A stretch of DNA of 64,000 nt, taken from the NCBI GenBank assembly GCA_944389745.1, contig CALXNM010000004.1:795-64794 (forward strand), in the 5' to 3' direction. The stretch is from an uncultured Clostridia bacterium (GTDB lineage Bacteria > Bacillota > Clostridia > TANB77 > CAG-508). The notes beneath the pieces were generated by a model that worked only from the letters and a program-made list of their open reading frames with translations, searched no databases and was not told where the DNA came from. Positions within the stretch are counted from its first letter, which is position 1. Each line of letters opens with the position of its first letter. A program made the position numbers and the translations under genes. Below, piece after piece: positions 1 to 64,000 of the stretch.

Positions 1-1062
1 AAAAGACATTCTTTCGAATATCTAAGAACAATAGCACATCTTAGACCTAGAGCCAATACCTTTAATGCAGTATTTAGAGTAAGATCTATTTTGTCATATG
101 CAATTCATAAATTCTTCCAAGAAAGAGGTTTTGTATATGTTCATACTCCAATTATTACAGGTAGTGATTGTGAAGGTGCTGGTGAGATGTTTAGAGTAAC
201 TAGTCTAGATATGGACAACCTACCAAGAAAAGAAGACAGAACTTTAGACTTTTCTAAAGACTTCTTTGGAAAATCTTCTCATTTAACAGTTAGTGGTCAA
301 TTGGATGTTGAAACATTTGCTCATGCATTTAGAAATGTATATACATTTGGTCCAACATTTAGAGCTGAAGATTCAAATACAGTAAAACATGCTGCAGAGT
401 TCTGGATGATAGAACCTGAAATATGTTTTGCAGATTTAAACGATTATATGGACTTAGCAGAAGAAATGATAAAATACATTACTACATATGTTAGAGAAAA
501 CGCTTCTGAAGAAATGGAATTCTTTAATAAGTTTATAGATACAGGATTATTTGAAAAGTTAGATAATGTAGTAAATTGTGATTTCGGAAGAATTACATAC
601 ACTGATGCAATTAAAGAACTAGAAAAAGTAAATGATAAATTTGAATTTCCTGTTCATTGGGGAACTGACATTCAAACAGAACATGAAAGATATTTAAGTG
701 AAGTAATATTTAAAAAGCCTGTATTTGTTACAGATTATCCAGCAGAAATCAAAGCATTTTATATGAAACAAAATCCTGATGGAAAAACTGTAGCTGCAGC
801 AGATTTATTAGTTGCAGGTATTGGCGAGATTATTGGTGGTAGCCAAAGAGAAGATGATTTTGAAAAATTATCTAATAGAATGAAAGAATTAAATTTATCA
901 GAAAAAGATTATTGGTGGTATATGGATCTAAGACGTTATGGTAGCTGTCCCCATTCAGGTTTTGGTCTAGGATTTGAAAGAATGATGATGTACTTAACAG
1001 GTATGCAAAATATTCGTGATGTTATACCTTTCCCAAGAACACCAAATAATTGTGAATTTTAA
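1..1062 (+). CDS. asnS: Asparagine--tRNA ligase, C-terminal part (5' end lies outside the window)
   Basis: The frame is open from base 1 ([21 protein letters not shown]...). Class II aaRS motifs [21 protein letters not shown] and [12 protein letters not shown] are present, with a typical AsnRS C-terminus. Confidence 0.9.
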
Positions 1063-1108
1063 ATAAATTACATAATTATTTTCAATTAATTTAACAAAAC
1101 ATAAAAAT

Positions 1109-1136
1109 AAGGAAATATAAAGTTTCCTTATTTTTT
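1109..1136 (+). terminator. Intrinsic terminator after asnS
   Basis: The aaggaaa/tttcctt hairpin is followed by a T-run. Confidence 0.6.
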
Positions 1137-1158
1137 CGCTGTTTTATCATTACTTAAT

Positions 1159-1187
1159 TTGCAGTTTTTCGCATTTTATGGTATAAT
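1159..1187 (+). promoter_or_regulatory. Sigma-A-like promoter for the GC-rich ORF
   Basis: TTGCAG, a 17-nt spacer, then TATAAT with a TG extension (tatggTATAAT). Confidence 0.55.
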
Positions 1188-1234
1188 ATATATTGTCATT
1201 ATTGGCTATATATTATTATGAGGAGGCTACACCC

Positions 1235-1660
1235 ATGAGACCAGAAGTTTACACCATCAGTTTGCCTTTGTACAAGGCACCAGATCAGCGGTTGGAGGAG
1301 TTTGTAAGCACCTTTGCTTCAGACCCAGCCTTCGTCATGCAGGTTGTTCCCGATCGGGAAGAAGTTTTGTTCGTTCCAAACAACGGAGCCAAGATGCTCA
1401 AGGTTTCCACCAAGCTCTTTCTGAGGGAATCGTCTCGGTCTGCAAATCTTAAGGCTATCAGCCTTTTCTGCAGCAGGTTCAACATGCTGGCTTCGTTTGT
1501 TCCAAACGCAAGCACTCAGCACAAGACGATTTTTCAGTTAGAACTCGATGAGGACAGCGGAGTCTACTATGGCGCTGCAAACTTGCTCATCGCCAGCTTC
1601 AAGGTGACCGATCCAGCTGTCATCCTGACCGTCGACAACCTGTTCAAGCTTCTCTGTTAA
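1235..1660 (+). CDS. Hypothetical 141-aa protein with foreign (GC-rich) codon usage; no family recognised
   Basis: AGGAGG lies 8 nt upstream of the ATG at 1235; the track start at 1193 is a TTG extension. Third positions are GC-biased: all 8 Lys codons are AAG and 6 of 7 Asn codons are AAC. This contrasts with the AAA/AAT-dominated neighbours. Confidence 0.65.
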   Translation: MRPEVYTISLPLYKAPDQRLEEFVSTFASDPAFVMQVVPDREEVLFVPNNGAKMLKVSTKLFLRESSRSANLKAISLFCSRFNMLASFVPNASTQHKTIFQLELDEDSGVYYGAANLLIASFKVTDPAVILTVDNLFKLLC

Positions 1661-1685
1661 GGCACACTCGCCTTTCGAGATGCAA

Positions 1686-1718
1686 AACTCCCCACGCGCT
1701 GCGTGGGGAGTTACTTTT
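1686..1718. terminator. GC-rich hairpin terminator between convergent genes, probably bidirectional
   Basis: The aactccccacgc / gcgtggggagtt stem has T-runs on both strands. Confidence 0.7.
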
Positions 1719-1724
1719 TATTTA

Positions 1725-2000
1725 TTATTCTGCTGAATTTGCTTCAGCCTCAGGAGCTTCATAAGCTTCTAATATAGCTTTTTGAATTTTTTCTCTTGTC
1801 TCTGGATTGATTGGATGAGCTATATCTTTGAATTCTCCGTTTGGAGTTTTTCTACTTGGCATAGCTATGAATAATCCATCTTGACTTTCGATAACTTTTA
1901 TATCGTGTACAACGAATTCATTATCGAATGTTACAGAAGCAACAGCTTTCATTCTGTTCTCTGAATTTACTTTTCTTAAACGTACATCTGTTATTTGCAT
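1725..2000 (-). CDS. spoVG: Septation / stage V sporulation protein SpoVG
   Basis: [11 protein letters not shown]...[14 protein letters not shown]...[21 protein letters not shown] is the canonical SpoVG sequence. The ATG at 2000 fits the GGAAGG RBS better than the GTG at 2009. Confidence 0.9.
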
Positions 2001-2282
2001 TTTGTGCACCGCCTTCCAAAGTTTTAAAAATTTTGTACATATTGTCTTTTGTTATATACTATGTACACTTATATTATTCGTCAAAAAAACTTTTTTTCCT
2101 TCTTTATTTTTATTTTTTTCTCTATTTTTATTTTCATCAGTATTATAAAATAATTTCAAAACACCATATAAATCACTAAAAAAACATTTTTATCATATAT
2201 TATATTGAAAATATCCGAAAAACATTATATAATATTGACGATATAAAGCTTATTTGTGCCTTAGGAAAGGAATGAGATTAGA

Positions 2283-3662
2283 ATGGCGAATATAGATGAA
2301 TTAAAACAATACAAACACATTCACTTGATAGGAATCGGTGGAGTAAGCATGAGCGGAATAGCTGAGATTTTACATTATTGGGGTTTTGTAGTTACTGGTT
2401 CTGATACTTCTAGCTCAGAAGTAACTGATAAACTAATGAGAAATCATATTCCTGTTACTATAGGTCATGATTTAGAAAATGTAGCTAAATCCAACCTTGT
2501 TGTATATAGCGCTGCAATAAAAAAAGATGACCCAGAATTAGTAAAAGCTAAAGAATTAAATATTCCAATCATTGAGAGAGGAACTTTTTTAGGATTATTA
2601 ACTAAAGCGTTTAAAAACACAATCTGTGTATCTGGAACACATGGAAAAACAACAACTACATCTATGCTTTCTCTTTGTTTTTTAGAAGCTGGAAAAGACC
2701 CTTCTATACAAGTAGGGGCATATTTAAAGCAATTAGATGGAAATTATAGAGTTGGAACTAGTGAATATTTTATAATTGAAGCTTGCGAATATGTAGAGAG
2801 CTACTTAAAGTTATTTCCTAAAACAGAAGTTATTTTAAACATAGATAATGACCATTTAGATTATTTTGGAACTCTAGATAATATAGTTAAATCATTTGGA
2901 AATTACGTTAAACTTCTTCCTGAAGATGGTTTGCTTGTTATAAACTGGGATGATCCAAATTGTATGCAAATTGCCAAAAACACAAATGCTAGAGTTGTAA
3001 CATATGGAATACAAAACCAAAATGCTAATTTTGTTGCAAGAAATATTACTTTCAATAATAATGGATTCCCTACATTTGATGTATATTATAACAATTATTT
3101 CTTTAAAACAATTAGTCTTTCTATTCCAGGAGCTCATAATGTTATGAATGCACTTGCTTGTATTGCAGTATGTAATCAATACGGAATAGAAAAAGAGGAT
3201 ATTAAAAATGCATTATTAAAATATACAGGAGCTCATAGAAGATTTGAATACAAAGGTTCATTTAATAATGTAAATGTATATGATGATTATGGTCATCATC
3301 CAACAGAAATTTTAGCAACAGCTAATGCATTAAAACAAAAAAAATATAATAAATCATGGGTTATATTCCAACCACATACATATAGTAGAACAAAAAACTT
3401 GTTAAATGATTTTGCAAATGTTTTAACAAATTTCGATCATATAATTGTAACAGATATCTATGCAGCAAGAGAATCAAATACATATAATATTTCTTCAAAA
3501 GATTTAGTTGATAAAATAAAAAGCAATGGATATCAAGCTAAATACATTGCTGATTTTAATGAAATCGTAAAATATGTTAAAGATAATGCTAAACCAAATG
3601 ATATTGTTCTTACTTTAGGAGCAGGTACTATTACTAATTTAGGACCTATGCTTGTTGATTAA
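2283..3662 (+). CDS. murC: UDP-N-acetylmuramate--L-alanine ligase
   Basis: HLIGIGGVSMSGIAEIL and GTHGKTTTTSM Mur-ligase motifs are present; the 459-aa length fits. Confidence 0.93.
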   Translation: MANIDELKQYKHIHLIGIGGVSMSGIAEILHYWGFVVTGSDTSSSEVTDKLMRNHIPVTIGHDLENVAKSNLVVYSAAIKKDDPELVKAKELNIPIIERGTFLGLLTKAFKNTICVSGTHGKTTTTSMLSLCFLEAGKDPSIQVGAYLKQLDGNYRVGTSEYFIIEACEYVESYLKLFPKTEVILNIDNDHLDYFGTLDNIVKSFGNYVKLLPEDGLLVINWDDPNCMQIAKNTNARVVTYGIQNQNANFVARNITFNNNGFPTFDVYYNNYFFKTISLSIPGAHNVMNALACIAVCNQYGIEKEDIKNALLKYTGAHRRFEYKGSFNNVNVYDDYGHHPTEILATANALKQKKYNKSWVIFQPHTYSRTKNLLNDFANVLTNFDHIIVTDIYAARESNTYNISSKDLVDKIKSNGYQAKYIADFNEIVKYVKDNAKPNDIVLTLGAGTITNLGPMLVD

Positions 3663-3681
3663 TAAATAATAATAAAAAAAA

Positions 3682-3722
3682 TCTATTAATAATGTTAAGA
3701 ATTTATTAATAGACTTTTTTTA
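3682..3722 (+). terminator. Intrinsic terminator after murC
   Basis: The tctattaataa...ttattaataga hairpin is followed by a T-run. Confidence 0.6.
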
Positions 3723-3757
3723 TTTATATGATATAATAATTTTCAAGAGGTGATATT

Positions 3758-4526
3758 TTGAAAACAATACGAAATATACTACTAATTATACTATTAATCG
3801 TTATAGTATCCCGGTTTAATTTTATATATTTCTGGAGATAATATGTATAATGAAGCATTAGATGGAAGAACATTAGAAGAAGTTATCTCAGAAATAAAGT
3901 CAAACCCTAATTATATAAAATATGAAGATTTACCTCAAAATTATATAAATGCTGTTATTGCTGTAGAAGACCATAGATTTAGAGAACATGGTGCAATTGA
4001 TTTAGTAGCTATTGCTAGAGCAATATATATAAATGTTACAAATTTTGAATTATTAGAAGGTGGTAGCACCATTACTCAACAAGTTGCTAAAAACATTTTT
4101 TATATAGAGAATTCAAATCCTGTTCCAAGGAAAATAGCTGAAATTATAACTGCTTTTGACCTAGAAAAGTATTATACCAAGGATGAAATTATAGAATTAT
4201 ATGTAAATACTATTTACTTTGGTGATGGATATTATGGTATTGAAGAAGCTTGTCAAGGATATTTAGGCAAATCTGCAACAGAAATGAATTTACAAGATTG
4301 CACAATGATGGCAGGAATACCAAATGCCCCAAGTGTATATGCTCCAACAGTAAATCCAGATTTAACTAGAAGTAGACAAGAAAAAGTGATTTCAGACATG
4401 AAAGAATATGGTTATCTTTCTGAAGAAGATTCACAAAACTTATTAAATAGTCTTGATAAATATTATGAGAATTTTGTAACCCAAAATTCTCATTTTTTTA
4501 CACAAACTCTTCCCACACTAAATTAG
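3758..4526 (+). pseudogene. Monofunctional peptidoglycan glycosyltransferase (GT51) with its TM anchor in a different frame from the catalytic domain
   Basis: The catalytic ORF 3843-4526 has the GT51 motifs AVIAVEDHRFxxHGAID and GGSTITQQVAKN. A 27-codon ORF (TTG at 3758 after a GAGGTG RBS) encodes a TM anchor, MKTIRNILLIILLIVIVS..., and stops at 3839-3841. The catalytic frame is open back to 3807 in the +1 frame. Confidence 0.6.
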
Positions 4527-5673
4527 CTAAGTCTAATCCCCTATCTGTTAGTCTTATAAAGTTGCCATCAACAACTATTAATTTTTCTCTTATTAATTTA
4601 TCTATTTCTTGTCTAAATAAATATAACGGACTTTGGATAAACTTATTCTTAAAGGTATCTATATTTACTCCCTCTAGTTTTCTTAAGCCTAAAATCATGT
4701 ATTCTTTCATTTTACTTTCTTGATTCTGTTTTTCATGAAAAACTAAATTATCAATGTCCTTCCCATTTTTGTAATTAGATATATATTCTTCAACACTATC
4801 AATATTTGAATACCTTACATTATTTGAATATGAATGTGCTGCAGCACCAACTCCTATGTATTCTTCCTGATTCCAACATGATAAATTATGTTTAGATTCA
4901 AATCCTTTTTTTGCAAAATTAGATATTTCATAATGTATAAATCCCGCTTTTTCTAGCATTTCTTTTGTTTTCCAATACATTTTTCTTTCCAAATCATCAT
5001 CTGGCAATTCATATTTATTTTCTTCTTCCACTTCTTTATATAATTTAGTTCCTTCTTCTAATATAAGTGAATATATTGATACATGCTCTGGATTTAAATT
5101 TACAACTCTTCCTACCCCATCTATTAATTCAACCATAGTCTGTTCTGGTAATGCTAACATTAAATCTACATTAATGTTATTAAATCCTATTTTTCTTGCT
5201 AAACTATATGTATTTAAAAATTCTTCATAAGTATGAATTCTTCCTATTCTTTTTAAAGTATTATTGTTAGTAGATTGTAATCCTATACTTAATCTGTTTA
5301 TTCCCGCTTCCCTATAATCTCTTAATTTCTCTTCATTTACAGTCCCAGGGTTAACTTCTAATGTTATCTCTACATCATCATCAATTCTAATGTTTTGTTT
5401 TATTTCATTAATTATCTCCTTTATATATTTACTATCTATAACTGAAGGAGTTCCACCTCCAATATAAATAGTTTTTACATTTATTAAATCATCTTTTCCT
5501 TCTTTATAATCATGTAAATTTGAAATACCTATATCTCTTATTTCATATTTTACACACTTAACATATCTATCTATTAAATGCTCTTTGTTAGAATATGATA
5601 TAAAATCACAATATTTACACTTACTTTTGCAAAAAGGTATATGTATATATAGTCCCATGTTTTTTGTTTTCAT
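4498..5673 (-). CDS. hemW: Radical SAM heme chaperone HemW / HemN-like coproporphyrinogen oxidase family
   Basis: LYIHIPFCKSKCKYCDF (CxxxCxxC), GGGTPS and a HemN C-terminal domain are present. Confidence 0.8.
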   Translation of the reverse strand: MKTKNMGLYIHIPFCKSKCKYCDFISYSNKEHLIDRYVKCVKYEIRDIGISNLHDYKEGKDDLINVKTIYIGGGTPSVIDSKYIKEIINEIKQNIRIDDDVEITLEVNPGTVNEEKLRDYREAGINRLSIGLQSTNNNTLKRIGRIHTYEEFLNTYSLARKIGFNNINVDLMLALPEQTMVELIDGVGRVVNLNPEHVSIYSLILEEGTKLYKEVEEENKYELPDDDLERKMYWKTKEMLEKAGFIHYEISNFAKKGFESKHNLSCWNQEEYIGVGAAAHSYSNNVRYSNIDSVEEYISNYKNGKDIDNLVFHEKQNQESKMKEYMILGLRKLEGVNIDTFKNKFIQSPLYLFRQEIDKLIREKLIVVDGNFIRLTDRGLDLANLVWEEFV

Positions 5674-5727
5674 TTTTAGTTTTATTCCTTTCTAAAACCT
5701 TAATATTTCCGGAAAATAGTTTTGCTT

Positions 5728-6582
5728 TTACAATGCCATTTTTACTAAAGTATTTAACCTATAATTTACTCCTGATTTTCCTATAGGTTCTTTTAACATT
5801 TTTCCAAGCTCTGTAAGTGATGCCTCTGGATTTTCTATTCTTAATTCAGCAAGCTCTTTTAAATTGTCTGGAAGACTATTAAATTTTCCTTCTTCTTTTA
5901 GCTTTTTTATTGCTTCTATTTGTTTTATTGCAGCATTTACAGTTTTATTTAAATTAGCAGTTTCACAATTCACAATTCTATTCACATTGTTTCTCATATC
6001 TCTATATACTCTAATCTCTTCAAATTTTATTACAGCCTTATTGGCTCCAATAAAAGCTAAAAACTTCGATATTTCTTCCCCATCTTTTGAATATATAGAA
6101 TTCTTAGTTTTACTATTTAATATTTTAAAAGTTATTCCGTACTTTTTTAATATGTTAATTATTGTTTCTGCAATCTTTATATTGTTTAATATTATTTCAA
6201 TATGATATTTATTTTTAGGATTATTAATTGAACCACTTCCTAAAAATACTCCTCTTACAAAAGCTCTTTCTTCATTTTCCCTAGGAAGCATTTCATAATT
6301 CTTATATAAAATTTCTATTTTGTTTTTTTCTTTGTTTGGTATTGTAATATTATAATTCTTACCATTAATATCAATACTATATTCGATAATATTAACATTA
6401 TTTAATAATTTGCTAAATCTATTAATATTATATTCGCTTTCTGTTGTAAACTTTAAATTGTTTTCATTTATTGAAAAGTTAACAGTATTTATATATCCAT
6501 ACAATTCTGCTTTAACACAGTTTTTATCAGCTAAATTGCTTAACTTACTTAATTCTTCTTTTACCTCTGTTGAAAATGACAT
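5728..6582 (-). CDS. whiA: DNA-binding protein WhiA
   Basis: MSFSTEVKEELS N-terminus, an FVRGVFLGSGSINNP LAGLIDADG-like core and a C-terminal HTH. Confidence 0.85.
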   Translation of the reverse strand: MSFSTEVKEELSKLSNLADKNCVKAELYGYINTVNFSINENNLKFTTESEYNINRFSKLLNNVNIIEYSIDINGKNYNITIPNKEKNKIEILYKNYEMLPRENEERAFVRGVFLGSGSINNPKNKYHIEIILNNIKIAETIINILKKYGITFKILNSKTKNSIYSKDGEEISKFLAFIGANKAVIKFEEIRVYRDMRNNVNRIVNCETANLNKTVNAAIKQIEAIKKLKEEGKFNSLPDNLKELAELRIENPEASLTELGKMLKEPIGKSGVNYRLNTLVKMAL

Positions 6583-6586
6583 TTTA

Positions 6587-7426
6587 TCAACTCTTTTCTA
6601 TTTTTATTACTCTATCTATATTAGATAAATCTTTATATATTTCAATATTTTTATAGTTATTATTTTCTTTAAATAAATCTACCACTGTCTTATTCTGATT
6701 ATATCCTATTTCTAACAAAATAACTCCATTATTTTTCAAAAATTTATATCCTTCATCTCGTATTATCCTATAATATGTAAGCCCATCTTCTCCTCCGTCA
6801 AGTGCAAGTCTCGGTTCATTTTGTACATCTTTTGGCAATCTTTTTAGTTCTTTAGTTTCTATATATGGAGGATTAGAAACTATCAAATCAAATTCTATAT
6901 TCTTTATATTCTCAAACATATCAGATTCTATAAAATGAATATCAGTATCATTGTTTTTTGCATTTAATTTGGCAATTTCTAATGCTTTTTTGCTTATATC
7001 TAATGCATAAACAGTCGCATTTTTCATGTATTTTTTAATCGATACGGCTATAGCTCCGCTTCCTGTACACAAATCTAATATAGATATATTCTTGCTTTTC
7101 TTAATTATATCTATTGCTTTTTCTACTAATATTTCTGTATCAGGTTGTGGTATTAACACATTCTCATCTACATAAAAATTTAATTTCATAAATTCCTGAG
7201 AATTTGTAATATATTGTAATGGTTTGCCTTGTATTATTTCATCTATCAATACTAAATATTTTTCTTCTAAGTTTGCATCTACTAAATTATTTTCATTTAT
7301 CAGTAAATCTGTTTTATTCATATTTAACACATATTGTAATAATTTATCTGCTTTAAACATTACATCATCTATATTATTATCCTCTAATTTTTTAATACCT
7401 ATTCTCTTTAATTCTTTAATTTTCAA
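6587..7426 (-). CDS. prmC: Peptide chain release factor N5-glutamine methyltransferase
   Basis: LDLCTGSGAIA SAM-binding motif and the NPPY motif (VSNPPYI). Confidence 0.85.
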   Translation of the reverse strand: MKIKELKRIGIKKLEDNNIDDVMFKADKLLQYVLNMNKTDLLINENNLVDANLEEKYLVLIDEIIQGKPLQYITNSQEFMKLNFYVDENVLIPQPDTEILVEKAIDIIKKSKNISILDLCTGSGAIAVSIKKYMKNATVYALDISKKALEIAKLNAKNNDTDIHFIESDMFENIKNIEFDLIVSNPPYIETKELKRLPKDVQNEPRLALDGGEDGLTYYRIIRDEGYKFLKNNGVILLEIGYNQNKTVVDLFKENNNYKNIEIYKDLSNIDRVIKIEKS

Positions 7427-7459
7427 TTATTTCCTCCAAAACCCAAAAATCACGGACAT

Positions 7460-7655
7460 AAAAATACCCCCACACTAGCCGTAAGATGAATGAAATTTTA
7501 AGAGCCTGCTTTCACAGGTGGGTGTCTTGTTGAATGCTTCTGGGTTTCTTACATAAATGCAAGCATACACGCCACATTCAAAGGCGGACTCCCTTTAATC
7601 TTTTGTTGGTTCTAAAATTCCAGTCTACACGCACTACGCAGGGAATATTCAATAT
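7460..7655 (-). ncRNA. GC-rich structured intergenic RNA candidate of about 190 nt; best guess is 6S RNA
   Basis: GC content is clearly higher than in the flanks. An upstream promoter (TTGAAA, 17 nt, TGgTAAGAT) overlaps the truB 3' end. On the minus strand, 5' CCCUGCGU pairs with 3' GUGUGGGG followed by a U-run. An inner helix, GGAAUUUUAGA / UCUUAAAAUUUC (7608-7621 with 7492-7506), contains G-U pairs that exist only on this strand. An internal CCUG-UGAAAG-CAGG hairpin is present. Confidence 0.4.
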
Positions 7656-7688
7656 TATTAATTTATATATATCTTACCATATTACTTT

Positions 7689-8624
7689 TTATTTTTCAAC
7701 TATTATTTCTCTTTTTAATAAATTATTTAAAAGACTTCCTATGCCAATAAATTCGTTTTTCTCGTTATATATTCTATAATCTCCATTTTTTAAGTAAATA
7801 TTCAGCTTGACACCATTTAGAAATAATTTCATTTTTTTTTCATTTAAAATAATTTTTTCTGCATTTTTGTATTTTATAAAAAATGTTTCTATATCTATAA
7901 TATGGTTTTTCATATAATCTCTGTCTTCTTTATGAGCCTCTAATTCATCTACAGTAATACTTTCATTAATATTAAACTGGCCAACTACCGTTCTTTTAAG
8001 CTCTTTCATATATCCTACAGTTCCAAGTTTTACAGCTATATCTTCGCATAAACTTCTTATATATGTTCCTTTAGAACATTCTACAGAAAAATCGATCTCT
8101 TTTTCTTGTTCAGATATATCACTTAGCTCTATATCATATATTTCAATTTCTCGTGGTTTTACTTCTACCTGAATATTCTTTCTAGCATATTCATATAATT
8201 TTTTTCCATTTACTTTTATGGCAGAATACATTGGTGGAATTTGTTCTTGCTTACCAACAAAACTTTTTAAAATTTCTTCTACATGTTCTTTTGATAACAT
8301 ATTTTCATCTACTACTTCTTCTTGAACAACTTCTCCTTCTGAATCTGCTGTATCAGTTTTTATTCCTAATTTTAATTTTACTAAATATTTTTTATCATGA
8401 TTAATTAGATAAGATGATAATTTTGTACCTTGTCCAATTAATATAGGTAATAATCCTGTGGCATTTGGATCTAAAGTTCCAGTATGTCCAGTTTTTTCAT
8501 TGAAAATATGTTTTATTTTATTTACTATGTCATGTGATGTACATCCTTTGCCCTTATCTATTAATATAATTCCGTCTATATGTATCACCTTCTTTTTAAT
8601 ATTATAGGGATAAATCTTTGACAA
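7689..8624 (-). CDS. truB: tRNA pseudouridine(55) synthase
   Basis: GHTGTLDP catalytic motif and a PUA-like C-terminus. Confidence 0.9.
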   Translation of the reverse strand: MSKIYPYNIKKKVIHIDGIILIDKGKGCTSHDIVNKIKHIFNEKTGHTGTLDPNATGLLPILIGQGTKLSSYLINHDKKYLVKLKLGIKTDTADSEGEVVQEEVVDENMLSKEHVEEILKSFVGKQEQIPPMYSAIKVNGKKLYEYARKNIQVEVKPREIEIYDIELSDISEQEKEIDFSVECSKGTYIRSLCEDIAVKLGTVGYMKELKRTVVGQFNINESITVDELEAHKEDRDYMKNHIIDIETFFIKYKNAEKIILNEKKMKLFLNGVKLNIYLKNGDYRIYNEKNEFIGIGSLLNNLLKREIIVEK

Positions 8625-8656
8625 AGTTGAAGTCTAGATTCATCCCTAATTATATC

Positions 8657-9622
8657 TTATTTTATTACACTTTTTAATTGTCTTAATATTTTATCTTTTG
8701 CCTGTTCTATTGTACATTGCATTGAACATCCTGCAGCACGCATATGTCCTCCGCCACCTAGTAACAGACATACATCAGATACATTAACATATTCGTTTGA
8801 TCTCATAGAAACTCTGCATCCTTTATCAGTTTGTCTTAAGAATACAGAAACTTCTACACCTTCAATATCTCTTCCTATTTCTACAATTCCCTCATGGTCT
8901 CCATTTTCTGCATTAACACTTTCTTCGTCTTCTTTTGTTATATATGTAAATGCTATTTTCCCATCTTCAAAAAACTCTAATCTATTAGCAGCAATTTTTC
9001 TTAATTCAAAATTTGCTCTAGTTTTAGTTTGCAATACTTTTTTATATATTTTAGAAACATTAATTCCTTTGTTTAATAATCCTGCTACTAACTCAAATGT
9101 TTCAGCTGTAACACCAGAATACTTAAATCCTCCAGTATCTGTGATTATTCCTGTTAATAAACATGTGCCAATCTCCTTAGTAATTTCCATTTTGAAATAC
9201 TCTAATGCTATTAAAACTATTTGAGCACAAGCTGGTGCATCACCACTCACATAATTATAGTCTCCATACATTGTATTAGTATTATGGTGGTCTATTGTTA
9301 TTTTAACTTTTGCATCTTCAAAATAATTTGCAAAACCATTAAGCATTTTTATCGTGGCACAGTCCAAAGAAATTGCTAAATCATACTTAGCAACATCTGA
9401 TTCTTTTTTTATTTCGTCAACTCCTGCTAAAAAGTCAAATGTACGTGGAAATTCCGGAATTATTATATCCGGTTTTTTTCCATAATTCTTTAACGCATTA
9501 TATAAGGCAAGACTTGAACCTATTGCATCTCCATCTGGGTTTTCATGTGTTAAAATAACTATCGACTCCGCCTTATCAATTTCTTCTAAAATATTATCTA
9601 ATGTACTCATATTTAATTTCAT
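8657..9622 (-). CDS. nrnA: DHH/DHHA1 phosphoesterase, NrnA-like oligoribonuclease / pAp phosphatase
   Basis: HENPDGDAIGS, DHH (IDHHN) and GGGGH motifs, in the conserved position between rbfA and truB. Confidence 0.75.
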   Translation of the reverse strand: MKLNMSTLDNILEEIDKAESIVILTHENPDGDAIGSSLALYNALKNYGKKPDIIIPEFPRTFDFLAGVDEIKKESDVAKYDLAISLDCATIKMLNGFANYFEDAKVKITIDHHNTNTMYGDYNYVSGDAPACAQIVLIALEYFKMEITKEIGTCLLTGIITDTGGFKYSGVTAETFELVAGLLNKGINVSKIYKKVLQTKTRANFELRKIAANRLEFFEDGKIAFTYITKEDEESVNAENGDHEGIVEIGRDIEGVEVSVFLRQTDKGCRVSMRSNEYVNVSDVCLLLGGGGHMRAAGCSMQCTIEQAKDKILRQLKSVIK

Positions 9623-9993
9623 TCCTTTCTCAGAGTTTTTAGAATAGCATCTATTTTAGCTCCATGCTCAATAGAATCATCTAATTCAAAAACCAATTCT
9701 GGAGTTATTCTTAAATTAACTGTATGTGCTAATCTAGATCTAATAAATCCAGAAGATTCTTTTAAGCCTTCTAATGTTTTCTTTACATTTTTTGAATTTA
9801 ATATACTTACATAAACCTTAGCATATTTAAAATCCGGTGTTATCTTTACTTTTGTAACACTAAGCATTCCTGTAACATTTGGATTTTTTAATTCATAATT
9901 CAAAACTTGGCTAAGCTCTTTTTTAAGCTCTTCATTAACTCTATTTAATCTAGTTTCATTTTTAGCCACTAGTCTATCCTCCTTTTTGCCCAT
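9619..9993 (-). CDS. rbfA: Ribosome-binding factor A
   Basis: RLNRVNEELKKELSQVL...VTKVKITPDFKYAKVY matches the RbfA pattern. It lies downstream of infB. Confidence 0.9.
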   Translation of the reverse strand: MGKKEDRLVAKNETRLNRVNEELKKELSQVLNYELKNPNVTGMLSVTKVKITPDFKYAKVYVSILNSKNVKKTLEGLKESSGFIRSRLAHTVNLRITPELVFELDDSIEHGAKIDAILKTLRKE

Positions 9994-10045
9994 TCTTATT
10001 CATTTTGTTAACTCTATTAGCTAGAGTAAGTTATCTTTCAAACTA

Positions 10046-12946
10046 CTATCTTTTAACTTCCTCCATAACATACACCTCAATGATGTCTCCTTCTTTAATA
10101 TCGTTATAATTTTCAATTTGAATACCACACTCAAATCCTTTTGTAACTTCTTTAACATCATCTTTGAAACGTTTTAGTGAAGCAAGTTTTCCTTCATGTA
10201 TTACTACATTATCACGAATAACTCTTACTCCTGCATTTCTTTCTACTTTTCCATCTAAAACATATGCACCTGCAATTGTTCCAACACTTGAAACTTTAAA
10301 TGTTTGTCTAACTTCTACATTACCAATTACTTTTTCTTCGTATACTGGTGCAAGCATTCCTTTCATTGCAGATTCTACATCTTCTATAGCATTGTATATT
10401 ACTGAGTATTGTTTAATTTCTACACCATCTTTTTCAGCCATATCTTTTGCTGCTAAACTTGGTCTTACATTAAATGCTATAACAATTGCTTTTGCAGCTT
10501 TTGCAAGTTGTACATCTGATTCTGAAACAGCTCCAACTGCTGAGTGTATAACTCTTACTCTAACTTCTTCATTTGATAATTTTTCTAATGATTGTTTTAA
10601 TGCTTGTGCTGTTCCTTGAACATCTGCTTTAACAATTATATCTAATTCTTTTAAGTTTTCACTTTCCATTCTTTCAAATAAATTACTTAAAGTTACTTTG
10701 CTTTGTGCTGCTAATTCTTTTTCTCTTTCTTGACGTTTTCTTCTTTCTACTAGGTGTTTTGCCATTTTTTCATTTTTAACTTCATAGAAAGTATCTCCTG
10801 CTTCTGGTACATCTGTAAGTCCCATTATTTCTACTGGTGTAGATGGTCCTGCTTTCTTTATTTTTTGTCCTTTATCATTTCTCATTGCTCTAATTCTACC
10901 AATTGATGTTCCAACTACAACTGTATCACCTACATCTAATGTTCCTCTTTGAACTAGAATTGAAGCAATTGGTCCTTTTGATTTATCTAGTCTTGCTTCT
11001 ATTACTGTACCTTTAGCTTGTTTATTAGGGTTTGCTTTAAGTTCTTTTACATCTGCTACTAAAAGTACCATTTCCAATAAGTTTTCAATATTAATATGTT
11101 TTTTAGCAGAGATTGGAACAAATATTGTATCTCCACCCCATTCTTCAGGTACTAAACTATATTCCATAAGTTCTTGTTTTACTTTTTCTACATTTGCACC
11201 TGGTAAATCAATTTTATTTACAGCAACAATAATTGGAATTTCTGCTGCTTTAGCATGATTTATAGCTTCTACTGTTTGTGGTTTAACACCATCATCCGCT
11301 GCAACAACTAATATCGCAATATCTGTTATTTGAGCACCTCTTGCTCTCATGCTTGTAAAAGCTTCATGTCCTGGTGTGTCTAGGAATGTAATTTCTCTTC
11401 CATTTACATTTACCATATATGCACCAATATGTTGTGTAATTCCTCCTGCTTCACCTTCTATTACATTAGTTCTTCTAATAGCATCAAGTAATGATGTTTT
11501 ACCATGGTCAACGTGACCCATAACAACAACTACTGGTGGTCTTGGTTTTAATTCATCTGGTGAATCTTCTGTATCATCAAAAAGAATATCTTCTTCTTTA
11601 ACTTCTTCTTTCTTATTAGCTGTTATTCCAAATTCACTTGCTACTAAATATGCTGTATCAAAATCCAAAGTATTGTTAATTGTAGCCATAATTCCTAAGC
11701 CAACTAATTTTTTTATAACTTCTGCTGAAGTTTTTTTCATTTCTTGTGCTAAATCTTTTACAGTAATATTTTCTGGTATTGTAATTTCTTTAAGCTCAAA
11801 TATTTTTTGTTTATTTCTTTCTTCATTACTCTTTTGAGCTTTCTTTTTGTTTCTTTTTCCTCTAGCAGTTGTTAAATCATAATATTCAAGCATTCCACCA
11901 TCTTGTTCTGTAAACATATTTGATAAACTATCAACTTGTTTTAGATCTTTTAATTTACCACTATCAAATTCATCAAATTGATTATTTCTTCTTGATTTAT
12001 TAGTCTTTTTAGCTTTATTATCATCATATTGACGGCTTGCTTTTTGCTTGTCTATTGCTCTGGAAGTATAATCTCTTTGAGATTCTTTTTCTACTACTTC
12101 ATTTGTCATTATATTTTTGATGTTTTTATCAATTCCTCTTTCATCAAGTGGTCTTCTATTATTTCTTTGACCGTTATTATTTCTAAAGTTGTTTGAATTA
12201 TTGTGATTATTATATCCTCTTTCATTATTTCTATAGTTTTGATTTCTGTCATTTCCTCTTTGACTATTGTTGTTTCTGAAATTATTATTTCTTTGATTAT
12301 TATTATTTCTAAAATTATTATTTTTATTATCAAAATTTTTGTTTACAACTTTATTTTCTTTATTATTTTCTATTTTGTTTTCTTGTTTATCATCTTTAAC
12401 ACTTACTTTTTCTGTTACTACTTCTGCTTTAATATTACTAACCTCTTCTTTCTTTTCTGCTTTATTCTCTATTTCTTTAGTTTCTTCTTTTTTCTCTTCC
12501 TTCTTTTCTGCTTTTGGTTTTAATCCAAAAAGTTCACTTACAGTAAGAGGTTTTGTTTGTTTGTTTCTATATACAATATTATAATCTTGCTTATTTCTTC
12601 TTTCTACAAAGCCTACCTCTTTATGTCCCTTTTCCTTAGCTTCTTTATTTTTCTTTGAATTTTCATCTTCTTCTGAAATTATAACTTCTCTTCTAATAAT
12701 AACAGGAGTTTCTGCTTTTTTCGTATTTGAAGAAGTAGATTCTTTTTTTACTGTTTTTCCAGAAGTTCCTTCTTTTTTATTTGCTTTTTCTTTAATCTTA
12801 GCTGCTTGTTCATCATCCACAGCGCTCAAATGACTTGTTACATTTATTCCCATCTCATTTGCTATTTTTATTATTTCTTTACTAGCCATTCCTACTTCTT
12901 TTGCTATTTCATGTATTTTTATCTTACCCAATAGCTTCACCCCCAT
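10046..12946 (-). CDS. infB: Translation initiation factor IF-2
   Basis: [20 protein letters not shown] and NKID GTPase motifs are present. The true start may be the TTG at 12931, 6 nt after GGGGTG, giving [14 protein letters not shown]. Confidence 0.95.
12152..12343 (-). repeat. Degenerate tandem Asn-rich low-complexity repeat inside the infB N-terminal region
   Basis: It translates as [33 protein letters not shown]...[14 protein letters not shown]. Confidence 0.7.
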
Positions 12947-13247
12947 TAATAATTTTTTCTATCTCATTTGCAAAGTTTACATCTTTAACTCCAATTACAG
13001 CCTTATTGTTTTTCCCTATTGCATGGCTTATTTCATCTATTGTTAAATATTCAATAAATTTAATACCTTTACTATTACAAAGATTATTAAATTTACTTTT
13101 TGTTCTCTCAGATGCATCTGATGCTACAATTATTAAATTAATTTTATTTTTTTCTATATCGCTTACACATGCATCTGTTCCAAATGTAATCTTCCCTGCA
13201 CGTGTTGCTAAGCCTAATAATCCACATATTTTACTACTTGTCAACAA
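12924..13247 (-). CDS. ylxQ: L7Ae-family RNA-binding protein YlxQ
   Basis: [13 protein letters not shown]...[13 protein letters not shown], in the conserved position between ylxR and infB. Confidence 0.8.
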
Positions 13248-13495
13248 TTACACCTCTTAAATTCTCATATATTTCTTCTGATATTTTAGTTCCGAATATT
13301 CTTTCAAGCCTTTTACTTTTTATAGCTTTTTCTAAACATTGTATATCAGGGCAGATATATGCACCTCTTCCATTTGCCTTGCCTGTTTTATCTATAAAAA
13401 TGTCGCCTTCTTTATTTTTAACTATCCTTATTAAATCATTTTTATTTTTTCCGAGAATTACATCCTATACAAGTTCTTTGTGGTAAACTTTTCAA
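13234..13495 (-). pseudogene. ylxR: YlxR (DUF448) RNA-binding protein, interrupted by a frameshift in a poly-A run
   Basis: An AAGGAGAGG RBS precedes the TTG at 13495. It reads MKSLPQRTCIGCNSRKK, then TAA. The +1 frame continues NKNDLIRIVKNKEGDIFIDKTGKANGRGAYICPDIQCLEKAIKSKRLERIF... to the TAG at 13234-13236. The A6 run is at 13445-13450; A5 would restore a single frame. Confidence 0.7.
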
Positions 13496-13535
13496 ACTAA
13501 TTCCTCTCCTTTATTATATTTGTACATATAACATA

Positions 13536-14681
13536 TTATTCTTCTGTCTCTTCCTCATCTTCAGCTTCTGCAGCATGTTGTGCAAGCATTTCTCTAAATT
13601 GAGACTCGCTCTTTATATCTATTTTCCAATTTGTAAGTCTTGCAGCTAATCTTGCATTTTGTCCAGCTTTTCCTATTGCTAATGATAATTGATCATCTCT
13701 TACTATTACTTGTGCAAATTTTTCTTCTGGTTTTACATCTACTGCCATAACCTCTGCTGGAAGTAATGCAGCTGAAATAAATATTGCTGGGTCTTCAGAC
13801 CATTCTATAACATCTATTTTTTCCCCATTAAGTTCATTTATTATATTTTGTATACGAATTCCTTTTTGTCCAACACAAGAACCAACTGGATCTATGTTTT
13901 CATTTGGAGAATAAACAGCTACTTTACATCTGTTTCCTGGGTCTCTTGAAATACTCTTTATTTCAATCACACCTTCATATATTTCTGGTATTTCTAATTC
14001 GAATAATTTTCTTACAAAATCCACATGAGCTCTTGAAACTATAACTTGTGGAGCTCCTTTTGTTCCTCTTTCTACATCTATTATAACTGCTCTTATTTTA
14101 TCATTAACTTTATATGTTTCTGTTGGTATTTGTTCCTTTACTGGCATAACTCCTTCAAGTCTTCCTAAATCTAAAACAACTATACCACCATCAGCTTTTT
14201 GAACTATTCCTGATACAATTTCACCTTTTCTTTCATTAAATTCATCAAATAGAAAGTTTCTTGTGGCTTCTCTTATTTTTTGTACTATTACTTGTTTTGC
14301 AGTTTGTGCTGCAATTCTTCCAAAGTTTTTTGGAACTTGTTCAATCTCTGCTTTGTCACCAACTTCTAGTTTTTTATTTATTTTTCTAGCATCATCCAAA
14401 CTAATTTGAAGTTTACTATTTTCTACGTCTTCTGGTTTTTCTACTACATCTTTTTCTGCATATACATGGATTTCTCCTGTCTCTTTATCCATTGTAATTT
14501 TTACATTTTCTGCAGAATCAAAATTTCTTTTATATGCTGTAACTAAAGCTGTTTCTATTGCTTCTAGTAATACATCTTTCTTAATTCCATTTTCTTTTTC
14601 TAATTCATCCATTGCAATTATTAATTCTTTACTATCTATTGCTTGATTATTTGTTTTAGATGTTTTTTTCATTTTTTCCAA
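13536..14681 (-). CDS. nusA: Transcription termination/antitermination factor NusA
   Basis: S1 and KH domain sequence (GEIVSGIV..., VGQKGIRIQNI, AIGKAGQNARLAARL). Confidence 0.95.
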   Translation of the reverse strand: MEKMKKTSKTNNQAIDSKELIIAMDELEKENGIKKDVLLEAIETALVTAYKRNFDSAENVKITMDKETGEIHVYAEKDVVEKPEDVENSKLQISLDDARKINKKLEVGDKAEIEQVPKNFGRIAAQTAKQVIVQKIREATRNFLFDEFNERKGEIVSGIVQKADGGIVVLDLGRLEGVMPVKEQIPTETYKVNDKIRAVIIDVERGTKGAPQVIVSRAHVDFVRKLFELEIPEIYEGVIEIKSISRDPGNRCKVAVYSPNENIDPVGSCVGQKGIRIQNIINELNGEKIDVIEWSEDPAIFISAALLPAEVMAVDVKPEEKFAQVIVRDDQLSLAIGKAGQNARLAARLTNWKIDIKSESQFREMLAQHAAEAEDEEETEE

Positions 14682-14712
14682 ACTCCTCCTTAAGATATTT
14701 AGCTATATCTAC

Positions 14713-15258
14713 TTAAATACTGTCCCAGTCAAAAACTGTTTTTATTAAAGAAATATTATTTCTTTCTATATTTAGTTTTTGATTATTGTCTAACTCTATG
14801 ACAATTTGATTTGTATCAAAGCTATCTAATTTGCCTTGTATTTCTTTTAATTTGTTAGCCTTATTTTTATTTTTCTTGCTTTTAGATTTTTTGTTTTGCT
14901 CAACAGATTCATCCTCTTCTTGCCCAATTTCTATTGGCTTAAATAATTTTATTTGTATTTGATTACCAATATTATCTTGTAAATGTTTATCTTTCCTTAA
15001 AATTTTCTCTAAACCTGTAGAAGAAACTTCTAAGAAATATTGGTCTTTTATATAATCTGCTGAATCTAGTAAATCGTTTATTGCATCATTTACTTTTTCA
15101 CAATCATTTAAATCTATAGAACCATTTTCTTTTTCTATAAATATACGTAAATAATATTCTTGCCCTTCTTTTACATATTGCACATCATAAATGTTATATC
15201 CAAGGCTCTCTATTTTATCTTTAACTAGATTTTCTATCTTTTCTTCTATATTTGCCAT
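14713..15258 (-). CDS. rimP: Ribosome maturation factor RimP, with a Lys-rich internal insertion
   Basis: YLRIFIEKENGSIDLNDCEKVNDAINDLLD and LEVSSTGLEK match the RimP pattern. It lies upstream of nusA. Confidence 0.85.
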   Translation of the reverse strand: MANIEEKIENLVKDKIESLGYNIYDVQYVKEGQEYYLRIFIEKENGSIDLNDCEKVNDAINDLLDSADYIKDQYFLEVSSTGLEKILRKDKHLQDNIGNQIQIKLFKPIEIGQEEDESVEQNKKSKSKKNKNKANKLKEIQGKLDSFDTNQIVIELDNNQKLNIERNNISLIKTVFDWDSI

Positions 15259-15344
15259 AGACTCTCCTTTTTTATTTATACGTAAAGTTATATTACGTAA
15301 GGAAGAGCGGAATTTGTTTCCGCTCTTCTCTTTATGTCTGTTAT

Positions 15345-15373
15345 ATTATACACCCAAATTCAGGCAATTGCAA
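15345..15373 (-). promoter_or_regulatory. Sigma-A-like promoter of the rimP-nusA-infB operon
   Basis: On the minus strand: TTGCAA, a 17-nt spacer, then TGtATAAT. Confidence 0.5.
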
Positions 15374-15399
15374 GTATTTTTTTACATTTTTTGTTATGC

Positions 15400-15428
15400 G
15401 TGCCATTGGGGACAGACCCCTTTGGCAC
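15400..15428. repeat. REP-like palindromic element (GTGCCA..GGGG-N5-CCCC..TGGCAC family), copy 1
   Basis: GTGCCATTGGGGACAGACCCCTTTGGCAC lies immediately 3' of giant gene 1. Confidence 0.6.
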
Positions 15429-15435
15429 AGTTTCT

Positions 15436-18400
15436 TTATTTATTTTTCTCTTTTTTGTTGTTTTTTATAATTATTTTTCTTAAAACAACTAACGCTATTA
15501 CAGCTACAGCAATTATTGAAATTACTATTACAGCACCATTTGCTTGTGGCTTACTTTCTTCGTTTGTTTCATAGTTGTAAACACTTTCTAAGCCATTTTC
15601 TTTAATTTTTGTTGTTTCTGACACAGGTGTTTCTTCTTCTCCATTTAGTATTTCATCTTCGCTGTATACTTCATATTCACCTGTATCTGCATTATATACT
15701 GTAATGTAACTGTTGTCTGCAGTTGTACTTGTATTAGTATTTGAATTTACATTTTCAGAGCTAGAGTTTCCGCTTAAATTATCTGTATTGTTAGTGCTGA
15801 TACCGTTGTTTGATGCTCCTTGCATTGCTTCTTCTACTGGTAATTTAGCAAGTTTTTCTTCTAGTTCTTTACTCTTTTGATATTCTTGCTGCTTATCTTC
15901 ATAGTCATTCCATATATTTGCAAAACTTCTAGTTAAATAATTTACTAGTCCTTCATCTGCTTTTTCGTCATTTTCATATATAACATTTCCAGTTACATAG
16001 TTGAACACAATTACTTTTCCAGTATTGTATAGCACCATCATTTCAGGCTTTTCTACATCTGTATTTTGAACTATTTGATTAATGTTACTACTTAAGAAAT
16101 TATCTGGATATTGTAGCATTTCTTTTAAGTCTACTAATTCTCCTGCACTGTTTAATATTGTTTGATACTCTTTGTTGTTATAATTATCTACAATACTGTT
16201 TCCAATTTTCATATCTACATTACTTGCTATTGCTGATAACTCATCATTTCTTACATTATATATTTGTGATTTTATATTGTCATTTACTGTACTATATGTC
16301 CCATATGTTTCTATGATATTTCCGTTGTAGCTGTATGTGTGAAGTGGAGTTGTAGTTTGTTGTAATGTTGTAGTAACCGCCTCAGTTGATTTTTCATTTG
16401 TGCTATCTTCTGCATTTGTTACCGTTTGTTTTGTTGCAATATCCACAATTTGTCCACTACTACTTAATGCATAACCATCATATACATTTACATAGTCTCC
16501 TAATTGACCTTCTCCGTTTATGTATAAGCTTGTGCCTAATAAGTATGCGTTGTTGCTACCTACTAAGCTTGCTTCACTTCTTACTTCATCTGGTGTAATT
16601 GTAATTGTTTCATTGTCTTGTCCGTTTGTTAGCTTTATTTCTAATGTGTCTTGGTAATTGTATTTGAATGTATATGTTTTCTTAGTTAAGTCTACCTTTT
16701 CTTTTTCTTCACCATTTACGTAATATGTAAAGCTTACTCCTTCTGGAATATCACTAAAATCTATATTTATCTCATCTACCTTTGTTGGATACACTTTATA
16801 ACTTGGTAATGATTCTAGTCTTTGTGTTGATATTCCATTTGCATCAGCTAAATTGTTTGTGTTATTTCTTGTTCCATTAGCATTATCATCGTTTTCATCA
16901 TCAACACTTAATGAGTTTAATTCTGTAATTTCTGGGTCTGTTGGTAAGTCTACACCAGTTTGTAATTCTGGCAAGTATAAAAACGGATTTTTAGGATATT
17001 TTCCCTCTGACAGTGATGCATAATTCCAATATGTTGTTCCTAGTCCAATCTTACTAGAATATGTATTTTGTTTCTCTAAATCTGATCTTACTAAATATTG
17101 TTCGTCATCAATATTATCATTCGTTGCATAAACATAATTTCCGTTTAAAGTACTATACCTATACACATATGTATTCGTTATATAATCATTTTCGTCCGGT
17201 CTTCCACCTATTATTAGTGAACTAGTAGAAGTATTATCACTTATAACATCAGCTTCTATATAATTATTATTATATAACGGTTGTTCTCTATAGATTGCCG
17301 CAGTAATATCACCTATTAGCCCTCCAGCTTTAGTTGGTGCAGTAATAGAACTATCAATTACCATTGAATCTTGAACACTAACAGTTTTAGTTAAAGATGT
17401 CATACCAGTATTATTAATTCCTCCAAAAACCCCTCCGGCAGAACTTACATCTGCACTTACCTTAACATTTATGCTTAACTGCCCGACTCTCCCCCAAGAA
17501 GAAAATCCGTAAACACCACCACAATTCGATGCTCCTCGAATTACACTTTTAGCAATATATCCTTGATATAAACTCGATCTACCGTCACCTACATTATAGC
17601 CAACAACACCACCTGCATTAACACCATTACTATCAACGACAACACCATCTACCTGAAAGTCCCAAAGCGAAGTCCAAGAAACACCTCCAATAAGTCCTCC
17701 AGTACCTTGTGAATTTGCATTAGCAGATGTCACTTCTGTATCATACACAGCCCACTCTGAATTTACGCCGCCATTAAGTAAACCAGCAATACCTCCCGTG
17801 CTAAACGCTCCAGATATACGACATAATTGCACTTCTATATTTTTTCTGTTACTACTACCTTCATACGCATTAACATATCCAAATATACCACCAACATTAG
17901 TATGTCCATCAACCTCTGTATTAAAAGCTTTAAAATCCAAGAAACTACCATATTGACTTCCACCTAAGATTCCAGCTACATAATTATTACCTACTATATT
18001 TGAATTTTCTATATACAAATTTTCCATATTAAAATGACTACCAAATTGATATCCTATAATTCCTCCAATATAATTACTTCTTCCATTAATCGTTATATCA
18101 TTACCATTTATATTATGAATATAAGTACTTATTGGAATAGAAATATAGCCTACTAGTCCACCGATGTAACCCTGCCCATTAATCGTTATACTATACAGAT
18201 TCACATCATAGATTTTTCCTGAAGTCATCCCCCCTATCATTCCCATATAACTTATACCATTTGCTTCAATAGTAACCTTATTAAATCTTAAATTTTCTAC
18301 GTCTCCATTATTACTTGCAATCACTCCAAAATAATTTCCAGAACCAGCTGTATTTGTTAAAGTTATATTTTCAAACCCTATATTTTTAATGCTTGTTTTT

Positions 18401-21400
18401 ACATTGTTTATTAATCCTGTATTTGCTGTACTATATGATAACTCCATATTCTTTAATGTATATACTTTATTTTCCGCCTCTAACCTATTTACATTTATGT
18501 TATTTTTTATATTCGTTTTGCCTGCAAAATCTATATCTGCCATTAATCTATAGTTTTGATAAGTATCTTCTTCTATACTTTGCCAATCTTCATATGTATA
18601 TATTTCTTTATAGAATTGTACTGGTATCTCATTTTCCACTTCTTTTATTTGCTCTTCCTCTTCATTTTCCATCTTGTATTTTATTCCAGTTAGTTTATAG
18701 CTATCATAATATCTTGTTGGTGTAACACGCACTGTTATGCTTGTTATTCCGTTTTGCGTTACATTTCTTGTTATACCTGCAACTATCATATCCTCTATTT
18801 CTATATTTGTTATTTCTACTTCTTCTGGATTATTTATTCTTATTGTTATTTCTGCTTCCGTTGTATTTGGTTTTATTGCTTCTAGACTTTCTATTACTAA
18901 ATCTATATTATCTATTTCTTTATTTTCATCCACATATATATCTTCTTGATTTGGTAATAGTTCTGTTCCTTCTATATTATATAACTTTGGTAATATTCCT
19001 TCGCCTTTACCATCATAATTATAATTATCACCTAAATCCAAACTTAAAACCTCTTCTTCATTTAAAAGAGTAGCTCCTTTTTCTTCGTTATTTTCATAAC
19101 CGTTTAATAACTGTTTTTCATATGCATAGTTATTACTTACTGTATCAGAATTGTTTCCAATTGTTCTATTTAAAATATCCAATCCCGATGTTGTGTATAT
19201 GTTTCCTATACTTAAATTATTTGTAATAGATTCTAACCTACTACCAGAGTATAAACCAATTATTCCTCCAACATTACTGTTTGTTGTTGAAATATTTACT
19301 TTTGAATAACAATTTTCTATGTTTGCAGTTCCTATTGCTCCTATAATTCCTCCTACGTTTAAGTTAACTGAATTAATTTGCCCTTCTGCATAACAGTTTC
19401 TTATTTTATTTGAATTGTCACCTAAGCCAGCTATTCCACCTATTCCAGAACTTACACCTTTTGTATCATTTATATATAATCTTTTTACATAACAATTTTC
19501 TATAGTTGTGTTAGCAATTTGTCCAACTAATCCTCCTATTATAACGTTACTCAAATTGCCACTTACCGTTATTTTGACATTATTAGCCGAACAATTTTTT
19601 AATGTTGAATAAACTGAATCATGCAATATTGCTCCAGCTCCCCAATTACCTGTTTTTGTTATAGTAACATTTGACATATGCACATTATCAATTGTTGAAC
19701 CATTTTGAGCGTGCGTTATTAGTCCCCCATTCGACGTTACTTCTTGATTAAAATTGGTTATAAATAAATTATTTAAAGTTCCATATAAATTACCAATAAA
19801 TCCGATATCACTGTTCATATTTATATTTGATATAGTATGTCCATTTCCGTTTATTATTCCGTTTATATTTGGCAAATTTATAGTATTTCCTTCATTTATA
19901 AAATTTAAATCAGACATAAGCATATAGTTTTCAGTAGGTGAATCATTTATAGCCTTCCAGTCATTTACATTCCATATTTCTTTATATAAATCTACATTTA
20001 TTACTCTTTCCCCTGCATCATATGGTCTCGTATATGAACTTCCAAATGCACCTTTTACAGTAATACTTTGTACATCATAACTTGATACACGTATTACTGG
20101 ATTTTTTAATTCTGCTATTACAGTACTTTTTCCATTACTATATTCTTGTGATAGTATCTCTACATCTAAGTTTGCTATTTTTATTTCGCTTATTTGCTCT
20201 GCTGATGGATTATTTACGCTGAACTGTACTTTTACCGTATCAGTTCCTTGTTCTAATACCCTTGTTGATAATATATCCGGTAAATCAGCATCTTCTACTT
20301 CTGGCAATTCTATATACTCTTGTGCAGGCATAACATCTGGCATATATACCTGCGGATAATACCCCCCATTCACGAGCTCATCTACAATAAAAGCTTTGTT
20401 TCCATTTATTAATTGATTCTGGTATACAACATCCCATAGCGATAATTTATTACCTTTTATTTCAAGCTCATCTGTATATATTGCATCAGAAAAATAGTAA
20501 TTGTTATATATTTTTTTAGAATTCTTATTTTGTATATTAGGGCCATAATCCAAATTATCTTTAGGTTTTTCCTCTATAGAGTAAACATTTTGAATTGTTG
20601 CATTACCATCATTTGTATAAACTAAATTTGATACTTGGTTAGAACCATTAATGTAATTAATATTTATAATTGTAAACATGTTTTCTATTATTCCATTACC
20701 AGTATTATATTGCGTCATTCTCACAACACCTGATGCATTACCTGACTCTAACATATATCCATTTCTTATAGTTCCATAATTTTGATAGTTCATACCTGAA
20801 ATTGAATATGCATCTTTTAAATTAATAACAAAATTTTCTATAAATCCATAATTATTGTAAGCCAATAACCAAAAATCCGTATTTTCGTTTTGGTTTGTTT
20901 CAATTAAATTTAATTGTACATTCTTTAAAGTTCCATAATTTTCAAGAGTTAATCCTCCATGTAATATTGTAGCGACTGAATTATTTATCTTTAAATCAAA
21001 TATTAAATTCTCTAAAGCCCCTTTGTTTCCTATTCTATGAAATATTTGAGAATTATTACTTAAGTCTCTTTTTAAAGTTTTACCATTAAAATCGATTCTT
21101 CCTTCAAATGGAAGTCCATAATATCCAAATCTATACTGAGTTCCAGAAACTCCTGATAAATCTATATCATTTAATACTATATATTCTCCATATGGTTGTA
21201 TTTTTAGAAAATCATTTAAATTTCTTATTCCCTTTATTTCTTTTCCACCTTCTGTTGAAAATTCTTGTGAGTCTAATCCATAATATCTATCTGATATTTT
21301 TACCAATAATTCTATTCTATAATTTGCATCTGGTTCTAAATTGTAAGTTTTTTGTACATTTTCTACTATATTGCTTTCGCCTATTTCTTCGTAACGAATT

Positions 21401-24400
21401 TCTTGAACTTGTTCATCATTTTTGTAGATTCTTATGTAATAGTCATTAGTGATTATTTCATTTCTTGCATCAATCACTGTTACTAATACATTTACGTTAT
21501 AATCATATTTAAATTCTTCGTAATCTGTTTTTCTATTGCCAAGTTCTGCTTGTAAATCTTGTATTTCTACTTTTGTACTATCTGTTACAACCCTAAATCC
21601 TATATATCCTGTTTTACTCAATGTTGTTGTATAACTATATTCTTTCCAATCATTACTTAAATCATTTATCGTATAATATGTTGTATAACTAGTGTTATTA
21701 AAATCCTCATTATCTTTTTCTATAATTTGAATATTGGTATTATAACTTGTTTTAGCTTTAAAACTTATTGTTATTTCTTGTCCTAAATATTTACTTAAGT
21801 CATAGTATGTACAACTTCTATCACTTGTTAAACCTTTTAGAGTTAAAATTTTTGTATTTTCATTATAATTTAAAACATATTCGTAACTTGTATTAAAACA
21901 TCTTTCGTACCAATTTACCTTAGATGATACATCAATTAAGTTTTTACCTGTTGGTGTCTTTTCTAATCCTATTAAGTCTAAGTTACCACTTATACCAGTT
22001 TCTGTTACTATTTTTATTTCTTTTAATATATAATCTGCCTCGTATGTTGCATCTGTACTTCCTATGTTGTATTGCGGTACATATACTATTATTCTATATG
22101 TTTCATTTGGTGTTAGGTCTTCGTATGTTTTTCTTTCATATTCTGCATTTGTTGGCATTTCACTTAAATCTATTAATTTATTGTCCTTATCTCTTACTTC
22201 TATTCTTACTTGATTTGTTAATACTGCATTATCTATATCTTCTATTCTTATGTCTAAGTCTATCATTGTTCCTATTACAAATTGGTTTCTTACTTGTACT
22301 TCTGCTGGCATTTTTAGTGTTATTATCTGTTCTAGATTTTGTTTATCTTCTACTACTGTTTCTATCGAGCCTTGTTTTACTGTAGTTATTACATCTATTC
22401 TGTATATTGTGTTTGAATTTAATTGGTCTAAGTTTAATTCTATTTCTTCGGATACTTTTAATTGTTCTACTTGTTCATCTGTTAATGTTATTCTTTTTAT
22501 TTCTGTTTCTTCTGGCTCTTCTCCTTCATCATACTCTATATTTTTTCCTTGGTCATAAATTACGACTTCTACTTTATTTAGAATAGCTACTAGTCTTGCA
22601 TCTGTTTGATTTGTATCTATACTTATTCCAAGTTGTATACTATCTTGTTTTACTTCTTTATCATCTATATGTACTTGCATGTATCCTAGTGAAGCTAATG
22701 GTCTTGTTACAAAACTTCCTCTTCCTAGTTCTGCATTTTGTTGTTTTCCATCTCCATTTTCTAGATTGTAATCTCCATAAATTATGATTTGGTAGTATCC
22801 ATTCGGATCAAGGTCATTGAATGTTAATTTCTCTTTTTCATTGCTTTTGTTTAAAGTACCTTGCTTTACTACATCTCCACTTTGGTTTGTTATTTCATAT
22901 CTATAATTTTCTAGTTTTACATTGTCCTTGTTTGTTAAAGTAATTTCAAGGTCTACTTCTGTAACATCTTGTTTTGTTACTCTTATACTTGCACTTGGTG
23001 CTTGTTTTGATGTTATTGTTTCTCCTGTGTTGTTTTTTTCTTTTAACTCGTTGCCGTATCTATCAAATGCTGTGATTTCGTATTTTATTTTGCTGTTTGA
23101 TGTTAGGTTTTCGCTTGTTTGGAAGGTTATTTCTTTTCCAGCTTTTAATTCGTCTATCTGGTCATTTGTTAGTCTATATGCTGCATCTCCTATCTCTACT
23201 TGTAACCTTGAAATTCCTTTTATTACTTCTTCATTTAAATCATTGTTTAGTTTTAGGTTTATTAGTTCTATTTTGTTTGAATATATTTCTCCATTTTGGA
23301 AACTAAAGTCTATTGTTCCTAATGCACTTATTGGTTTTGTTTTTACTGTTCCGTTGTAGAATTCTTCTTCTTTCTCTACACCGTCTTCATCATAGTAGTA
23401 AAATACTCCTCTTATCTCAAACTCTGTATCTGGTTGTAGGTTTGTTATTTCTATGTTTCCTGTTTGTGTTGCTAGTGCTCTTCTATTTAATCTTCCGTCT
23501 AAATATATTTCAAATATTACTCCTCTTGATATTACACCTGCTCTATCTGTTACTGATAGATTTGTGCTTATTGTATATACACCTGATTCAAAATCTGTAC
23601 AGCTTACTGTTGGTTTCTCCCACATACCCTCTTGCCACTCTTGTTCTTCTGGTTCAGTTGTTTCTATTTTATTTGTGTTGCTTTCATTATTTTCTTTATG
23701 CGTATTGTTTTCTTCTGAAGTTGTGTTCTCTGCTATTTCGTTTGTTTCATTTACTACTTCTTCTTTATTATTATTTTCTTCAACTTGAATAATCCCTAGT
23801 CTCTCTAAGAATGTCTTATATATTAATTCTTCTTCATTAACTTCTATCTTAGAATCCATGTCTATATCGTTTATTCTTTTATACTGCATATACCAAATTT
23901 GCACATCAGTGTCGTCTTGCATCTCATAATATGCTATATAATCTTCTGTAAAGTATATATTACTGAATTCTTTTATTTCATAGCTGTTTGATGCTGTATT
24001 TATTTTTATTTTTCCTACGTTTGTATAAATTTCATCTTCACTTTTTAAGAATATGTACTTGTTTCCATCTGCTCTTGTTATATCCGCTCCGTTATACATT
24101 ACTCCATCTGTCATCATGAAGTCCGGGTACCCTTCTACTTCTTCATAATTTACTGTTATTAATCTAGTAGTTGGTCCGATGTTTAGCAAAGCGTTTCCCT
24201 CATTTATGTATATTGGATAGTTTATATCTATTTCTTTTTTATCATCTTCTCCAATGTAATATGAATTTAATCTTTTATATAATAAGTCATTTTCGTGCAC
24301 TTCAACTAAGTCTAAGTATGGATTTACATTAGACACATCGCTATTTTTTAGGTTCTCTACCATTGATTTACCTTCTACTGCATATCCACTATATGTTATT

Positions 24401-24588
24401 ATCATTTCTGGTGCATATCTTAAAAACACATAATATATAATAGCTATTATGATTAACATTATAATTAAACCTATTAAAATAAATGTAGGTAAATTTTTGG
24501 TATTTATTCTCTTAGTTTTATTATTTAGTCCTTTATTTAATTTTCTATTTTGTTTTGCCTCATTATTTCTAATTTGTCTCTTTTTCAC
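15436..24588 (-). CDS. Giant surface protein paralog 1 (3050 aa): N-terminal signal-anchor, Ig-like repeats, three GLUG-like repeat blocks, C-terminal TM plus basic tail
   Basis: An uninterrupted 9.15-kb ORF. TM helix LPTFILIGLIIMLIIIAIIYYVFL. Many G-G-[LIV]-[LIVF]-G repeats (YIGGLVGY, YIGGIIGY, NVGGIFGY, AGGLIGD). C-terminus ANGAVIVISIIAVAVIALVVLRKIIIKNNKKEKNK. GTG start after GAGGT. Confidence 0.9.
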   Translation of the reverse strand: MKKRQIRNNEAKQNRKLNKGLNNKTKRINTKNLPTFILIGLIIMLIIIAIIYYVFLRYAPEMIITYSGYAVEGKSMVENLKNSDVSNVNPYLDLVEVHENDLLYKRLNSYYIGEDDKKEIDINYPIYINEGNALLNIGPTTRLITVNYEEVEGYPDFMMTDGVMYNGADITRADGNKYIFLKSEDEIYTNVGKIKINTASNSYEIKEFSNIYFTEDYIAYYEMQDDTDVQIWYMQYKRINDIDMDSKIEVNEEELIYKTFLERLGIIQVEENNNKEEVVNETNEIAENTTSEENNTHKENNESNTNKIETTEPEEQEWQEGMWEKPTVSCTDFESGVYTISTNLSVTDRAGVISRGVIFEIYLDGRLNRRALATQTGNIEITNLQPDTEFEIRGVFYYYDEDGVEKEEEFYNGTVKTKPISALGTIDFSFQNGEIYSNKIELINLKLNNDLNEEVIKGISRLQVEIGDAAYRLTNDQIDELKAGKEITFQTSENLTSNSKIKYEITAFDRYGNELKEKNNTGETITSKQAPSASIRVTKQDVTEVDLEITLTNKDNVKLENYRYEITNQSGDVVKQGTLNKSNEKEKLTFNDLDPNGYYQIIIYGDYNLENGDGKQQNAELGRGSFVTRPLASLGYMQVHIDDKEVKQDSIQLGISIDTNQTDARLVAILNKVEVVIYDQGKNIEYDEGEEPEETEIKRITLTDEQVEQLKVSEEIELNLDQLNSNTIYRIDVITTVKQGSIETVVEDKQNLEQIITLKMPAEVQVRNQFVIGTMIDLDIRIEDIDNAVLTNQVRIEVRDKDNKLIDLSEMPTNAEYERKTYEDLTPNETYRIIVYVPQYNIGSTDATYEADYILKEIKIVTETGISGNLDLIGLEKTPTGKNLIDVSSKVNWYERCFNTSYEYVLNYNENTKILTLKGLTSDRSCTYYDLSKYLGQEITISFKAKTSYNTNIQIIEKDNEDFNNTSYTTYYTINDLSNDWKEYSYTTTLSKTGYIGFRVVTDSTKVEIQDLQAELGNRKTDYEEFKYDYNVNVLVTVIDARNEIITNDYYIRIYKNDEQVQEIRYEEIGESNIVENVQKTYNLEPDANYRIELLVKISDRYYGLDSQEFSTEGGKEIKGIRNLNDFLKIQPYGEYIVLNDIDLSGVSGTQYRFGYYGLPFEGRIDFNGKTLKRDLSNNSQIFHRIGNKGALENLIFDLKINNSVATILHGGLTLENYGTLKNVQLNLIETNQNENTDFWLLAYNNYGFIENFVINLKDAYSISGMNYQNYGTIRNGYMLESGNASGVVRMTQYNTGNGIIENMFTIININYINGSNQVSNLVYTNDGNATIQNVYSIEEKPKDNLDYGPNIQNKNSKKIYNNYYFSDAIYTDELEIKGNKLSLWDVVYQNQLINGNKAFIVDELVNGGYYPQVYMPDVMPAQEYIELPEVEDADLPDILSTRVLEQGTDTVKVQFSVNNPSAEQISEIKIANLDVEILSQEYSNGKSTVIAELKNPVIRVSSYDVQSITVKGAFGSSYTRPYDAGERVINVDLYKEIWNVNDWKAINDSPTENYMLMSDLNFINEGNTINLPNINGIINGNGHTISNINMNSDIGFIGNLYGTLNNLFITNFNQEVTSNGGLITHAQNGSTIDNVHMSNVTITKTGNWGAGAILHDSVYSTLKNCSANNVKITVSGNLSNVIIGGLVGQIANTTIENCYVKRLYINDTKGVSSGIGGIAGLGDNSNKIRNCYAEGQINSVNLNVGGIIGAIGTANIENCYSKVNISTTNSNVGGIIGLYSGSRLESITNNLSIGNIYTTSGLDILNRTIGNNSDTVSNNYAYEKQLLNGYENNEEKGATLLNEEEVLSLDLGDNYNYDGKGEGILPKLYNIEGTELLPNQEDIYVDENKEIDNIDLVIESLEAIKPNTTEAEITIRINNPEEVEITNIEIEDMIVAGITRNVTQNGITSITVRVTPTRYYDSYKLTGIKYKMENEEEEQIKEVENEIPVQFYKEIYTYEDWQSIEEDTYQNYRLMADIDFAGKTNIKNNINVNRLEAENKVYTLKNMELSYSTANTGLINNVKTSIKNIGFENITLTNTAGSGNYFGVIASNNGDVENLRFNKVTIEANGISYMGMIGGMTSGKIYDVNLYSITINGQGYIGGLVGYISIPISTYIHNINGNDITINGRSNYIGGIIGYQFGSHFNMENLYIENSNIVGNNYVAGILGGSQYGSFLDFKAFNTEVDGHTNVGGIFGYVNAYEGSSNRKNIEVQLCRISGAFSTGGIAGLLNGGVNSEWAVYDTEVTSANANSQGTGGLIGGVSWTSLWDFQVDGVVVDSNGVNAGGVVGYNVGDGRSSLYQGYIAKSVIRGASNCGGVYGFSSWGRVGQLSINVKVSADVSSAGGVFGGINNTGMTSLTKTVSVQDSMVIDSSITAPTKAGGLIGDITAAIYREQPLYNNNYIEADVISDNTSTSSLIIGGRPDENDYITNTYVYRYSTLNGNYVYATNDNIDDEQYLVRSDLEKQNTYSSKIGLGTTYWNYASLSEGKYPKNPFLYLPELQTGVDLPTDPEITELNSLSVDDENDDNANGTRNNTNNLADANGISTQRLESLPSYKVYPTKVDEINIDFSDIPEGVSFTYYVNGEEKEKVDLTKKTYTFKYNYQDTLEIKLTNGQDNETITITPDEVRSEASLVGSNNAYLLGTSLYINGEGQLGDYVNVYDGYALSSSGQIVDIATKQTVTNAEDSTNEKSTEAVTTTLQQTTTPLHTYSYNGNIIETYGTYSTVNDNIKSQIYNVRNDELSAIASNVDMKIGNSIVDNYNNKEYQTILNSAGELVDLKEMLQYPDNFLSSNINQIVQNTDVEKPEMMVLYNTGKVIVFNYVTGNVIYENDEKADEGLVNYLTRSFANIWNDYEDKQQEYQKSKELEEKLAKLPVEEAMQGASNNGISTNNTDNLSGNSSSENVNSNTNTSTTADNSYITVYNADTGEYEVYSEDEILNGEEETPVSETTKIKENGLESVYNYETNEESKPQANGAVIVISIIAVAVIALVVLRKIIIKNNKKEKNK

Positions 24589-24681
24589 TATACCTCAAAT
24601 CCTTTCTGCTTTTGATTTTCTATAAACTTTTCTCTAAAGTATTTAATAGTTTCTAATTGACTTTTATGAGTTTTCACACGC

Positions 24682-24747
24682 AAAAAGAATAGACCATATC
24701 ACCATAAATGTTTCTTTTAAAAACATTTACAATAATACAGTCTATCC
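24682..24747 (-). terminator. Leader terminator L0: 27-bp hairpin plus U-tract upstream of giant gene 1
   Basis: On the minus strand: GGATAGACTGTATTATTGTAAATGTTT, loop TTAAAAG, AAACATTTATGGTGATATGGTCTATTC, then TTTTTG. All 27 positions pair when G-U wobbles are allowed. Confidence 0.7.
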
Positions 24748-24822
24748 CTGTAGTTACTTTATCTATATATTTTGAAATTTGAGGCATGCTTAATAGAATT
24801 CTTCTTGCGAAGAATCTGTTAT

Positions 24823-24888
24823 CTAATAGTGTGCCCTCTCTCTCTCTCTCTCTCTCTCTAGAGCCATGCGGTTTTCAAGCTTCATCAT
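24823..24888 (-). CDS. Leader uORF0 (21 aa, MMKLENRMALERERERERAHY) containing the (AG)12 tract
   Basis: An AAGGAG RBS lies upstream of ATGATG. In the assembled repeat length the frame stops at a TAG about 75 nt before the L0 hairpin. Confidence 0.35.
   Translation of the reverse strand: MMKLENRMALERERERERAHY
24836..24859 (-). repeat. Dinucleotide SSR: (CT)12 on the plus strand, (AG)12 in the transcript sense
   Basis: Direct count of the tract. Confidence 0.95.
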
Positions 24889-25065
24889 TTCTTTCTAGTC
24901 TCCTTTTCTTCTTTTTCCTTGTTTTTCAAGCATTTTCACTTGTTTTTATGTGTTAATTCGAATTTTGATTTTTCTATTTCTAATTTTGTTTTCTTTTTAT
25001 TTTTTATTTCATTTTGTATTATTTTTTACTTAATAATCCATCCACTTTTTTCTAACTTTTAAACG

Positions 25066-25132
25066 CAAAAAAGGATAGGCTATATTGCCATAAGCGTTTT
25101 GTTACAAACATTTACAGCAATACAGTCTATCC
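25066..25132 (-). terminator. Leader terminator L1 (homologous long hairpin plus U-tract)
   Basis: GGATAGACTGTATTGCTGTAAATGTTT...AAACGCTTATGGCAATATAGCCTATCC, then TTTTTG. There are two mismatches in about 27 bp. Confidence 0.65.
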
Positions 25133-25304
25133 CTGCAATTACTTTATTTATATATTCAATTCCAGCCACGCTTAATAAGATTCTTCTTGCGAAGAATCTA
25201 TTGCTTAATAGTGTACATATTCTTTTCCAGTTCTTTTGGTAGGAACATAGTGTGTGTGTGTGTGTGTGTGTGTGTACAGTACCAAGGCTTTCAGGCTTTA
25301 TCAT
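25080..25304 (-). CDS. Leader uORF1 (74 codons) containing (AC)13; it reads through into the 3' arm of terminator L1
   Basis: AAGGAG lies 9 nt upstream of the ATG. It translates MIKPESLGTVHTHTHTHTLCSYQKNWKRICTLLSNRFFARRILL.... The TAG stop at 25080-25082 lies inside the hairpin 3' arm. Confidence 0.4.
   Translation of the reverse strand: MIKPESLGTVHTHTHTHTLCSYQKNWKRICTLLSNRFFARRILLSVAGIEYINKVIAGIDCIAVNVCNKTLMAI
25250..25275 (-). repeat. Dinucleotide SSR: (GT)13 on the plus strand, (AC)13 in the transcript sense
   Basis: Direct count of the tract. Confidence 0.95.
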
Positions 25305-25374
25305 TTTTTTAGTCTCCTTCTTTTTATCTCAGACAACTACAGTTTAAGGTTTATTTACTCAAACTGATATTTTC

Positions 25375-25402
25375 ATTATAACATAACTATTTAAAATTGA
25401 AA
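25375..25402 (-). promoter_or_regulatory. Leader promoter P-L1
   Basis: On the minus strand: TTTCAA, a 16-nt spacer, then TGTTATAAT (extended -10). The same -10 occurs in L2 and L3. Confidence 0.55.
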
Positions 25403-25465
25403 TACTATTTCATAATTTTTTTATATTTTTTTTGTATTTGCAATTTTAAATTATGTTAATTAGTC

Positions 25466-25494
25466 GTGCCAAAGTGGTCTGTCCCCATTGGCAT
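25466..25494. repeat. REP-like palindromic element, copy 2 (degenerate)
   Basis: GTGCCAAAGTGGTCTGTCCCCATTGGCAT lies 3' of the ATPase gene. Confidence 0.5.
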
Positions 25495-25510
25495 CATTAG
25501 CACATATAAA

Positions 25511-26830
25511 TTATTTTATCTCTTTAATATAATTTTCTGTATTCCATATTGCATATAACGGAATATTTAATATTTTATCGTCCAATTTTATATTAAGTAA
25601 TGAATATCGTATCGCTAATTTTGGATTATATTCTTTCATATAAACTTTTAAGCTTTGTGCTTTCACATTGATTCCTGCTTTTGCTTCAACTGGTATTATT
25701 AGATTTTTATATGCATATACGAAATCTATTTCACTCTTAAAGTCGTTTGACCAATAATATATTGTATTTATCTTTTTTATATTGCTTAATTCTTGAAGTA
25801 CAAATTGTTCTGTAAGTAAGCCGTTGAATTCGCTATATATAGCATCTTTTTCAATTATTGTTTCGTATGGTAATTCGCATAATACCCTTAGCAATCCTAC
25901 ATCTAACAAATAAATTTTAAATGCTTTTAAATCTTCATACGCTTTTAGTGGTTGTTTATCTCCACATTTTACTCTATTTACTAACCTTATTAATCCAGTA
26001 TCTTTTAACCAATTAATTGAATTTTCGTATTCTCTTGCTCTTGCTCCATCTTTTACAACTCCATATACAAATTTTCTATTTTCTTTTGCTAGTTGTGATG
26101 GTATACTATTCCATACATATTGTATTTTTGTTGCTGTACTGCTATCTGTATGTTTTGAAAAATCTCTTTCGTAAGCTTCCAATATTCCCTTCTGCACTCT
26201 TTCAACTGATTCAAAATCCTTTTCAGATAACCAAGTTCTTACTGCTCTTGGCATTCCACCTATAACAAAATATTTTTTTAGGTAATCTTTTAATTTGTCT
26301 GTTATTATATCTGGTAATTGTTCCAATTTGTTGCTTTTTATTATATTTATTAATTCTTGTTCATCGTTAGCAATTAAAAATTCTTCAAAATCTAATGGCT
26401 GTAGCTCTAAAAAATCTACTTTTCCTACTGGAAACGAAACTTTATCATGAAGAAATACCCCCAGTAAACTTCCTGCACAACAGATAACATATTCTGGTGC
26501 TTCTTCGGCAAAATATTTTAAAGATGTAAGTGCTCTTGGTAATTCTTGTATCTCATCAAATATTATTAATGTTTTTTCTGGTTCAATTTTCTTATGATGT
26601 ACAGCTGATAAGTATTCTATAATTCTCTTTGGTTCTATATTTCCTTCAAATAAATTGTTGATATTTCCCGCATTTTCAAAATTTATATATAATACATCAT
26701 CAAAACATTCTTTTCCAAATTCTTGTAGAATCCATGTTTTGCCAACTTGTCTTGCTCCTTTTAGAATTAGAGGTAATCTATCTTTCTTATCTTTCCATTC
26801 TTTTAACTCTGATATAAGTTTTCTATACAT
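25511..26830 (-). CDS. AAA+ ATPase, COG1373-like (AAA domain plus DUF4143-like C-terminal region)
   Basis: Walker A (KGARQVGKT) and Walker B (LIIFDEIQ). The likely start is the ATG at 26830 (MYRKLISELKEW), 11 nt after AGGAG; the track start at 26851 is a TTG extension. Confidence 0.6.
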   Translation of the reverse strand: MYRKLISELKEWKDKKDRLPLILKGARQVGKTWILQEFGKECFDDVLYINFENAGNINNLFEGNIEPKRIIEYLSAVHHKKIEPEKTLIIFDEIQELPRALTSLKYFAEEAPEYVICCAGSLLGVFLHDKVSFPVGKVDFLELQPLDFEEFLIANDEQELINIIKSNKLEQLPDIITDKLKDYLKKYFVIGGMPRAVRTWLSEKDFESVERVQKGILEAYERDFSKHTDSSTATKIQYVWNSIPSQLAKENRKFVYGVVKDGARAREYENSINWLKDTGLIRLVNRVKCGDKQPLKAYEDLKAFKIYLLDVGLLRVLCELPYETIIEKDAIYSEFNGLLTEQFVLQELSNIKKINTIYYWSNDFKSEIDFVYAYKNLIIPVEAKAGINVKAQSLKVYMKEYNPKLAIRYSLLNIKLDDKILNIPLYAIWNTENYIKEIK

Positions 26831-26872
26831 ATTATTATCAACTCCTAACAATTTTTATAGAAATTTATTAAA

Positions 26873-26953
26873 ATCACATTTTCTTGACCAATCTAGGTAT
26901 ATTGTATCACATTTTCTTGACCAATACAAGAAATTTTGTACTATGTCAAGAAA
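26873..26953 (-). promoter_or_regulatory. Operator-like repeats overlapping the ATPase promoter
   Basis: The 20-bp direct repeat atcacattttcttgaccaat occurs at 26873-26892 and 26906-26925. An inverted partial copy, gtcaagaaa, is at 26945-26953. On the minus strand, TTGTAT, 17 nt, then TACAAT lies between them. Confidence 0.4.
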
Positions 26954-27010
26954 GTAGACACGAAAAAAATTATTTTTTATTTTGTATTTTTTTAAGTGGA
27001 CACAGAAAAC

Positions 27011-27051
27011 GGACCTAAATTGTTAAATTATTTATCTAACAATTCAGGTCC
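27011..27051 (-). terminator. Terminator after giant gene 2
   Basis: The ggacctgaattgtta...taacaatttaggtcc hairpin is followed by GTTTTCTG on the minus strand. Confidence 0.55.
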
Positions 27052-27098
27052 AATATTATTTTATTTTTTTTATAATTTTTTATATTTGCGATTTCAAA

Positions 27099-30000
27099 TT
27101 ATGCTTTTCTTTTATGCTGTTTTTCCTTTGTGTTATTTTTCTTGCTGTTTTTATATACCACTTTTCTTAAAACAACTAATGCTATTATGGCAACTGCAAT
27201 TATTGAAACAACTATTATTGCACCATTGGCTTGTGGTTTTTCTTCGTTTGTATCATAGTTGTAAACGCTTTCTAGTCCATTTTGTTTTATCTTTTCTGTT
27301 TCTGATACTGGATTTTCATCTTCTCCATTTAGTATTTCATCTTCACTGTATACTTCATATTCTCCTGTATCCGCATTGTACACTGTAATGTAGTTGTTGT
27401 CTGAAATTGTATTACTTATGTTATTGTTAGCTGTTGAGTTTGTGTCTGTATTAGCATTAGCTAAAATATTGTCACTGTTGTTCAAAATAGTATTAGTTGC
27501 ACTTGAAGTGCCAGCTTCATTTTTATTGTTTTCTTGCATTGCTTCTTCAACTGGTAATTTAGCAAGTTTTGCTTCTAATTCTTTACTCTTTGCATATTCT
27601 TGCCCCCTATCTTCATAGTCATTCCATATATTAGAAAAACTTCTTGTTAAATAACTTACTAATCCTTCATCTGCTTTTTCTTCATTTTCATATATAACAT
27701 TTCCAGTTACATAGTTGACCACAATTACCTTTCCAGTATTGTATAGCACCATCATTTCAGGCTTTTCTACATCTGTATTTTGAACTATTTGATTAATGTT
27801 GCTAGTTAAGAAGTTATTTGGATATTGTAGCATTTCTTTTAAGTCTACTAATTCTCCTGCACTGTTTAATATTGTTTGATACTCTTTATTGTTGTAATTA
27901 TCTACAATACTGTTTCCTATTTTAATATCTACATTATTTGCTATTGCTGAAAGTTGTCCGTTTCTTATGTTGTAAATTTGTAGTTTTACACTTCCGTCTA
28001 TCATACTGTATGTTCCATAAACTTCAATGGTACTACCTTTGTAATCGTATGTGTGAAGTGGTGTTGTTGTTTGTTGTAATGCAGTTGTAACCGTTTCTCC
28101 CGACGTTTTTTGAGTTGCAATATCCACAATTTGCCCATTACTATTTAATGCATAGCCTTCATATACATTTACATAGTTTCCTGGTTGTAGTTCTCCGTTT
28201 ATGTATAAATTTGTGCCAAGCAAGTATGCATTGTTTGCTCCAACCAAACTCGCCTCACTTCTTACAGCTTCTGGTTTTATCGTTATTGTTTCTTTATCTT
28301 GTCCGTTTGTTAGTTTTATTTCAAGTGTATCTTGGTAATTGTATTTGAATGTGTATGTTCTCTTTGCTAAATTATTAGTTGAACCCTCATCTAAATCATT
28401 ATCTAGGTCGATTGTTTCTTTTTCATCTCCGTTTACAAAGTATGTGAAACTTGCTCCTTCTGGAATATCACTAAAGTCTATATTTATCTCATCTACCTTT
28501 GTTGGATACACTTTATAACTTGGTAATGATTCTAAACTTTGTGTTGATATTCCATTTGCATCAGATAAGTTGTTTGTATTAGCTCCAGTTCCATTTGCAT
28601 TATCATCGTTTTCATCATCAACACTTAATGAATTTAACTCAGCAATTTCTGGATCTGTTGGTAGGTCAACTCCTGTTTGTAATTCAGGCTTATATTGATA
28701 TCTATCTGATATTATAGGATACTTTTCTCTTGATAATGAATTAAAGTTCCAATCTGATATAGTTAATCCAATCTTACTTAAATATGTATCTTGCCTATCT
28801 AAATCATTTCTTACTAAGTATTGATTATTTTCTATATTATCATTTGTACTATATACATGATTACCATTCAAAGTACTGTATTTATATACATATGTATTTG
28901 TTATATATCCATTTTCATCCTGTCTTCCACCTATTATTAGTGAGCCAGTAGAAGTATTTGTGCTTATTACATCTGCATCAATATAGTTGTCATAGTAGAA
29001 TGATTCTTCTCTATATATTTCGGTAGCAATATTTCCAATTAGTCCTCCCGATTTAGTTTGAGATTCAATTTCTGTGTCTAGCACCATGGATTCTACTATA
29101 TTTATTCTATATCTAGAAGCTGTCATATTAGAATTATCCATAAATCCTATTATTCCACCTGCATTACTACTTGCTTTTACTCCAGCATTTACAAACGCCC
29201 TAGTAACCCCTCCATATTTAGTCTCTCCTATAGCACCTCCAACATTCATATTGCCTTGAATTGTAGTATTACTTAAGGCACATCTATTCACAGCAATGCT
29301 CGTTACGCCAGAATCTTGCCCTCCAATAAATCCACCTACACCATTTCCATTACTTATTATTTGCGAATTCGAAACACGAGATTCCTCAACAACTGACCAA
29401 GAACCCGTTCCTATTATCCCACCTACACGTTCCGCATTTAATGAAGGTGTATTTATAATACAAGAATCCACAACACACTTAAACAAACAAAGACCAGTAT
29501 GACGTCCGGAAACACCACCAACTAATCTACTTCCTATTATATTGCAAAATTGTACTAATACGAATTGACAATAATCGGAATTGTAACCAGCAGCTATAGT
29601 CATTTGTCCAGAAACGCCACCAACTGATGAATTTCCTATTATATCAGTATTTTTCACTGTTATATTTGAAATATAACCTCTGTTAATCTCTCCAAAAATT
29701 CCACCTATATAATTTGTGCCACTTATATTAGAATCAACTATACTCAAATCACTTGTTTTTATTCCTATTCCAGCTTGATATCCTACAAACCCACCAATAT
29801 AATTTGATGTTCCTTTTATTGTTATATTTTTTCCCACTATATTTTTTTCTTCTCCTTCGCCATCTATTGATGCATATCCTACTAATCCACCAATAAAACC
29901 ATTTCCATTTATTGTTATATCTTCTAGTTCAATATTATTTATTGTTCCTGATGTCATTCCTCCAATCATTCCCAAATAATTCATTTCCTTTGCATTTATT

Positions 30001-33000
30001 GTTATGTTTGTAAAAGACAAGTTTTCTATTTGTGCATTATTACTTGCTATAACTCCAAAATAGCTTCCCGAACCTGCTGTATTTGTTAATATAATATTTT
30101 TAAATCCAATATTTTTCATGCTTGTTTTTACATTATTTATTAATCCTGTGTTAGCCGTATCATATTCAAGTTCTATATTTTTCAATGTATATATATTGTT
30201 TTCGGCTTCTAATCTATTTACTGTTATATTGTTTTTTACATTATCTTTTCCACTAAAATCTATATCTGACATCAATCTATAATTCTGATACGTTCCCTCT
30301 TCAATACTTTGCCAGTCTTCATATGTATATATTTCTTTGAAAAATTGTACTTGTATTTCTATATTTACTTCTTTCAGTTCGTCTATTTGCCCACTATTCG
30401 TTCTATAATTTATTCCAACTAATTTATAACTATCATAATATCTAATAGGTGTTGCTTCAACTGTAATACTTGTTTTTCCGTTCTGTGTTACATTTCTTGT
30501 AACTGCAGAAATATTCATATCTTCAATTTGTATTCCTGTTATTTCTTTTTCATCTGGATTTGTTATTTGTACTGTTATTTCTGCCTCTGTTGTGTTTGGC
30601 TTTCTAACCTCTATATTTTCTACTTCCAATTGCACATTAGCACCATTTTCTTCAATATATATATCTTTTTGATTCGGCAATAGGTCTGTTCCTTCTAAAT
30701 TATATAATTTAGGCAATATTCCTTCTTCTTTTTTATCATAATTATATTTATCTCCTAAATCTAAATTTATTATTTCTACTTTACTTAATAATGTAGCACC
30801 TTTTTCTTCTTCACGTACATATCCATTTAATACTTGATTTACATACGCATAGTTGTTTTCTGTAGTATCAATACGATTTCCAACTATTCTATTTAAAACA
30901 TCTAAGCCAGATGTAGTATATATTGTCCCTATACTTAGGTTATTCACAATAGTGGTTACGTCATCGCTTGAGCAAATACCGACTATTCCTCCAACATTTG
31001 CATTGGTAGTTGATATATTTACTTTAGAATAGCAATTTTCTATATTATTTGCTCCAATACTACCTATTATTCCTCCTACATTTATATTGTCAGAAACTAT
31101 GGTTCCTTCCGCATAAGAGTTTCTAATATTATTGGTTCCTTGTCCGTTACCAATTAATCCTCCAACTCCAGAACTTACTGCTTTTGTGTCAGTTATGCTT
31201 AACCCCTGCACGAAGCAGCATTCAATCGAGCCATTATTACTTAGACCAATAAGTCCACCCACATAAAGTTCATCTTGCAAACCTTCCATATTTATATTAA
31301 TATCTGTTACAGAACAATTTTTAATAACAGCTCCAGTAATGTAACTGACAATTCCTCCCACTCTTCCTTTTGATGTCTTATTTATGTTACTTGTTTTAAC
31401 GTGTACATTATCAATCGTAGAACCTACTTGAGCATTTGCAATTATCCCCCCTGTTGTACTAACATCCTGATTAAAATTATTAATATAAATATTTTCAAAT
31501 TTACCATATAAGTTTGATATTAATGTATAATTATTTGTTAAATTCAAGTTTGATATTGTGTGTTCATTTCCATTTATTATCCCATTTATTGTTCCTAAAC
31601 CAATAGTATTTCCTTCATTTACAAAGTTTAAATTGGTCATCAACATATAATTTTCTGTAGGAGAATTATTAATTTTCTTCCAGTCATTTATATTCCATAT
31701 TGCTTTATATAAATCTACATTAATTACTCTTTCTCCTTCTTCATATGGTCTCGTATACGAACTTCCAAACGCACCTCTTGTTGTAATACTTAGCACATCA
31801 TAATTTGATACACATATAACTGGATTTATTAGTTTCGCTATTACTGTACTTTTTCCATTATTATATTCTTGAGATAAAATTTCTACATCTAAGTTTTCTA
31901 TCTTTATATCACTTATTTGTTCTGCTGATGGGTTATTTACACTAAACTGTACTTTTACTGTATCAGTTCCTTGTTCTAATACTTTTGTTGATAGTATATC
32001 AGGTAAGTCTGCGTCTTCTATCTCTGGTAGCTCTATATATTCTTGTGCTGGCATTACATCCGGCATATTTAAGTGAGGGTAATAACCTTCATTAACCAAA
32101 TCATTTACTATAAATGCCCCATCACTATTAATTAGCTGATTTTGAAACTGAGCATCCCACAACGATAATTTATTTCCTTTTGTTTCTAATTCACTTGTAT
32201 ATACTTCACCTGCAAAATAATAATTGTTATATACTCTTTTAGACGCTTTACTATATATATTGGGTCCATTATTTTTATTTATATGAGTCTTTACAGGATC
32301 CACAGAGTACACATTTTGTACTGTTGCATTACTATTATTGTCACAGCAAATATTGCCCTTATCTTTTTTATTATCGCTTAAAACTTCTATCCCTACTAAA
32401 GTAAATACATTTTCAATCAATCCATTTCCATCATTCCAGGCAACAACCCCACCAACAACAAGTCCAACATTAGTGTTATTTAACATTTTTATGTTTTCGC
32501 CATATAAGTAACCATTTCGTACATCCCCATAATTCCATTTAACTACCAAGCTTACAATTGAATTTCCATAAAAAGGTTCGTCCAAACAAACAACAAAATT
32601 TTCAACCGTTCCATGATTACCACCAATTCCTAAACAAGATTCGTTATTATTTACAACTGTTGATTCTAATAGATTTATTTTTAAATTTCTTACAATTCCA
32701 TAATTTATATTAATTAAATAACCATTTATAGATGTATCAATATTGTTATTCATTTTTACATTAAAGACAATATTTTCAAGTACACCGTTTTGACCAACCC
32801 CAACAAATAGATAGCCCACATTGTTTTTATTACCTCTTGTTAAGGTTTTACCATTAAAATCTATAGTTCCCTCAATCCATATATAATAAGCATTACCAAA
32901 TCTATATTGATTTCCAGAAGCATTTGATATGTCTAAATCATTTAGTACAATATATTCTCCATATGGTTGTATTTTCAAAAAATCGTTCAAATTAAATATT

Positions 33001-36000
33001 CCTTTTAATTCTCTTGAACCATTTGTTGAGAATTCTTGTGAATCTAGTTCATAGTATCTCTCTTCAATTTTTACTAATAGTTCTATTTTGTAATTTGCAT
33101 CTGATTCGATGTTATATGTTTTTTGTGCATTTTCTACTTTGTTATCTTCTCCAATTTCTTCATAGCAAATTTCTTGAATTTGCTCATTATTTTTATAAAT
33201 ACGTATATAGTAATCGTTTGTAGTTATTTCATTTCTAGCATCATTTACTGTTATAGCTACGTTTGCATTGTAATCATATTTAAATTCTTCATAATCTGTT
33301 TTTCTATTTCCAAGCTCTGCTTGTAAGTCTTGAATTTCTACTGAAGTATTGTCGTTAGCTATTCTGAATCCAATGTATCCCGTTTTATTTAATGTGACTG
33401 TATATGTATAAGCTTGCCAATCATTTGTTAAATTGTTTATTGTATAATAAGTATAATAAGTTGTACTATTAAAATCATTTGTTTCTTTTTCTATAATACT
33501 CATTCTAGCACTATTTGTTGTTCTTGCTTTAAAGCTTATAGTTATTTCTTCTCCTAAATATTTGCTTAAGTCGTAGTAATTTAGATTGTTATATGATGAT
33601 GAGCCTCCTAATGTAAGTATTTGTGTACTCTCATTGTAATTTATGCCATATTTAGCATCTGTATTAAAACACTTCTCATACCAATTTACTTTAGAGGAAA
33701 CATCTATTAAATTTTTTCCTGTTGGTGTTTTTTCTAATCCAATTAAATCTAGATTACCACTTATACCTGTTTCTGTTACAATTTCTATCTCTTTTAATAT
33801 GTAATCTGCTTCATACGTTGCATCTGTACTTCCTATGTTATATTGTGGTGCATACACTATTATTCTATATGTTTCGTTTGGTGTTAGGTCTTCGTATGTT
33901 TTTCTTTCATAGTCTGCATTTGTTGGCATTTCACTTAAATCTATTAATTTATTGTCCTTATCTCTTACTTCTATTCTTACTTGTTTTGTTAATACTGCAT
34001 TATCTATGTCTTCTATTCGTATGTCTAAGTCTATCATTGTACCTATTACAAATTGATTTCTTACTTGTACTTCTGCTGGCATTTTTAGTGTAATTAGTTG
34101 TTCTAAGTTTTGTTTATCTTCTACAATAGTTTCTACTGTACCTTGTTTTACTGTGGTGATGACGTCTATTCTGTATATTGTATTTGAGTTTAATTGTTCT
34201 AGGTTTAGCTCCACTTCTTCGGCTATTTTTAAGCTTTGCACTTGTTCGTCTGTGAATGTTATTCTTTTTACTTCTGTTTCTGTGTTTGGTGTATTATCTG
34301 ATGTTCCACTTTGATTATCGTTTTCACTTTCGCTATTTCCATCACTTTCATTATCATCATTTACGTCGTTATCTCTTCTACTTTCACTATTATCTCCATT
34401 TCTTTCCTGGTTATTGCCATTGTTGCCGTCGTTTTCGCCATCATTGCTTTCACCATCACTCACATTTTTTCCTTGGTCGTAAATTACAACTTCTACCTTA
34501 TCTAGTATTGCAAGTAATCTTGTATCTGTTTGGTTTTCATCTATACTTATGCCAAGGTTCATGCTGTTTTGTGTTACTTCTTTATCATCTATATGTACTT
34601 GCATATAACCAAGTGATGCTAGTGGTCTTGTTACAAAACTTGCTTTTCCTAATTCTGCATTTTGTTGCATACCATCTCCATTATCTAGGTCGTAATCACC
34701 ATAGATTATTATTTGATAATATCCATTTGGGTCTAAGTCATTAAATGTTAATGTTTCTTTACTTCCATCATTTGCTGTTCCATTGTTTCCTAATATTCCT
34801 TGTTTTACTATTTCTCCACTTTGGTTTGTTATTTCATATCTATAGTTTTCTAAGCTTACATTATCTTTGTTGTTTAATGTCACATCAAGGATTACTTCTG
34901 TTACATCTTGTTTTGTAGCTGTGATGCTTACTCTTGGTGATTGTTTTGATGTTACTGTTTCTCCTTCGTTATTTATTACTTTTAGCTCATTTCCGAATCT
35001 ATCAAATGCTGTTATTTTGTATTTTATCTTGCTATTTGATGTTAAGCTTTCGCTTGTTTGATAAGTTATTTCTTCTCCTGCTTTTAATTGGTCTATTTGG
35101 TCATTTGTTAATCTATATGCTACATTTCCTATTTCTACTTGTATTCTTGATATTCCTTTTATTACTTCTTCGTTTAAATCGTTGTTTAATTTTAAGTATA
35201 TTAACTCTATTTTATTAGAATATATTTCTCCATTTTGGAAACTAAAGTCTATTGTTCCTAATGCGCTTATTGGTTTTGTTTTTACTGTTCCTGTATAAAA
35301 TTCTTCTTCCTGTTCTTCTCCATTTTCATCATAATAGTAAAATACTCCTCTTATTTCGAACTCTGTATCTGGTTGTAAGTTTGTTATTTCTATATTTCCG
35401 GTTTGTGTTGCTAATGCTCTTCTATTTAAACGTCCGTCTAAATATATTTCAAATATTACTCCTCTTGATATTACCCCTGCTCTATCTGTTACTGATAAAT
35501 TTGTTCTTATTGTGTATACTCCACTTTCAAAGTCTGTGCAACTTACTGTTGGTTTTTCCCACATACCTTCTTGCCATTCTTGTTCTATTGACTCGCTTTC
35601 ATTTGTTGTTGTGTTGCTTTCGTTATTTTGTTCTTGTTCTATTCCTTCATTTGGCTCTTCTTCAACATTGTTTTCTGTTGGCTCTTCTATTTCATTCTCT
35701 ACTGTATTTTCTACTTCTTCATTATTATTTTCTTCTGCTTGTATAATTCCAAGTCTTTCTAAAAATTCTTTATATGTTAGTTCTTCTCCATTAACTTCAA
35801 TTTTTGAGTCCATGTCTATATCGTTTATTCTTTTGTATTGCATATACCAGTTTTGCACATTGTTTTCTCTTCCATCGTTCTCATTATCAGAATAACCGTC
35901 TTGCATTTCATAATATGCTATATACTCTTCTGTGAAATATATATTACTGAATTCTTTTATTTCATATTCATTTAACGAAGTTGCTATATTTATTTTTCCC

Positions 36001-36572
36001 ACATTGGTATAAATCTCATCTTCGCTTTTTAAAAATATGTACTTGTTGCCATCTGCTCTTGTTATATCTGCTCCGTTATACATTACTCCATCTGTCATCA
36101 TGAAATCTGGGTATCCTTCTACTTCTTCATAGTTCACTGTTATTAATCTAGTAGTTGGTCCTATGTTTAATAATGCATTACCTTCATTTATATATATTGG
36201 ATAGTTGATATCAATTTCCTTTTTGTCATCTTCTCCAATATAATATGAATTTAGTCGTTTATATAATAAGTCGTTTTCACGCACTTCAACTAAGCCTATG
36301 TATGGATTTACATTAAACACATCACTGTTTTTTAGGTTTTCTACCATTGTTTTTCCTTCTACTGCATAACCACTATATGTAATTATCATTTCTGGGGCAT
36401 ATCTTAAGAACACGTAATAAATAATTGTTATGATAATTAGCATTATGATTAAACCTATCAAAATAAAGGTCGGCAGATTTTTTGTATTTATTCTTCTGTT
36501 CTTATTGTTTAGGTCTATATTTAATTTTTTATTTTGCTTTGCCTCATTATTTCTATTTTTTCTCTTTGTCAT
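27099..36572 (-). CDS. Giant surface protein paralog 2 (3157 aa)
   Basis: An uninterrupted 9.47-kb ORF. The N- and C-terminal regions are near-identical to paralogs 1 and 3. It has the same TM, GLUG-like and C-terminal TM architecture. Confidence 0.9.
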   Translation of the reverse strand: MTKRKNRNNEAKQNKKLNIDLNNKNRRINTKNLPTFILIGLIIMLIIITIIYYVFLRYAPEMIITYSGYAVEGKTMVENLKNSDVFNVNPYIGLVEVRENDLLYKRLNSYYIGEDDKKEIDINYPIYINEGNALLNIGPTTRLITVNYEEVEGYPDFMMTDGVMYNGADITRADGNKYIFLKSEDEIYTNVGKINIATSLNEYEIKEFSNIYFTEEYIAYYEMQDGYSDNENDGRENNVQNWYMQYKRINDIDMDSKIEVNGEELTYKEFLERLGIIQAEENNNEEVENTVENEIEEPTENNVEEEPNEGIEQEQNNESNTTTNESESIEQEWQEGMWEKPTVSCTDFESGVYTIRTNLSVTDRAGVISRGVIFEIYLDGRLNRRALATQTGNIEITNLQPDTEFEIRGVFYYYDENGEEQEEEFYTGTVKTKPISALGTIDFSFQNGEIYSNKIELIYLKLNNDLNEEVIKGISRIQVEIGNVAYRLTNDQIDQLKAGEEITYQTSESLTSNSKIKYKITAFDRFGNELKVINNEGETVTSKQSPRVSITATKQDVTEVILDVTLNNKDNVSLENYRYEITNQSGEIVKQGILGNNGTANDGSKETLTFNDLDPNGYYQIIIYGDYDLDNGDGMQQNAELGKASFVTRPLASLGYMQVHIDDKEVTQNSMNLGISIDENQTDTRLLAILDKVEVVIYDQGKNVSDGESNDGENDGNNGNNQERNGDNSESRRDNDVNDDNESDGNSESENDNQSGTSDNTPNTETEVKRITFTDEQVQSLKIAEEVELNLEQLNSNTIYRIDVITTVKQGTVETIVEDKQNLEQLITLKMPAEVQVRNQFVIGTMIDLDIRIEDIDNAVLTKQVRIEVRDKDNKLIDLSEMPTNADYERKTYEDLTPNETYRIIVYAPQYNIGSTDATYEADYILKEIEIVTETGISGNLDLIGLEKTPTGKNLIDVSSKVNWYEKCFNTDAKYGINYNESTQILTLGGSSSYNNLNYYDLSKYLGEEITISFKARTTNSARMSIIEKETNDFNSTTYYTYYTINNLTNDWQAYTYTVTLNKTGYIGFRIANDNTSVEIQDLQAELGNRKTDYEEFKYDYNANVAITVNDARNEITTNDYYIRIYKNNEQIQEICYEEIGEDNKVENAQKTYNIESDANYKIELLVKIEERYYELDSQEFSTNGSRELKGIFNLNDFLKIQPYGEYIVLNDLDISNASGNQYRFGNAYYIWIEGTIDFNGKTLTRGNKNNVGYLFVGVGQNGVLENIVFNVKMNNNIDTSINGYLININYGIVRNLKINLLESTVVNNNESCLGIGGNHGTVENFVVCLDEPFYGNSIVSLVVKWNYGDVRNGYLYGENIKMLNNTNVGLVVGGVVAWNDGNGLIENVFTLVGIEVLSDNKKDKGNICCDNNSNATVQNVYSVDPVKTHINKNNGPNIYSKASKRVYNNYYFAGEVYTSELETKGNKLSLWDAQFQNQLINSDGAFIVNDLVNEGYYPHLNMPDVMPAQEYIELPEIEDADLPDILSTKVLEQGTDTVKVQFSVNNPSAEQISDIKIENLDVEILSQEYNNGKSTVIAKLINPVICVSNYDVLSITTRGAFGSSYTRPYEEGERVINVDLYKAIWNINDWKKINNSPTENYMLMTNLNFVNEGNTIGLGTINGIINGNEHTISNLNLTNNYTLISNLYGKFENIYINNFNQDVSTTGGIIANAQVGSTIDNVHVKTSNINKTSKGRVGGIVSYITGAVIKNCSVTDININMEGLQDELYVGGLIGLSNNGSIECCFVQGLSITDTKAVSSGVGGLIGNGQGTNNIRNSYAEGTIVSDNINVGGIIGSIGANNIENCYSKVNISTTNANVGGIVGICSSDDVTTIVNNLSIGTIYTTSGLDVLNRIVGNRIDTTENNYAYVNQVLNGYVREEEKGATLLSKVEIINLDLGDKYNYDKKEEGILPKLYNLEGTDLLPNQKDIYIEENGANVQLEVENIEVRKPNTTEAEITVQITNPDEKEITGIQIEDMNISAVTRNVTQNGKTSITVEATPIRYYDSYKLVGINYRTNSGQIDELKEVNIEIQVQFFKEIYTYEDWQSIEEGTYQNYRLMSDIDFSGKDNVKNNITVNRLEAENNIYTLKNIELEYDTANTGLINNVKTSMKNIGFKNIILTNTAGSGSYFGVIASNNAQIENLSFTNITINAKEMNYLGMIGGMTSGTINNIELEDITINGNGFIGGLVGYASIDGEGEEKNIVGKNITIKGTSNYIGGFVGYQAGIGIKTSDLSIVDSNISGTNYIGGIFGEINRGYISNITVKNTDIIGNSSVGGVSGQMTIAAGYNSDYCQFVLVQFCNIIGSRLVGGVSGRHTGLCLFKCVVDSCIINTPSLNAERVGGIIGTGSWSVVEESRVSNSQIISNGNGVGGFIGGQDSGVTSIAVNRCALSNTTIQGNMNVGGAIGETKYGGVTRAFVNAGVKASSNAGGIIGFMDNSNMTASRYRINIVESMVLDTEIESQTKSGGLIGNIATEIYREESFYYDNYIDADVISTNTSTGSLIIGGRQDENGYITNTYVYKYSTLNGNHVYSTNDNIENNQYLVRNDLDRQDTYLSKIGLTISDWNFNSLSREKYPIISDRYQYKPELQTGVDLPTDPEIAELNSLSVDDENDDNANGTGANTNNLSDANGISTQSLESLPSYKVYPTKVDEINIDFSDIPEGASFTYFVNGDEKETIDLDNDLDEGSTNNLAKRTYTFKYNYQDTLEIKLTNGQDKETITIKPEAVRSEASLVGANNAYLLGTNLYINGELQPGNYVNVYEGYALNSNGQIVDIATQKTSGETVTTALQQTTTPLHTYDYKGSTIEVYGTYSMIDGSVKLQIYNIRNGQLSAIANNVDIKIGNSIVDNYNNKEYQTILNSAGELVDLKEMLQYPNNFLTSNINQIVQNTDVEKPEMMVLYNTGKVIVVNYVTGNVIYENEEKADEGLVSYLTRSFSNIWNDYEDRGQEYAKSKELEAKLAKLPVEEAMQENNKNEAGTSSATNTILNNSDNILANANTDTNSTANNNISNTISDNNYITVYNADTGEYEVYSEDEILNGEDENPVSETEKIKQNGLESVYNYDTNEEKPQANGAIIVVSIIAVAIIALVVLRKVVYKNSKKNNTKEKQHKRKA

Positions 36573-36692
36573 TTCACATCTTTCCTTTCAGCTTTTGATT
36601 TTCTCTATTCTGCACTTTTCATTAAGTTGCTTCGTACCTTTTTCTGTAATTCATTTTTTTTTATATTCTCGCATTATTCTTTACGTACACGC

Positions 36693-36758
36693 AAAAAGGA
36701 TAGGCTATATAACCATAAATGTTTTTCCTATAAACATTTACAGTAATACAGTCTATCC
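36693..36758 (-). terminator. Leader terminator L2
   Basis: GGATAGACTGTATTACTGTAAATGTTT...AAACATTTATGGTTATATAGCCTATCC, then TTTTTG. Confidence 0.65.
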
Positions 36759-36826
36759 TTGTAATTACTTTATTTTTATATTCAATTCCAAGCACGTTTA
36801 ATAAAATTCTTCCAGCGAAGAATTTA

Positions 36827-36922
36827 TTACTTAATAATGTACATATTCTCTTCCAATTCTTTTGGTAAGAACATATTGTGTGTGTGTGTGTGTACAGCGC
36901 CAAGGCTTTCAAGTTTCGTCAT
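36827..36922 (-). CDS. Leader uORF2 (31 aa, MTKLESLGAVHTHTHNMFLPKELEENMYIIK) containing (AC)8
   Basis: The ATG frame stops at the TAA at 36827-36829, upstream of the small hairpin and the terminator. The long frame, listed in the track from an alternative TTG start, is not in frame with this ATG. Confidence 0.35.
   Translation of the reverse strand: MTKLESLGAVHTHTHNMFLPKELEENMYIIK
36878..36893 (-). repeat. Dinucleotide SSR: (GT)8 on the plus strand, (AC)8 in the transcript sense
   Basis: Direct count of the tract. Confidence 0.95.
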
Positions 36923-36980
36923 TTTTCTAGTTTCCCTTTTCTCTTTTTTGCGTTCTTCTTACTGTTATCTCCAGCTTAAG

Positions 36981-37036
36981 GTCTGTCCCCAAACATGACA
37001 ACTTTGTCTTAAAAGAGCCTGTCCCTCAAACTGACA
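36981..37036 (-). repeat. Bipartite GGGACAG repeat element embedded in the L2 leader transcript
   Basis: The minus strand reads TGTCAGTTTGAGGGACAGGCTCTTTTAAGACAAAGTTGTCATGTTTGGGGACAGACC. It is homologous to the elements at 50184-50244 and 51075-51141. Confidence 0.65.
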
Positions 37037-37041
37037 ATTTC

Positions 37042-37069
37042 ATTATAACATAATAATTTAAAATTGGAA
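37042..37069 (-). promoter_or_regulatory. Leader promoter P-L2
   Basis: On the minus strand: TTCCAA, a 16-nt spacer, then TGTTATAAT. Confidence 0.55.
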
Positions 37070-37109
37070 TACCATTTTTTTATATATTGTAAAAAATAGT
37101 ACATAAATA

Positions 37110-37372
37110 TTAACAATAAAATATTACTTCTTGATCCGGAAAATGTTTTTTCCACTCAGATATTATATAAAAGTAGTTATTAACTATTGTTTCTAATAAT
37201 TCTGTCAATTCCTTACTTGGTATTTTACTTTTATTATTTGCTAGAATACAACCTCCACTTTTGGTTAGCCATACTTTTGTAGAATTAGGTGTTGGCTTTC
37301 CTTTTGAAATATGTATATGTATTGGCTCATTATTTTCATTTGACCAAAAATAAATTTTATATCCGTAAGACC
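37110..37372 (-). pseudogene. DUF4160-like ORF lacking a start codon (N-terminally truncated remnant)
   Basis: It translates ...YGYKIYFWSNENNEPIHIHISKGKPTPNSTKVWLTKSGGCILANNKSKIPSKELTELLETIVNNYFYIISEWKKHF. The frame opens directly after a TAG, with no ATG, GTG or TTG near the expected N-terminus. Confidence 0.4.
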
Positions 37373-37381
37373 TCTAGTATA

Positions 37382-37657
37382 TTAGGCACTAAGAATCCCT
37401 CCTTGTCTTGCCCATCTATAAAAAGATGGCAAACCTCTTTCTACAATTGTTCTAAACATTTCTATTTCTTCGTCTGTGTAGTTTCCGTCTTTATATAATA
37501 TTTTGCAACTTGGAAGTTCAAATCTAACACTATCAAAGCCTTGTTCTGTTGGTCTTTCGAAGTGTACTTGTATGGTTTCTTCTCCATTTTCGTTTTTTAT
37601 AATATGTGAAAAGACAACTTCTGTTCCATCAGCATATTTACAATAAGGATACATCAT
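37382..37657 (-). CDS. Hypothetical 91-aa protein
   Basis: A GGAGAG RBS and a TGcTATACT promoter lie upstream. No family was recognised. Confidence 0.5.
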   Translation of the reverse strand: MMYPYCKYADGTEVVFSHIIKNENGEETIQVHFERPTEQGFDSVRFELPSCKILYKDGNYTDEEIEMFRTIVERGLPSFYRWARQGGILSA

Positions 37658-37784
37658 CTTTTATCACTCTCCTTTTTCAGTATAGCATATATTTACTAAA
37701 TTTACTATTTTTATTCTTCATTATTTAATAGTTTTCATTTTCATGTTTACATCTATATTTTACTATAATATAAACTATAAATCA

Positions 37785-37882
37785 ATAAAAAAATTGTGAG
37801 TTATACAATTGTTCTAAGACTAATTTATTAATCCAAAATTTAATAAATTAGTTTGTTCTTTTATTGTACTGAACTCACAATT
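37785..37882 (-). terminator. Compound long hairpin terminator after giant gene 3
   Basis: The outer arms aattgtgagtt / aactcacaatt enclose the inner palindrome actaatttattaa...ttaataaattagt. A T-run follows on the minus strand. Confidence 0.6.
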
Positions 37883-37912
37883 TTTCTTTTATGTTTTTTT
37901 GTGTTTCTCTTT

Positions 37913-40900
37913 TTATCTATTTATTTTATTATTATTTTTTGTATGCTTTTCCTGTTTGCTGTTATTTTTGTTAATTATTTTTCTTAAAATAGCTAATGCT
38001 ATTATAGCTACAGCTATTATTGAAACAACTATTATTGCGCCATTGGCTTGTGGTTTGCTTTCTTCGTTTGTATCATAGTTGTAAACGCTTTCTAGTCCAT
38101 TTTGTTTTATCTTTTCTGTTTCTGATACTGGATTTTCTTCTTCTCCATTTAGTATTTCATCTTCACTGTATACTTCATATTCTCCTGTATCTGCATTGTA
38201 TACTGTAATGTAATTGTTGTCAGTTGTAGTATTTGTGTTGGTACTTGAGCTGTTGCTTGTGCCTTCTGTTCTTGTTGTTAGGTTTTCATTATTACTATTC
38301 TCTATAGTGTTGTTTTCATTTGTAATTCCTGTTTCATTTTTATTATTTTCTTGTATCGCTTCTTCAATTGGCAATTTTGCTAATTTTGCTTCTAGTTCTT
38401 TACTCTTTGCATACTCTTGTTGTTTTTGCTCATAATCACTCCATATACTTGATATGCTTCCTGTTATGTAATCAGTTAAGCTTGAATCAGCTTTTTCTTC
38501 GTTTTCATAAACTATATTTCCAGTTACATAGTTAAATATTAGTACTTTTCCAGAATTGTATAGAACCATCGTTTCTGGATTTTCAGCATCTGTGTTTTGC
38601 ACTATTTGTTTTATATTTCTGTTTAAGAAGTTTTCTGGGTATTGTAGCCTTTCTTTTAAGTCTATTAACTCACCTGCACTATTTAATATTGTCTGATATT
38701 CTTTGTTGTTGTAATTATCTACTATGTAGTTATCTATTTTCATATCCAAGCTATTTGATAATGCTGATAGTTCTCCGCTTCTTACATTGTATATTTGTTG
38801 TTTTATATTGCCATTTACTATGCTATATGTTCCATATCTTTCTATGGTGCTACCGTTGTAGCTGTATGTATGGAGTGGAGTCGTAGTTTGTTGTAATGAG
38901 GTTGTAACCACTCCGGCTGTGACTGTTTCGCCTGTTATTCTATCTGTAGATTCTGCTACAACTTCATTGTATGTGTTCTCATTTGTTGAATTTACATCTG
39001 TATTGTTTTCATTTTTGCTATCTTCTGCATTTGTTACTGTTTGTTTCGTTGCAATATCCACAATTTGTCCACTGCTATTTAGTGCATAACCGTCATATAC
39101 ATTTACATATTCACCTTGTTGTAATTCTCCGTTTATGTATAAACTTGTGCCAAGTAAATATGCATTGTTGCTACCTACTAAGCTTGCATTGCTTCTTACA
39201 TCTTCTGGTGTGATTGTTATAACGTCTTCATCTACGCCGTTTGTTAGTTTAATTTCTAATGTGTCTCGATAGTTATATTTGAAGGTATATGTTTTTTGTG
39301 TTAGCTCAATTGATTCATTTACATTCAATCCTTCATTTGTATTTTCTATAATTTGTTCACTATTTACACTTTGCTCGATTGTTTCACTTCCACTTTCCAC
39401 ATTTTCACCGTTTACGCTGTACGCAAAACTTACTCCTTCTGGAATATCACTAAAATCTATATTTATCTCATCTACCTTTGTTGGATACACTTTATAACTT
39501 GGTAATGATTCTACACTTTGTGTTGATATTCCATTTTCGTCCGTTATATTGTTTGTGTTAGCTCCGGTTCCATTTGCATTATTGTCATCATTCTCATCAC
39601 TAACACTTAATGAGTTTAACTCTGTAATTTCCGGATCTGTTGGTAATTCTACACCAATTTGTAGTTCTGGATAGTATAAGTATGAATCTTTTATTTTTGG
39701 ATATTTGCCATCTGACACTGATGCATAGTTCCAGTATGTTGTTCCTAATCCAATTTTACCTGAGAATGTATTTTGTTTATCTAGGTCTGTTCTTACTAAA
39801 TATTGGCTATCTTTTATATTGTCATTTGCTGCATATGCATAGTTTCCATTTAATGTACTGTATTTGTATACATATGTGTTCTCTATATATGGATTTTCAT
39901 CTGGTCTTCCTCCAATTATTAGTGAACCTGTTGAAGTGTTTGTACTTATTACATCGGCATCAATGTAGTTGTTGTAATAAAATGATTGGTCTCTATATAT
40001 TTCTTTTGCTATATCTCCAATTAAGCCACCTGCTTTAGAAGAAGCTTCCACCTTTGTGTCCAATACCATTGTATTATATACGCTTATTTGATATCTTGAT
40101 GCATTCATGTTTGTATTGTTCATATACCCTATTATTCCGCCTGCACAATTATTATCTGCTTTTATATCAGCATTTACATACACATGATAATAAGAACCAT
40201 AGTTTGTTAATCCAATAACTCCACCCACATTTGCTCCAGCATGTATTACGCAATTATTCACTAAACCATAAATTTCATTACTTGAAATTGTCGCACTATT
40301 TGTTTTACCAGTAACTCCTCCCACATTTCTGCCATTAGAATTTATCTCAGAGTTTGTGATTTCAAAATAACGAAGTGTATGCCAACTTCCTACCCCTAAC
40401 AATCCTCCAACATTTTGGGAATTTATAGAAGAAGCAATTATAGAAGAATTATCAACACTCCAAAACCTACTAATACTCATACTTACAAAACCGACCACAC
40501 CACCTATATTACTACCGTCTCCGGTTATTTTACATGAATTAATCTCTATATACTTTCTTGCAAAAGAAGTATCAGACGAAGCATTATTATATCCGGCATA
40601 TCCCCCAACATAGCTACCTCCATAGATTTCAGTATTTACCACTTCTATATATGTAATTTCTCCATTATAAGCAAGCCCAAATACTCCTCCGGTATTATCT
40701 TTTCCTGTTATATTTGAATTTTTTATGGAAATATTACTTTCTTCTATATAATTTCCGGTTTGATGGCCTATAATACCTCCAACATAATCCCCTTTTCCAT
40801 CTACTGTTATGTTATCTCCTACTATATTTTTTATTTCTCCACTTGTACTTAATCCAATGTCTCCTGCAAGCCCTCCTACATAACTACCTCCATTTAAAGT

Positions 40901-43900
40901 TATGTCTTTAAGCTTTATATTTTCAATATTTCCCGAAGTCATACCTCCTATCATACCAATATAGTCCATACTACTTGCTTCAATGCTTATATTGTTAAAT
41001 GTTAGGTTTGCAATCTCACCATTATTTGTTGCTATTATTCCAAAATATTCACCGTCACCACTCGTATTTGCAAGTACAATATTTTCGAATCCTATGTTCT
41101 TTATACTTGTTCTTACATTATTTATTAGTCCCACGTTTACTCCATTAAATTCTAATTCTATATTTTTTAGTGTGTATACATTGTTTTCTGCTTCTAGCCT
41201 ATTTACAGTTATATTATTTTTTATATTTGTTTTTCCACTAAAATCTATATCTGCCATTAATCTATAATTTTGAAATGTTCCTTCCTCTATCGATTGCCAA
41301 TCTTCATATGTATATATTTCTTTATAAAATTGTACATTTATTTCTATTTCTATGCTTTTTTCTTGTTCTTCCCCATCTAAATTTATATATTTTATCCCTG
41401 TTAATTTATAAGTATCATAGTATCTATTAGGTGTTGCATAAACCTCTATATTGGTTATTCCGTTTTGTGTTACATTTCTCGTTATATTATTTACCTGCAT
41501 ATCCTCTATTTCTATCCCTGTTATTTTTATTTCTTCAGGATTGCTTATTCTTACAGATATTTCAGCTTCTGTAGTATTAGGTTTCGATGCTTCTACACTT
41601 TCCACTTCTAAATTTACTTCGCCACCAGATGTATCATCTACATAGATATTTGTTTGATTTGGTAGTAACTCCGTTCCATCTGTGTTATATAATTTTGGTA
41701 ACACACCATTAGTCTTACTATCATAATTATACCTATCTCCTAAATCTAAGTTCAATATTTCTTCTTGATTTATTAATATAGCTCCTTTTGCTTCATCTCT
41801 TGCATATCCATTTAATAATTGATTTTCATATGCATAATTATCGGTTATATCCGTGCTGTTTCCTATTATTCTATTTACGGCATCTATTCCTGATGTTGTA
41901 AATATATTCCCTACACTCAAGTTATTTATTATATTTGTAGAGGCATCAGATCCTGAATATAATCCAATAATGCCTCCCACATTAATATTTGTGGTTGAAA
42001 TATTTACTTTTGAATAACAATTTTCTAAGTTTATTTTTGATGCTGCTCCAATTATACCGCCCACTTTATTGTTTTCTGAAATTATTGTTCCTTCAGCATA
42101 ACAATTTTTTATACTATTAGATTCTGAACTACCGTGGCCTACTATTCCTCCAACAGCTGAATTAACTGCTCTTGTATCTTGTATATTTATTCCTTTTGAA
42201 TAGCAATTTTCTATAGTTGTACTATAACTATATCCTATTATTCCACCTATATACATTGTACTAGGTGTTTCTTCTATATTTGCATTTATTTGTATATTAT
42301 TTATTGAACAATTTCTTACACTACTCATATACGTATAGTTTATAATACCACCACAATATCCACTCTCTGTTTTTACAATATTAACATCCGTCATATGAAC
42401 ATCATCAATTAAAGTTCCTGTACCAGCATATGCAATAACTCCTCCATTGGTTGTAATTTCTTGATTAAAATTTTTAATGTATATATTCTTTAAGGTTCCT
42501 CCATTTAAATTTTTTATAAGTGAACTATTAGATAAATTTATATTTGATATACTATGTTCATTACCATTTATTATTCCATTTACATTACTTAAAGCTACTG
42601 TATTTCCTTCATTTATAAAGTTTAAATCTGCCATTAGCATATAATTTTCAGTTGGTGAATCATTCATCTCTTTCCAGTCATTAACATTCCATATTTCTTT
42701 ATATAAATCCACATTTATTACTCTTTCACCTGGATCATATGGTCTTGTATATGAACTTCCAAAAGCTCCTTTGTTACTTATACTTAGTATGTCATAACTT
42801 GATACGCAGATTACTGGATTTTTTAATTCTGCTATTACTGTACTTTTTCCATTACTATACTCTTGTGATAGAATTTCAACATCTATATTTTGTATTTTAA
42901 TATCACTTATTTGTTCAGCTGATGGATTATTTACACTAAACTGAACCTTTACTGTATCAGTTCCTTGCTCTAACACTTTAGTTGACAGTATATCTGGTAA
43001 GTCCGCATCTTCTACTTCAGGTAGCTTTATATATTCTTGTGCTGGCATTACATCAGGCATAATCAATTGTGGATAATAACCTTGGTTGACAAGTTCATCT
43101 ACATTAAATGCATCGTCACCGTTTATTAGTTGATTTTGAAAAGTAGCATCCCATAGCGACAATTTATTACCTTTTGTTTCTAATTCACCTGTAAATATTT
43201 CATCTGCAAAATAATAGTTATTATAAACTTTTTTTGAAGTTTTGGTATATACATTAGGTCCATAAGATAAGTTAGTATTTTCTCCAGTTCCAACAGAATA
43301 AACCTTTTGTATTGTAGAATTATTTTCGATTTCAACAACAATATTTCCTTTGTTATTGCCTACGTCCACTAAATTATCTATGCCTACTAGTGTAAACACA
43401 TTCTCTACAATTGCATTATTAATATTCGAAACAGCAATCTCCCCAACACTTGTTCCTAAGCTACTGGACTCATTTAACACTTTAATGTTTTTACCATAAA
43501 TATATCCATTTCTAATCACTCCGGAATTATTGCCAACCAATAAAGAGGCACTTCTCAAAATATATAATGGCTCTTGTAAATTAACAATAAAATTTTCTAT
43601 AGTTCCATAGTTATTTCTCGCACAGAAATATATAATCGTATTATTTTGTTCCGTTGATTCTATCAAATTAATCTGTATATTTCTTATTGTTCCATAATTA
43701 TAAGAAACAAACATTCCTTGTATAGATACTTCTATTTCGTTATTCATTTTTATATTGAAAACTAGATTTTCTAATATTCCTTTATCTCCTATATTTCTGA
43801 ATATTGAGTCTCCTCTTGTGTCTCTTATAATTGATTTTCCATTAAAATTAATCTTACCTTCAAAATATAAATCATTACATCCAAATCTATACTGACCCCA

Positions 43901-46900
43901 AGAAACATTAGAATATCTTGTAAAATCTAGATCATCTAACACAATATATTCTCCGTATGGTTGTATTTTTAGAAAGTCATTTAAATTAAATATTCCTTTT
44001 AATTCTTTTGAACTTTCTGTTGAGAATTCTTGTGAATCTAGTTCATAGTATCTCTCTTCAATTTTCACTAATAGTTCTATTTTGTAATTTGCATCTGGTT
44101 CTATGTTATATGTTTTTTGCACATTTTCTACTTTATTGTCTTCCCCTAATTCTTCATATCTTATTTCTTGAATTTGTTTGTCGTTTTTGTAAATTCTTAT
44201 GTAATAGTCATTTGTTGTTATTTCATTTCTTGCATCATTCACTGTTACTAAAACATTTGCATTGTAATCGTATTTAAATTCTTCGTAATCGGTTTTTCTA
44301 TTGCCAATCTCTGCTTGTAAGTCTTGTATTTCAACTGAAGCATTATCATTTACTATATGAAATCCTATATAGCCAGTTTTGCTTAACGTAACCGTGTATA
44401 TGTACTCTTGCCAGTCGCTCGTTAAATCATTTATTGTATAATAAGTAGAACAACTTGTATTGTTAAAATCATCACTTGCTTTTTCAATGATACTTATATT
44501 TGTACTATCTGCAGTTCTTGCTTTAAAACTTATTGTTACTGCTTGTCCTAAATATTTGCTTAAGTCATAGTATGTACGTCTTCTATCGCTTGTAAAACCT
44601 TTTAGAGTTAAAATTTTTGTATTTTCATTATAATTAAAACCATATTCATAACTTGTATTGAAACATCTTTCATACCAATTAACTTTTGATGATACATCTA
44701 TTAAGTTCTTACCTGTTGGTGTTTTTTCTAAACCTATTAAATCTAGGTTACCGCTTATTCCAGTTTCAGTAACAATCTCTATTTCTTTTAATATGTAATC
44801 TGCTTCATATGTTGCATCTGTGCTTCCTATGTTATATTGTGGTGCATATACAATAATTCTGTATGTTTCATTTGGCGTTAGGGCTTCGTATGTTTTTCTT
44901 TCATATTCTGAATTTGTTGACATTTCACTTAAGTCTATTAATTTATTGTCTTTGTCTCTTACTTCTATTCTTACTTTATCCACAAGTACTGCTCCATCTA
45001 GGTCTTCTATTCTCATGTCTAGGTCTATCATTGTTCCTATTACAAATTGGTTTCTTATTTGTACTTCTGCCGGCATTTTTAATGTTATTATTTGTTCTAA
45101 GTTTTGTTTATCTTCTACTACCTGTTCTATCGAGCCTTGTTTTACTGTGGGTATTACATCTATTCTATATTTTGTATTAGAGTTTAATTGCTCTAGGTTT
45201 AATTCTATTTCTTCCGATACTTTTAATTGTTCAACTTGTTCATCTGTTAATGTTATTCTTTTTATTTCTGTTTCTTCTGGCTCTTCTCCTTCTTCATATT
45301 CTATATTTTTACCTTGGTCATAAACAACAACCTCTACTTTATTTAATATTGCCACTAATCTTGCATCAGTTTGAACTGTATCTATGCTTATTCCTAAATT
45401 CATACTGTTTTGTGTTACTTCTTTATCATCTATTTTTACTTGCATATATCCAAGGGATGCTAGTGGTCTTGTAACAAAGCTTGCTTTTCCTATTTCTGAA
45501 TTAGTGTGAACTCCTTCTCCATTTTCTATGTCGTAATCTCCATAAATTGTGATTTGGTAGTATCCATTTGGATCAAGGTCATTGAATATTAATGTTTCTT
45601 TATCTTTGTTCTTATCTAATGTACCTTGTTTTACTACATCTCCACTTTGGTTTGTTATTTCATATCTATAATTTTCTAGTTTTACATTGTCTTTGTTTGT
45701 TAAGCTTATTTCAAGGTCTACTTCTGTTACATCTTGCTTCGTTACTCTTATGCTTGCACTTGGCGCTTGTTTTGATGTTATTGTTTCTCCTGTATTGTTC
45801 TTCTCTTTTAATTCATTTCCGAATCTATCAAATGCCGTTATTTTATATTTTATCTTGCTATTTGATGTTAGATTTTCATTCGTTTGGAAAGTTATTTCTT
45901 TTCCTGCTTTTAATTCATCTATTTGGTCATTTGTTAGTCTATATGCTGCATCTCCTATTTCTACTTGTAGTCTTGAAATTCCACGTATTACTTCTTCATT
46001 TAAGTCATTATTTAGTTTTAAGTGTATTAATTCTATTTTGTTTGAATATATTTTTCCGTTTTGGAAGCTAAAGTCTATTGTTCCTAATGCACTTATTGGT
46101 TTTGTTTTTACTGTTCCATTGTAGAATACTTCTTCTTGGTCTTTTCCGTCTTCATCATTGTAGTAGAATATTCCTCTAATCTCATATTCTGAGCTTGGTT
46201 GTAATCCTGTTATTTCAAGTAATCCTGTTTGTGTTGCTTGTACTCTTCTATTTAATCTTCCATCTAAATATATTTCAAATATTACTCCTCTTGATATTAC
46301 TCCTGCTCTATCTGTTACTGATAAGTTTGTACTTATTGTATACACTTCACCTTCGAAGTCTGTGCACTTTACTTCTGGTTTTTCCCATTGTCCTTCTTGC
46401 CATTTTTGTTCATCTGGATTATTTGTTTCTACTTTGTCTATATTTGAATTATTTTCTTCATGTGTTGTGTTGTCTTCTTTTACTGTGTTTTCTTCTATTA
46501 TGTTTTCATTTTCTTCGTTGTTAATACTTTCTTCTACCTGTATGATTCTTAATCTTTCTAAGAATGTTTTGTATGAAATAGTTTCACCATTTACTTCTAT
46601 CTTAGAATCCATGTCTATATCATTTATTCTTTTATACTGCATGTACCAATTCTGTACATCAGAGTCGTCTTGCATCTCATAATATGCTATATAATCTTCT
46701 GTGAAATATATATTGCTGAATTCTTTTATTTCATACTCATTTGATGAAGTTGTTATTTTTATCTTGCCTACGTTTGTGAAAATTTGGTCTTCACTCTTTA
46801 AGAATATGTATTTGTTTCCATCTGCTCTTGTTATATCTGCTCCATTATACATTACTCCATCTGTCATCATGAAGTCTGGGTATCCTTCTACCTCTTCATA

Positions 46901-47365
46901 ATTTACTGTTATTAATTTTGTATTTTTACCTATGTTTAGTAATGCATTTCCTTCATTAATATATATTGGATAGTTTATATCTATCTCTTTTTTATCATCT
47001 TCTCCAATATAATATGAATTTAATCTTTTATATAATAGGTCATTTTCATGTACTTCAATTAGGCCTAAGTATGGGTTCACATTAGACACATCACTATTTT
47101 TTAGGTTTTCAACCATACTTTTTCCTTCTACCGCATAACCACCATATGTGATAATCATTTCTGGCGCATATCTTAAAAATACATAATAGATAATTGCTAT
47201 TATGATAATCATTAAGATTAACCCTATTAATATAAAGGTTGGCAAATTCTTTGTATTTATTTTTTTCGTTTTATTATTATTTAACCCATTATTCTTTTGA
47301 CTATTTTGCTTATTTATTTTTCTATTTTCCCTTGCCTCAGCATTTCTAACTTGTCTGTTTTTCAC
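37913..47365 (-). CDS. Giant surface protein paralog 3 (3150 aa)
   Basis: An uninterrupted 9.45-kb ORF with a GTG start. It has the same architecture as paralogs 1 and 2. Confidence 0.9.
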   Translation of the reverse strand: MKNRQVRNAEARENRKINKQNSQKNNGLNNNKTKKINTKNLPTFILIGLILMIIIIAIIYYVFLRYAPEMIITYGGYAVEGKSMVENLKNSDVSNVNPYLGLIEVHENDLLYKRLNSYYIGEDDKKEIDINYPIYINEGNALLNIGKNTKLITVNYEEVEGYPDFMMTDGVMYNGADITRADGNKYIFLKSEDQIFTNVGKIKITTSSNEYEIKEFSNIYFTEDYIAYYEMQDDSDVQNWYMQYKRINDIDMDSKIEVNGETISYKTFLERLRIIQVEESINNEENENIIEENTVKEDNTTHEENNSNIDKVETNNPDEQKWQEGQWEKPEVKCTDFEGEVYTISTNLSVTDRAGVISRGVIFEIYLDGRLNRRVQATQTGLLEITGLQPSSEYEIRGIFYYNDEDGKDQEEVFYNGTVKTKPISALGTIDFSFQNGKIYSNKIELIHLKLNNDLNEEVIRGISRLQVEIGDAAYRLTNDQIDELKAGKEITFQTNENLTSNSKIKYKITAFDRFGNELKEKNNTGETITSKQAPSASIRVTKQDVTEVDLEISLTNKDNVKLENYRYEITNQSGDVVKQGTLDKNKDKETLIFNDLDPNGYYQITIYGDYDIENGEGVHTNSEIGKASFVTRPLASLGYMQVKIDDKEVTQNSMNLGISIDTVQTDARLVAILNKVEVVVYDQGKNIEYEEGEEPEETEIKRITLTDEQVEQLKVSEEIELNLEQLNSNTKYRIDVIPTVKQGSIEQVVEDKQNLEQIITLKMPAEVQIRNQFVIGTMIDLDMRIEDLDGAVLVDKVRIEVRDKDNKLIDLSEMSTNSEYERKTYEALTPNETYRIIVYAPQYNIGSTDATYEADYILKEIEIVTETGISGNLDLIGLEKTPTGKNLIDVSSKVNWYERCFNTSYEYGFNYNENTKILTLKGFTSDRRRTYYDLSKYLGQAVTISFKARTADSTNISIIEKASDDFNNTSCSTYYTINDLTSDWQEYIYTVTLSKTGYIGFHIVNDNASVEIQDLQAEIGNRKTDYEEFKYDYNANVLVTVNDARNEITTNDYYIRIYKNDKQIQEIRYEELGEDNKVENVQKTYNIEPDANYKIELLVKIEERYYELDSQEFSTESSKELKGIFNLNDFLKIQPYGEYIVLDDLDFTRYSNVSWGQYRFGCNDLYFEGKINFNGKSIIRDTRGDSIFRNIGDKGILENLVFNIKMNNEIEVSIQGMFVSYNYGTIRNIQINLIESTEQNNTIIYFCARNNYGTIENFIVNLQEPLYILRSASLLVGNNSGVIRNGYIYGKNIKVLNESSSLGTSVGEIAVSNINNAIVENVFTLVGIDNLVDVGNNKGNIVVEIENNSTIQKVYSVGTGENTNLSYGPNVYTKTSKKVYNNYYFADEIFTGELETKGNKLSLWDATFQNQLINGDDAFNVDELVNQGYYPQLIMPDVMPAQEYIKLPEVEDADLPDILSTKVLEQGTDTVKVQFSVNNPSAEQISDIKIQNIDVEILSQEYSNGKSTVIAELKNPVICVSSYDILSISNKGAFGSSYTRPYDPGERVINVDLYKEIWNVNDWKEMNDSPTENYMLMADLNFINEGNTVALSNVNGIINGNEHSISNINLSNSSLIKNLNGGTLKNIYIKNFNQEITTNGGVIAYAGTGTLIDDVHMTDVNIVKTESGYCGGIINYTYMSSVRNCSINNIQINANIEETPSTMYIGGIIGYSYSTTIENCYSKGINIQDTRAVNSAVGGIVGHGSSESNSIKNCYAEGTIISENNKVGGIIGAASKINLENCYSKVNISTTNINVGGIIGLYSGSDASTNIINNLSVGNIFTTSGIDAVNRIIGNSTDITDNYAYENQLLNGYARDEAKGAILINQEEILNLDLGDRYNYDSKTNGVLPKLYNTDGTELLPNQTNIYVDDTSGGEVNLEVESVEASKPNTTEAEISVRISNPEEIKITGIEIEDMQVNNITRNVTQNGITNIEVYATPNRYYDTYKLTGIKYINLDGEEQEKSIEIEINVQFYKEIYTYEDWQSIEEGTFQNYRLMADIDFSGKTNIKNNITVNRLEAENNVYTLKNIELEFNGVNVGLINNVRTSIKNIGFENIVLANTSGDGEYFGIIATNNGEIANLTFNNISIEASSMDYIGMIGGMTSGNIENIKLKDITLNGGSYVGGLAGDIGLSTSGEIKNIVGDNITVDGKGDYVGGIIGHQTGNYIEESNISIKNSNITGKDNTGGVFGLAYNGEITYIEVVNTEIYGGSYVGGYAGYNNASSDTSFARKYIEINSCKITGDGSNIGGVVGFVSMSISRFWSVDNSSIIASSINSQNVGGLLGVGSWHTLRYFEITNSEINSNGRNVGGVTGKTNSATISSNEIYGLVNNCVIHAGANVGGVIGLTNYGSYYHVYVNADIKADNNCAGGIIGYMNNTNMNASRYQISVYNTMVLDTKVEASSKAGGLIGDIAKEIYRDQSFYYNNYIDADVISTNTSTGSLIIGGRPDENPYIENTYVYKYSTLNGNYAYAANDNIKDSQYLVRTDLDKQNTFSGKIGLGTTYWNYASVSDGKYPKIKDSYLYYPELQIGVELPTDPEITELNSLSVSDENDDNNANGTGANTNNITDENGISTQSVESLPSYKVYPTKVDEINIDFSDIPEGVSFAYSVNGENVESGSETIEQSVNSEQIIENTNEGLNVNESIELTQKTYTFKYNYRDTLEIKLTNGVDEDVITITPEDVRSNASLVGSNNAYLLGTSLYINGELQQGEYVNVYDGYALNSSGQIVDIATKQTVTNAEDSKNENNTDVNSTNENTYNEVVAESTDRITGETVTAGVVTTSLQQTTTPLHTYSYNGSTIERYGTYSIVNGNIKQQIYNVRSGELSALSNSLDMKIDNYIVDNYNNKEYQTILNSAGELIDLKERLQYPENFLNRNIKQIVQNTDAENPETMVLYNSGKVLIFNYVTGNIVYENEEKADSSLTDYITGSISSIWSDYEQKQQEYAKSKELEAKLAKLPIEEAIQENNKNETGITNENNTIENSNNENLTTRTEGTSNSSSTNTNTTTDNNYITVYNADTGEYEVYSEDEILNGEEENPVSETEKIKQNGLESVYNYDTNEESKPQANGAIIVVSIIAVAIIALAILRKIINKNNSKQEKHTKNNNKINR

Positions 47366-47456
47366 TTCTCATCTATCCTTTCTGCTTTTGCTTTTTATAA
47401 ATTTTCTCTAAAACATTTAGTTCAATATTATTTGTTTACTTTGCTTTTTTACACGC

Positions 47457-47523
47457 AAAAAAGGATAGGCCATATCACCATAAATGTTTCTTTTACAAAC
47501 ATTTACAGTAATACAGTCTATCC
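47457..47523 (-). terminator. Leader terminator L3
   Basis: GGATAGACTGTATTACTGTAAATGTTT...AAACATTTATGGTGATATGGCCTATCC, then TTTTTTG. 26 of 27 positions pair, including G-U wobbles. Confidence 0.7.
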
Positions 47524-47595
47524 TTGTTATTACTTTATTTATATATTCAATTCCAAGCACGCTTAATAAAATTCTTCCTGCAAAGAACTTTTTAC

Positions 47596-47697
47596 TTAAT
47601 AGTGTACATATTCTCTTCCAATTCTTTTGGTAAGAACATAGTGTGTGTGTGTGTGTGTGTGTGTGTGTACAGCGCCAAGGCTTACGTGCTTCGTCAT
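47596..47697 (-). CDS. Leader uORF3 (33 aa, MTKHVSLGAVHTHTHTHTHYVLTKRIGREYVHY) containing (AC)14
   Basis: The ATG frame stops at the TAA at 47596-47598, upstream of the terminator. Confidence 0.35.
   Translation of the reverse strand: MTKHVSLGAVHTHTHTHTHYVLTKRIGREYVHY
47641..47668 (-). repeat. Dinucleotide SSR: (GT)14 on the plus strand, (AC)14 in the transcript sense
   Basis: Direct count of the tract. Confidence 0.95.
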
Positions 47698-47770
47698 TTT
47701 TTAGTTTTTCCTTTCATTCTTTTTTTTAGTTATCTGCATTTTAAAGTTTTCGCCTTCTACAGATAATTTT

Positions 47771-47798
47771 ATTATAACATAAAAAATTTTATTTGAAT
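47771..47798 (-). promoter_or_regulatory. Leader promoter P-L3
   Basis: On the minus strand: ATTCAA/TTCAAA, a 15-16 nt spacer, then TGTTATAAT. Confidence 0.5.
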
Positions 47799-47913
47799 AT
47801 TATTTTCTAATTTTTTATAAATTTTTTAATTACAGCACTCCACGACGCGAAGTATTCTATTTTTCAAAACACATTATCTGTGATATAATATATAATATTA
47901 ATTTTGGAGGATT

Positions 47914-50184
47914 ATGATTATAATGAATAATAAATACTTAAAAACTTTAGAATACGATAAAATCATTGATAAACTAAGTACTTATTGTAAAACATATATT
48001 GGAAAAGAAAATTTTAAAAATATTAAACCTTCTTTTTCTAAACTAGAGGTAATAGATTTATTAGAACTTACAAATGAAGCTATTAGTTTGATTTATAGAA
48101 AGTCTAATATTCCTCTTTCTGAAATTCCTAATATATCTATGTATATAAAAAGTTTAGAAAGTAATTCTATATTAACTAATAAACCGTTATTAGATATAGC
48201 TAGATTTTTAAAAATATCTAGAGAGGTAAAAGAATATTTCTTTAATGATGAGGAGTTTGACTATTCTGAATATGAATCTTTACATAGCTTTTTTAACAAC
48301 TTATATACTAATAAGTCTATAGAAGACAAGGTTTTTTCAATAGTCTTAGATGAAAATACTATTGCAGATGATGCATCAACTGTACTTAGTGCATTAAGAA
48401 AACAAAGTAAAAAATTAGAACAATCTATTAGAGATAAATTAAATTCGTTTATACATTCAAGTACTTATTCAAAATACATAATGGAACCAATTATTACTAT
48501 TCGTTCTGATAGATATGTAATTCCTATAAAGGAAGAATATAGGTCACAAGTAAAAGGATTTATACATGATATTTCTAGTAGTGGTTCTACAGTTTTTATA
48601 GAACCAATTAGTGTTTTTGAGCTTAATAACGAAATAACTAATATTAAAGTGGAAGAAGATATTGAAATAGAAAAAATATTAGCTAACCTATCTAGTATGC
48701 TATATGAATATACTGAAAAATTAAAATATAATTTACAAATACTTGGTGATTTAGATTTAATATTTGCTAAAGCAAATTACTCTATTGAATTAGATGGCAT
48801 TAAACCAATTATAAATGATGATAAATATATTGATTTAAAATCAGCAAGACATCCACTAATTGATAAAAACAAAGTTGTACCAATAGATATATCAATTGGA
48901 AAAGATTATTCTTCATTAGTTATAACTGGACCTAATACAGGTGGTAAAACTGTTAGTTTAAAAACAACTGGTATACTACTTTTAATGGCGTATACAGGAA
49001 TATTTATTCCTGCAAAAGAACACAGCAGTATTCAGGTATTTGATAATATTTTTGCAGATATTGGTGATGAACAAAGTATTCAAGAATCATTAAGTACTTT
49101 TTCATCTCATATGTCTACTATTATAGAAATAACAAAAAAGGCCACATCAAATAGCTTCGTTTTACTAGATGAACTAGGTTCTGGTACAGACCCTATAGAA
49201 GGAGCAAATCTTGCAATTAGTATTTTAAAATACTTCTTTGACTTAGGTATTACTACAATTTCAACAACTCATTATCAAGAACTTAAAAATTACTGTTTAG
49301 TTACTGAAGGATTTCAAAATGCTAGTTGTGAATTCGATTTAGAAAATTTAAAACCAACATATAAATTATTGATTGGTATACCTGGTAAAAGTAATGCTTT
49401 TGCAATTAGTAAAAAACTAGGTTTAAATGATAAAATTTTAGATTATGCAAATTCATTAATGAAACAAGATGATATTAGTATTGAAGAATTAATGAAAAGT
49501 ATATATGATGATAAAATAGAAATTGAAAAAGAAAAAGAAACAATTAAGAAAAACTCTGCTCAAGTAGAAGAATTAAGAAAAAAATTAGAAAATCAAAACA
49601 ATTTCTGGCAAGAAAAGCAAAATAAGATATTGCAAAAAGCAAGAGATGAAGCTAAAGAAATTTTATCTGATGCTAAAGAAGAAGCTACTTCAGTTATAAA
49701 TAGGCTTAATTCTTTAGGTAAAAACGATGTTTCAAAAGCAAATAATCTAAGAAACGAATTAAATGATAAATTAAAAGATGTATCAGCAAATGAAAATAAT
49801 ACATTAAATTTAGATGCTTTAAAAGCACTAAATAATAAATTCAGTTTAAAAAATAACACATTAGATAATAAAAAGAACAGCAATAAAAACTCACATTCAT
49901 CAGTAACATTTTCAAAAGGTTCTAATTTCAAATCACAAAATATATCAAGTGAAATAAATGTAATAGGAATGAATGTTGATGAAGCTGTATTTGTAATAGA
50001 TAAATATTTAGATGACTGTGCAATAGCTAAACTATCACCTGTTAGAATTGTACATGGAAAAGGAACTGGAAAATTAAGAGAAGGCATTCATAAATTTTTA
50101 AAGAAAAATCCACATGTAGCATCATTCAGACTAGGAACATTTGGCGAAGGTGAAATGGGTGTAACAGTAGTAGAACTAAAATAG
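47914..50184 (+). CDS. mutS2: Endonuclease MutS2 (MutS domain plus C-terminal Smr)
   Basis: Walker A ITGPNTGGKTV, the LLDELGSGTDP motif, and a C-terminal Smr domain (VRIVHGKGTGKLREGIHKFLKKNPHV). The start is at 47914 or 47923. The promoter TGaTATAAT is at 47881-47889. Confidence 0.9.
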   Translation: MIIMNNKYLKTLEYDKIIDKLSTYCKTYIGKENFKNIKPSFSKLEVIDLLELTNEAISLIYRKSNIPLSEIPNISMYIKSLESNSILTNKPLLDIARFLKISREVKEYFFNDEEFDYSEYESLHSFFNNLYTNKSIEDKVFSIVLDENTIADDASTVLSALRKQSKKLEQSIRDKLNSFIHSSTYSKYIMEPIITIRSDRYVIPIKEEYRSQVKGFIHDISSSGSTVFIEPISVFELNNEITNIKVEEDIEIEKILANLSSMLYEYTEKLKYNLQILGDLDLIFAKANYSIELDGIKPIINDDKYIDLKSARHPLIDKNKVVPIDISIGKDYSSLVITGPNTGGKTVSLKTTGILLLMAYTGIFIPAKEHSSIQVFDNIFADIGDEQSIQESLSTFSSHMSTIIEITKKATSNSFVLLDELGSGTDPIEGANLAISILKYFFDLGITTISTTHYQELKNYCLVTEGFQNASCEFDLENLKPTYKLLIGIPGKSNAFAISKKLGLNDKILDYANSLMKQDDISIEELMKSIYDDKIEIEKEKETIKKNSAQVEELRKKLENQNNFWQEKQNKILQKARDEAKEILSDAKEEATSVINRLNSLGKNDVSKANNLRNELNDKLKDVSANENNTLNLDALKALNNKFSLKNNTLDNKKNSNKNSHSSVTFSKGSNFKSQNISSEINVIGMNVDEAVFVIDKYLDDCAIAKLSPVRIVHGKGTGKLREGIHKFLKKNPHVASFRLGTFGEGEMGVTVVELK

Positions 50185-50290
50185 TGTCACTTTTAGGGAC
50201 AGGCTCTTTTCAGCCATCTTTGTCATGTTAGGGGACAGGCTCTCTTTTTTAATACTTATTTTTCATAAGAACCTGTCCCCCAAAGTGACA
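50184..50290. repeat. Cluster of GGGACAG repeat units 3' of mutS2 and mtnN
   Basis: GTGTCACTTTTAGGGACAGGCTCTTTT...TGTCATGTTAGGGGACAGGCTCTC on the plus strand, plus an inverted unit, ACCTGTCCCCCAAAGTGACA. Confidence 0.65.
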
Positions 50291-50291
50291 T

Positions 50292-51002
50292 TTAGTTTCT
50301 ATATTTCATATATTCCATCAATAATTCTTGCAAGATTATTGCTTGATTTTCATCTAGCTCCTCACCTGTAATTTCATTATTTGAAATAATTCTAATTCCA
50401 ATGCAAGGTATGTTAAACTTATTACATAAAGTATATACTCCTATGCTTTCCATGTCTTCGCAAAGAGTTCCATATTTATTGCTAATCCAATCAATCCTGT
50501 CTATTTCTCTGTTAAACACATCTCCACTACCAATAGTCCCAATATATACGTTATTTATACAGTTTTCTTTTAGAAATTTTCCAAAGCTATGTACCAATTC
50601 AAGATTTGCTCTTTTAATTTCTTTTGCTCTTTTATTAGGTTCCCACTCAAAAGGATTTATACCTTGTCCCCTACTTTTATTTGGCATAGAATATGAATTT
50701 ATATTAGAACATTTTTCACCAATTATAATATCTCCCGTATGTATGCTATCTCTATGTGCTCCTGCAATTCCCTGATTTATAACTATATCTGGCTTAAACT
50801 TTTCAATTCCTATAGTCGTAGCAATTGTCGCATTTATTGTTCCAATTAAAGTCCTCGAAATAATTAGATTAAATTTATTAATTTTTCCAATATAAAATTC
50901 ATAATCTGCAATAACAATTTTTTCTCTTTCTTGTAATTTTTCTATAAATTTCTGTATTTCTATTTTCATAGCACCTTGTATTAAAATAGTTTTATTTTCC
51001 AT
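50292..51002 (-). CDS. mtnN: 5'-methylthioadenosine/S-adenosylhomocysteine nucleosidase family (PNP_UDP_1 fold)
   Basis: ILIQGAMKIE N-terminus, QGIAGA, GSGDVF and EDMES motifs typical of Pfs/MtnN. Confidence 0.6.
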   Translation of the reverse strand: MENKTILIQGAMKIEIQKFIEKLQEREKIVIADYEFYIGKINKFNLIISRTLIGTINATIATTIGIEKFKPDIVINQGIAGAHRDSIHTGDIIIGEKCSNINSYSMPNKSRGQGINPFEWEPNKRAKEIKRANLELVHSFGKFLKENCINNVYIGTIGSGDVFNREIDRIDWISNKYGTLCEDMESIGVYTLCNKFNIPCIGIRIISNNEITGEELDENQAIILQELLMEYMKYRN

Positions 51003-51042
51003 TTTCTTACTCCATCTTAATTTTTATGAACAAATGTGTTAA

Positions 51043-51141
51043 CGTGCCAAATTGAGGTGTCATCAATGTCTTTAACCAGTTACAGTCTGTCCCCTAAAGC
51101 GACATGTTTGTCTTAAAAGAGCCTGTCCCTAAAAGTGACAC
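51043..51141. repeat. Cluster of GGGACAG repeat units upstream of mtnN, inverted relative to 50184-50244
   Basis: AAAAGAGCCTGTCCCTAAAAGTGACAC at 51115-51141 is the exact reverse complement of 50184-50210. GTCTGTCCCCTAAAGCGACA is at 51075-51094. Confidence 0.65.
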
Positions 51142-52440
51142 TTTCCTATTAACTCTAATTTATCCACATCGACTATTTTTACTTTTTTGATAGTATTATC
51201 TAAATCTTCTTCTGTTTCTATTTTTACAACCATATAATTTGTTGTGTGGCCTTTCATATATCTTTTTCCATTCTCTATATGAGGTTCTTCAAACAATACT
51301 TCTACTTCTTTTCCTATATAACTTCTGTTATACTCTTCTTCATTTTTATTTGAAAGTTCGATAAGTTTTCTACTTCTTTCTTCTTTTATATTACCGTCTA
51401 TTTGGTTTGGCATTACCGCTGCTCTTGTTCCTCTTCTTTGGGAATATTTGAACACATGCATTTTATAGAATTTTATTTCTTTTAAATTTTCATATGTAAT
51501 ATTAAACTCTTCATCTGTCTCTCCTGGAAATCCCACTATTACATCTGTTGTTAATGAAACATTTGGATATGCTTTTCTTAATAAATCAACTCCATTTTTA
51601 AATTCTTCTATTGTATATCTTCTATTCATTCTTTTTAATGTATCATTACAAGCACTTTGAAGAGATAAATGGAATTGGTCACATATCTTTTCCAACTTAG
51701 ATAATCTTTCAACAAACTCTTCTGTTATTAGTGTTGGCTCTAATGAACCGTAGTCTTATTCTTTTAATTCCATCTATTTTATTTATGTCTTCTAATAAAT
51801 CTATTAATCTATATCCATTATCAAAATCTCTACCATAAGAAGCTAAGTGAATACCTGTTATAACTACTTCTTTTATTCCATCTTTAGCCATTTTGGTTAT
51901 TTCACTTATTACACTTTCTCTTTTTCTACTCCTTATATGTCCTCTTGCATATGGGATTATACAATATGAACAAAATCTGTCGCATCCATCTTGTACTTTT
52001 ATAACAGCTCTTGTTTTTTCGGTAAAAGTAACATCTCCAAAATCAGAATACTCTTCTTCATGTAATACATCTGTTATAATATTATTTTTATCAGAAGATT
52101 TTTCTTCTACATATTTTACAATATCTTTCTTCTCGTTTGTTCCAAGTATTAAATCTATTTCTGGAATTTTTTCTAACTCATCTTTTGCAACTTGTGCATA
52201 ACAACCACATGCCACAAGTATAGCATTTGGGTTTAGCTCCTTTACTTTCCTAAGCATCTGTCTTGATTTTCTATCAGCCATATTAGTAACTGTACAAGTA
52301 TTTACTATGTAAATATCTGCTATATCATCAAATTCTACAATTTCATATCCACTATTTTTAAACTCTTGTATCATTGCATTTGTTTCATATTGATTTACTT
52401 TACAACCTAGTGTATAAAATGCTACTTTTTTATTTTTCAT
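51129..52440 (-). pseudogene. mtaB: tRNA (t6A37) methylthiotransferase MtaB, split by a 1-nt frameshift
   Basis: The N-terminal ORF (VAFYTLGCKVNQYETNAM; radical SAM CDRFCSYCIIPYARG) ends ...RIRLRFIRANTNNRRVC. The other frame continues GSLEPTLITEEFVERLSKLEKICDQFHLSLQSA... through the TRAM domain. An extra base sits at about 51750 (CTA-C-GGT). Confidence 0.75.
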
Positions 52441-52581
52441 TTATGCTACCTCTTTCATTCCGTTTTTTAGCAAACAATATTATACCATAGTTTTCATATA
52501 AATGCTAGAAATAACAGTTACTTTTTATTATAGTAACTGTTATTTTTATTATTTTATCTATTTAGTTGTTATTTGTATTTA

Positions 52582-54249
<1,668 letters not shown>

Positions 54250-54279
54250 TCATGAAATTATTAATATTAATTTAGAATA

Positions 54280-54567
<288 letters not shown>

Positions 54568-54658
54568 CTACCTCCTTAAAAATTTACCATTCGATATATT
54601 AATATGTAGTAAAATTATATATATGATATACATGTAGCATACTAATATATTTTTATTT

Positions 54659-54685
54659 TTAGCACTCTTTATCTTTGACTGCTAA
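54659..54685 (-). promoter_or_regulatory. CIRCE operator (HrcA binding site)
   Basis: On the minus strand: TTAGCAGTC-N9-GAGTGCTAA. It has one mismatch to the consensus TTAGCACTC-N9-GAGTGCTAA. Confidence 0.85.
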
Positions 54686-54686
54686 A

Positions 54687-54715
54687 AATATATACCCTTT
54701 TTTTATAAAAGTCAA
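54687..54715 (-). promoter_or_regulatory. groESL sigma-A promoter
   Basis: On the minus strand: TTGACT, a 17-nt spacer, then TATATT, immediately upstream of CIRCE. Confidence 0.6.
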
Positions 54716-54790
54716 TACCTTATTTTAAATTTCACACAATATTCACATTTGTCTTTTTTCACTATATACTTCAACGTCTGTAAGCATTAC

Positions 54791-54819
54791 AAAAAAAGAA
54801 ACCCTCTATTTCTAGAGGG
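54791..54819 (-). terminator. Terminator of the 253-aa foreign ORF
   Basis: On the minus strand, the CCCTCTAGAAATAGAGGG hairpin is followed by TTTCTTTTTTT. Confidence 0.65.
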
Positions 54820-54875
54820 AAAAGAATATTCTTTTTTATTATGGAGGTTATTCAACGCTCCAGGGTCGATCAGTA

Positions 54876-55637
54876 TTAGAGCTTGTCAAGCTCATCATTG
54901 AACTTCTCCAGCATAAGTTCCGTGTAGCCGTCAGAGATTTCTTCTCCGTACTTGCAGAACTGGCCGACAAAGCGTATTGCACCTGCTCCACCCACGTCAT
55001 TTCCTATGAGTTCGAACTGCGTGTAGGTTTCCCTAACTGCGTCATGGACGTTGTAAAGCTTCTCTCTAATCAGGTATTGAGCATATGCGATAAAACTTAC
55101 TCCATACCACAGAGAATCTTCATCTATTTCTCCAGCCCGTTCACCATACTTCTCCTCTGCCTCGAAACTGATAAAATCTACGTCCAAATTCTCAAGGAAC
55201 TGGTAAAACTCGCTAATCATCTGATTATTTGAATTCTCAGCAGCCCAGTACTTCTGATTTGTATCTTTGGAATAATCAACCAAGAGACACTGCAGTGTTT
55301 CTCCTATTTTATATGGAGATGAATTTTCTCCCGTTATAGTGCATTCAAAGTCTTCTTGCTTGACTTTGAATCCAATGAATTCAGTATCAGGATCACATTG
55401 ATATGCACTAAGCAGCTGCTCTCTAAAGTTAGAGTCCGGGTTAAAGCAGCCGGACAAGAACTCAACAAAAAAGTCCGATTGCACCATGTAGAATATGAGA
55501 TTATCACCCAGTCTGGCGATTGAAACTGGTGCTTGAACGATTGCAAATCCGTCTTCGAAATCTTCTACCCAAATACTGTACCCATTGTCGTTTTCGAAGA
55601 AGAAAACCTTCGACACGTTTTTTATGTTGGTATTCAT
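54876..55637 (-). CDS. Hypothetical acidic 253-aa protein with atypical (less AT-rich) composition; no family recognised
   Basis: It has its own promoter, an AAAGGA RBS and a terminator. It uses CTG, GAC, CAG, TTC and GGC codons that are rare in the neighbours. There is no signal peptide or TM segment, and it is rich in D/E/F/Y. Confidence 0.65.
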   Translation of the reverse strand: MNTNIKNVSKVFFFENDNGYSIWVEDFEDGFAIVQAPVSIARLGDNLIFYMVQSDFFVEFLSGCFNPDSNFREQLLSAYQCDPDTEFIGFKVKQEDFECTITGENSSPYKIGETLQCLLVDYSKDTNQKYWAAENSNNQMISEFYQFLENLDVDFISFEAEEKYGERAGEIDEDSLWYGVSFIAYAQYLIREKLYNVHDAVRETYTQFELIGNDVGGAGAIRFVGQFCKYGEEISDGYTELMLEKFNDELDKL

Positions 55638-55678
55638 GATGTTCCTTTCTCTAAATGACCATATACCTGTCGATACAT

Positions 55679-55707
55679 ATTATACCATGATTTTACATAA
55701 TATTCAA
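55679..55707 (-). promoter_or_regulatory. Near-consensus promoter for the 253-aa ORF
   Basis: On the minus strand: TTGAAT, a 17-nt spacer, then TGgTATAAT. The ATGGTATAATAT string is shared with the promoter at 1159-1187. Confidence 0.55.
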
Positions 55708-55796
55708 TTACTGTGCTCATGGGCTATAATCATCTATATTGACAGATTAGAAAAAAAATGGTATTTTTGTAATATAAATAGAAGGAGGAATTAAGT

Positions 55797-56090
55797 ATGG
55801 AACAAGAAACACAAAAAAACATTGAAACAAAAGGTACTGGCTTTGGTATTGCTTCTTTAGTACTAGGAATTATATCAATCATATTCTTGTATTACATCAT
55901 CATTTCTATAATATCAGCTATACTTGCAGTTATTTTCGGAATTGTTGCCATAAAAAGAGGAGACCGTACTTTTGGAAAAACTGGTCTAGCATTAGGAATA
56001 GTTTCATTAATAATTACTTTATTATTATTCTTATTTTTAAAAGTATTAGATGTATCAATTTTCATGATACCAGATTGGTATAAGTTTTAA
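55797..56090 (+). CDS. Small membrane protein, DUF4190-like
   Basis: GFGIASLVLGIISII and AIKRGDRTFGKTGLALGIVSLII, with two or three TM helices. Confidence 0.6.
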   Translation: MEQETQKNIETKGTGFGIASLVLGIISIIFLYYIIISIISAILAVIFGIVAIKRGDRTFGKTGLALGIVSLIITLLLFLFLKVLDVSIFMIPDWYKF

Positions 56091-56113
56091 GTAGACTTAC
56101 AAAAAATAAAAAA

Positions 56114-56166
56114 AGGAATTGTCTGAACTTTACTATATAGTTAGATAATTCCTTTTATATTTTTTA
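56114..56166 (+). terminator. Intrinsic terminator
   Basis: The aggaattgtct...agataattcct hairpin is followed by a T-rich tail. Confidence 0.5.
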
Positions 56167-56227
56167 TTGATTTTAAATTGTATATAATATAGAATATTAA
56201 GTATAATAAATTATTAGGAGGTAATAT

Positions 56228-56935
56228 ATGTCTATTCATTGTAATGCAAAAAAAGAAGATATAGAGAAAACAGTCCTTATGCCTGGTGACCCATTAAGAG
56301 CTAAATATATTGCAGAAAATTTTTTAGATAATCCTAGACTTGTAAATACTGTTAGAAATATTCTTGCATATACCGGAACTTATAAAGGTAAACCTGTTAC
56401 AGTATTTTCATCTGGTATGGGAATGCCAAGCATTGGTATATATTCTTATGAATTATATAAATTTTATGATGTAGAAAAAATAATTAGAATTGGTTCTTGT
56501 GGCACATATAATAAAGATATACATTTATTTGATACAATATTAGTAGATAAATCATATACAGAAGGAAATTTTGCTTATGAATGGAGCAAAAAAGAAGAAC
56601 ATGTAGCTGAAGCTTCTAAAGAACTAAATGATTTAATAGAAAACACAGCTAAAAAACTAGGTATTAAATATGTTAGAGGTAATGCTTTTTGTAATGATTG
56701 CTTTGATGGATATCTAGATGATTTAGATGACTTTATAAATAGACTTCCTAAAGATGTACTTGGATGTGAAATGGAAGCATTTGCCCTATTTTATATGGCA
56801 AAATATTTTGGAAAACAAGCTGCTTGTTTACTTACTGTAGTTGATGCATATTTTGAAGATAAATCAATCACAGCTGATGAAAGAGAACGTTCACTTAATG
56901 ATATGATTACTCTAGCACTAGAAAGTATAGATTAA
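56228..56935 (+). CDS. deoD: Purine nucleoside phosphorylase, DeoD type
   Basis: LMPGDPLRAKYIAENFL, SSGMGMPSIGIYSYEL, and the CEMEAFALF region. The 235-aa length fits. Confidence 0.85.
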   Translation: MSIHCNAKKEDIEKTVLMPGDPLRAKYIAENFLDNPRLVNTVRNILAYTGTYKGKPVTVFSSGMGMPSIGIYSYELYKFYDVEKIIRIGSCGTYNKDIHLFDTILVDKSYTEGNFAYEWSKKEEHVAEASKELNDLIENTAKKLGIKYVRGNAFCNDCFDGYLDDLDDFINRLPKDVLGCEMEAFALFYMAKYFGKQAACLLTVVDAYFEDKSITADERERSLNDMITLALESID

Positions 56936-56939
56936 CAAA

Positions 56940-56968
56940 GTGCCAAAGGGGGCTATCCCCATTGGCAC
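56940..56968. repeat. REP-like palindromic element, copy 3
   Basis: GTGCCAAAGGGGGCTATCCCCATTGGCAC lies between the convergent deoD and mgtA genes. Confidence 0.6.
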
Positions 56969-56977
56969 TTTGACATT

Positions 56978-59554
56978 TTATAGCCATTCTCCATATTTTT
57001 TGATGTATCTTCTCTTTATAAATGATGCTAAGAAACAATATAAAATTGGTACCAATAAAATAATTGAGAAATATGGAAGTGGTATTGGAACAAGTCCAAT
57101 TGCTTTTCCTATAAATGTAAATGGTACTAATATTGCAACAATACTTAATATGATAGATGTTGCATAAACTGATTTTGATGCATTACTTTGTATAAATGGT
57201 GTTTTTCCTGTTCTTATAACATGAAGTCCTACTAGGTTTGAAACAACTCCATATGAGAACCATATTGATTGGAATAATGCCGCATCTGGCATTCTTAATC
57301 CAAATCCATACCATAAAATTGCAAATACCATTAAGTCAAATATAGAACTTGCTGGTCCCATGCATAGCATAAATCTTTTTAAACTCTTCATATCCCACAC
57401 ACGCGGTTTTTCTAAATATTCTCTATCTACATTATCATATGGTATTGATAATTGTCCTATATCATATATTAAACTTTGTACTAGTAATTGAATTGGTGTT
57501 ATTGGGAAAAATGGTAATAATATACTTGCTATAAATACTGATAAAACTTCACCAAAGTTGAAACTTACAGCCATTTTTATATATTTTTGTAAATTTCCAA
57601 ATGTTTTTCTTCCTTCTATTACTCCATCTGTTAAAACATTCAAATCTTTTTCTAGTAATATTATATCCGCAGTTTCCTTCGTAATATCAACTGCTGTATC
57701 CACAGATATTCCAACCTCTGCATTATGCATTGATGGTGCATCATTTATTCCATCACCCATGTATCCAACTACATTTCCAGCGTCTTTTAAAACTCTTATA
57801 ATTCTCGCTTTTTGAATTGGAGAAAGCTTTGCAAATACATTTGTTTTCTTTAAAATTCTTCTTAATGCTGCATCTGATAATTTTTCTACTTTACTGCCTA
57901 ATACAATTTTATTTGTATTTATATTTACTTTATCGCAAATTGATTTTGTAACATATTCGTTATCACCTGTAAGAACTATTACCCTTATTCCATCTTTGTT
58001 AAGTCTTTGAATAGCTTTTTGAGCACTTTCTTTTGGTGGGTCTAGGAATCCAACAAATCCCATTAATACCATTTTACATTCATCTTTTACAGTAAATTTC
58101 TTTACATCATTAATATCATTTTTCTGACATATCGCTACAACTCTTAATCCTTCCATGTTTAATTGCTTTGTCATTTCAATTAATTCACGTTTTTTATCTC
58201 TTGTTAATTCAGATACTTCACCTTTATAATCTACTAAAGTACAAATACTTAGGATTTCTTCTACTGCACCTTTTGTAATAAGTTGTTTCTTCTTTCCATC
58301 TGATACTACAACGGATAATCTTCTTCTTGAAAAATCAAATGGTATTTCATCTACTTTTTCATAATTTTCTTCAATTCCCTTAAGTTCTGTTCTTTTTGCT
58401 CTTTTTATAACTGCTTCATCAATACTTCCTTCTAAACCAGTTTGAAAATATGCATTTAAAAAAGCATGTTTTAAAACTCTTGTATCTTCTTCTCCTTTTA
58501 CATTTAAGTATTTTTCAAGAACTATCTTATCCTCTGTAAGTGTTCCTGTCTTATCAGTACACAAAATGTTCATAGAACCAAAACTTTGTATACTATCTAA
58601 TCTTTTAACAATAGTCTTTTTCTTAGACATTCTAGTAGCACCTTTTGCTAAACTAGATGAAAGTATTACTGGCAAAAGAAGTGGTGTAATACCTATGGCT
58701 ATTGCAACTGCAAAAGTAAAGGCTGTTATTGTTCCATGTTTTGCTGCATTTGCTATAAATGTAATAGGTATTATAACTGTCATAAATCTAATTAAAAGTT
58801 TACTTACACTATCAATTCCTTTTTGGAAAGCTGTTTTTGGCTTTTCTTCTGTTATTGTATCAGCCACTTTTCCAAAATATGTTCCGTCACCTACTCTAAA
58901 CACAACGCCTTTACCTGAACCACTTACTACATTAGTTCCCATAAAACATATTGTATCTAAGTCTGTTATATCTTCTATTTTTCCTTTTTGTTCTGACTCA
59001 GCTAATTTTTTTACTGAATCACTTTCTCCTGTTAATGATGATTGATTTATAAATAAATCACTTGCTTCTATTATTCTAACATCTGCAGGTATTAAATCTC
59101 CTGCACTAAATAATACTACATCACCAATTGTAATATCTGATGATGGTATTTTTACCTCTTTTCCATTTCTTAATACATTAGACCTTGCCGAAACTAAGTT
59201 CTTTAATTTTTCAGCTGCTTTATTAGACCTATATACTTCAAAAAACTCTAAAAATGTACTTACTAAAATTAATATTAATATAACTGATATATTTGCATAA
59301 CTTGGTGGATCTGTTAATATAACATCAGTATAAAATAATACTAAAGCAATTCCTAATAAAATCAAATTAAATGTGCTAAATAAACTTTCAAAAAAATAAT
59401 TATACCATTTTTTGGGCTTTTTCTGCTTCATTAAGTTTTTTCCATATTTATTTAAATTGCTTACTGCTTCACTTGATGTTAGCCCTCTTTTTTTAAAATT
59501 ATTTTCTTTTAAAAATTCGTCTACATTGCTTGTACATTCTTTTTCATACATCAC
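56978..59554 (-). CDS. mgtA: Magnesium-translocating P-type ATPase
   Basis: CTDKTGTLT phosphorylation motif, TGES, MGDGINDAPSM, and 10-TM P-type organisation. The overall pattern is MgtA-like. Confidence 0.8.
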   Translation of the reverse strand: MMYEKECTSNVDEFLKENNFKKRGLTSSEAVSNLNKYGKNLMKQKKPKKWYNYFFESLFSTFNLILLGIALVLFYTDVILTDPPSYANISVILILILVSTFLEFFEVYRSNKAAEKLKNLVSARSNVLRNGKEVKIPSSDITIGDVVLFSAGDLIPADVRIIEASDLFINQSSLTGESDSVKKLAESEQKGKIEDITDLDTICFMGTNVVSGSGKGVVFRVGDGTYFGKVADTITEEKPKTAFQKGIDSVSKLLIRFMTVIIPITFIANAAKHGTITAFTFAVAIAIGITPLLLPVILSSSLAKGATRMSKKKTIVKRLDSIQSFGSMNILCTDKTGTLTEDKIVLEKYLNVKGEEDTRVLKHAFLNAYFQTGLEGSIDEAVIKRAKRTELKGIEENYEKVDEIPFDFSRRRLSVVVSDGKKKQLITKGAVEEILSICTLVDYKGEVSELTRDKKRELIEMTKQLNMEGLRVVAICQKNDINDVKKFTVKDECKMVLMGFVGFLDPPKESAQKAIQRLNKDGIRVIVLTGDNEYVTKSICDKVNINTNKIVLGSKVEKLSDAALRRILKKTNVFAKLSPIQKARIIRVLKDAGNVVGYMGDGINDAPSMHNAEVGISVDTAVDITKETADIILLEKDLNVLTDGVIEGRKTFGNLQKYIKMAVSFNFGEVLSVFIASILLPFFPITPIQLLVQSLIYDIGQLSIPYDNVDREYLEKPRVWDMKSLKRFMLCMGPASSIFDLMVFAILWYGFGLRMPDAALFQSIWFSYGVVSNLVGLHVIRTGKTPFIQSNASKSVYATSIILSIVAILVPFTFIGKAIGLVPIPLPYFSIILLVPILYCFLASFIKRRYIKKYGEWL

Positions 59555-59617
59555 ATTTCCCTCTTTCGTTCATTTTCTATTTCAAATTATATCATATATT
59601 TTTTATTTTGCTAGTTT

Positions 59618-60619
59618 TTAACTAAAATAAATTATTTTATTTTCTGGAAAATATTTCTTTAACAAGTTGCCAATATTTTCTTCTCCTTCTTTCCTCATTT
59701 CTTGCTTATAAGTGTATTTGCCTTTTCCTCTCCCAGTCATTAATTCTTTATTATATAAATCCATACTATTAGGAAAAGCTTCTTCATTTATTTTTCTATG
59801 AATAAAACTATATGTCATAAAAATAACTTCAAAAAATAAATTTTTCTTAATTTTTTGGCTTAAATTATCTTTCAAATATATAATTAATTCCTCATATAAT
59901 CTTTTCCAATCATCTAAAAAAATTACAGGAGCTATTAATATTCCCACTTTATATCCACTATCTGCTAATTTATTAATAGCTTTAACCCTATTTTCAAGTG
60001 GAGATGTTCCTATTTCAATTTTTTGAACTATTTCTTTTGGATTCACACTCATCCTTATAATTACTTTTTCTTTTCCTTTTAAATCTAATATATCATCCAC
60101 CATATCAAATTTAGTTGGAAATGTTAAGTAACCTTTATCAGCATTAAAATTTTCAATAGTCCACTTTAAGTTTCCTGTAATCCAATTTTCCAATATCAAA
60201 TCACTATTACTTCCTATTTCAAATACCAACTCTTCTTCACTTTCATTTGCAGTTTTAATTATTTTCTCTAACATTTCTTCCCTATTTACAAATAATCTCA
60301 AGTATGAGCATTTATTATAATTACATACTAAATAACAATATAAACACATTGCTGTACATCCAGAAGATGTATATGGTACTAGGTAATTTGATATTTTATT
60401 GTTTGGAACAAATTTATGAGTTTTTCTTGTACCTATTATTAGATTTCTTTTCATATATGGAAACTCTTTATTATTCTTTTTTCTCATTTCTTCAATATTA
60501 TTGTGATTCTCTATGATAAATTTTGGAACAGAATTATATTTTTCTAATAACTCTCTCCCAAGCTCATAATTAGTTATTTTTTCTTCATAATAAATTGCAT
60601 CTGGAATAAATTCTTTCAT
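59618..60619 (-). CDS. splB: Spore photoproduct lyase-family radical SAM protein
   Basis: The N-terminus MKEFIPDAIYYEEKITNYELGRELLEKY is SplB-like. It has a Cys cluster (SGCTAMCLYCYL); the 333-aa length fits. Confidence 0.65.
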   Translation of the reverse strand: MKEFIPDAIYYEEKITNYELGRELLEKYNSVPKFIIENHNNIEEMRKKNNKEFPYMKRNLIIGTRKTHKFVPNNKISNYLVPYTSSGCTAMCLYCYLVCNYNKCSYLRLFVNREEMLEKIIKTANESEEELVFEIGSNSDLILENWITGNLKWTIENFNADKGYLTFPTKFDMVDDILDLKGKEKVIIRMSVNPKEIVQKIEIGTSPLENRVKAINKLADSGYKVGILIAPVIFLDDWKRLYEELIIYLKDNLSQKIKKNLFFEVIFMTYSFIHRKINEEAFPNSMDLYNKELMTGRGKGKYTYKQEMRKEGEENIGNLLKKYFPENKIIYFS

Positions 60620-60750
60620 AAAATCTCCTCGTATAATTCGCTTCTCAATAATTTTTATTTATTATACCTATTTTGTTACATTTCTATTCTTAAGCTTTAT
60701 AAACCACATAAGTTATTAAAAAATAGCATAATATTATTTAGGTGAACTTT

Positions 60751-61983
60751 ATGAAATTTTTAATTTTATCTTTTAAAAGAAACATTTTACCTGGCATTTT
60801 TGTTTTAATAGCTATTTGCTTAGTAATATTTTCACGTTCAAATTTAGAAGCAACAAAAAATGGATTAGAACTATGGGCATACACTGTTGTACCTTCGTTA
60901 TTTCCTTTTTTTATTATAACAAATCTACTTTCACAAACTAAAATAGTTAATATTATAGGAAAATTACTAGATAAATTAATGAGACCTTTATTTAATGTTC
61001 CTGGTATCGGTGGTTTTGCTTTTGTAATGGGATTAATTAGTGGATATCCCGTAGGTGCAAAAGTTGTTTCTGATTTTAGAGAGCAAAAATTAGTTACCAA
61101 GGACGAAGGAGAAAGACTTTTAGCATTTACTAATAACTCTGGTCCATTATTCATTTTAAGCAGTGTTGGCATTGGTCTTTTTGGAGATACTAAAACCGGT
61201 ATTTTACTTTTATGTACTCATATTTTGGCCTGCATCACAGTAGGAATTATTTTAGGTAAATTTTCTAAAAAATCTGATGAAGATTTTAAAACTAGAATGA
61301 ATAATAGATTAAATAGAGAAAAAACAAGAAATCATATGCAAAACAATATGTCAAATACCAAAAACATCTCGCTAAAAAATTTAGGAGAAGTTTTAGCTAA
61401 TAGTATTAATAACTCGATTTCAACAATACTTCTTATTGGAGGATTTGTAGTTATCTTCTCTGTTATTATATCTATATTAAATAAAACGCAAGCATTAGAT
61501 TTATTAAGTAATTTGCTAAAACCTATTCTACAAATATTCAATATAGATGCAAACTTTGCTAAGCCTCTACTTTCTGGAATAATAGAACTTACTAATGGCG
61601 TAAAACAAGTTTCTGGCATACATATAAAAGCTATTTCACAAAATGTTATAATTTGTGCTTTTCTTCTTGGTTTTGGTGGCTTCTCTGTTTTACTCCAAGT
61701 ATTTAGTATAGTTTCTAAAACAGACTTATCAATGAAAAAATATGTTGTTGGAAAATTTATACAAGGAATATTCGCAAGTTTATATACTTTTTTAGCATTA
61801 AAATTTATACCATTTATCAATTTAGATATTATAGAAACATCCAATAACCTATCTAATGCAATAACAATTCAGCAAAATCCAATAACTTCTATTTTCTATG
61901 ACATTGGAATAGCTACAATAAGCACAGCTATAGTTTTCGTAATAATTAAATTATTTAATAAGGTGTATAGAAAACTTACTTAG
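60751..61983 (+). CDS. ylbJ: Sporulation integral membrane protein YlbJ (nucleoside-recognition-domain family)
   Basis: It is multi-TM, with VPSLFPFFI and LLAFTNNSGPLFI motifs. The ATG at 60751 follows AGGTGA; the track start at 60742 is a GTG extension. Confidence 0.7.
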   Translation: MKFLILSFKRNILPGIFVLIAICLVIFSRSNLEATKNGLELWAYTVVPSLFPFFIITNLLSQTKIVNIIGKLLDKLMRPLFNVPGIGGFAFVMGLISGYPVGAKVVSDFREQKLVTKDEGERLLAFTNNSGPLFILSSVGIGLFGDTKTGILLLCTHILACITVGIILGKFSKKSDEDFKTRMNNRLNREKTRNHMQNNMSNTKNISLKNLGEVLANSINNSISTILLIGGFVVIFSVIISILNKTQALDLLSNLLKPILQIFNIDANFAKPLLSGIIELTNGVKQVSGIHIKAISQNVIICAFLLGFGGFSVLLQVFSIVSKTDLSMKKYVVGKFIQGIFASLYTFLALKFIPFINLDIIETSNNLSNAITIQQNPITSIFYDIGIATISTAIVFVIIKLFNKVYRKLT

Positions 61984-62069
61984 AATAACAAAAATTAAAA
62001 ATGAATAAATCTGGAAATTACGAATATATATTTAATAAATAAAAAGTGAAGTTTAGGAGTGATTTATAA

Positions 62070-62309
62070 ATGGATAGAAATATGGATAATATGAATAATT
62101 ATTTTGGAATGCCACCTTTTAATTACGATAATAATTTTGACCCAAATATGAATGATAACCCAATGTTTAACCCTATTATGCAATATGAACAAGCATATAT
62201 GTACTATAAATATATGACTCAACAAATTGAATATAAAATAAAGTGCAAAGAATATGATAAAATGTGTTCTACAAATGGTAGAAATGATAATCCAAGAAAC
62301 AGAGAATAA
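62070..62309 (+). CDS. Small Asn/Met/Tyr-rich hypothetical protein (79 aa)
   Basis: An AGGAGTG RBS lies upstream and a terminator follows. No family was recognised. Confidence 0.45.
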   Translation: MDRNMDNMNNYFGMPPFNYDNNFDPNMNDNPMFNPIMQYEQAYMYYKYMTQQIEYKIKCKEYDKMCSTNGRNDNPRNRE

Positions 62310-62337
62310 AGGAAGTTAGAAAAACTAACTTCCTTTC
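62309..62337. terminator. Hairpin terminator between convergent genes
   Basis: aaggaagttag / ctaacttcctt. Confidence 0.6.
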
Positions 62338-62353
62338 AATAATAAAATCTTTT

Positions 62354-63070
62354 CTATTTTCTTATAACTAATTCATATTTATCGCTTCCGATATTTATAT
62401 ATGCAGTAAGTGGTTCTTTTCCCTTAGCCACTTCATCTGGCACATCTATTAAATAATGTAAGTTATCTTCTGTTAGTGGTTCAATTGCTGTTATATTAGC
62501 ATAAGTAAAATCTTTATCTGTATCTTCTATAACACAAAATCCATCATATTCATATTTATTATCAAATTTTATACTTACACTGCCAACATCATCAGCAGTA
62601 ATATCTGTATAGTCCAAATTCTTATATTTTATTTTTATATCTAAATATTGATGACCATCTTCTTTTGCTTCGTAGTATGTATAAAAACTTGATGTGTTAG
62701 GTGGAACAACTTTTTTTGCAAAATCATAGCCCACAACAGTCATCTCATATTTAGATTCTTTTGTAACTTTATCTTTTAATTTTATTGTAGTAACATTGCT
62801 AGTATTGTCATCCCCTGTTCCTTCTGTAACAGTTATTCCTGAATTTTTTTGTTCATCATTACTATTTTCTATATTTATACTATTTGATACAAAATTCTTA
62901 TTTGATTCATTATTACTATTATCTAAATACCTCGAAAAATAATGTGCAGTAACGCAAACAACTAAAATTGTATATAATATCAATATTATTAGACCAACTA
63001 CAATTTTAATAATTAACATATCCTTAGATTTTTTCTTATTTTCTATTTTTTGGTTTTTATTTTTCTTCAT
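62354..63070 (-). CDS. Membrane-anchored hypothetical protein (N-terminal TM, beta-rich extracellular domain)
   Basis: A K-rich N-terminus, then the TM segment IIKIVVGLIILILYTILVVCV. No family was confidently recognised. Confidence 0.55.
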   Translation of the reverse strand: MKKNKNQKIENKKKSKDMLIIKIVVGLIILILYTILVVCVTAHYFSRYLDNSNNESNKNFVSNSINIENSNDEQKNSGITVTEGTGDDNTSNVTTIKLKDKVTKESKYEMTVVGYDFAKKVVPPNTSSFYTYYEAKEDGHQYLDIKIKYKNLDYTDITADDVGSVSIKFDNKYEYDGFCVIEDTDKDFTYANITAIEPLTEDNLHYLIDVPDEVAKGKEPLTAYINIGSDKYELVIRK

Positions 63071-63087
63071 TTTAATCCCCTCTATTT

Positions 63088-63687
63088 TTATATTTTACTA
63101 TATATTTTATCGTAATCTACATTTGTATATGTAGCAGATTTTTGCCACATTTCATTTACTGTCTCTTCTAATTCTTTAAATATTCCCTCATAAAAATTTT
63201 TTCCTATAATTAAAACTCCATTCTCATATCCTCCTTCTTCTTCTAAGCCCAATGAATCTAAATCCGCTGTAGTAGGATAGATATATATTGCTTGTTCATT
63301 CGCTGCTACATAACGTCTAGTACTTAAGCCTTCAGTAGCATCTGAATTCACTTCTACATCAAGCATATATGAAACCTTTCCCTCTTCTGATGTGAATTTT
63401 CTAACTTCATATACTTTACTAAATATTGTCTTAAAATCAGTTGGCTCTGTTAACGACAAATCAAAATCTATTGTATTAGAATCTTCTTCTTTTGGTTGTG
63501 GATTTCTCAAATAATTATCTACTTGTTTTAATATTTCCAATACTTCTTTTTCATTATCATTAAGAGTAATTTCATCTGCTATAGATAAATCTATACTGTC
63601 TCCACTCATATTTATATAAACTATACTTCCAACTACAAAAGCTATTACTAAAGCTACTATTATTCCTATTATTATTTTTTTCTTCAT
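63088..63687 (-). CDS. Membrane-anchored hypothetical protein
   Basis: MKKKIIIGIIVALVIAFVVGSIVYI signal-anchor. No family was recognised. Confidence 0.55.
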   Translation of the reverse strand: MKKKIIIGIIVALVIAFVVGSIVYINMSGDSIDLSIADEITLNDNEKEVLEILKQVDNYLRNPQPKEEDSNTIDFDLSLTEPTDFKTIFSKVYEVRKFTSEEGKVSYMLDVEVNSDATEGLSTRRYVAANEQAIYIYPTTADLDSLGLEEEGGYENGVLIIGKNFYEGIFKELEETVNEMWQKSATYTNVDYDKIYSKI

Positions 63688-63926
63688 TTATATCTCCCCT
63701 CTATTTTTCTTAAATTTTTTTATAAACTTTTTCAGTTCATTATTTATTAAAATTCATTAAAAAGCCTTTCAACTTCCTCCTTTCATACATTTTTCTAATA
63801 TATATTTTTTAAATTGTCTTCAACAGTCACAATTATATTATCACAGTTGTAGTAATATTTCAACAGTTGTGGTTTATTTTAATAATTTTCTACTGATATT
63901 ATCATAATATACATGAGGTGTTTAGT

Positions 63927-64000
63927 ATGAATATAAGTTACAAAGATATAGGAAAGAGAATACAAGAAAAGAGAAAATCTTTAAATATTACACAAGAAAA
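63927..64000 (+). CDS. XRE-family HTH regulator, N-terminal fragment (runs off the window)
   Basis: A GAGGTG RBS precedes MNISYKDIGKRIQEKRKSLNITQE, a typical HTH_XRE start. Confidence 0.55.
   Translation, partial: MNISYKDIGKRIQEKRKSLNITQE

Follow-up and report, generated by a model that had tools for sequence, protein, structure and literature searches.

Repeat-bearing leader ORFs and terminator-like hairpins as candidate phase-variable attenuators upstream of giant surface-protein genes in uncultured Clostridia

The window, the whole 64-kb stretch of DNA analyzed here, carries three giant genes on the minus strand: G1 (15436..24588; 3050 aa, GTG start), G2 (27099..36572; 3157 aa, ATG start), and G3 (37913..47365; 3150 aa, GTG start). 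The products of all three are membrane-anchored surface proteins. The G1 product has a basic tail and a transmembrane segment (aa 30–61) at its N-terminal end, and a transmembrane segment and a basic tail at its C-terminal end. Residues 1703–1841 of G3 gave a weak GLUG/IgA1-protease-like match. The three genes are mosaic paralogs, with identities of 30–98% per 100-aa block. A separate terminator-like hairpin (27010–27052) lies downstream of the G2 stop, and other gene-end terminators of the same genome are similar long A+U-rich stems.

A homologous leader cassette was identified upstream of each giant gene, with two in series (L1 and L0) upstream of G1, and in every case found a cassette lay directly upstream of a giant paralog. 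The order of elements is an extended -10 promoter, a ribosome binding site (RBS) with an ATG upstream ORF (uORF), an (AC)n or (AG)n tract, a stop box closing two frames, an 8-bp hairpin, a 27-bp hairpin, and a U-tract. Alignment of the four leaders gave a mean column identity of 70%, with a near-invariant 3′ part of ~180 nt. An AAGGAGA-like RBS, the ATG, and TGTTATAAT were conserved at fixed spacing in the leaders compared, and the distance from the ATG to the tract was 29 nt in all 13 leaders examined. Apart from the four leader tracts, the window has no dinucleotide tract of ≥6 units. The leader tracts belong to uORFs separate from the giant ORFs and precede the giant start codons by 250–660 nt.

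All four cassettes are on the minus strand. Leader L0 (24589..24905) is of the AG type and is without its own promoter. It comprises an RBS (24899–24905), a uORF of 21 aa that is OFF as assembled (24823–24888), the tract (AG)12 (24836–24859), a stop box (24816–24831), the small hairpin (24797–24816), the long hairpin (24686–24749), and the U-tract (24682–24686), with the ON-frame stop at 24674–24676. Leader L1 (25067..25383), of the AC type, begins with the extended -10 TGTTATAAT (25375–25383), followed by an RBS (25313–25319) and a uORF of 74 aa (25080–25304) that is ON as assembled, its stop falling within the 3′ arm of the long hairpin. Its tract is (AC)13 (25250–25275), and the stop box (25198–25213), small hairpin (25179–25198), long hairpin (25072–25134), and U-tract (25067–25072) follow. 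Leader L2 (36573..37050; AC type) has TGTTATAAT at 37042–37050, a ~45-nt insertion with a GGGGACAGACC element in its 5′ UTR, an RBS (36932–36938), a 31-aa uORF in the OFF frame (36827–36922), and the tract (AC)8 (36878–36893). Downstream are its stop box (36824–36839), small hairpin (36805–36824), long hairpin (36697–36760), U-tract (36693–36697), and ON-frame stop (36661–36663). Leader L3 (47366..47779; AC type) likewise has TGTTATAAT (47771–47779), an RBS (47707–47713), and a uORF in the OFF frame, here of 33 aa (47596–47697), with the tract (AC)14 (47641–47668), stop box (47589–47604), small hairpin (47570–47589), long hairpin (47462–47525), U-tract (47457–47462), and ON-frame stop (47417–47419). 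An earlier sequence-only reading of this DNA had placed the three paralogs, the four cassettes, and the four repeats. Those positions were accurate, exactly so for the repeats, and its uORF codon counts (22, 74, 32, and 34, including the stop) match the lengths given here. The presence of TGTTATAAT in L1, L2, and L3 and its absence from L0 were likewise borne out.

Folding recovered the small hairpins, the long hairpins, and the U-tracts that the earlier reading had described, with two corrections: the U-tract lies ~90–120 nt from the giant start, not 100–130 nt, and the small stem has 8 bp, not 7, once a covarying closing pair is included. The long hairpins had folding energies of −26 to −32 kcal/mol and z-scores of −3.5 to −5. 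Each 27-bp hairpin is followed by U5–7, and the G+C-rich base adjoining the U-run (GGGATAG/CTATCC) is kept in all copies. The hairpin core pattern occurred four times in the window against an expectation of 0.02. Paired cells amounted to 97.5%, versus 44–54% in slid controls, and compensatory changes were observed at five pairs, with both helices represented. Due to G·U pairs, the hairpin is 3–20 kcal/mol more stable on the sense strand than on the antisense strand. Folding found no alternative antiterminator helix. A scan of the window against Rfam at gathering thresholds matched only a 6S RNA elsewhere and none of the leaders, and an E-value scan of 24500–25500 returned only spurious below-threshold matches to the long hairpin.

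The reading frames downstream of the tracts were also investigated. One frame contained no stops, versus 3–7 in the other two, in 12 of 12 distinct leaders and in every window copy, the latter as claimed earlier. In dinucleotide-preserving shuffles, any frame was open by chance in 1.4–4.5% of cases per leader. Among 25 leaders, the stop fell 53–74 nt after the start of the hairpin (61 nt long) in every ON case and 68–83 nt before it in OFF cases. The exceptions were two OFF copies from one long-read (Flye-style) assembly, where the stop lies 23 nt before the hairpin after a 1-nt indel. The conserved stop box reads CAC-TAT-TAA and AAG-TAA-TAG in the two closed frames. In public data, we identified 41 clusters of ON peptides, all of which end in ...LMAI, in ...YPFCV/A, or slightly farther on, and where the repeat has decayed, the leader is locked into the long frame (P0048, P0050, and P0051). 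The long frame is open in leaders of related genomes as well as in the window. The ON peptides had no Pfam match. It is hard to tell whether the peptide motifs FFxRRILL and GIDCIxVxV or the RNA helices are what is conserved.

A single conserved TGnTAnAAT precedes the uORF in each cassette, with tandem pairs having one copy in common. In the leaders scanned, the spacer separating the U-tract from the giant RBS, which can be as short as ~55 nt (L009), contained no promoter-like -10 motif; at the level of sequence, this agrees with start sites upstream of the hairpins, as the earlier reading supposed. That reading had also proposed serial gating of G1, and the anatomy supports it: the stretch from the L1 terminator to the L0 uORF contains no -10 motif, and a related HiFi MAG carries AC+AG cassettes in tandem in the same way.

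Comparison with other assemblies demonstrated that repeat length varies between otherwise identical loci and toggles the uORF between its short and long forms, as predicted earlier. Over positions 24560–25520 (~960 nt), the window was 100% identical to two other assemblies (L026 and L027) apart from repeat number. At L1, (AC)13 in the window is (AC)12 in both, which takes the uORF from 74 to 34 aa (ON to OFF), while at L0, (AG)12 is (AG)14, which takes it from 21 to 72 aa (OFF to ON, peptide P0034). These changes shift the uORF stop between ~70 nt before the hairpin and positions inside or beyond it. P0074 is an L0 ON form longer by one dipeptide, consistent with (AG)17. In L009, L010, and L011, the sole differences over 1.6 kb were (AG)12, (AG)13, and (AG)11 and one SNP, with uORFs of 22, 71, and 20 aa, respectively. 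Orthologs of L3 were OFF with (AC)14 (window), ON with (AC)16 (L029 and L030; peptide P0026), and OFF with (AC)17 (L013). ON peptides of single loci formed series differing by whole HT or ER dipeptides, equivalent to three repeat units. Each OFF cassette of the window is one repeat unit from ON; for L2, one more unit would suffice. Tract differences were present in both HiFi and Illumina assemblies, at many loci. The BRZ_* and ONAT22-* metagenome assemblies may partly share samples, and some have low coverage (1.6–9×), so independent observations are fewer than loci.

Together, these features suggest that each cassette is probably a phase-variable transcription attenuator placed before a giant gene. 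A constitutive extended -10 promoter would start the leader RNA, and ribosomes would initiate at the strong RBS and ATG, 29 nt before a hypermutable tract. Adding or losing one unit (2 nt) by strand slippage would set the frame of ribosomes leaving the tract. In two frames, they would halt at once in the stop box, ~70–80 nt before the 27-bp hairpin and U-tract, and the hairpin would then fold and terminate transcription (OFF). In the third, open frame, they would continue past the 8-bp hairpin, go through the 5′ arm, and stop inside the 3′ arm or just beyond the U-tract, so that the terminator would be unable to form and RNA polymerase would enter the giant gene (ON). We infer termination at the hairpin, translation-dependent read-through, and slippage within a population. 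Since each paralog has its own cassette, the paralogs would switch independently, and for G1, with one promoter and two cassettes, both L1 and L0 would need to be ON. The window consensus predicts that all three giants are OFF (L1 is ON but L0 is OFF; L2 and L3 are OFF), which is compatible with a contingency family.

Three other explanations were weighed. The repeat could switch a functional small protein of 62–91 aa with its own terminator, the giants being expressed independently. In its favor, the long frame is conserved, many assemblies annotate it as a gene, and FFxRRILL and GIDCIxVxV are nearly invariant. However, these motifs fall exactly on the two RNA helices, and the linker separating them is not the same in AC and AG types. 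The peptide C-terminus is also variable, falling in the 3′ arm, just past the U-tract, or 15–20 codons later. Given also the absence of a Pfam match, the constant position directly before a giant paralog, and the short spacer with no -10-like motif from which the giants could be expressed, we consider such a protein quite unlikely. It is somewhat less improbable, but still unlikely, that the uORF frame controls the giants through protection from Rho-dependent termination or RNase, with the long hairpin as a stability or processing element. Frame-dependent polymorphism would be expected equally under that explanation, and N. meningitidis siaD provides a known example of polarity following premature stops. 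Against it, the hairpin has the canonical form of an intrinsic terminator in all copies, including the G+C-rich base and U-run, and resembles the gene-end terminators of the same genome. Moreover, ON stops without exception fall within the 3′ arm or shortly past it, a placement that a terminator mechanism needs and protection does not.

Lastly, the leaders could be intergenic DNA that was duplicated together with the paralogs and plays no part in regulation, with repeat variation that is neutral or an assembly artefact. Recent mosaic paralogs are expected to have common upstream sequence, and coverage is low in some of the assemblies. Yet leaders diverging at 16% of columns, and those of a different species-level MAG, all keep one frame open with the other two trapped, and compensatory changes occur in both helices. 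The recurrence of tract differences across sequencing platforms and loci, and the restriction of long dinucleotide repeats in 64 kb to these four tracts, make this the least credible of the three.

The attenuator reading has one mechanistic difficulty. RNA polymerase runs ahead of the ribosome in Bacillus subtilis, and this counts against ribosome-mediated attenuation in Firmicutes; an attenuator here would require either a slower polymerase or a pause, for which the small hairpin is a possible site. We tentatively suggest, as a doubtful extension, that the cassette is a portable module recombined among giant paralogs and stackable. If so, L1 and L0, like the pair in the HiFi MAG, would form a stochastic two-bit AND gate, which would make ON less probable or add a further layer of memory. 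Positioned right behind the dual-stop box, the invariant 8-bp GNRA-like hairpin would be a pause or synchronisation element at which the ribosome catches up with RNA polymerase, and this would explain ribosome-gated termination in a Firmicute-type organism. In one relative (L015), the (AG)n tract is fused into the giant ORF itself; on the same suggestion, it would be a collapsed form, in which the module has become an ordinary in-ORF switch.

Several known systems have parts in common with these cassettes. In classical leader-peptide attenuation (trp, his, and pyrBI), the formation of an intrinsic terminator depends on where the ribosome stands on a leader ORF. Those leaders sense tRNA charging or NTP supply, whereas the cassettes would read a heritable frame, and with no antiterminator helix found, the ribosome itself would occlude the terminator. 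In contingency loci such as Neisseria opa and the Helicobacter CT-dinucleotide genes hopZ and oipA, frameshifts in a 5′ repeat switch a surface protein. There the repeat lies within the target coding sequence, a feature met here solely in L015; the window tracts lie in separate uORFs with a predicted transcriptional effect, and since they are outside the giant ORFs, the giant protein sequence would never be altered or truncated. In Clostridioides difficile cwpV, a phase-variable leader between the promoter and a surface-protein gene forms an intrinsic terminator when OFF. That switch is a site-specific DNA inversion, independent of translation, whereas the cassettes would switch by repeat slippage read out by ribosomes.

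The closest precedent runs counter to the earlier suggestion that the arrangement had not been described. Control of a terminator by a repeat in a leader peptide has already been demonstrated in Streptococcus gallolyticus pil1 and pil3, where GCAGA repeats in a leader-peptide ORF switch expression because they reposition the leader stop codon with respect to a premature intrinsic terminator (Danne et al. 2014, PMC3894217). The evidence there is genetic and includes delta-term, ATG*, and 3-STOP mutants of pil1 (PMC3894217). Both systems have a promoter, an RBS and ATG leader ORF with a repeat, a stem-loop with a U-run, and then a surface-structure gene. In both, a repeat change takes the leader stop from tens of nucleotides before the hairpin to a position inside or past it, and repeat number differs, between strains there and between assemblies here. 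The longer peptide is the ON form in pil1 and is predicted to be so here. The repeat unit is 5-nt GCAGA in 13–26 copies in pil1/pil3, as opposed to 2-nt AC or AG in 8–17 copies here, and neither GCAGA tracts nor homology to the pil1/pil3 leader was found in the cassettes. Expression of pil1 is low in the in-frame state and high in either shifted frame, whereas here one frame of three is predicted to be ON and two are trapped by the dual-stop box. The hairpins have −18.7 (pil1) and −28.2 kcal/mol (pil3), compared with −26 to −32 kcal/mol for the 27-bp hairpins described here. Unlike pil1/pil3, the cassettes include an extra conserved 8-bp hairpin, can be stacked in series, and precede a family of at least three tandem giant paralogs. 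The cassettes thus resemble pil1 in predicted mechanism and not in ancestry, as a putative independent variant in uncultured low-GC Clostridia.

Each of the three giant genes in the window, all minus-strand ORFs (G1, 15436-24588, 3050 aa; G2, 27099-36572, 3157 aa; G3, 37913-47365, 3150 aa), is preceded by a leader cassette, with L1 and L0 in tandem before G1, L2 before G2 and L3 before G3. The four leaders could be aligned with one another (alignment A1). The sequence-only reading had described a promoter, a uORF, a repeat tract and two hairpins in these leaders; every listed element was in place, and the observation as a whole was confirmed. A generic promoter/terminator scanner misses extended −10 promoters and most bulged hairpins, and motif searches and folding were used instead. 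The extended −10 element TGTTATAAT was found in L1, L2 and L3 and was absent from L0. A ribosome-binding site and ATG lie 29 nt 5' of the tract, which is (AG)12 in L0, (AC)13 in L1, (AC)8 in L2 and (AC)14 in L3; these are the sole dinucleotide tracts of at least six units within the 64 kb. After the tract comes a small 8-bp hairpin with a GNRA-like loop, and the last element is a long 27-bp hairpin followed by U5-6 in the window leaders. Leader folds were more stable than those of shuffled sequences (z of −3.5 and −5.0). At the gathering threshold, Rfam matched only 6S (SsrS) RNA in the whole window (7463-7647, minus strand, 109.8 bits) and nothing relevant to the leaders. A G+C-rich element centered on GGGGACAGACC occurs four times in the window (0.12 expected), at 15408-15418 on the plus strand and at 25476-25486, 36980-36990 and 51084-51094 on the minus strand. 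The L2 5' UTR has one copy, within an inserted stretch of ~45 nt; two are found just past gene ends, and the copy at 25476 sits within a TGCCAA...TTGGCA palindrome.

As assembled, the uORF of L1 encodes 74 aa and stops in the 3' arm of the long hairpin (ON), and those of L0, L2 and L3 encode 21, 31 and 33 aa and stop 68-75 nt 5' of the hairpin (OFF). Across 25 leaders, ON frames stop 53 or 74 nt past the start of the 61-nt hairpin and OFF frames 68-83 nt 5' of it. A conserved box, CACTATTAAGTAATAG, ends both OFF frames immediately 5' of the small hairpin, and every OFF cassette in the window is one repeat unit away from ON. The long frame, reported as open in all four window copies, was open in homologous leaders as well: 12 distinct leaders had 0 stops in it and 3-7 in the other frames. 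An open frame of such length arose in 1.4-4.5% of dinucleotide shuffles. Three long-frame peptide clusters (P0048, P0050 and P0051) represent decayed-tract leaders that are fixed in the ON frame, with the repeat almost lost. In another, P0035, a second shift past the tract but ahead of the stop box compensates, so that the long frame is reached.

Repeat number varied between otherwise conserved copies, as the sequence-only reading had anticipated, at the L0, L1 and L3 loci and at one locus represented in three other assemblies (L009-L011). Positions 24560-25520 of the window were the same at every base in two homologous loci, L026 and L027, except for the two tract lengths: L1 changed from (AC)13 in the window to (AC)12 (ON to OFF), and L0 from (AG)12 to (AG)14 (OFF to ON). 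At the L3 locus, the window carries (AC)14 (OFF), L013 carries (AC)17 (OFF) and L029 and L030 carry (AC)16 (ON, 91 aa); there is an abrupt divergence between L013 and the window that starts at the hairpin. L009, L010 and L011 carry (AG)12, (AG)13 and (AG)11, with uORFs of 22, 71 and 20 aa, and a single further difference across 1.6 kb. ON peptides of the same locus (90% clusters) differ by whole HT or ER dipeptides, equal to three units. Both ON and OFF natural alleles are present in public assemblies. One public record (P0072, NCBI and ENA, longest contig 73,487 bp) encodes the 74-aa long-frame peptide of L1 exactly, so NCBI probably already includes the strain of the window or one very near it.

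In an alignment of 14 leaders (A3), 97.5% of cells pair, compared with 44-54% for slid partners, and compensatory changes occur at five pairs. Conserved G·U pairs give the sense hairpin greater stability (−26 to −32 kcal/mol) than the reverse complement has (−10 to −27 kcal/mol), which is evidence for a gene-strand RNA element. Reading the hairpin as the terminator of an upstream gene was rejected because the promoter and uORF intervene and the upstream neighbor of L3 is divergent. An alternative antiterminator helix was sought in the MFE and centroid folds of the leaders, and none was seen. A single conserved TGnTAnAAT is present in every cassette that has a promoter of its own. Hexamers resembling a −10 element were absent from the spacer between the U-tract and the giant-gene RBS (down to ~55 nt long) and from the stretch separating the L0 uORF from the L1 terminator; transcription of the giant genes thus seems to rely on read-through, and that of L0 on L1.

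The cassette is best read as a phase-variable attenuator, a reading that we consider probable and well supported by comparative evidence. Slippage at the repeat would select the uORF frame. In two frames, the ribosome would be released 5' of the hairpins and the terminator would fold; in the third, it would be carried through the 5' arm, the terminator could not fold and the giant gene would be transcribed. Since its base pairs nucleotides 60 nt apart, the long stem may give a trailing ribosome a wider interval in which to block the helix competent for termination. The small hairpin directly follows the stop box and, from this position, may be a pause or synchronization site. Gene 1 would require both L1 and L0 to be ON. 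By frame, the tandem (L1/L0) is ON/OFF in the window and OFF/ON in L026 and L027, and a tandem pair in the HiFi MAG OZ006978.1 is ON/ON before an intact 3127-aa gene.

This MAG ('uncultured Clostridia bacterium', 1.70 Mb) was the one relative recovered when one genome per species was scanned for the pattern, and it has the same cassette before a giant gene. A hairpin-core scan of JGI metagenome contigs gave seven matches, all unrelated chance matches. Exact look-up of the neighboring MutS2 gave no match, so strains were compared via giant N-terminal fragments (24 from a giant N-terminus search) and ON peptides (41 clusters from a long-frame-peptide profile search); contigs gave 22 further loci. 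At every locus found, the cassette lies directly 5' of a giant paralog. In the MAG, at least five cassette-bearing giants form an array, with toxin-antitoxin, Abi and AAA_14/DUF4143 genes between them. Small defense or toxin-antitoxin-like genes are interspersed among giants in the window and its relatives: an AAA_14/DUF4143 ATPase between giants (window 25511-26851), an apparently frameshifted DUF4160 gene without its own in-frame start codon plus a 91-aa ORF (window 37110-37657), DUF4258 (L009 1801-2357), an MNT/HEPN pair (L017/L018 8853-9597) and AbiEi_4 with a 277-aa partner (L001 4724-6138).

In the window (28.9% G+C), housekeeping genes surround the giant-gene region, with rimP-nusA-infB downstream, a divergent MutS2, GroEL and the 6S RNA. 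G1-G3 are mosaic paralogs with 30-98% identity per 100-aa block. Adjacent blocks (15436-47365) jump between ~30% and ~98%, and the closest pair changes along the gene, which suggests gene conversion. Pfam and NCBIfam gave essentially no match to the giants, with just weak GLUG, fn3 and IgA1-protease-like similarity; one match, weak and of the IgA1-protease-like GLUG type, came from a sequence search of the PDB. An AlphaFold2 model of aa 60-340 was of low confidence (pLDDT 57) and had no Foldseek match in the PDB. The label 'giant surface protein' is thus topological, drawn from exactly two hydrophobic, terminal TM segments per giant, the first preceded by a basic N-terminal tail and the second followed by a basic C-terminal tail. 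In several assemblies, HiFi ones included, the giant 3' of the leader is split into two or three ORFs (L009 3001-7062, L017 10673-20047, L020 10273-19705); the splits may reflect real frameshift pseudogenes or errors of assembly. The proposed switch would control a multigene family of putative surface proteins of ~3,000 aa, and tract length modulo 3 offers a simple rule for reading each paralog's predicted expression state from metagenomes. For annotation, the giants are best regarded as contingency genes, and the upstream 'hypothetical proteins' of 60-90 aa as leader peptides.

One giant relative, L015 (700-900; ERZ21549409, a long-read assembly), lacks a terminator leader. Its uORF-like start (MKKRKNRMALE) and (AG)n tract are fused straight to the giant's TM segment, making it an ordinary in-ORF SSR switch, unlike the window cassettes; as assembled there, the switch is out of frame by one unit. 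Phase variation read out via a leader peptide and terminator was found in the open-access full-text literature only for pil1 and pil3 of S. gallolyticus. There, pil1 (and pil3) is preceded by a leader-peptide ORF with a variable number of GCAGA repeats; when a change is out of frame, the peptide becomes longer and its stop falls in or past a premature terminator. That antitermination depends on the ribosome is proven by the delta-term, ATG* and 3-STOP mutants (Danne et al. 2014, PMC3894217). The pil1 switch also functioned in Lactococcus lactis. With this switch published, the principle is known, and the novelty claimed for the arrangement does not hold. The two systems are not homologous, and an unrelated second case, from uncultured Clostridia of gut type, would mean that the design arose independently at least once more. 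The window system uses a dinucleotide repeat rather than GCAGA and has one ON frame in three, compared with two in pil1. Unlike pil1/pil3, it has a dedicated dual-stop trap, a second conserved hairpin and stackable cassettes; the stacking and extra hairpin add features to the known model that can be tested. In its uncultured Clostridia lineage, it serves a family of giant paralogs.

Follow-up and report, generated by a model that had tools for sequence, protein, structure and literature searches.

Leader cassettes of the giant genes

The window analysed here is a 64-kb stretch of DNA from an uncultured, gut-type Clostridia bacterium with a small genome (~1.7 Mb). It carries a gene for a giant predicted surface protein (gene 1, Table 1) with one hydrophobic segment close to either end, together with two paralogs at 27099-36572 and 37913-47365. 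No Pfam family scored above threshold against the 3,050-aa gene 1 protein, the best match being the GLUG motif (E=0.0019), which lies under its cut-off. The N-terminal domain of the giant proteins is found in 26 protein clusters only, so the family is rare; the genome-collection search for it came down to two MAGs only, and JGI metagenomes yielded no match to either a protein pattern or a 25-base pattern from the leader.

Gene 1 is preceded by two leader cassettes in series, the distal L1 and the proximal L0, and each paralog by a single one (L2 and L3). On the plus strand, Tandem Repeats Finder places (CT)12 at 24836-24859 and (GT)13 at 25250-25275, each a 100% perfect repeat, as an earlier, sequence-only reading of this DNA had reported. 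Elsewhere in the 64 kb it finds just two dinucleotide tracts, (TG)8.5 at 36877-36893 and (GT)14 at 47641-47668, each in the leader of one paralogous giant gene. Since all four long dinucleotide tracts lie in homologous leaders, the pattern is not due to chance. The four leaders can be aligned with a mean column identity of 70%.

The uORF ATGs of L0 and L1 are each preceded by a GGAG-type RBS, and the peptides read MMKLENRMAL-(ER)n in L0 and MIKPESLGTV-(HT)n in L1. Both tracts had been placed at the same position in homologous uORFs, which holds when counted from the ATG but not when counted from the downstream sequence. The further observation that the motif differs while a long tract is kept stands for AG versus AC, but this is no simple motif swap: the ~36 nt that follow the AC tract in L1-L3 (hairpin A) are missing from L0, which makes AG-type and AC-type two subtypes of cassette. 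The frame states were assigned correctly. With n = 13, the L1 uORF encodes 74 aa and ends 7 nt before the U-run; with n = 12, the L0 uORF encodes 21 aa and ends 136 nt before the U-run of L0. The L1 stop codon, TAG, lies within the 3' arm of the L1 terminator, and an identical peptide has been called in public assemblies as P0044. At n = 11, 14 or 17, the L0 frame is predicted to run on to the TGA at 24674-24676.

The tracts are located 250 nt (L0) and 690 nt (L1) upstream of the gene 1 start, within a small leader ORF between promoter and structural gene, downstream of TGTTATAAT and the RBS. They are not in-ORF repeats, since every uORF frame in the window stops before the gene 1 start, nor do they belong to a promoter spacer, since both lie downstream of the -10 box, RBS and ATG.

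Table 1 Features of the gene 1 leader and of the single leaders of its paralogs in the window.
Feature	Position	Strand	Details
Gene 1, regulated gene	15436..24588	(-)	3,050-aa predicted surface protein
L0 predicted intrinsic terminator	24679..24749	(-)	30-bp hairpin 24686-24749 + U-run; -31.4 kcal/mol, z -10.5
L0 hairpin B	24795..24817	(-)	-8.0 kcal/mol, z -3.6
L0 OFF-frame stops TATTAGATAA	24819..24828	(-)	
L0 uORF	24823..24888	(-)	21 aa here, short frame; RBS AAGGAGAC at 24898-24905
L0 hypermutable tract (AG)12	24836..24859	(-)	starts 29 nt after first uORF ATG
L1 terminator to L0 uORF spacer	24889..25063	(-)	A-rich, without extended -10 box
L1 predicted intrinsic terminator	25064..25134	(-)	long hairpin 25072-25134 + U-run; -30.3 kcal/mol, z -7.4
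L1 uORF	25080..25304	(-)	74 aa here, long read-through frame; RBS GAAGGAGA at 25313-25320
L1 hairpin B AGATTCTTCGCAAGAAGAATCT	25178..25199	(-)	-10.5 kcal/mol, z -5.5; directly 3' of OFF stops
L1 OFF-frame stops TATTAAGCAATAG	25198..25210	(-)	TAA + TAG, one per short frame
Hairpin A	25216..25249	(-)	weak, AC-type cassettes only; -4.5 kcal/mol, z -2.0
L1 hypermutable tract (AC)13	25250..25275	(-)	starts 29 nt after uORF ATG
L1 promoter block TAGTATTTCAATTTTAAATAGTTATGTTATAAT	25375..25407	(-)	extended -10 box TGTTATAAT at 25375-25383
L2, single cassette of gene 2	36689..37074	(-)	promoter, (AC)8 at 36878-36893 (short frame), terminator
L3, single cassette of gene 3	47453..47779	(-)	promoter, (AC)14 at 47641-47668 (short frame), terminator

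Frame-dependent stops, hairpins and tract length

In the cassette entries analysed, 23 in all and corresponding to about 15 distinct cassettes from the window and its relatives, the position of the uORF stop depends on the reading frame. The two short frames end well before the hairpin, at -124 to -144 from the U-run, and the long frame ends within or beyond it, at -7 to +46 (L011, which has masked bases, excepted). The long frame contains 0-1 stops, in the terminator 3' arm only, and the other two contain 4-8 each; at the composition of the leaders, an open frame of 43 codons arises by chance in 1-2% per sequence.

A strong stem-loop followed by a U-run is predicted between the leader ORF start and the gene, with U5-6 after each hairpin. 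Over 13 cassettes, pairing in hairpin B and the terminator reaches 97%, compared with 45-54% in slid controls, and compensatory changes occur at 7 pairs, compared with 0-3. We infer that hairpin B serves as a pause or insulator hairpin. No alternative antiterminator helix was predicted or conserved in the leaders, and Rfam gave no match to them at the gathering score; at E<=1 only spurious sub-threshold hits to mir-335, tsr26 and snoZ185 appeared. A simple consensus terminator scan of 24300-25700 (stems counted up to 20 pairs, with 3 or more G-C pairs and loops of 3-8 nt) found 0 sites. We do not read this null as evidence of absence, since its rules are probably unsuited to AT-rich stems of ~30 bp, which on direct folding reach -30 and -31 kcal/mol.

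Genomes that are otherwise identical differ in repeat number. L019, an independent assembly of this locus (ERZ28614533, sample SAMEA6814618), aligns to the window with 0 mismatches over 8,225 nt and a single 10-nt gap, which is the L0 tract, (AG)12 in the window and (AG)17 in L019; L0 of L019 is thereby in the read-through frame, with a 74-aa uORF. L009, L010 and L011 represent one locus with (AG)12, 13 and 11, and the tracts of L020-L023 are (AG)16, 16, 15 and 16, L022 having 15. Alleles with (HT)3, (HT)4 and (HT)5 exist among the called long-frame peptides. The earlier suggestion that selection acts on mutability rather than on the peptide is supported by the presence of AG or AC at ATG+29 across genomes and by the tract being the sole difference between the window and L019.

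In the sister genome OZ006978.1, the module of ATG, 29 nt and (AG)n forms an in-frame fusion with the giant ORF. This fusion uses the long frame of the leaders and shares both of their OFF stops in ACACTATTAAATAA, indicating that the long frame is the ON frame. The tract also lies within the frame of the structural gene in the relatives L001 and L003-L008.

Promoter and serial arrangement of the cassettes

The block upstream of L1 is the only recognisable promoter of gene 1. Boxes of TGNTATAAT are located at 25375-25383, 37042-37050 and 47771-47779, and the motif is absent from 24589-25374, confirming that no such promoter is visible between L1 and L0. The conserved 33-nt promoter block, at <=3 mismatches, occurs only at 25375-25407 and, before L2, at 37042-37074. 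These extended -10 and family-block searches replaced a consensus sigma-70 scan, which was no better than shuffles (9 matches, 8.7 expected) and missed even the TGTTATAAT promoters. The gene 1 leader accordingly has two terminators in series with one family-type promoter, with an AT-rich spacer that could hide a cryptic one. The terminated L1 RNA had been put at ~240 nt, which is too short, as about 300 nt separate the -10 box and the U-run.

Tandem cassettes are present at four distinct loci, namely window/L019, L017, L018 and L020-23, the cassettes of the last three being only 78-84% identical to those of the window. Each tandem locus has exactly one TGNTATAAT, always ahead of the distal cassette, and every single cassette and in-ORF locus has one as well; the proximal cassettes have none. 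The distal cassettes of the four diverged loci retain the promoter, the RBS, the ATG at -29 and the terminator, and their tracts, of 12-16 units, are unbroken and obey the frame rule. In tandem loci the distal cassette is in the ON state throughout, but this was set aside as evidence, since the loci outside the window were retrieved via the long-frame distal peptide, which introduces ascertainment bias.

We consider it likely that L1 and L0 constitute two complete, serially wired, phase-variable transcription attenuators before gene 1. This reading builds on the anatomy of the cassettes, their frame logic, the conserved structures, the polymorphic tracts, the recurrence of the tandem and the missing family promoter before proximal cassettes; from these we infer termination, its relief by translation and the dependence of L0 on read-through. 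Each cassette would consist of a strong intrinsic terminator and, ahead of it, a small uORF whose dinucleotide tract starts 29 nt past the ATG. As repeat units are gained or lost by slipped-strand events, the ribosome would shift among three frames. Two of these would bring it to a stop directly 5' of hairpin B, some 55-60 nt short of the terminator stem; the terminator would then fold and transcription would end (OFF). In the third frame it would enter the stem and stop within the 3' arm in L1, or shortly beyond the U-run in L0; with a ribosome in the stem the hairpin could not form, and RNA polymerase would read on (ON). Because the sole recognisable promoter lies before L1, gene 1 would be fully transcribed only if both tracts were in the long frame. 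The pair would act as a stochastic two-input AND gate, which supports the earlier reading, or, if the terminators are leaky, as a graded four-level rheostat. The model predicts a silent gene 1 in the window assembly (L1 ON, L0 OFF) and both cassettes ON in the L019 assembly.

The serial part of this reading depends on L0 having no promoter of its own. If an unrecognised one lay in the A-rich spacer, the cassettes would be independent, L0 would essentially control gene 1 and L1 would add extra or occasional transcripts. We regard this as unlikely. The spacer is indeed very AT-rich, promoter prediction in 29% GC DNA is unreliable, as the outcome of the sigma-70 scan illustrates, and -10-like hexamers can be found: AATAAT in the window (its best, without TG and without a -35) and in L018, and a plain TATAAT without TG in L017. 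These hexamers, however, are not position-conserved between homologous spacers, and both TGNTATAAT and the 33-nt block are absent from the proximal cassettes at 4/4 tandem loci. Moreover, the last ~110 nt of the spacer show homology to the 5'UTR of single AG-type cassettes (in L013 the homology spans 24999 down to 24671, thus into L0); L0 has kept only this 3' part and so has lost the promoter portion. It is very improbable that L1 is instead a dead relic of recombination between paralog leaders, with an inefficient terminator or an untranslated uORF and only L0 mattering. Cassettes are mosaic, as L013 and the different proximal cassette of L017 illustrate, and a relic could arise in this way; yet the distal cassette is complete in four diverged tandem loci, its terminator in the window folds at about -30 kcal/mol, and L1 could not be bypassed because it carries the only recognisable promoter.

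Other explanations leave the wiring aside and concern what the uORF frame does. It might act after transcription, translation of the long hairpin altering mRNA stability or access to the main-gene start. A hairpin of ~30 bp could be an RNase III target or processing site, and coupling of ribosome and polymerase is not guaranteed in Firmicutes: in some of them (B. subtilis) transcription can outrun translation, which would weaken ribosome-mediated antitermination. Against this, the 5-6 U that always directly follow the hairpin are the signature of an intrinsic terminator, the hairpin lies about 90 nt upstream of the main-gene RBS without overlapping it, and the Streptococcus gallolyticus analogue works on transcription, so ribosome-mediated antitermination can work in a Firmicute. 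We therefore find post-transcriptional action quite unlikely. Scarcely credible is the idea that the long-frame product (71-94 aa) is a functional small protein with phase-varied synthesis and incidental hairpins. Gene callers annotate it in several assemblies and the peptide looks conserved (RFFARRILL...GIDCI.VNV), but its conservation coincides exactly with the two RNA helices, and 1-nt indels in the terminator loop alter the frame and the length (74-94 aa) at its C-terminus. In the unpaired linker, variability at codon positions 1, 2 and 3 is 0.31, 0.17 and 0.11, so that third positions are the least variable; this is the reverse of protein-level constraint and indicates that the uORF peptide is not a target of selection. 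A search for the leader-peptide family, finally, gave 8 clusters only, and every member with a fetched contig sits in such a Clostridia leader.

Relation to known switches

The class of mechanism to which phase-variable attenuators belong is already known and has so far been demonstrated experimentally only in S. gallolyticus, where leader-peptide phase variation and transcription attenuation of pil1 and pil3 were proven by an ATG mutant, stop mutants and a terminator deletion (Danne 2014, PMC3894217). For pil1, L. lactis proved a workable host for reporter genetics. This precedent lowers the novelty of our reading and raises its plausibility. Both systems belong to Firmicutes and combine a promoter, a small leader ORF with an SSR and a strong stem-loop terminator with surface-structure genes; in both, short-frame stops lie tens of nt before the hairpin and long-frame stops within or after it, and tract length is polymorphic among isolates or samples. 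The pil3 terminator folds at -28.2 kcal/mol (PMC3894217), compared with -30 and -31 in the gene 1 leader. However, they share no sequence homology, the repeat being the pentanucleotide GCAGA there and the dinucleotide AC/AG here, so that the cassettes are analogues, not homologues. One of three frames is long here, whereas in pil1 out-of-frame changes either way give longer peptides; an additional conserved hairpin B stands here beside the OFF stops, two cassettes follow one recognisable promoter in series, and what is served is not pilus operons but a multigene family encoding ~3,000-aa proteins.

The leader-peptide attenuators of the trp, his and thr operons, which are also discussed in PMC3894217, sense amino acids. 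In the cassettes, too, a ribosome on a leader ORF would decide the fate of a downstream terminator, and the AC tract encodes (His-Thr)n; the control variable, however, would be the reading frame, not ribosome stalling. Amino-acid sensing via (His-Thr)n was considered and rejected, as AG-type tracts encode (Glu-Arg)n and the leaders conserve no antiterminator helix. In sabA and other outer-membrane protein genes of Helicobacter pylori, CT repeats near the 5' end of the ORF switch its frame, and sabA carries two SSRs on one gene, in the promoter and in the coding region (PMC2715451, PMC4081817). This in-ORF layout is used by OZ006978.1 with a homologous (AG)n module. The window tracts, in contrast, belong to uORFs of their own, 250-690 nt upstream, and a terminator intervenes, so that the output would be transcriptional read-through, not protein truncation. 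Tandem riboswitches and attenuators acting as Boolean gates place two complete terminator platforms in one 5' leader, both of which must permit read-through (PMC9481103, PMC5912903), as L1 and L0 would have to. Their aptamers read two ligand concentrations, whereas here a ribosome would read two heritable, stochastic repeat numbers.

What appears to be new is a non-homologous dinucleotide-repeat family, its serial wiring (AND or graded) and the interconversion of leader and in-ORF architectures. The cassettes would represent an independent invention of the pil-type mechanism in uncultured small-genome Clostridia, controlling a family of ~3,000-aa surface proteins, and the natural allele series derived from metagenomes behave as the model predicts. 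With two serial switches, the ON fraction should drop to about 1/9 and a change from OFF to ON should need two events, or else the output should be graded; either outcome would be a genetic analogue of tandem-riboswitch logic. As in-ORF frameshift and leader/terminator designs occur in homologous sequence, an evolutionary route between classes of contingency locus becomes visible and testable.

The leader cassettes also appear clearly mosaic and recombining. L013 joins an L0-like 5' half to an L1-like terminator, and L017 has an orthologue of L1, with a proximal cassette that differs from the window's (AC-type in L017, AG-type in the window). Between the window and L017 the upstream flank is 98% identical and L1 91%, the gene 5' ends only about 82%. 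We raise as a rather doubtful possibility, for which the evidence is thin and comes from two strains (window and L017), that the locus beside the DUF4143 gene is an expression site. A fixed promoter and L1, as the 'master' switch, would remain in place; promoterless modules of proximal cassette and giant-gene 5' end would be swapped among paralogs by recombination, and switches of the leader and in-ORF types would change into one another through deletion or fusion at the ACACTATTAAATAA stop box that they share. Such a site would join two-bit stochastic gating with cassette-swap antigenic variation.

For the annotation of MAGs, the giant genes are intact in every state, and ON and OFF would be invisible unless the leader is read. 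Gene calls within the leaders need care of their own. P0037 (105 aa), a candidate alternative-start uORF, proved to be a gene-calling artefact in which TGA is read as Trp. In P0031 and P0041, the normally short frame is joined to the long one, apparently via a 2-nt change in the ACAC beside the stop box, which on our reading merely shifts which n is ON.

Leader cassettes and their reading frames

Three giant paralogous genes, 86-87% identical across their N-terminal 300 aa, lie on the minus strand of the window (GC ~29%), and their leaders hold all of its long dinucleotide tracts, exactly four in the 64 kb. The tract coordinates and motifs reported from the sequence-only reading were reproduced exactly by Tandem Repeats Finder. 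Gene 1 carries two leader cassettes in series, L1 (distal, AC tract) and L0 (proximal, AG tract), while genes 2 and 3 carry one each, L2 and L3; the four align well with one another.

In minus-strand orientation, a full cassette opens with a conserved promoter block of 33 nt that ends with an extended -10 box, TGTTATAAT. This block is followed by a GGAG-type RBS, an ATG and, 29 nt past the ATG, the repeat tract of an upstream ORF (uORF). A stop box (ACACTATTAAGCAATAG or ACACTATTAGATAA) supplies one stop codon for each of two frames, with the 9-bp hairpin B immediately 3′ of it (-10.5 kcal/mol in L1, -8.0 in L0). A linker of ~55 nt separates hairpin B from a predicted terminator hairpin of ~30 bp followed by U5-6 (-30.3 kcal/mol, z -7.4 in L1; -31.4, z -10.5 in L0), and the giant gene, which has an RBS of its own, starts ~90 nt past this terminator. 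A further weak hairpin, A, lies between the tract and the stop box and is restricted to AC-type cassettes. L0 is a full cassette minus the promoter block and the initial part of the 5′UTR.

Coordinates of features in the window
Feature	Position	Strand	Remark
6S RNA (SsrS) gene	7463-7647	minus	Rfam RF00013, 109.8 bits
GGGACAGRCY repeat	15409-15418	+
Gene 1	15436-24588	minus	giant gene, paralogous to genes 2 and 3
Cassette L0	24589-24960	minus
(CT)12 tract, L0	24836-24859		plus-strand motif, Tandem Repeats Finder
Cassette L1	25040-25410	minus
(GT)13 tract, L1	25250-25275		plus-strand motif, Tandem Repeats Finder
GGGACAGRCY repeat	25476-25485	-
AAA_14/DUF4143 ATPase gene	25511-26851	minus	directly upstream of L1
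Gene 2	27099-36572	minus	giant paralog
(TG)8.5 tract, L2	36877-36893		plus-strand motif, Tandem Repeats Finder
GGGACAGRCY repeat	36980-37025	-
Two small ORFs	37110-37655	minus	between gene 3 and L2 promoter
Gene 3	37913-47365	minus	giant paralog
(GT)14 tract, L3	47641-47668		plus-strand motif, Tandem Repeats Finder
MutS2 (MutS_V + Smr) gene	47914-50184	plus	divergent from L3
GGGACAGRCY repeat	50196-50241	+
GGGACAGRCY repeat	51084-51129	-

The repeat number n was varied in silico for all four cassettes. In L1, n=13 yields a 74-aa peptide whose stop lies in the terminator 3′ arm, 7 nt 5′ of the U-run; the peptide has 33 aa at n=14 and 36 aa at n=15, stopping 132 and 125 nt, respectively, ahead of the U-run. 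L0 encodes ~70 aa at n=11, 14 or 17, stopping 13 nt beyond the U-run start, and at n=12 and n=13 its stops lie 136 and 132 nt upstream of the U-run. L2 and L3 follow this pattern too. Of the four cassettes as assembled here, L1 alone has the long frame and L0, L2 and L3 have short ones, in agreement with the earlier claim that L1 is in the read-through frame and L0 is not. This frame rule is kept in 23 of 23 cassette entries from the window and its relatives (~15 distinct cassettes), L011 being a partial exception with masked bases. Among 13 diverged cassettes, the long frame contains 0-1 stops, confined to the terminator 3′ arm, compared with 4-8 in each of the other frames, and a 43-codon open frame occurs in 1-2% of composition-matched shuffles.

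Hairpin B and the terminator are the sole structures predicted by RNAalifold across 13 cassettes. Paired cells amounted to 97.1%, against 45-54% when partners were slid by 1-3 columns; two-sided changes affected 7 pairs versus 0-3 in the slid controls, and the covariation score exceeded all 500 shuffles. Leader folding and RNAalifold on the 13 cassettes found no conserved antiterminator alternative. No Rfam family matched the leaders, the sole match at gathering score within the window being 6S RNA.

In-ORF relatives, tandem loci and tract alleles

The long frame is taken as ON mainly because of its continuity between leader and in-ORF copies, together with a precedent in S. gallolyticus. Seven paralogs in OZ006978.1 ('uncultured Clostridia bacterium', 1.70 Mb) carry the L0-type module of ATG, 29 nt and (AG)n, sharing with L0 the prefix ...AAAAACCGCATGGCTCTAGAGAG. 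In these copies (L001 and L003-L008, ~2950-3080 in each locus) the module and the giant ORF form a direct fusion. Past the tract, GCT ACA CCA TTA AAT AAC CTA CCA... encodes a transmembrane segment, and this in-frame reading is the leader long frame (ACA CTA TTA GAT AAC in L0). The OFF stops are also common to both forms (TAA/TAA in ACAC(C/T)ATTAAATAA). Repeat numbers are 11, 11, 8, 14, 8, 13 and 17, and one of the seven copies is in frame in that assembly (L007, n=13). A leader-type copy in OZ006978.1 (L016, (AG)13, long frame) places the two architectures side by side in one genome.

Besides the window and its counterpart L019, tandem cassettes occur at three further places: L017, with (AC)13 then (AC)14; L018, with (AC)12 then (AG)9; and L020-23, with (AC)16 then (AG)15 or 16 and AbiE genes upstream. 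Relative to the window, the DUF4143-side flank of L017 is 98% and its L1 orthologue 91% identical, while the proximal cassette and the gene 5′ end differ. Two complete cassettes are kept at every tandem locus, despite the divergence of L018, which has just 78-84% identity to the window's cassettes. Each tandem locus has one TGNTATAAT, always ahead of the distal cassette, and this promoter motif is absent from all proximal cassettes at these loci; the lack of such a promoter between L1 and L0, noted previously, holds and extends to the other tandem loci. The motif is present in every single cassette (L2, L3, L002, L009, L012, L013/15, L016) and at every in-ORF locus. When the spacers were scanned for -10 elements under relaxed criteria, the only hits were AATAAT in the window and L018 and, in L017, a TATAAT lacking TG and accompanied by a poor -35, with no positional conservation among these hexamers. 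Homology is visible among the spacers of the three AC-then-AG loci and suggests a single old origin of this module.

L019 (ENA ERZ28614533) is the contig of the called peptide P0044, the L1 uORF peptide found verbatim in public assemblies. Its alignment to the window spans 8,225 nt and shows 0 mismatches and a single gap, so that the polymorphism is limited to the L0 tract: (AG)17 in L019, (AG)12 in the window. Both of its cassettes have the long frame, and two 74-aa ORFs are called before a 3,050-aa gene. Similarly, L009, L010 and L011, one locus from three samples (>99.4% identical), have (AG)12, 13 and 11; L020-L023, one locus in four assemblies, have (AC)16 plus (AG)16, 16, 15 and 16; and L012, syntenic to gene 3 and adjoining mutS2, has (AC)17 versus 14 in the window. 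Clusters of called long-frame peptides comprise (HT)3, (HT)4 and (HT)5 alleles, corresponding to n, n+3 and n+6. Such alleles among assemblies are evidence for natural hypermutability of the tracts. The position ATG+29 of homologous uORFs is occupied by either AG or AC, as in MIKIANPWGS + (AG)11 of L002 and MIKPESLGTV + (AC)13 of L1. In the unpaired linker, variability is lowest at third codon positions (0.11 vs 0.31 and 0.17), which argues that the peptide is not the conserved element. Both observations support the earlier proposal that mutability, not the peptide, has been kept.

Two called peptides, P0031 and P0041, come from variant leaders where one frame that is normally short (…HYVLTKRIGREYV) runs into the long-frame peptide (LLSKKFF…), probably through a 2-nt change in the ACAC beside the stop box that would re-assign the ON repeat numbers. 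P0037 (105 aa, L012 ~2120-2410) was rejected as an annotation artefact, TGA having been read as Trp under translation table 4 on a low-GC Clostridia contig; this gene call masks the true uORF start in L012.

A putative serial attenuator and its known counterparts

We conclude that each cassette would act as a phase-variable, translation-dependent attenuator, with L1 and L0 in series. The two-switch arrangement described in the sequence-only reading is confirmed as an observation, and its interpretation gains independent comparative backing at the sequence level. The hairpins would terminate transcription and a ribosome in the long frame would block termination, the unusual stem length possibly giving a trailing ribosome a wider interval for preventing folding; hairpin B may serve as a pause or insulator element. 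Were L0 fed by read-through transcripts alone, the pair would follow AND logic and, assuming equal frame occupancy, gene 1 would be ON in ~1/9 of cells versus 1/3 with a single cassette. Leaky terminators would instead produce four graded levels.

Genetic work showed that S. gallolyticus pil1 is switched by GCAGA repeats located within the gene for a leader peptide, whose long forms extend into a terminator; pil3, with its terminator of -28.2 kcal/mol, behaves likewise (Danne et al. 2014, PMC3894217). The Clostridia cassettes would work in a comparable manner and are not homologous to pil1/pil3, from which they differ in repeat unit, in regulated genes, in having one long frame of three, in the extra hairpin B and in the existence of a tandem version. 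Two simple sequence repeats (SSRs) act on one gene in H. pylori sabA, in promoter and coding region (PMC2715451, PMC4081817), and tandem riboswitches provide a known case of two serial terminator platforms (PMC9481103, PMC5912903). Our literature search found no report of two serial SSR-leader attenuators or of this Clostridia leader family. The kind of mechanism is already known; what is new in these putative switches is the non-homologous variant, the serial architecture and an evolutionary connection to in-ORF switches that can be seen in the sequences. Public data contain little of this organism: there are 26 protein clusters for the N-terminal domain of the giant protein and two MAGs in the genome collection, and scans of JGI metagenomes for the family gave no match.

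Mosaic leaders and a dispersed repeat

The DUF4143 and MutS2 genes are syntenic anchors kept in relatives (L013, L015, L016, L019; L012). Mosaic leaders are found in L013/L015 (1900-2360), L013 joining a promoter and 5′UTR of L2 type, an AG-bearing uORF of L0 type and a terminator of L1 type. In L017, a ~690-nt insert (447-1136) with two small ORFs separates the DUF4143 gene from the L1 promoter and resembles the region upstream of L2 (window 36689-37639 compared). The mosaic cassettes in L013 and L017 point to frequent recombination among paralog leaders. The small ORFs upstream of the L017 tandem leader are homologous to the pair lying in the interval from gene 3 to the L2 promoter, a place occupied in L009-L011 by a DUF4258 gene pair; these may be toxin-antitoxin-like pairs.

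A dispersed intergenic repeat with the core GGGACAGRCY, which has 8 matches in the window versus 0.05 expected, is usually paired ~36 nt apart (…AGGGACAGGCTCTTTTAAGACAAA..TGTC…GGGGACAGAC…). Copies lie immediately 3′ of gene 1 and of mutS2, in the gap that separates the DUF4143 gene from the L1 promoter, and within the L2 5′UTR; in relatives the repeat occurs in the 5′UTRs of L013, L015, L018 and L020 and in the L017 inter-cassette spacer. The repeat looks REP- or MITE-like.

Follow-up and report, generated by a model that had tools for sequence, protein, structure and literature searches.

The window analysed here, a whole stretch of 64,000 nucleotides, is AT-rich (GC content of about 28%) and carries three giant genes in tandem on its minus strand:

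15436..24588, minus strand: giant gene A, 3,050 aa, with a GTG start codon and the ribosome-binding site (RBS) AAAGGA
27099..36572, minus strand: giant gene B, 3,157 aa
37913..47365, minus strand: giant gene C, 3,150 aa

Over their first 400 residues the three proteins are about 85% identical among themselves, and each of them (3,050-3,157 aa) has hydrophobic segments at both its N-terminal and its C-terminal end. Comparison with Pfam, NCBIfam and the PDB sequences returned no usable relative, and relatives gave faint matches to Glug and fn3 only. DNA nearly identical to the window is contained in chicken-gut metagenomes. The nearest genome-level relatives are two metagenome-assembled genomes (MAGs) of an "uncultured Clostridia bacterium", with 56-68% protein identity, and a scan of JGI metagenomes that used the N-terminal protein alignment as query retrieved no relatives. 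A search for RNA runs containing the locus returned none; in metatranscriptome X15, just 12% of the words of a stretch neighbouring the locus were present.

The leaders of the giant genes contain four copies of a long hairpin followed by a U-tract, designated L0 to L3:

24685-24749, with U5 at 24682-24686, minus strand: L0 big hairpin, 31 bp including 9 G-U pairs; candidate terminator, proposed second switch of gene A
25071-25134, with U6 at 25067-25072, minus strand: L1 big hairpin; candidate intrinsic terminator, proposed first switch of gene A
36696-36760, with U5 at 36693-36697, minus strand: L2 big hairpin, upstream of gene B
47461-47525, with U6 at 47457-47462, minus strand: L3 big hairpin, upstream of gene C

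A 14-mer of the hairpin was matched four times in the window by pattern search, against 0.18 matches expected, and a search of the window with a covariance model returned L0-L3 as the only copies on the sense strand. In the window and its relatives the stem comprises 26-31 bp, is rich in A-U and G-U pairs and folds at -25 to -33 kcal/mol; this is much longer than the stem of usual intrinsic terminators. The initial annotation had described an L0 stem in which every position pairs and at least seven pairs are wobbles. This description was confirmed, since RNAfold gave an uninterrupted stem of 31 bp including 9 G-U pairs, and 21 Watson-Crick and 8 G-U pairs were counted over the 29 aligned stem columns.

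The same annotation had proposed folding of both strands and had held that the hairpin pairs only on the minus strand. With RNAfold, the minus strand was the more stable one in all four copies: -31.9 versus -10.6 kcal/mol on the plus strand for L0, -32.5 versus -24.4 for L1, -28.2 versus -24.2 for L2 and -31.9 versus -21.5 for L3. A preference of 4 to 21 kcal/mol for the minus strand is thus upheld, but exclusive pairing is not, as the complement of L1-L3 also folds at -21 to -24 kcal/mol. The minus-strand z-scores of L0-L3 ranged from -6.7 to -9.6, and none of 200 shuffles folded equally well. When the relatives were included, the sense strand was more stable than the antisense strand in 15 of 16 distinct copies, and 79 G-U cells were counted versus 20 A-C cells. 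Because G-U cells pair on the sense strand only and A-C cells on the antisense strand only, this 79:20 count was taken as strand asymmetry. The tract of five or six T residues and the G that follows it were invariant in all copies, as the initial annotation had stated for its TTTTTG or TTTTTTG. Judged from the sequence, 16 of 16 copies also have the hallmark of an intrinsic terminator, a G-C-closed stem base (AGGGAUAG.../...CUAUCC(U)) and then U5-6. A simple terminator scan flagged L3 alone among the four hairpins.

Compensatory change was examined in 16 distinct copies of the big hairpin, taken from the window and from metagenome and MAG loci and aligned to a covariance model (alignment A7). 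An earlier model-based alignment, A6, had antisense matches mixed in and was dropped for A7. Standard pairs occupied 92.5% of 455 stem cells, versus 40-54% when the 3' partner was slid by 1-3 columns, and the former fraction is lowered, not raised, by three short sequences that are imperfectly aligned. Changes on both sides were found in 7 of 29 pairs (15 cells). The observed paired fraction, double-change counts and covariation score were reached by 0-1 of 500 shuffles, counts that are not probabilities because the 16 sequences are related and the model used for the alignment was built from the same structure. In the most divergent lineage (L004, L012 and L025) the inner stem is almost wholly rewritten, and yet pairing is kept, at -26 to -30 kcal/mol. 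Three distant homologs of the giant genes (L013, L014 and L017; 56-72% identity) lie directly behind another gene and have neither repeat nor hairpin, so that they add nothing to this test.

The individual substitutions reported earlier for the four window copies were all recovered. Stem position 15 of the initial annotation (columns 23/55) is A-U in L0, L2 and L3 and G-C in L1, its position 16 (columns 24/54) is U-G in L0 and C-G in L1-L3, and its positions 9 and 14 (columns 17/61 and 22/56) switch between U-A and U-G. In the larger alignment, too, the stem is maintained through compensatory changes. Together with the greater stability of the sense strand and the retained U-tract, this supports the view that the big hairpin is a selected RNA structure of the giant-gene sense transcript.

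Conservation extends beyond the hairpin. Alignment of the four upstream regions showed that some 220 nt upstream of the hairpin are also conserved across L0-L3, and that this part includes a perfect dinucleotide repeat, (GA)n in L0 and (CA)n in L1-L3. These four tracts are the sole long dinucleotide repeats in the 64 kb. Along the minus strand, the order is an RBS and ATG opening an upstream reading frame (uORF), about ten codons, the repeat, overlapping stops (TATTAA and TAA-TAG), a small hairpin, a spacer of about 50 nt and the big hairpin with its U-tract. About 95-130 poorly conserved nucleotides follow, and then the giant ORF with its RBS and start codon. The corresponding features in the window are:

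25375..25385, minus strand: extended -10 promoter-like motif TATGTTATAAT of L1, 79 nt upstream of the L1 uORF ATG
25080..25304, minus strand: L1 leader ORF, GGAG RBS, 74 aa long frame, (CA)12 at 25251-25274
25179..25198, minus strand: L1 small hairpin, GATTCTTC-GCAA-GAAGAATC, 8 bp plus tetraloop
24823..24888, minus strand: L0 leader ORF, GGAG RBS, 21 aa short frame, (GA)11 at 24837-24858
24797..24816, minus strand: L0 small hairpin, GATTCTTC-GCAA-GAAGAATT
37042..37052, minus strand: promoter-like extended -10 motif TATGTTATAAT of L2
36827..36922, minus strand: L2 leader ORF, 31 aa short frame, (CA)8 at 36877-36892
36805-36824, minus strand: L2 small hairpin, followed by spacer, big hairpin and U5; whole unit 36693..36824
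47771..47781, minus strand: promoter-like extended -10 motif TATGTTATAAT of L3
47596..47697, minus strand: L3 leader ORF, 33 aa short frame, (CA)13 at 47642-47667
47570-47589, minus strand: L3 small hairpin, followed by spacer, big hairpin and U6; whole unit 47457..47589

Fifteen distinct leaders were available for comparison, those of the window and of loci L004, L009, L012, L018, L021, L022, L025 and L026. The uORF played no part in the retrieval of nine of them; the remaining leaders were reached by way of called long-frame proteins and are for that reason ascertained in the ON state described below. The anatomy (RBS, repeat, small hairpin, big hairpin and U5-6) is identical in 15 of 15. 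In every leader the uORF has the RBS GGAG or AAGGA 8-12 nt before its ATG, and the repeat, (GA)7-16 or (CA)8-16, starts 30 nt after the ATG. The small hairpin, with 8 bp and a GCAA-type tetraloop, was likewise found in all 15; 96.7% of its cells are paired, versus 47-62% in slid controls, and four of its eight pairs are changed on both sides. It sits at the stop site of the short frames and is followed by a U-rich stretch. Folds of the full leader contained the small and the big hairpin and no competing antiterminator pairing. Searches of the leader against Rfam, at the gathering score and also with E values up to 10, matched no family; the long hairpins gave spurious sub-threshold matches of microRNA-like type. 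In the window as a whole, the sole real Rfam match was a 6S RNA located elsewhere than in the leaders.

The motif TATGnTATAAT was present 43-287 nt upstream of the uORF ATG in 11 of 11 first-in-line leaders, and also in 6 of 6 examined paralogs of the in-ORF type introduced below, whereas none of four second-in-line leaders has it. In the window the extended -10 motif was matched seven times (1.34 expected), and its remaining copies, too, are upstream of ORFs. The L1 copy is the only one serving the tandem L1-L0 leader of gene A. Because L0 has no promoter motif and lies directly downstream of L1, gene A is taken to have two leader units in series. Such an arrangement occurs at four loci (L1-L0 of the window, L018/L019, L022 and L026), with the promoter motif in the first unit only. 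A consensus promoter scan of the minus strand between hairpin and giant ORF returned no promoter-like site. The consensus promoter and terminator scans are, however, uninformative for an AT-rich organism such as this one, since they missed the extended -10 motifs and flagged only the L3 hairpin.

When each repeat was altered in silico by plus or minus one unit, exactly one post-repeat frame was open into or past the big hairpin in each of the 15 leaders. Translation of the two short frames stops 65-126 nt short of the big stem, giving peptides of 18-36 aa, and both have their first stop at the conserved site immediately upstream of the small hairpin. The long frame yields 63-92 aa and stops 50-107 nt past the 5' base of the big stem; its stop lies within the 3' arm, with 7-10 nt left to the U-tract, or else 13-46 nt beyond the start of that tract. 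Between the repeat and the U-tract, a distance of 149-193 nt in the 15 leaders, the open frame has no stop or a single terminal one, versus 3-9 stops in each of the other frames. If stop codons make up about 10% of the codons in the other frames, the chance of an open run of about 50 codons can be estimated at roughly 0.004 per independent lineage. At least three diverged lineages keep the frame open, including across in-frame insertions: L012 and L025 have 13-15 extra codons relative to L004, and their open frame is intact. The peptide encoded between the two hairpins is poorly conserved, and it is thus openness or translatability, rather than the product, that appears to be selected. Besides the codon runs encoded by the repeat, the leader peptides have none.

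In the window, L1 (n=12) is in the long frame, and its stop codon TAG falls within the big hairpin's 3' arm, 7 nt short of the U-tract. The other three leaders are in short frames, with n=11 in L0, n=8 in L2 and n=13 in L3, and the L0 frame stops 75 nt before the big hairpin. Changes of one or two units are enough to open them: n=10 or 13 in L0 gives a frame of 70-72 aa running past the U-tract, n=9 in L2 gives an 87-aa frame through the hairpin and n=12 in L3 a 92-aa frame through the hairpin. None of the post-repeat frames in the window reaches the giant ORF; all of them stop before its start codon. What had been a terminator-like leader hairpin becomes a candidate for a specific switch mechanism once it is seen to lie within a repeat-bearing uORF of which a single frame is open through it.

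Repeat length differs between samples. L009, L010 and L011 are one locus in three samples, with n = 11, 12 and 10, and the 71-aa frame exists only in the n=12 version (L010). The flanks of L009 and L010 are identical at 350 of 350 and 1199 of 1200 bases. Similarly, the public-metagenome protein P0028 is the long frame of window L0 with n=13, where the window itself has n=11. In all, the profile of the long-frame uORF matched 46 proteins, 41-106 aa long, that are called in public metagenomes. Four chicken-gut DNA runs (X1-X4) were also inspected over 24500-25500; Logan unitigs break at dinucleotide repeats and mix paralogs, and repeat length is therefore readable between samples and not within one.

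A protein-anchored scan of representative genomes returned eight loci, of which seven (L001-L003 and L005-L008) are all in OZ006978.1 and follow a different design. At these loci the homologous start region, ATG..AAACCGCATGGCTCTA(GA)nGCTACACTATTAAATAAC, leads straight on to the giant protein's transmembrane segment. A single locus of the seven is in frame (n=12); the remaining six are out of frame (n=7, 7, 10, 10, 13 and 16). To judge from the sequence, the repeat is here a classical in-ORF frame switch. The in-frame reading (..ATLLNN..) is the same frame as that of the long uORF in the window (..TLLSN../..TLLNN..). The eighth locus, L004, and the loci reached by protein searches have the layout of the window, and OZ006978.1 also contains the uORF-hairpin layout (L019 and L021).

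The closest precedent for the window layout is provided by the pil1 and pil3 loci of Streptococcus gallolyticus (Danne et al., 2014; PMC3894217). There, a leader-peptide gene contains 13-22 copies of a GCAGA repeat, and repeat number varies among isolates (PMC3894217). Short leader peptides end 39 bp ahead of a stem-loop terminator, with low expression, whereas longer peptides end within or beyond the stem and transcription increases through ribosome-induced destabilisation of the terminator (PMC3894217). Expression is locked on when the terminator is deleted, and the mutants tested included one of the start codon (PMC3894217). The leaders described here share with pil1/pil3 a promoter, an RBS and ATG opening a leader ORF with a simple-sequence repeat, a stem-loop terminator (a candidate one here) and then a structural gene, which encodes a surface structure there and a putative surface protein here. 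Short frames stop before the stem in both (39 bp there, 65-126 nt here) and long ones inside it or past it, repeat number varies among isolates there and between samples here, and both hosts are Firmicutes. It is because the parts match feature for feature that we read the hairpins as intrinsic terminators gated by the uORF.

We therefore consider it probable, on sequence and analogy, that hairpin and U-tract form a terminator or attenuator gated by a uORF in which a slippage-prone dinucleotide repeat determines the frame, resulting in phase variation of putative surface-protein genes. Transcription would start at the extended -10 promoter, and a ribosome would load at the uORF RBS and ATG and translate the (GA)n or (CA)n repeat. 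Two of the three frames would bring it to TATTAA or TAA-TAG ahead of the small hairpin, with 65-126 nt still separating it from the big hairpin; the latter would form, RNA polymerase would terminate at the U-tract and the gene would be OFF. In the third frame the ribosome would pass the small hairpin and advance into the big hairpin by 50 nt or more, or beyond the U-tract, the stem would be kept from forming, and the polymerase would read into the giant gene, which would be ON. The small hairpin may act as a pause site at which the ribosome catches up with the polymerase. Gain or loss of one repeat unit at replication would switch the state of a cell lineage, that is, cause phase variation. 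Gene A would be controlled by two switches in series, L1 and then L0, and would need both to be ON because only L1 has a promoter. Several points are counted against the model. The stem is unusually long for a terminator, and the terminator scan flagged L3 only. All three giant genes would be OFF in the window consensus, because L1 would be ON but L0, L2 and L3 OFF. In addition, tight coupling of transcription and translation is not universal in Firmicutes.

Other explanations have to be weighed against this model. The hairpin could be an element of RNA stability or processing, either an RNase III substrate or a protective stem of the 5' UTR, with long-frame translation altering cleavage and half-life instead of transcription. 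A near-perfect duplex of 26-31 bp, unusually long for a terminator, would be long enough for a double-strand-specific RNase. We nevertheless regard this as unlikely, as it leaves the invariant U5-6 right after a G-C-closed stem base without a role, and the S. gallolyticus precedent acts by termination (PMC3894217). There is similarly little probability, in our view, that the terminator is constitutive or controlled in trans by an antiterminator protein or a small molecule, independently of a uORF that would be a remnant of the in-ORF design. Since its 5' part and the N-terminus of the in-ORF-type genes of OZ006978.1 are homologous, the uORF could indeed be a relic. A relic, however, would not be expected to retain an RBS and ATG and two conserved out-of-frame stops, nor one open frame of 50-64 codons kept across lineages with in-frame indels when the other frames of this AT-rich sequence have 3-9 stops. 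In addition, the full-leader folds offer no alternative antiterminator pairing, and no Rfam riboswitch or leader family matches.

It is also conceivable, but very improbable, that the long-frame uORF is a functional small protein with a terminator of its own, and that the giant gene has a separate promoter downstream of the hairpin. Although public data contain 46 such ORFs (41-106 aa) annotated as genes and some 95-130 nt would be available between U-tract and giant ORF, the peptide is poorly conserved outside the stretches constrained as RNA stems, and its frame is broken in most of the copies retrieved without reference to the uORF. Moreover, the stretch between hairpin and giant ORF is, apart from the RBS, the least conserved part of the leader, and the promoter scan found nothing on the sense strand past the hairpin. 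Finally, a DNA-level inverted repeat without RNA function (a recombination or protein-binding site, or a dispersed repeat) would fit a palindromic element repeated at paralogous positions, but is hardly credible given the G-U strand asymmetry (79 versus 20 A-C cells, sense strand more stable in 15 of 16), the compensatory changes in the stem, the T-tract on one side only and the occurrence of the element solely in the sense leader of one gene family.

The uORF-gated terminator proposed here differs from pil1/pil3 in several respects. There is no sequence relationship, and the repeat consists of 7-16 copies of GA or CA instead of 13-22 of GCAGA. At pil1/pil3, out-of-frame changes of either sign give long peptides, whereas here one frame in three is long. 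The stem is longer and stronger in our leaders (-25 to -33 kcal/mol, versus -18.7 and -28.2 kcal/mol there), an extra conserved small hairpin is placed at the stops of the short frames, and two switches are arranged in series at four loci. The genes controlled there encode sortase pili, and those studied here an uncharacterised multigene family of putatively membrane-anchored proteins of about 3,100 aa. Function was demonstrated for pil1/pil3, and is inferred here.

Comparison with other regulatory systems helps to place the proposed switch. Neisseria opa and Haemophilus lic genes are examples of phase variation by simple-sequence repeats within ORFs. In this classical mode, a change in repeat number by slipped-strand events shifts the frame and turns a surface protein ON or OFF stochastically (PMC3894217). 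The OZ006978.1 paralogs, with a homologous (GA)n inside the giant ORF, resemble it. In the window, by contrast, the repeat is outside the structural gene, and its frame would act through the terminator hairpin, on transcription. The cwpV gene of Clostridioides difficile, in work attributed to Emerson and colleagues (2009), reportedly has a terminator in its 5' leader that is made or unmade by recombinase-mediated DNA inversion. It is similar to our case in that a large surface protein (putative here) is phase-variable, the host is of the Clostridium class and an intrinsic terminator is located in the 5' leader, but our leaders have a repeat-framed uORF and no invertible segment flanked by inverted repeats. 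In the trp and his leaders, the position of the ribosome on the leader peptide decides whether the terminator hairpin forms. Such ribosome-mediated attenuators of amino-acid operons are summarised in the S. gallolyticus study (PMC3894217). As in these, a ribosome translating the leader would gate the terminator, and the 5' hairpin could be a pause synchronising ribosome and polymerase. Our leaders differ from them in having no regulatory codon runs and no antiterminator hairpin, and the input would be a heritable repeat length, not tRNA charging.

Attenuation by a repeat-framed leader peptide has been demonstrated for two pilus loci of one streptococcal species (PMC3894217), and our full-text literature search retrieved no described example besides S. 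gallolyticus within the papers that could be searched. The kind of mechanism is thus already known, and the window is a non-homologous instance of it with new features. Among them are dinucleotide repeats for which one frame in three is ON, the extra conserved stem-loop and the serial double switches. Also new are the multigene family of giant proteins, the coexistence with an in-ORF version of the repeat among paralogs, and the host, an uncultured gut Clostridia bacterium. A further reading, which we find possible rather than probable, is that of a modular, stackable device: the same repeat would be used either within an ORF or as a terminator-gating uORF, (CA)n and (GA)n would form a heritable AND gate behind one promoter, the small hairpin would provide a pause, and about ten paralogs per genome would permit combinatorial, graded antigenic variation of giant surface proteins in uncultured gut Clostridia.

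For annotation, one consequence is that uORFs of this type will be miscalled as genes, and that it will be misjudged which giant genes are expressed. The presence of both designs among paralogs of one genome offers a natural series for asking why a switch moves from translation to transcription; a possible reason is that, with a transcriptional switch, a cell in the OFF state is spared a 9-kb mRNA and truncated products. The two serial switches would constitute a testable genetic AND gate. The proposed logic spans a multigene family of proteins of about 3,100 aa; its distinct leaders number at least 15, and 46 uORF products are called. That the same logic arises from unrelated sequence in uncultured chicken-gut Clostridia would make it a recurrent solution, and not a one-off.

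The giant proteins (15436-24588, 27099-36572 and 37913-47365, all on the minus strand) belong to no detectable family. GG[IL][IV]G-type repeats are abundant in their central regions, and precomputed Pfam annotation of their relatives gives faint Glug and fn3 matches and nothing else. The genome OZ006978.1, about 1.7 Mb in size, contains at least nine to ten giant-gene paralogs, an estimated 5% or so of its DNA. Small cargo sits in the gaps that separate giant genes, both in the window and at equivalent positions in related loci (L018, L026 and L009), and a full-length 6S RNA gene is also found in the window.

25511-26851 and 37100-37660, minus strand: gap cargo in the window, an AAA_14/DUF4143 ATPase and two small ORFs
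L018 8853-9597, L026 8080-9494 and L009 1301-1857: gap cargo in relatives, HEPN plus nucleotidyltransferase, AbiEi plus AbiEii, and DUF4258 genes
7463-7647, minus strand: 6S (SsrS) RNA gene, 109.8 bits, E 2.9e-21, gathering score 46.4

The gap cargo of the relatives consists of toxin-antitoxin or defence-like pairs.

Two further stem-loops are predicted in the leaders.

25216-25250, 36842-36876 and 47607-47641 (approximate), minus strand: third stem-loop, CUAUGUUCUUACC..GGAAGAGAAUAUG, of (CA)n-type leaders
47731-47765, 25330-25365 and 36985-37040, minus strand, and L002 3885-3912: stem-loop directly 3' of the promoter motif

The third stem-loop follows the repeat and precedes the short-frame stops, in a block of about 30 nt that (CA)n-type leaders possess and (GA)n-type leaders lack, and it recurs in leaders L018a, L022a/b and L026a of related loci. 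The promoter-proximal stem-loop is found in every leader, its sequence differing by lineage, as in UAUCUGUAGAAGG..UGCAGAUA of L3, the leader of giant gene C, versus GCCAUUGGGG..CCCCAUUGGC of OZ006978.1; it could serve as a 5'-terminal stabilising hairpin.

The tandem leader L1-L0 preceding giant gene A may have been born by deletion of a gene that once separated two leaders. The spacer from the L1 terminator to the L0 uORF (24900-25060, minus strand) holds ..ACAAAATTAGAAATAGAAAAATC.., which is similar to the start of the giant ORF's coding sequence (AGACAAATTAGAAATAATGAG). The (CA)n-then-(GA)n tandem order is nonetheless kept in other genomes (L018/L019, L026).

Among the OZ006978.1 paralogs with the repeat inside the giant ORF (L001-L003, L005-L008), the out-of-frame repeat numbers are 7, 7, 10, 10, 13 and 16. 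All six are congruent to 1 mod 3 and none of the six to 2, a skew that may reflect gene conversion by three-unit steps or a bias to one OFF frame.

More distant giant-gene homologs (L013, L014 and L017) are devoid of any leader switch and lie directly downstream of a conserved gene whose product ends in ..KYGEKEQLLLKK... The same gene is present in the OZ006978.1 locus L002 (3301-3735), upstream of the promoter. Together, these arrangements suggest that the ancestral state was an operon that lacked phase variation.
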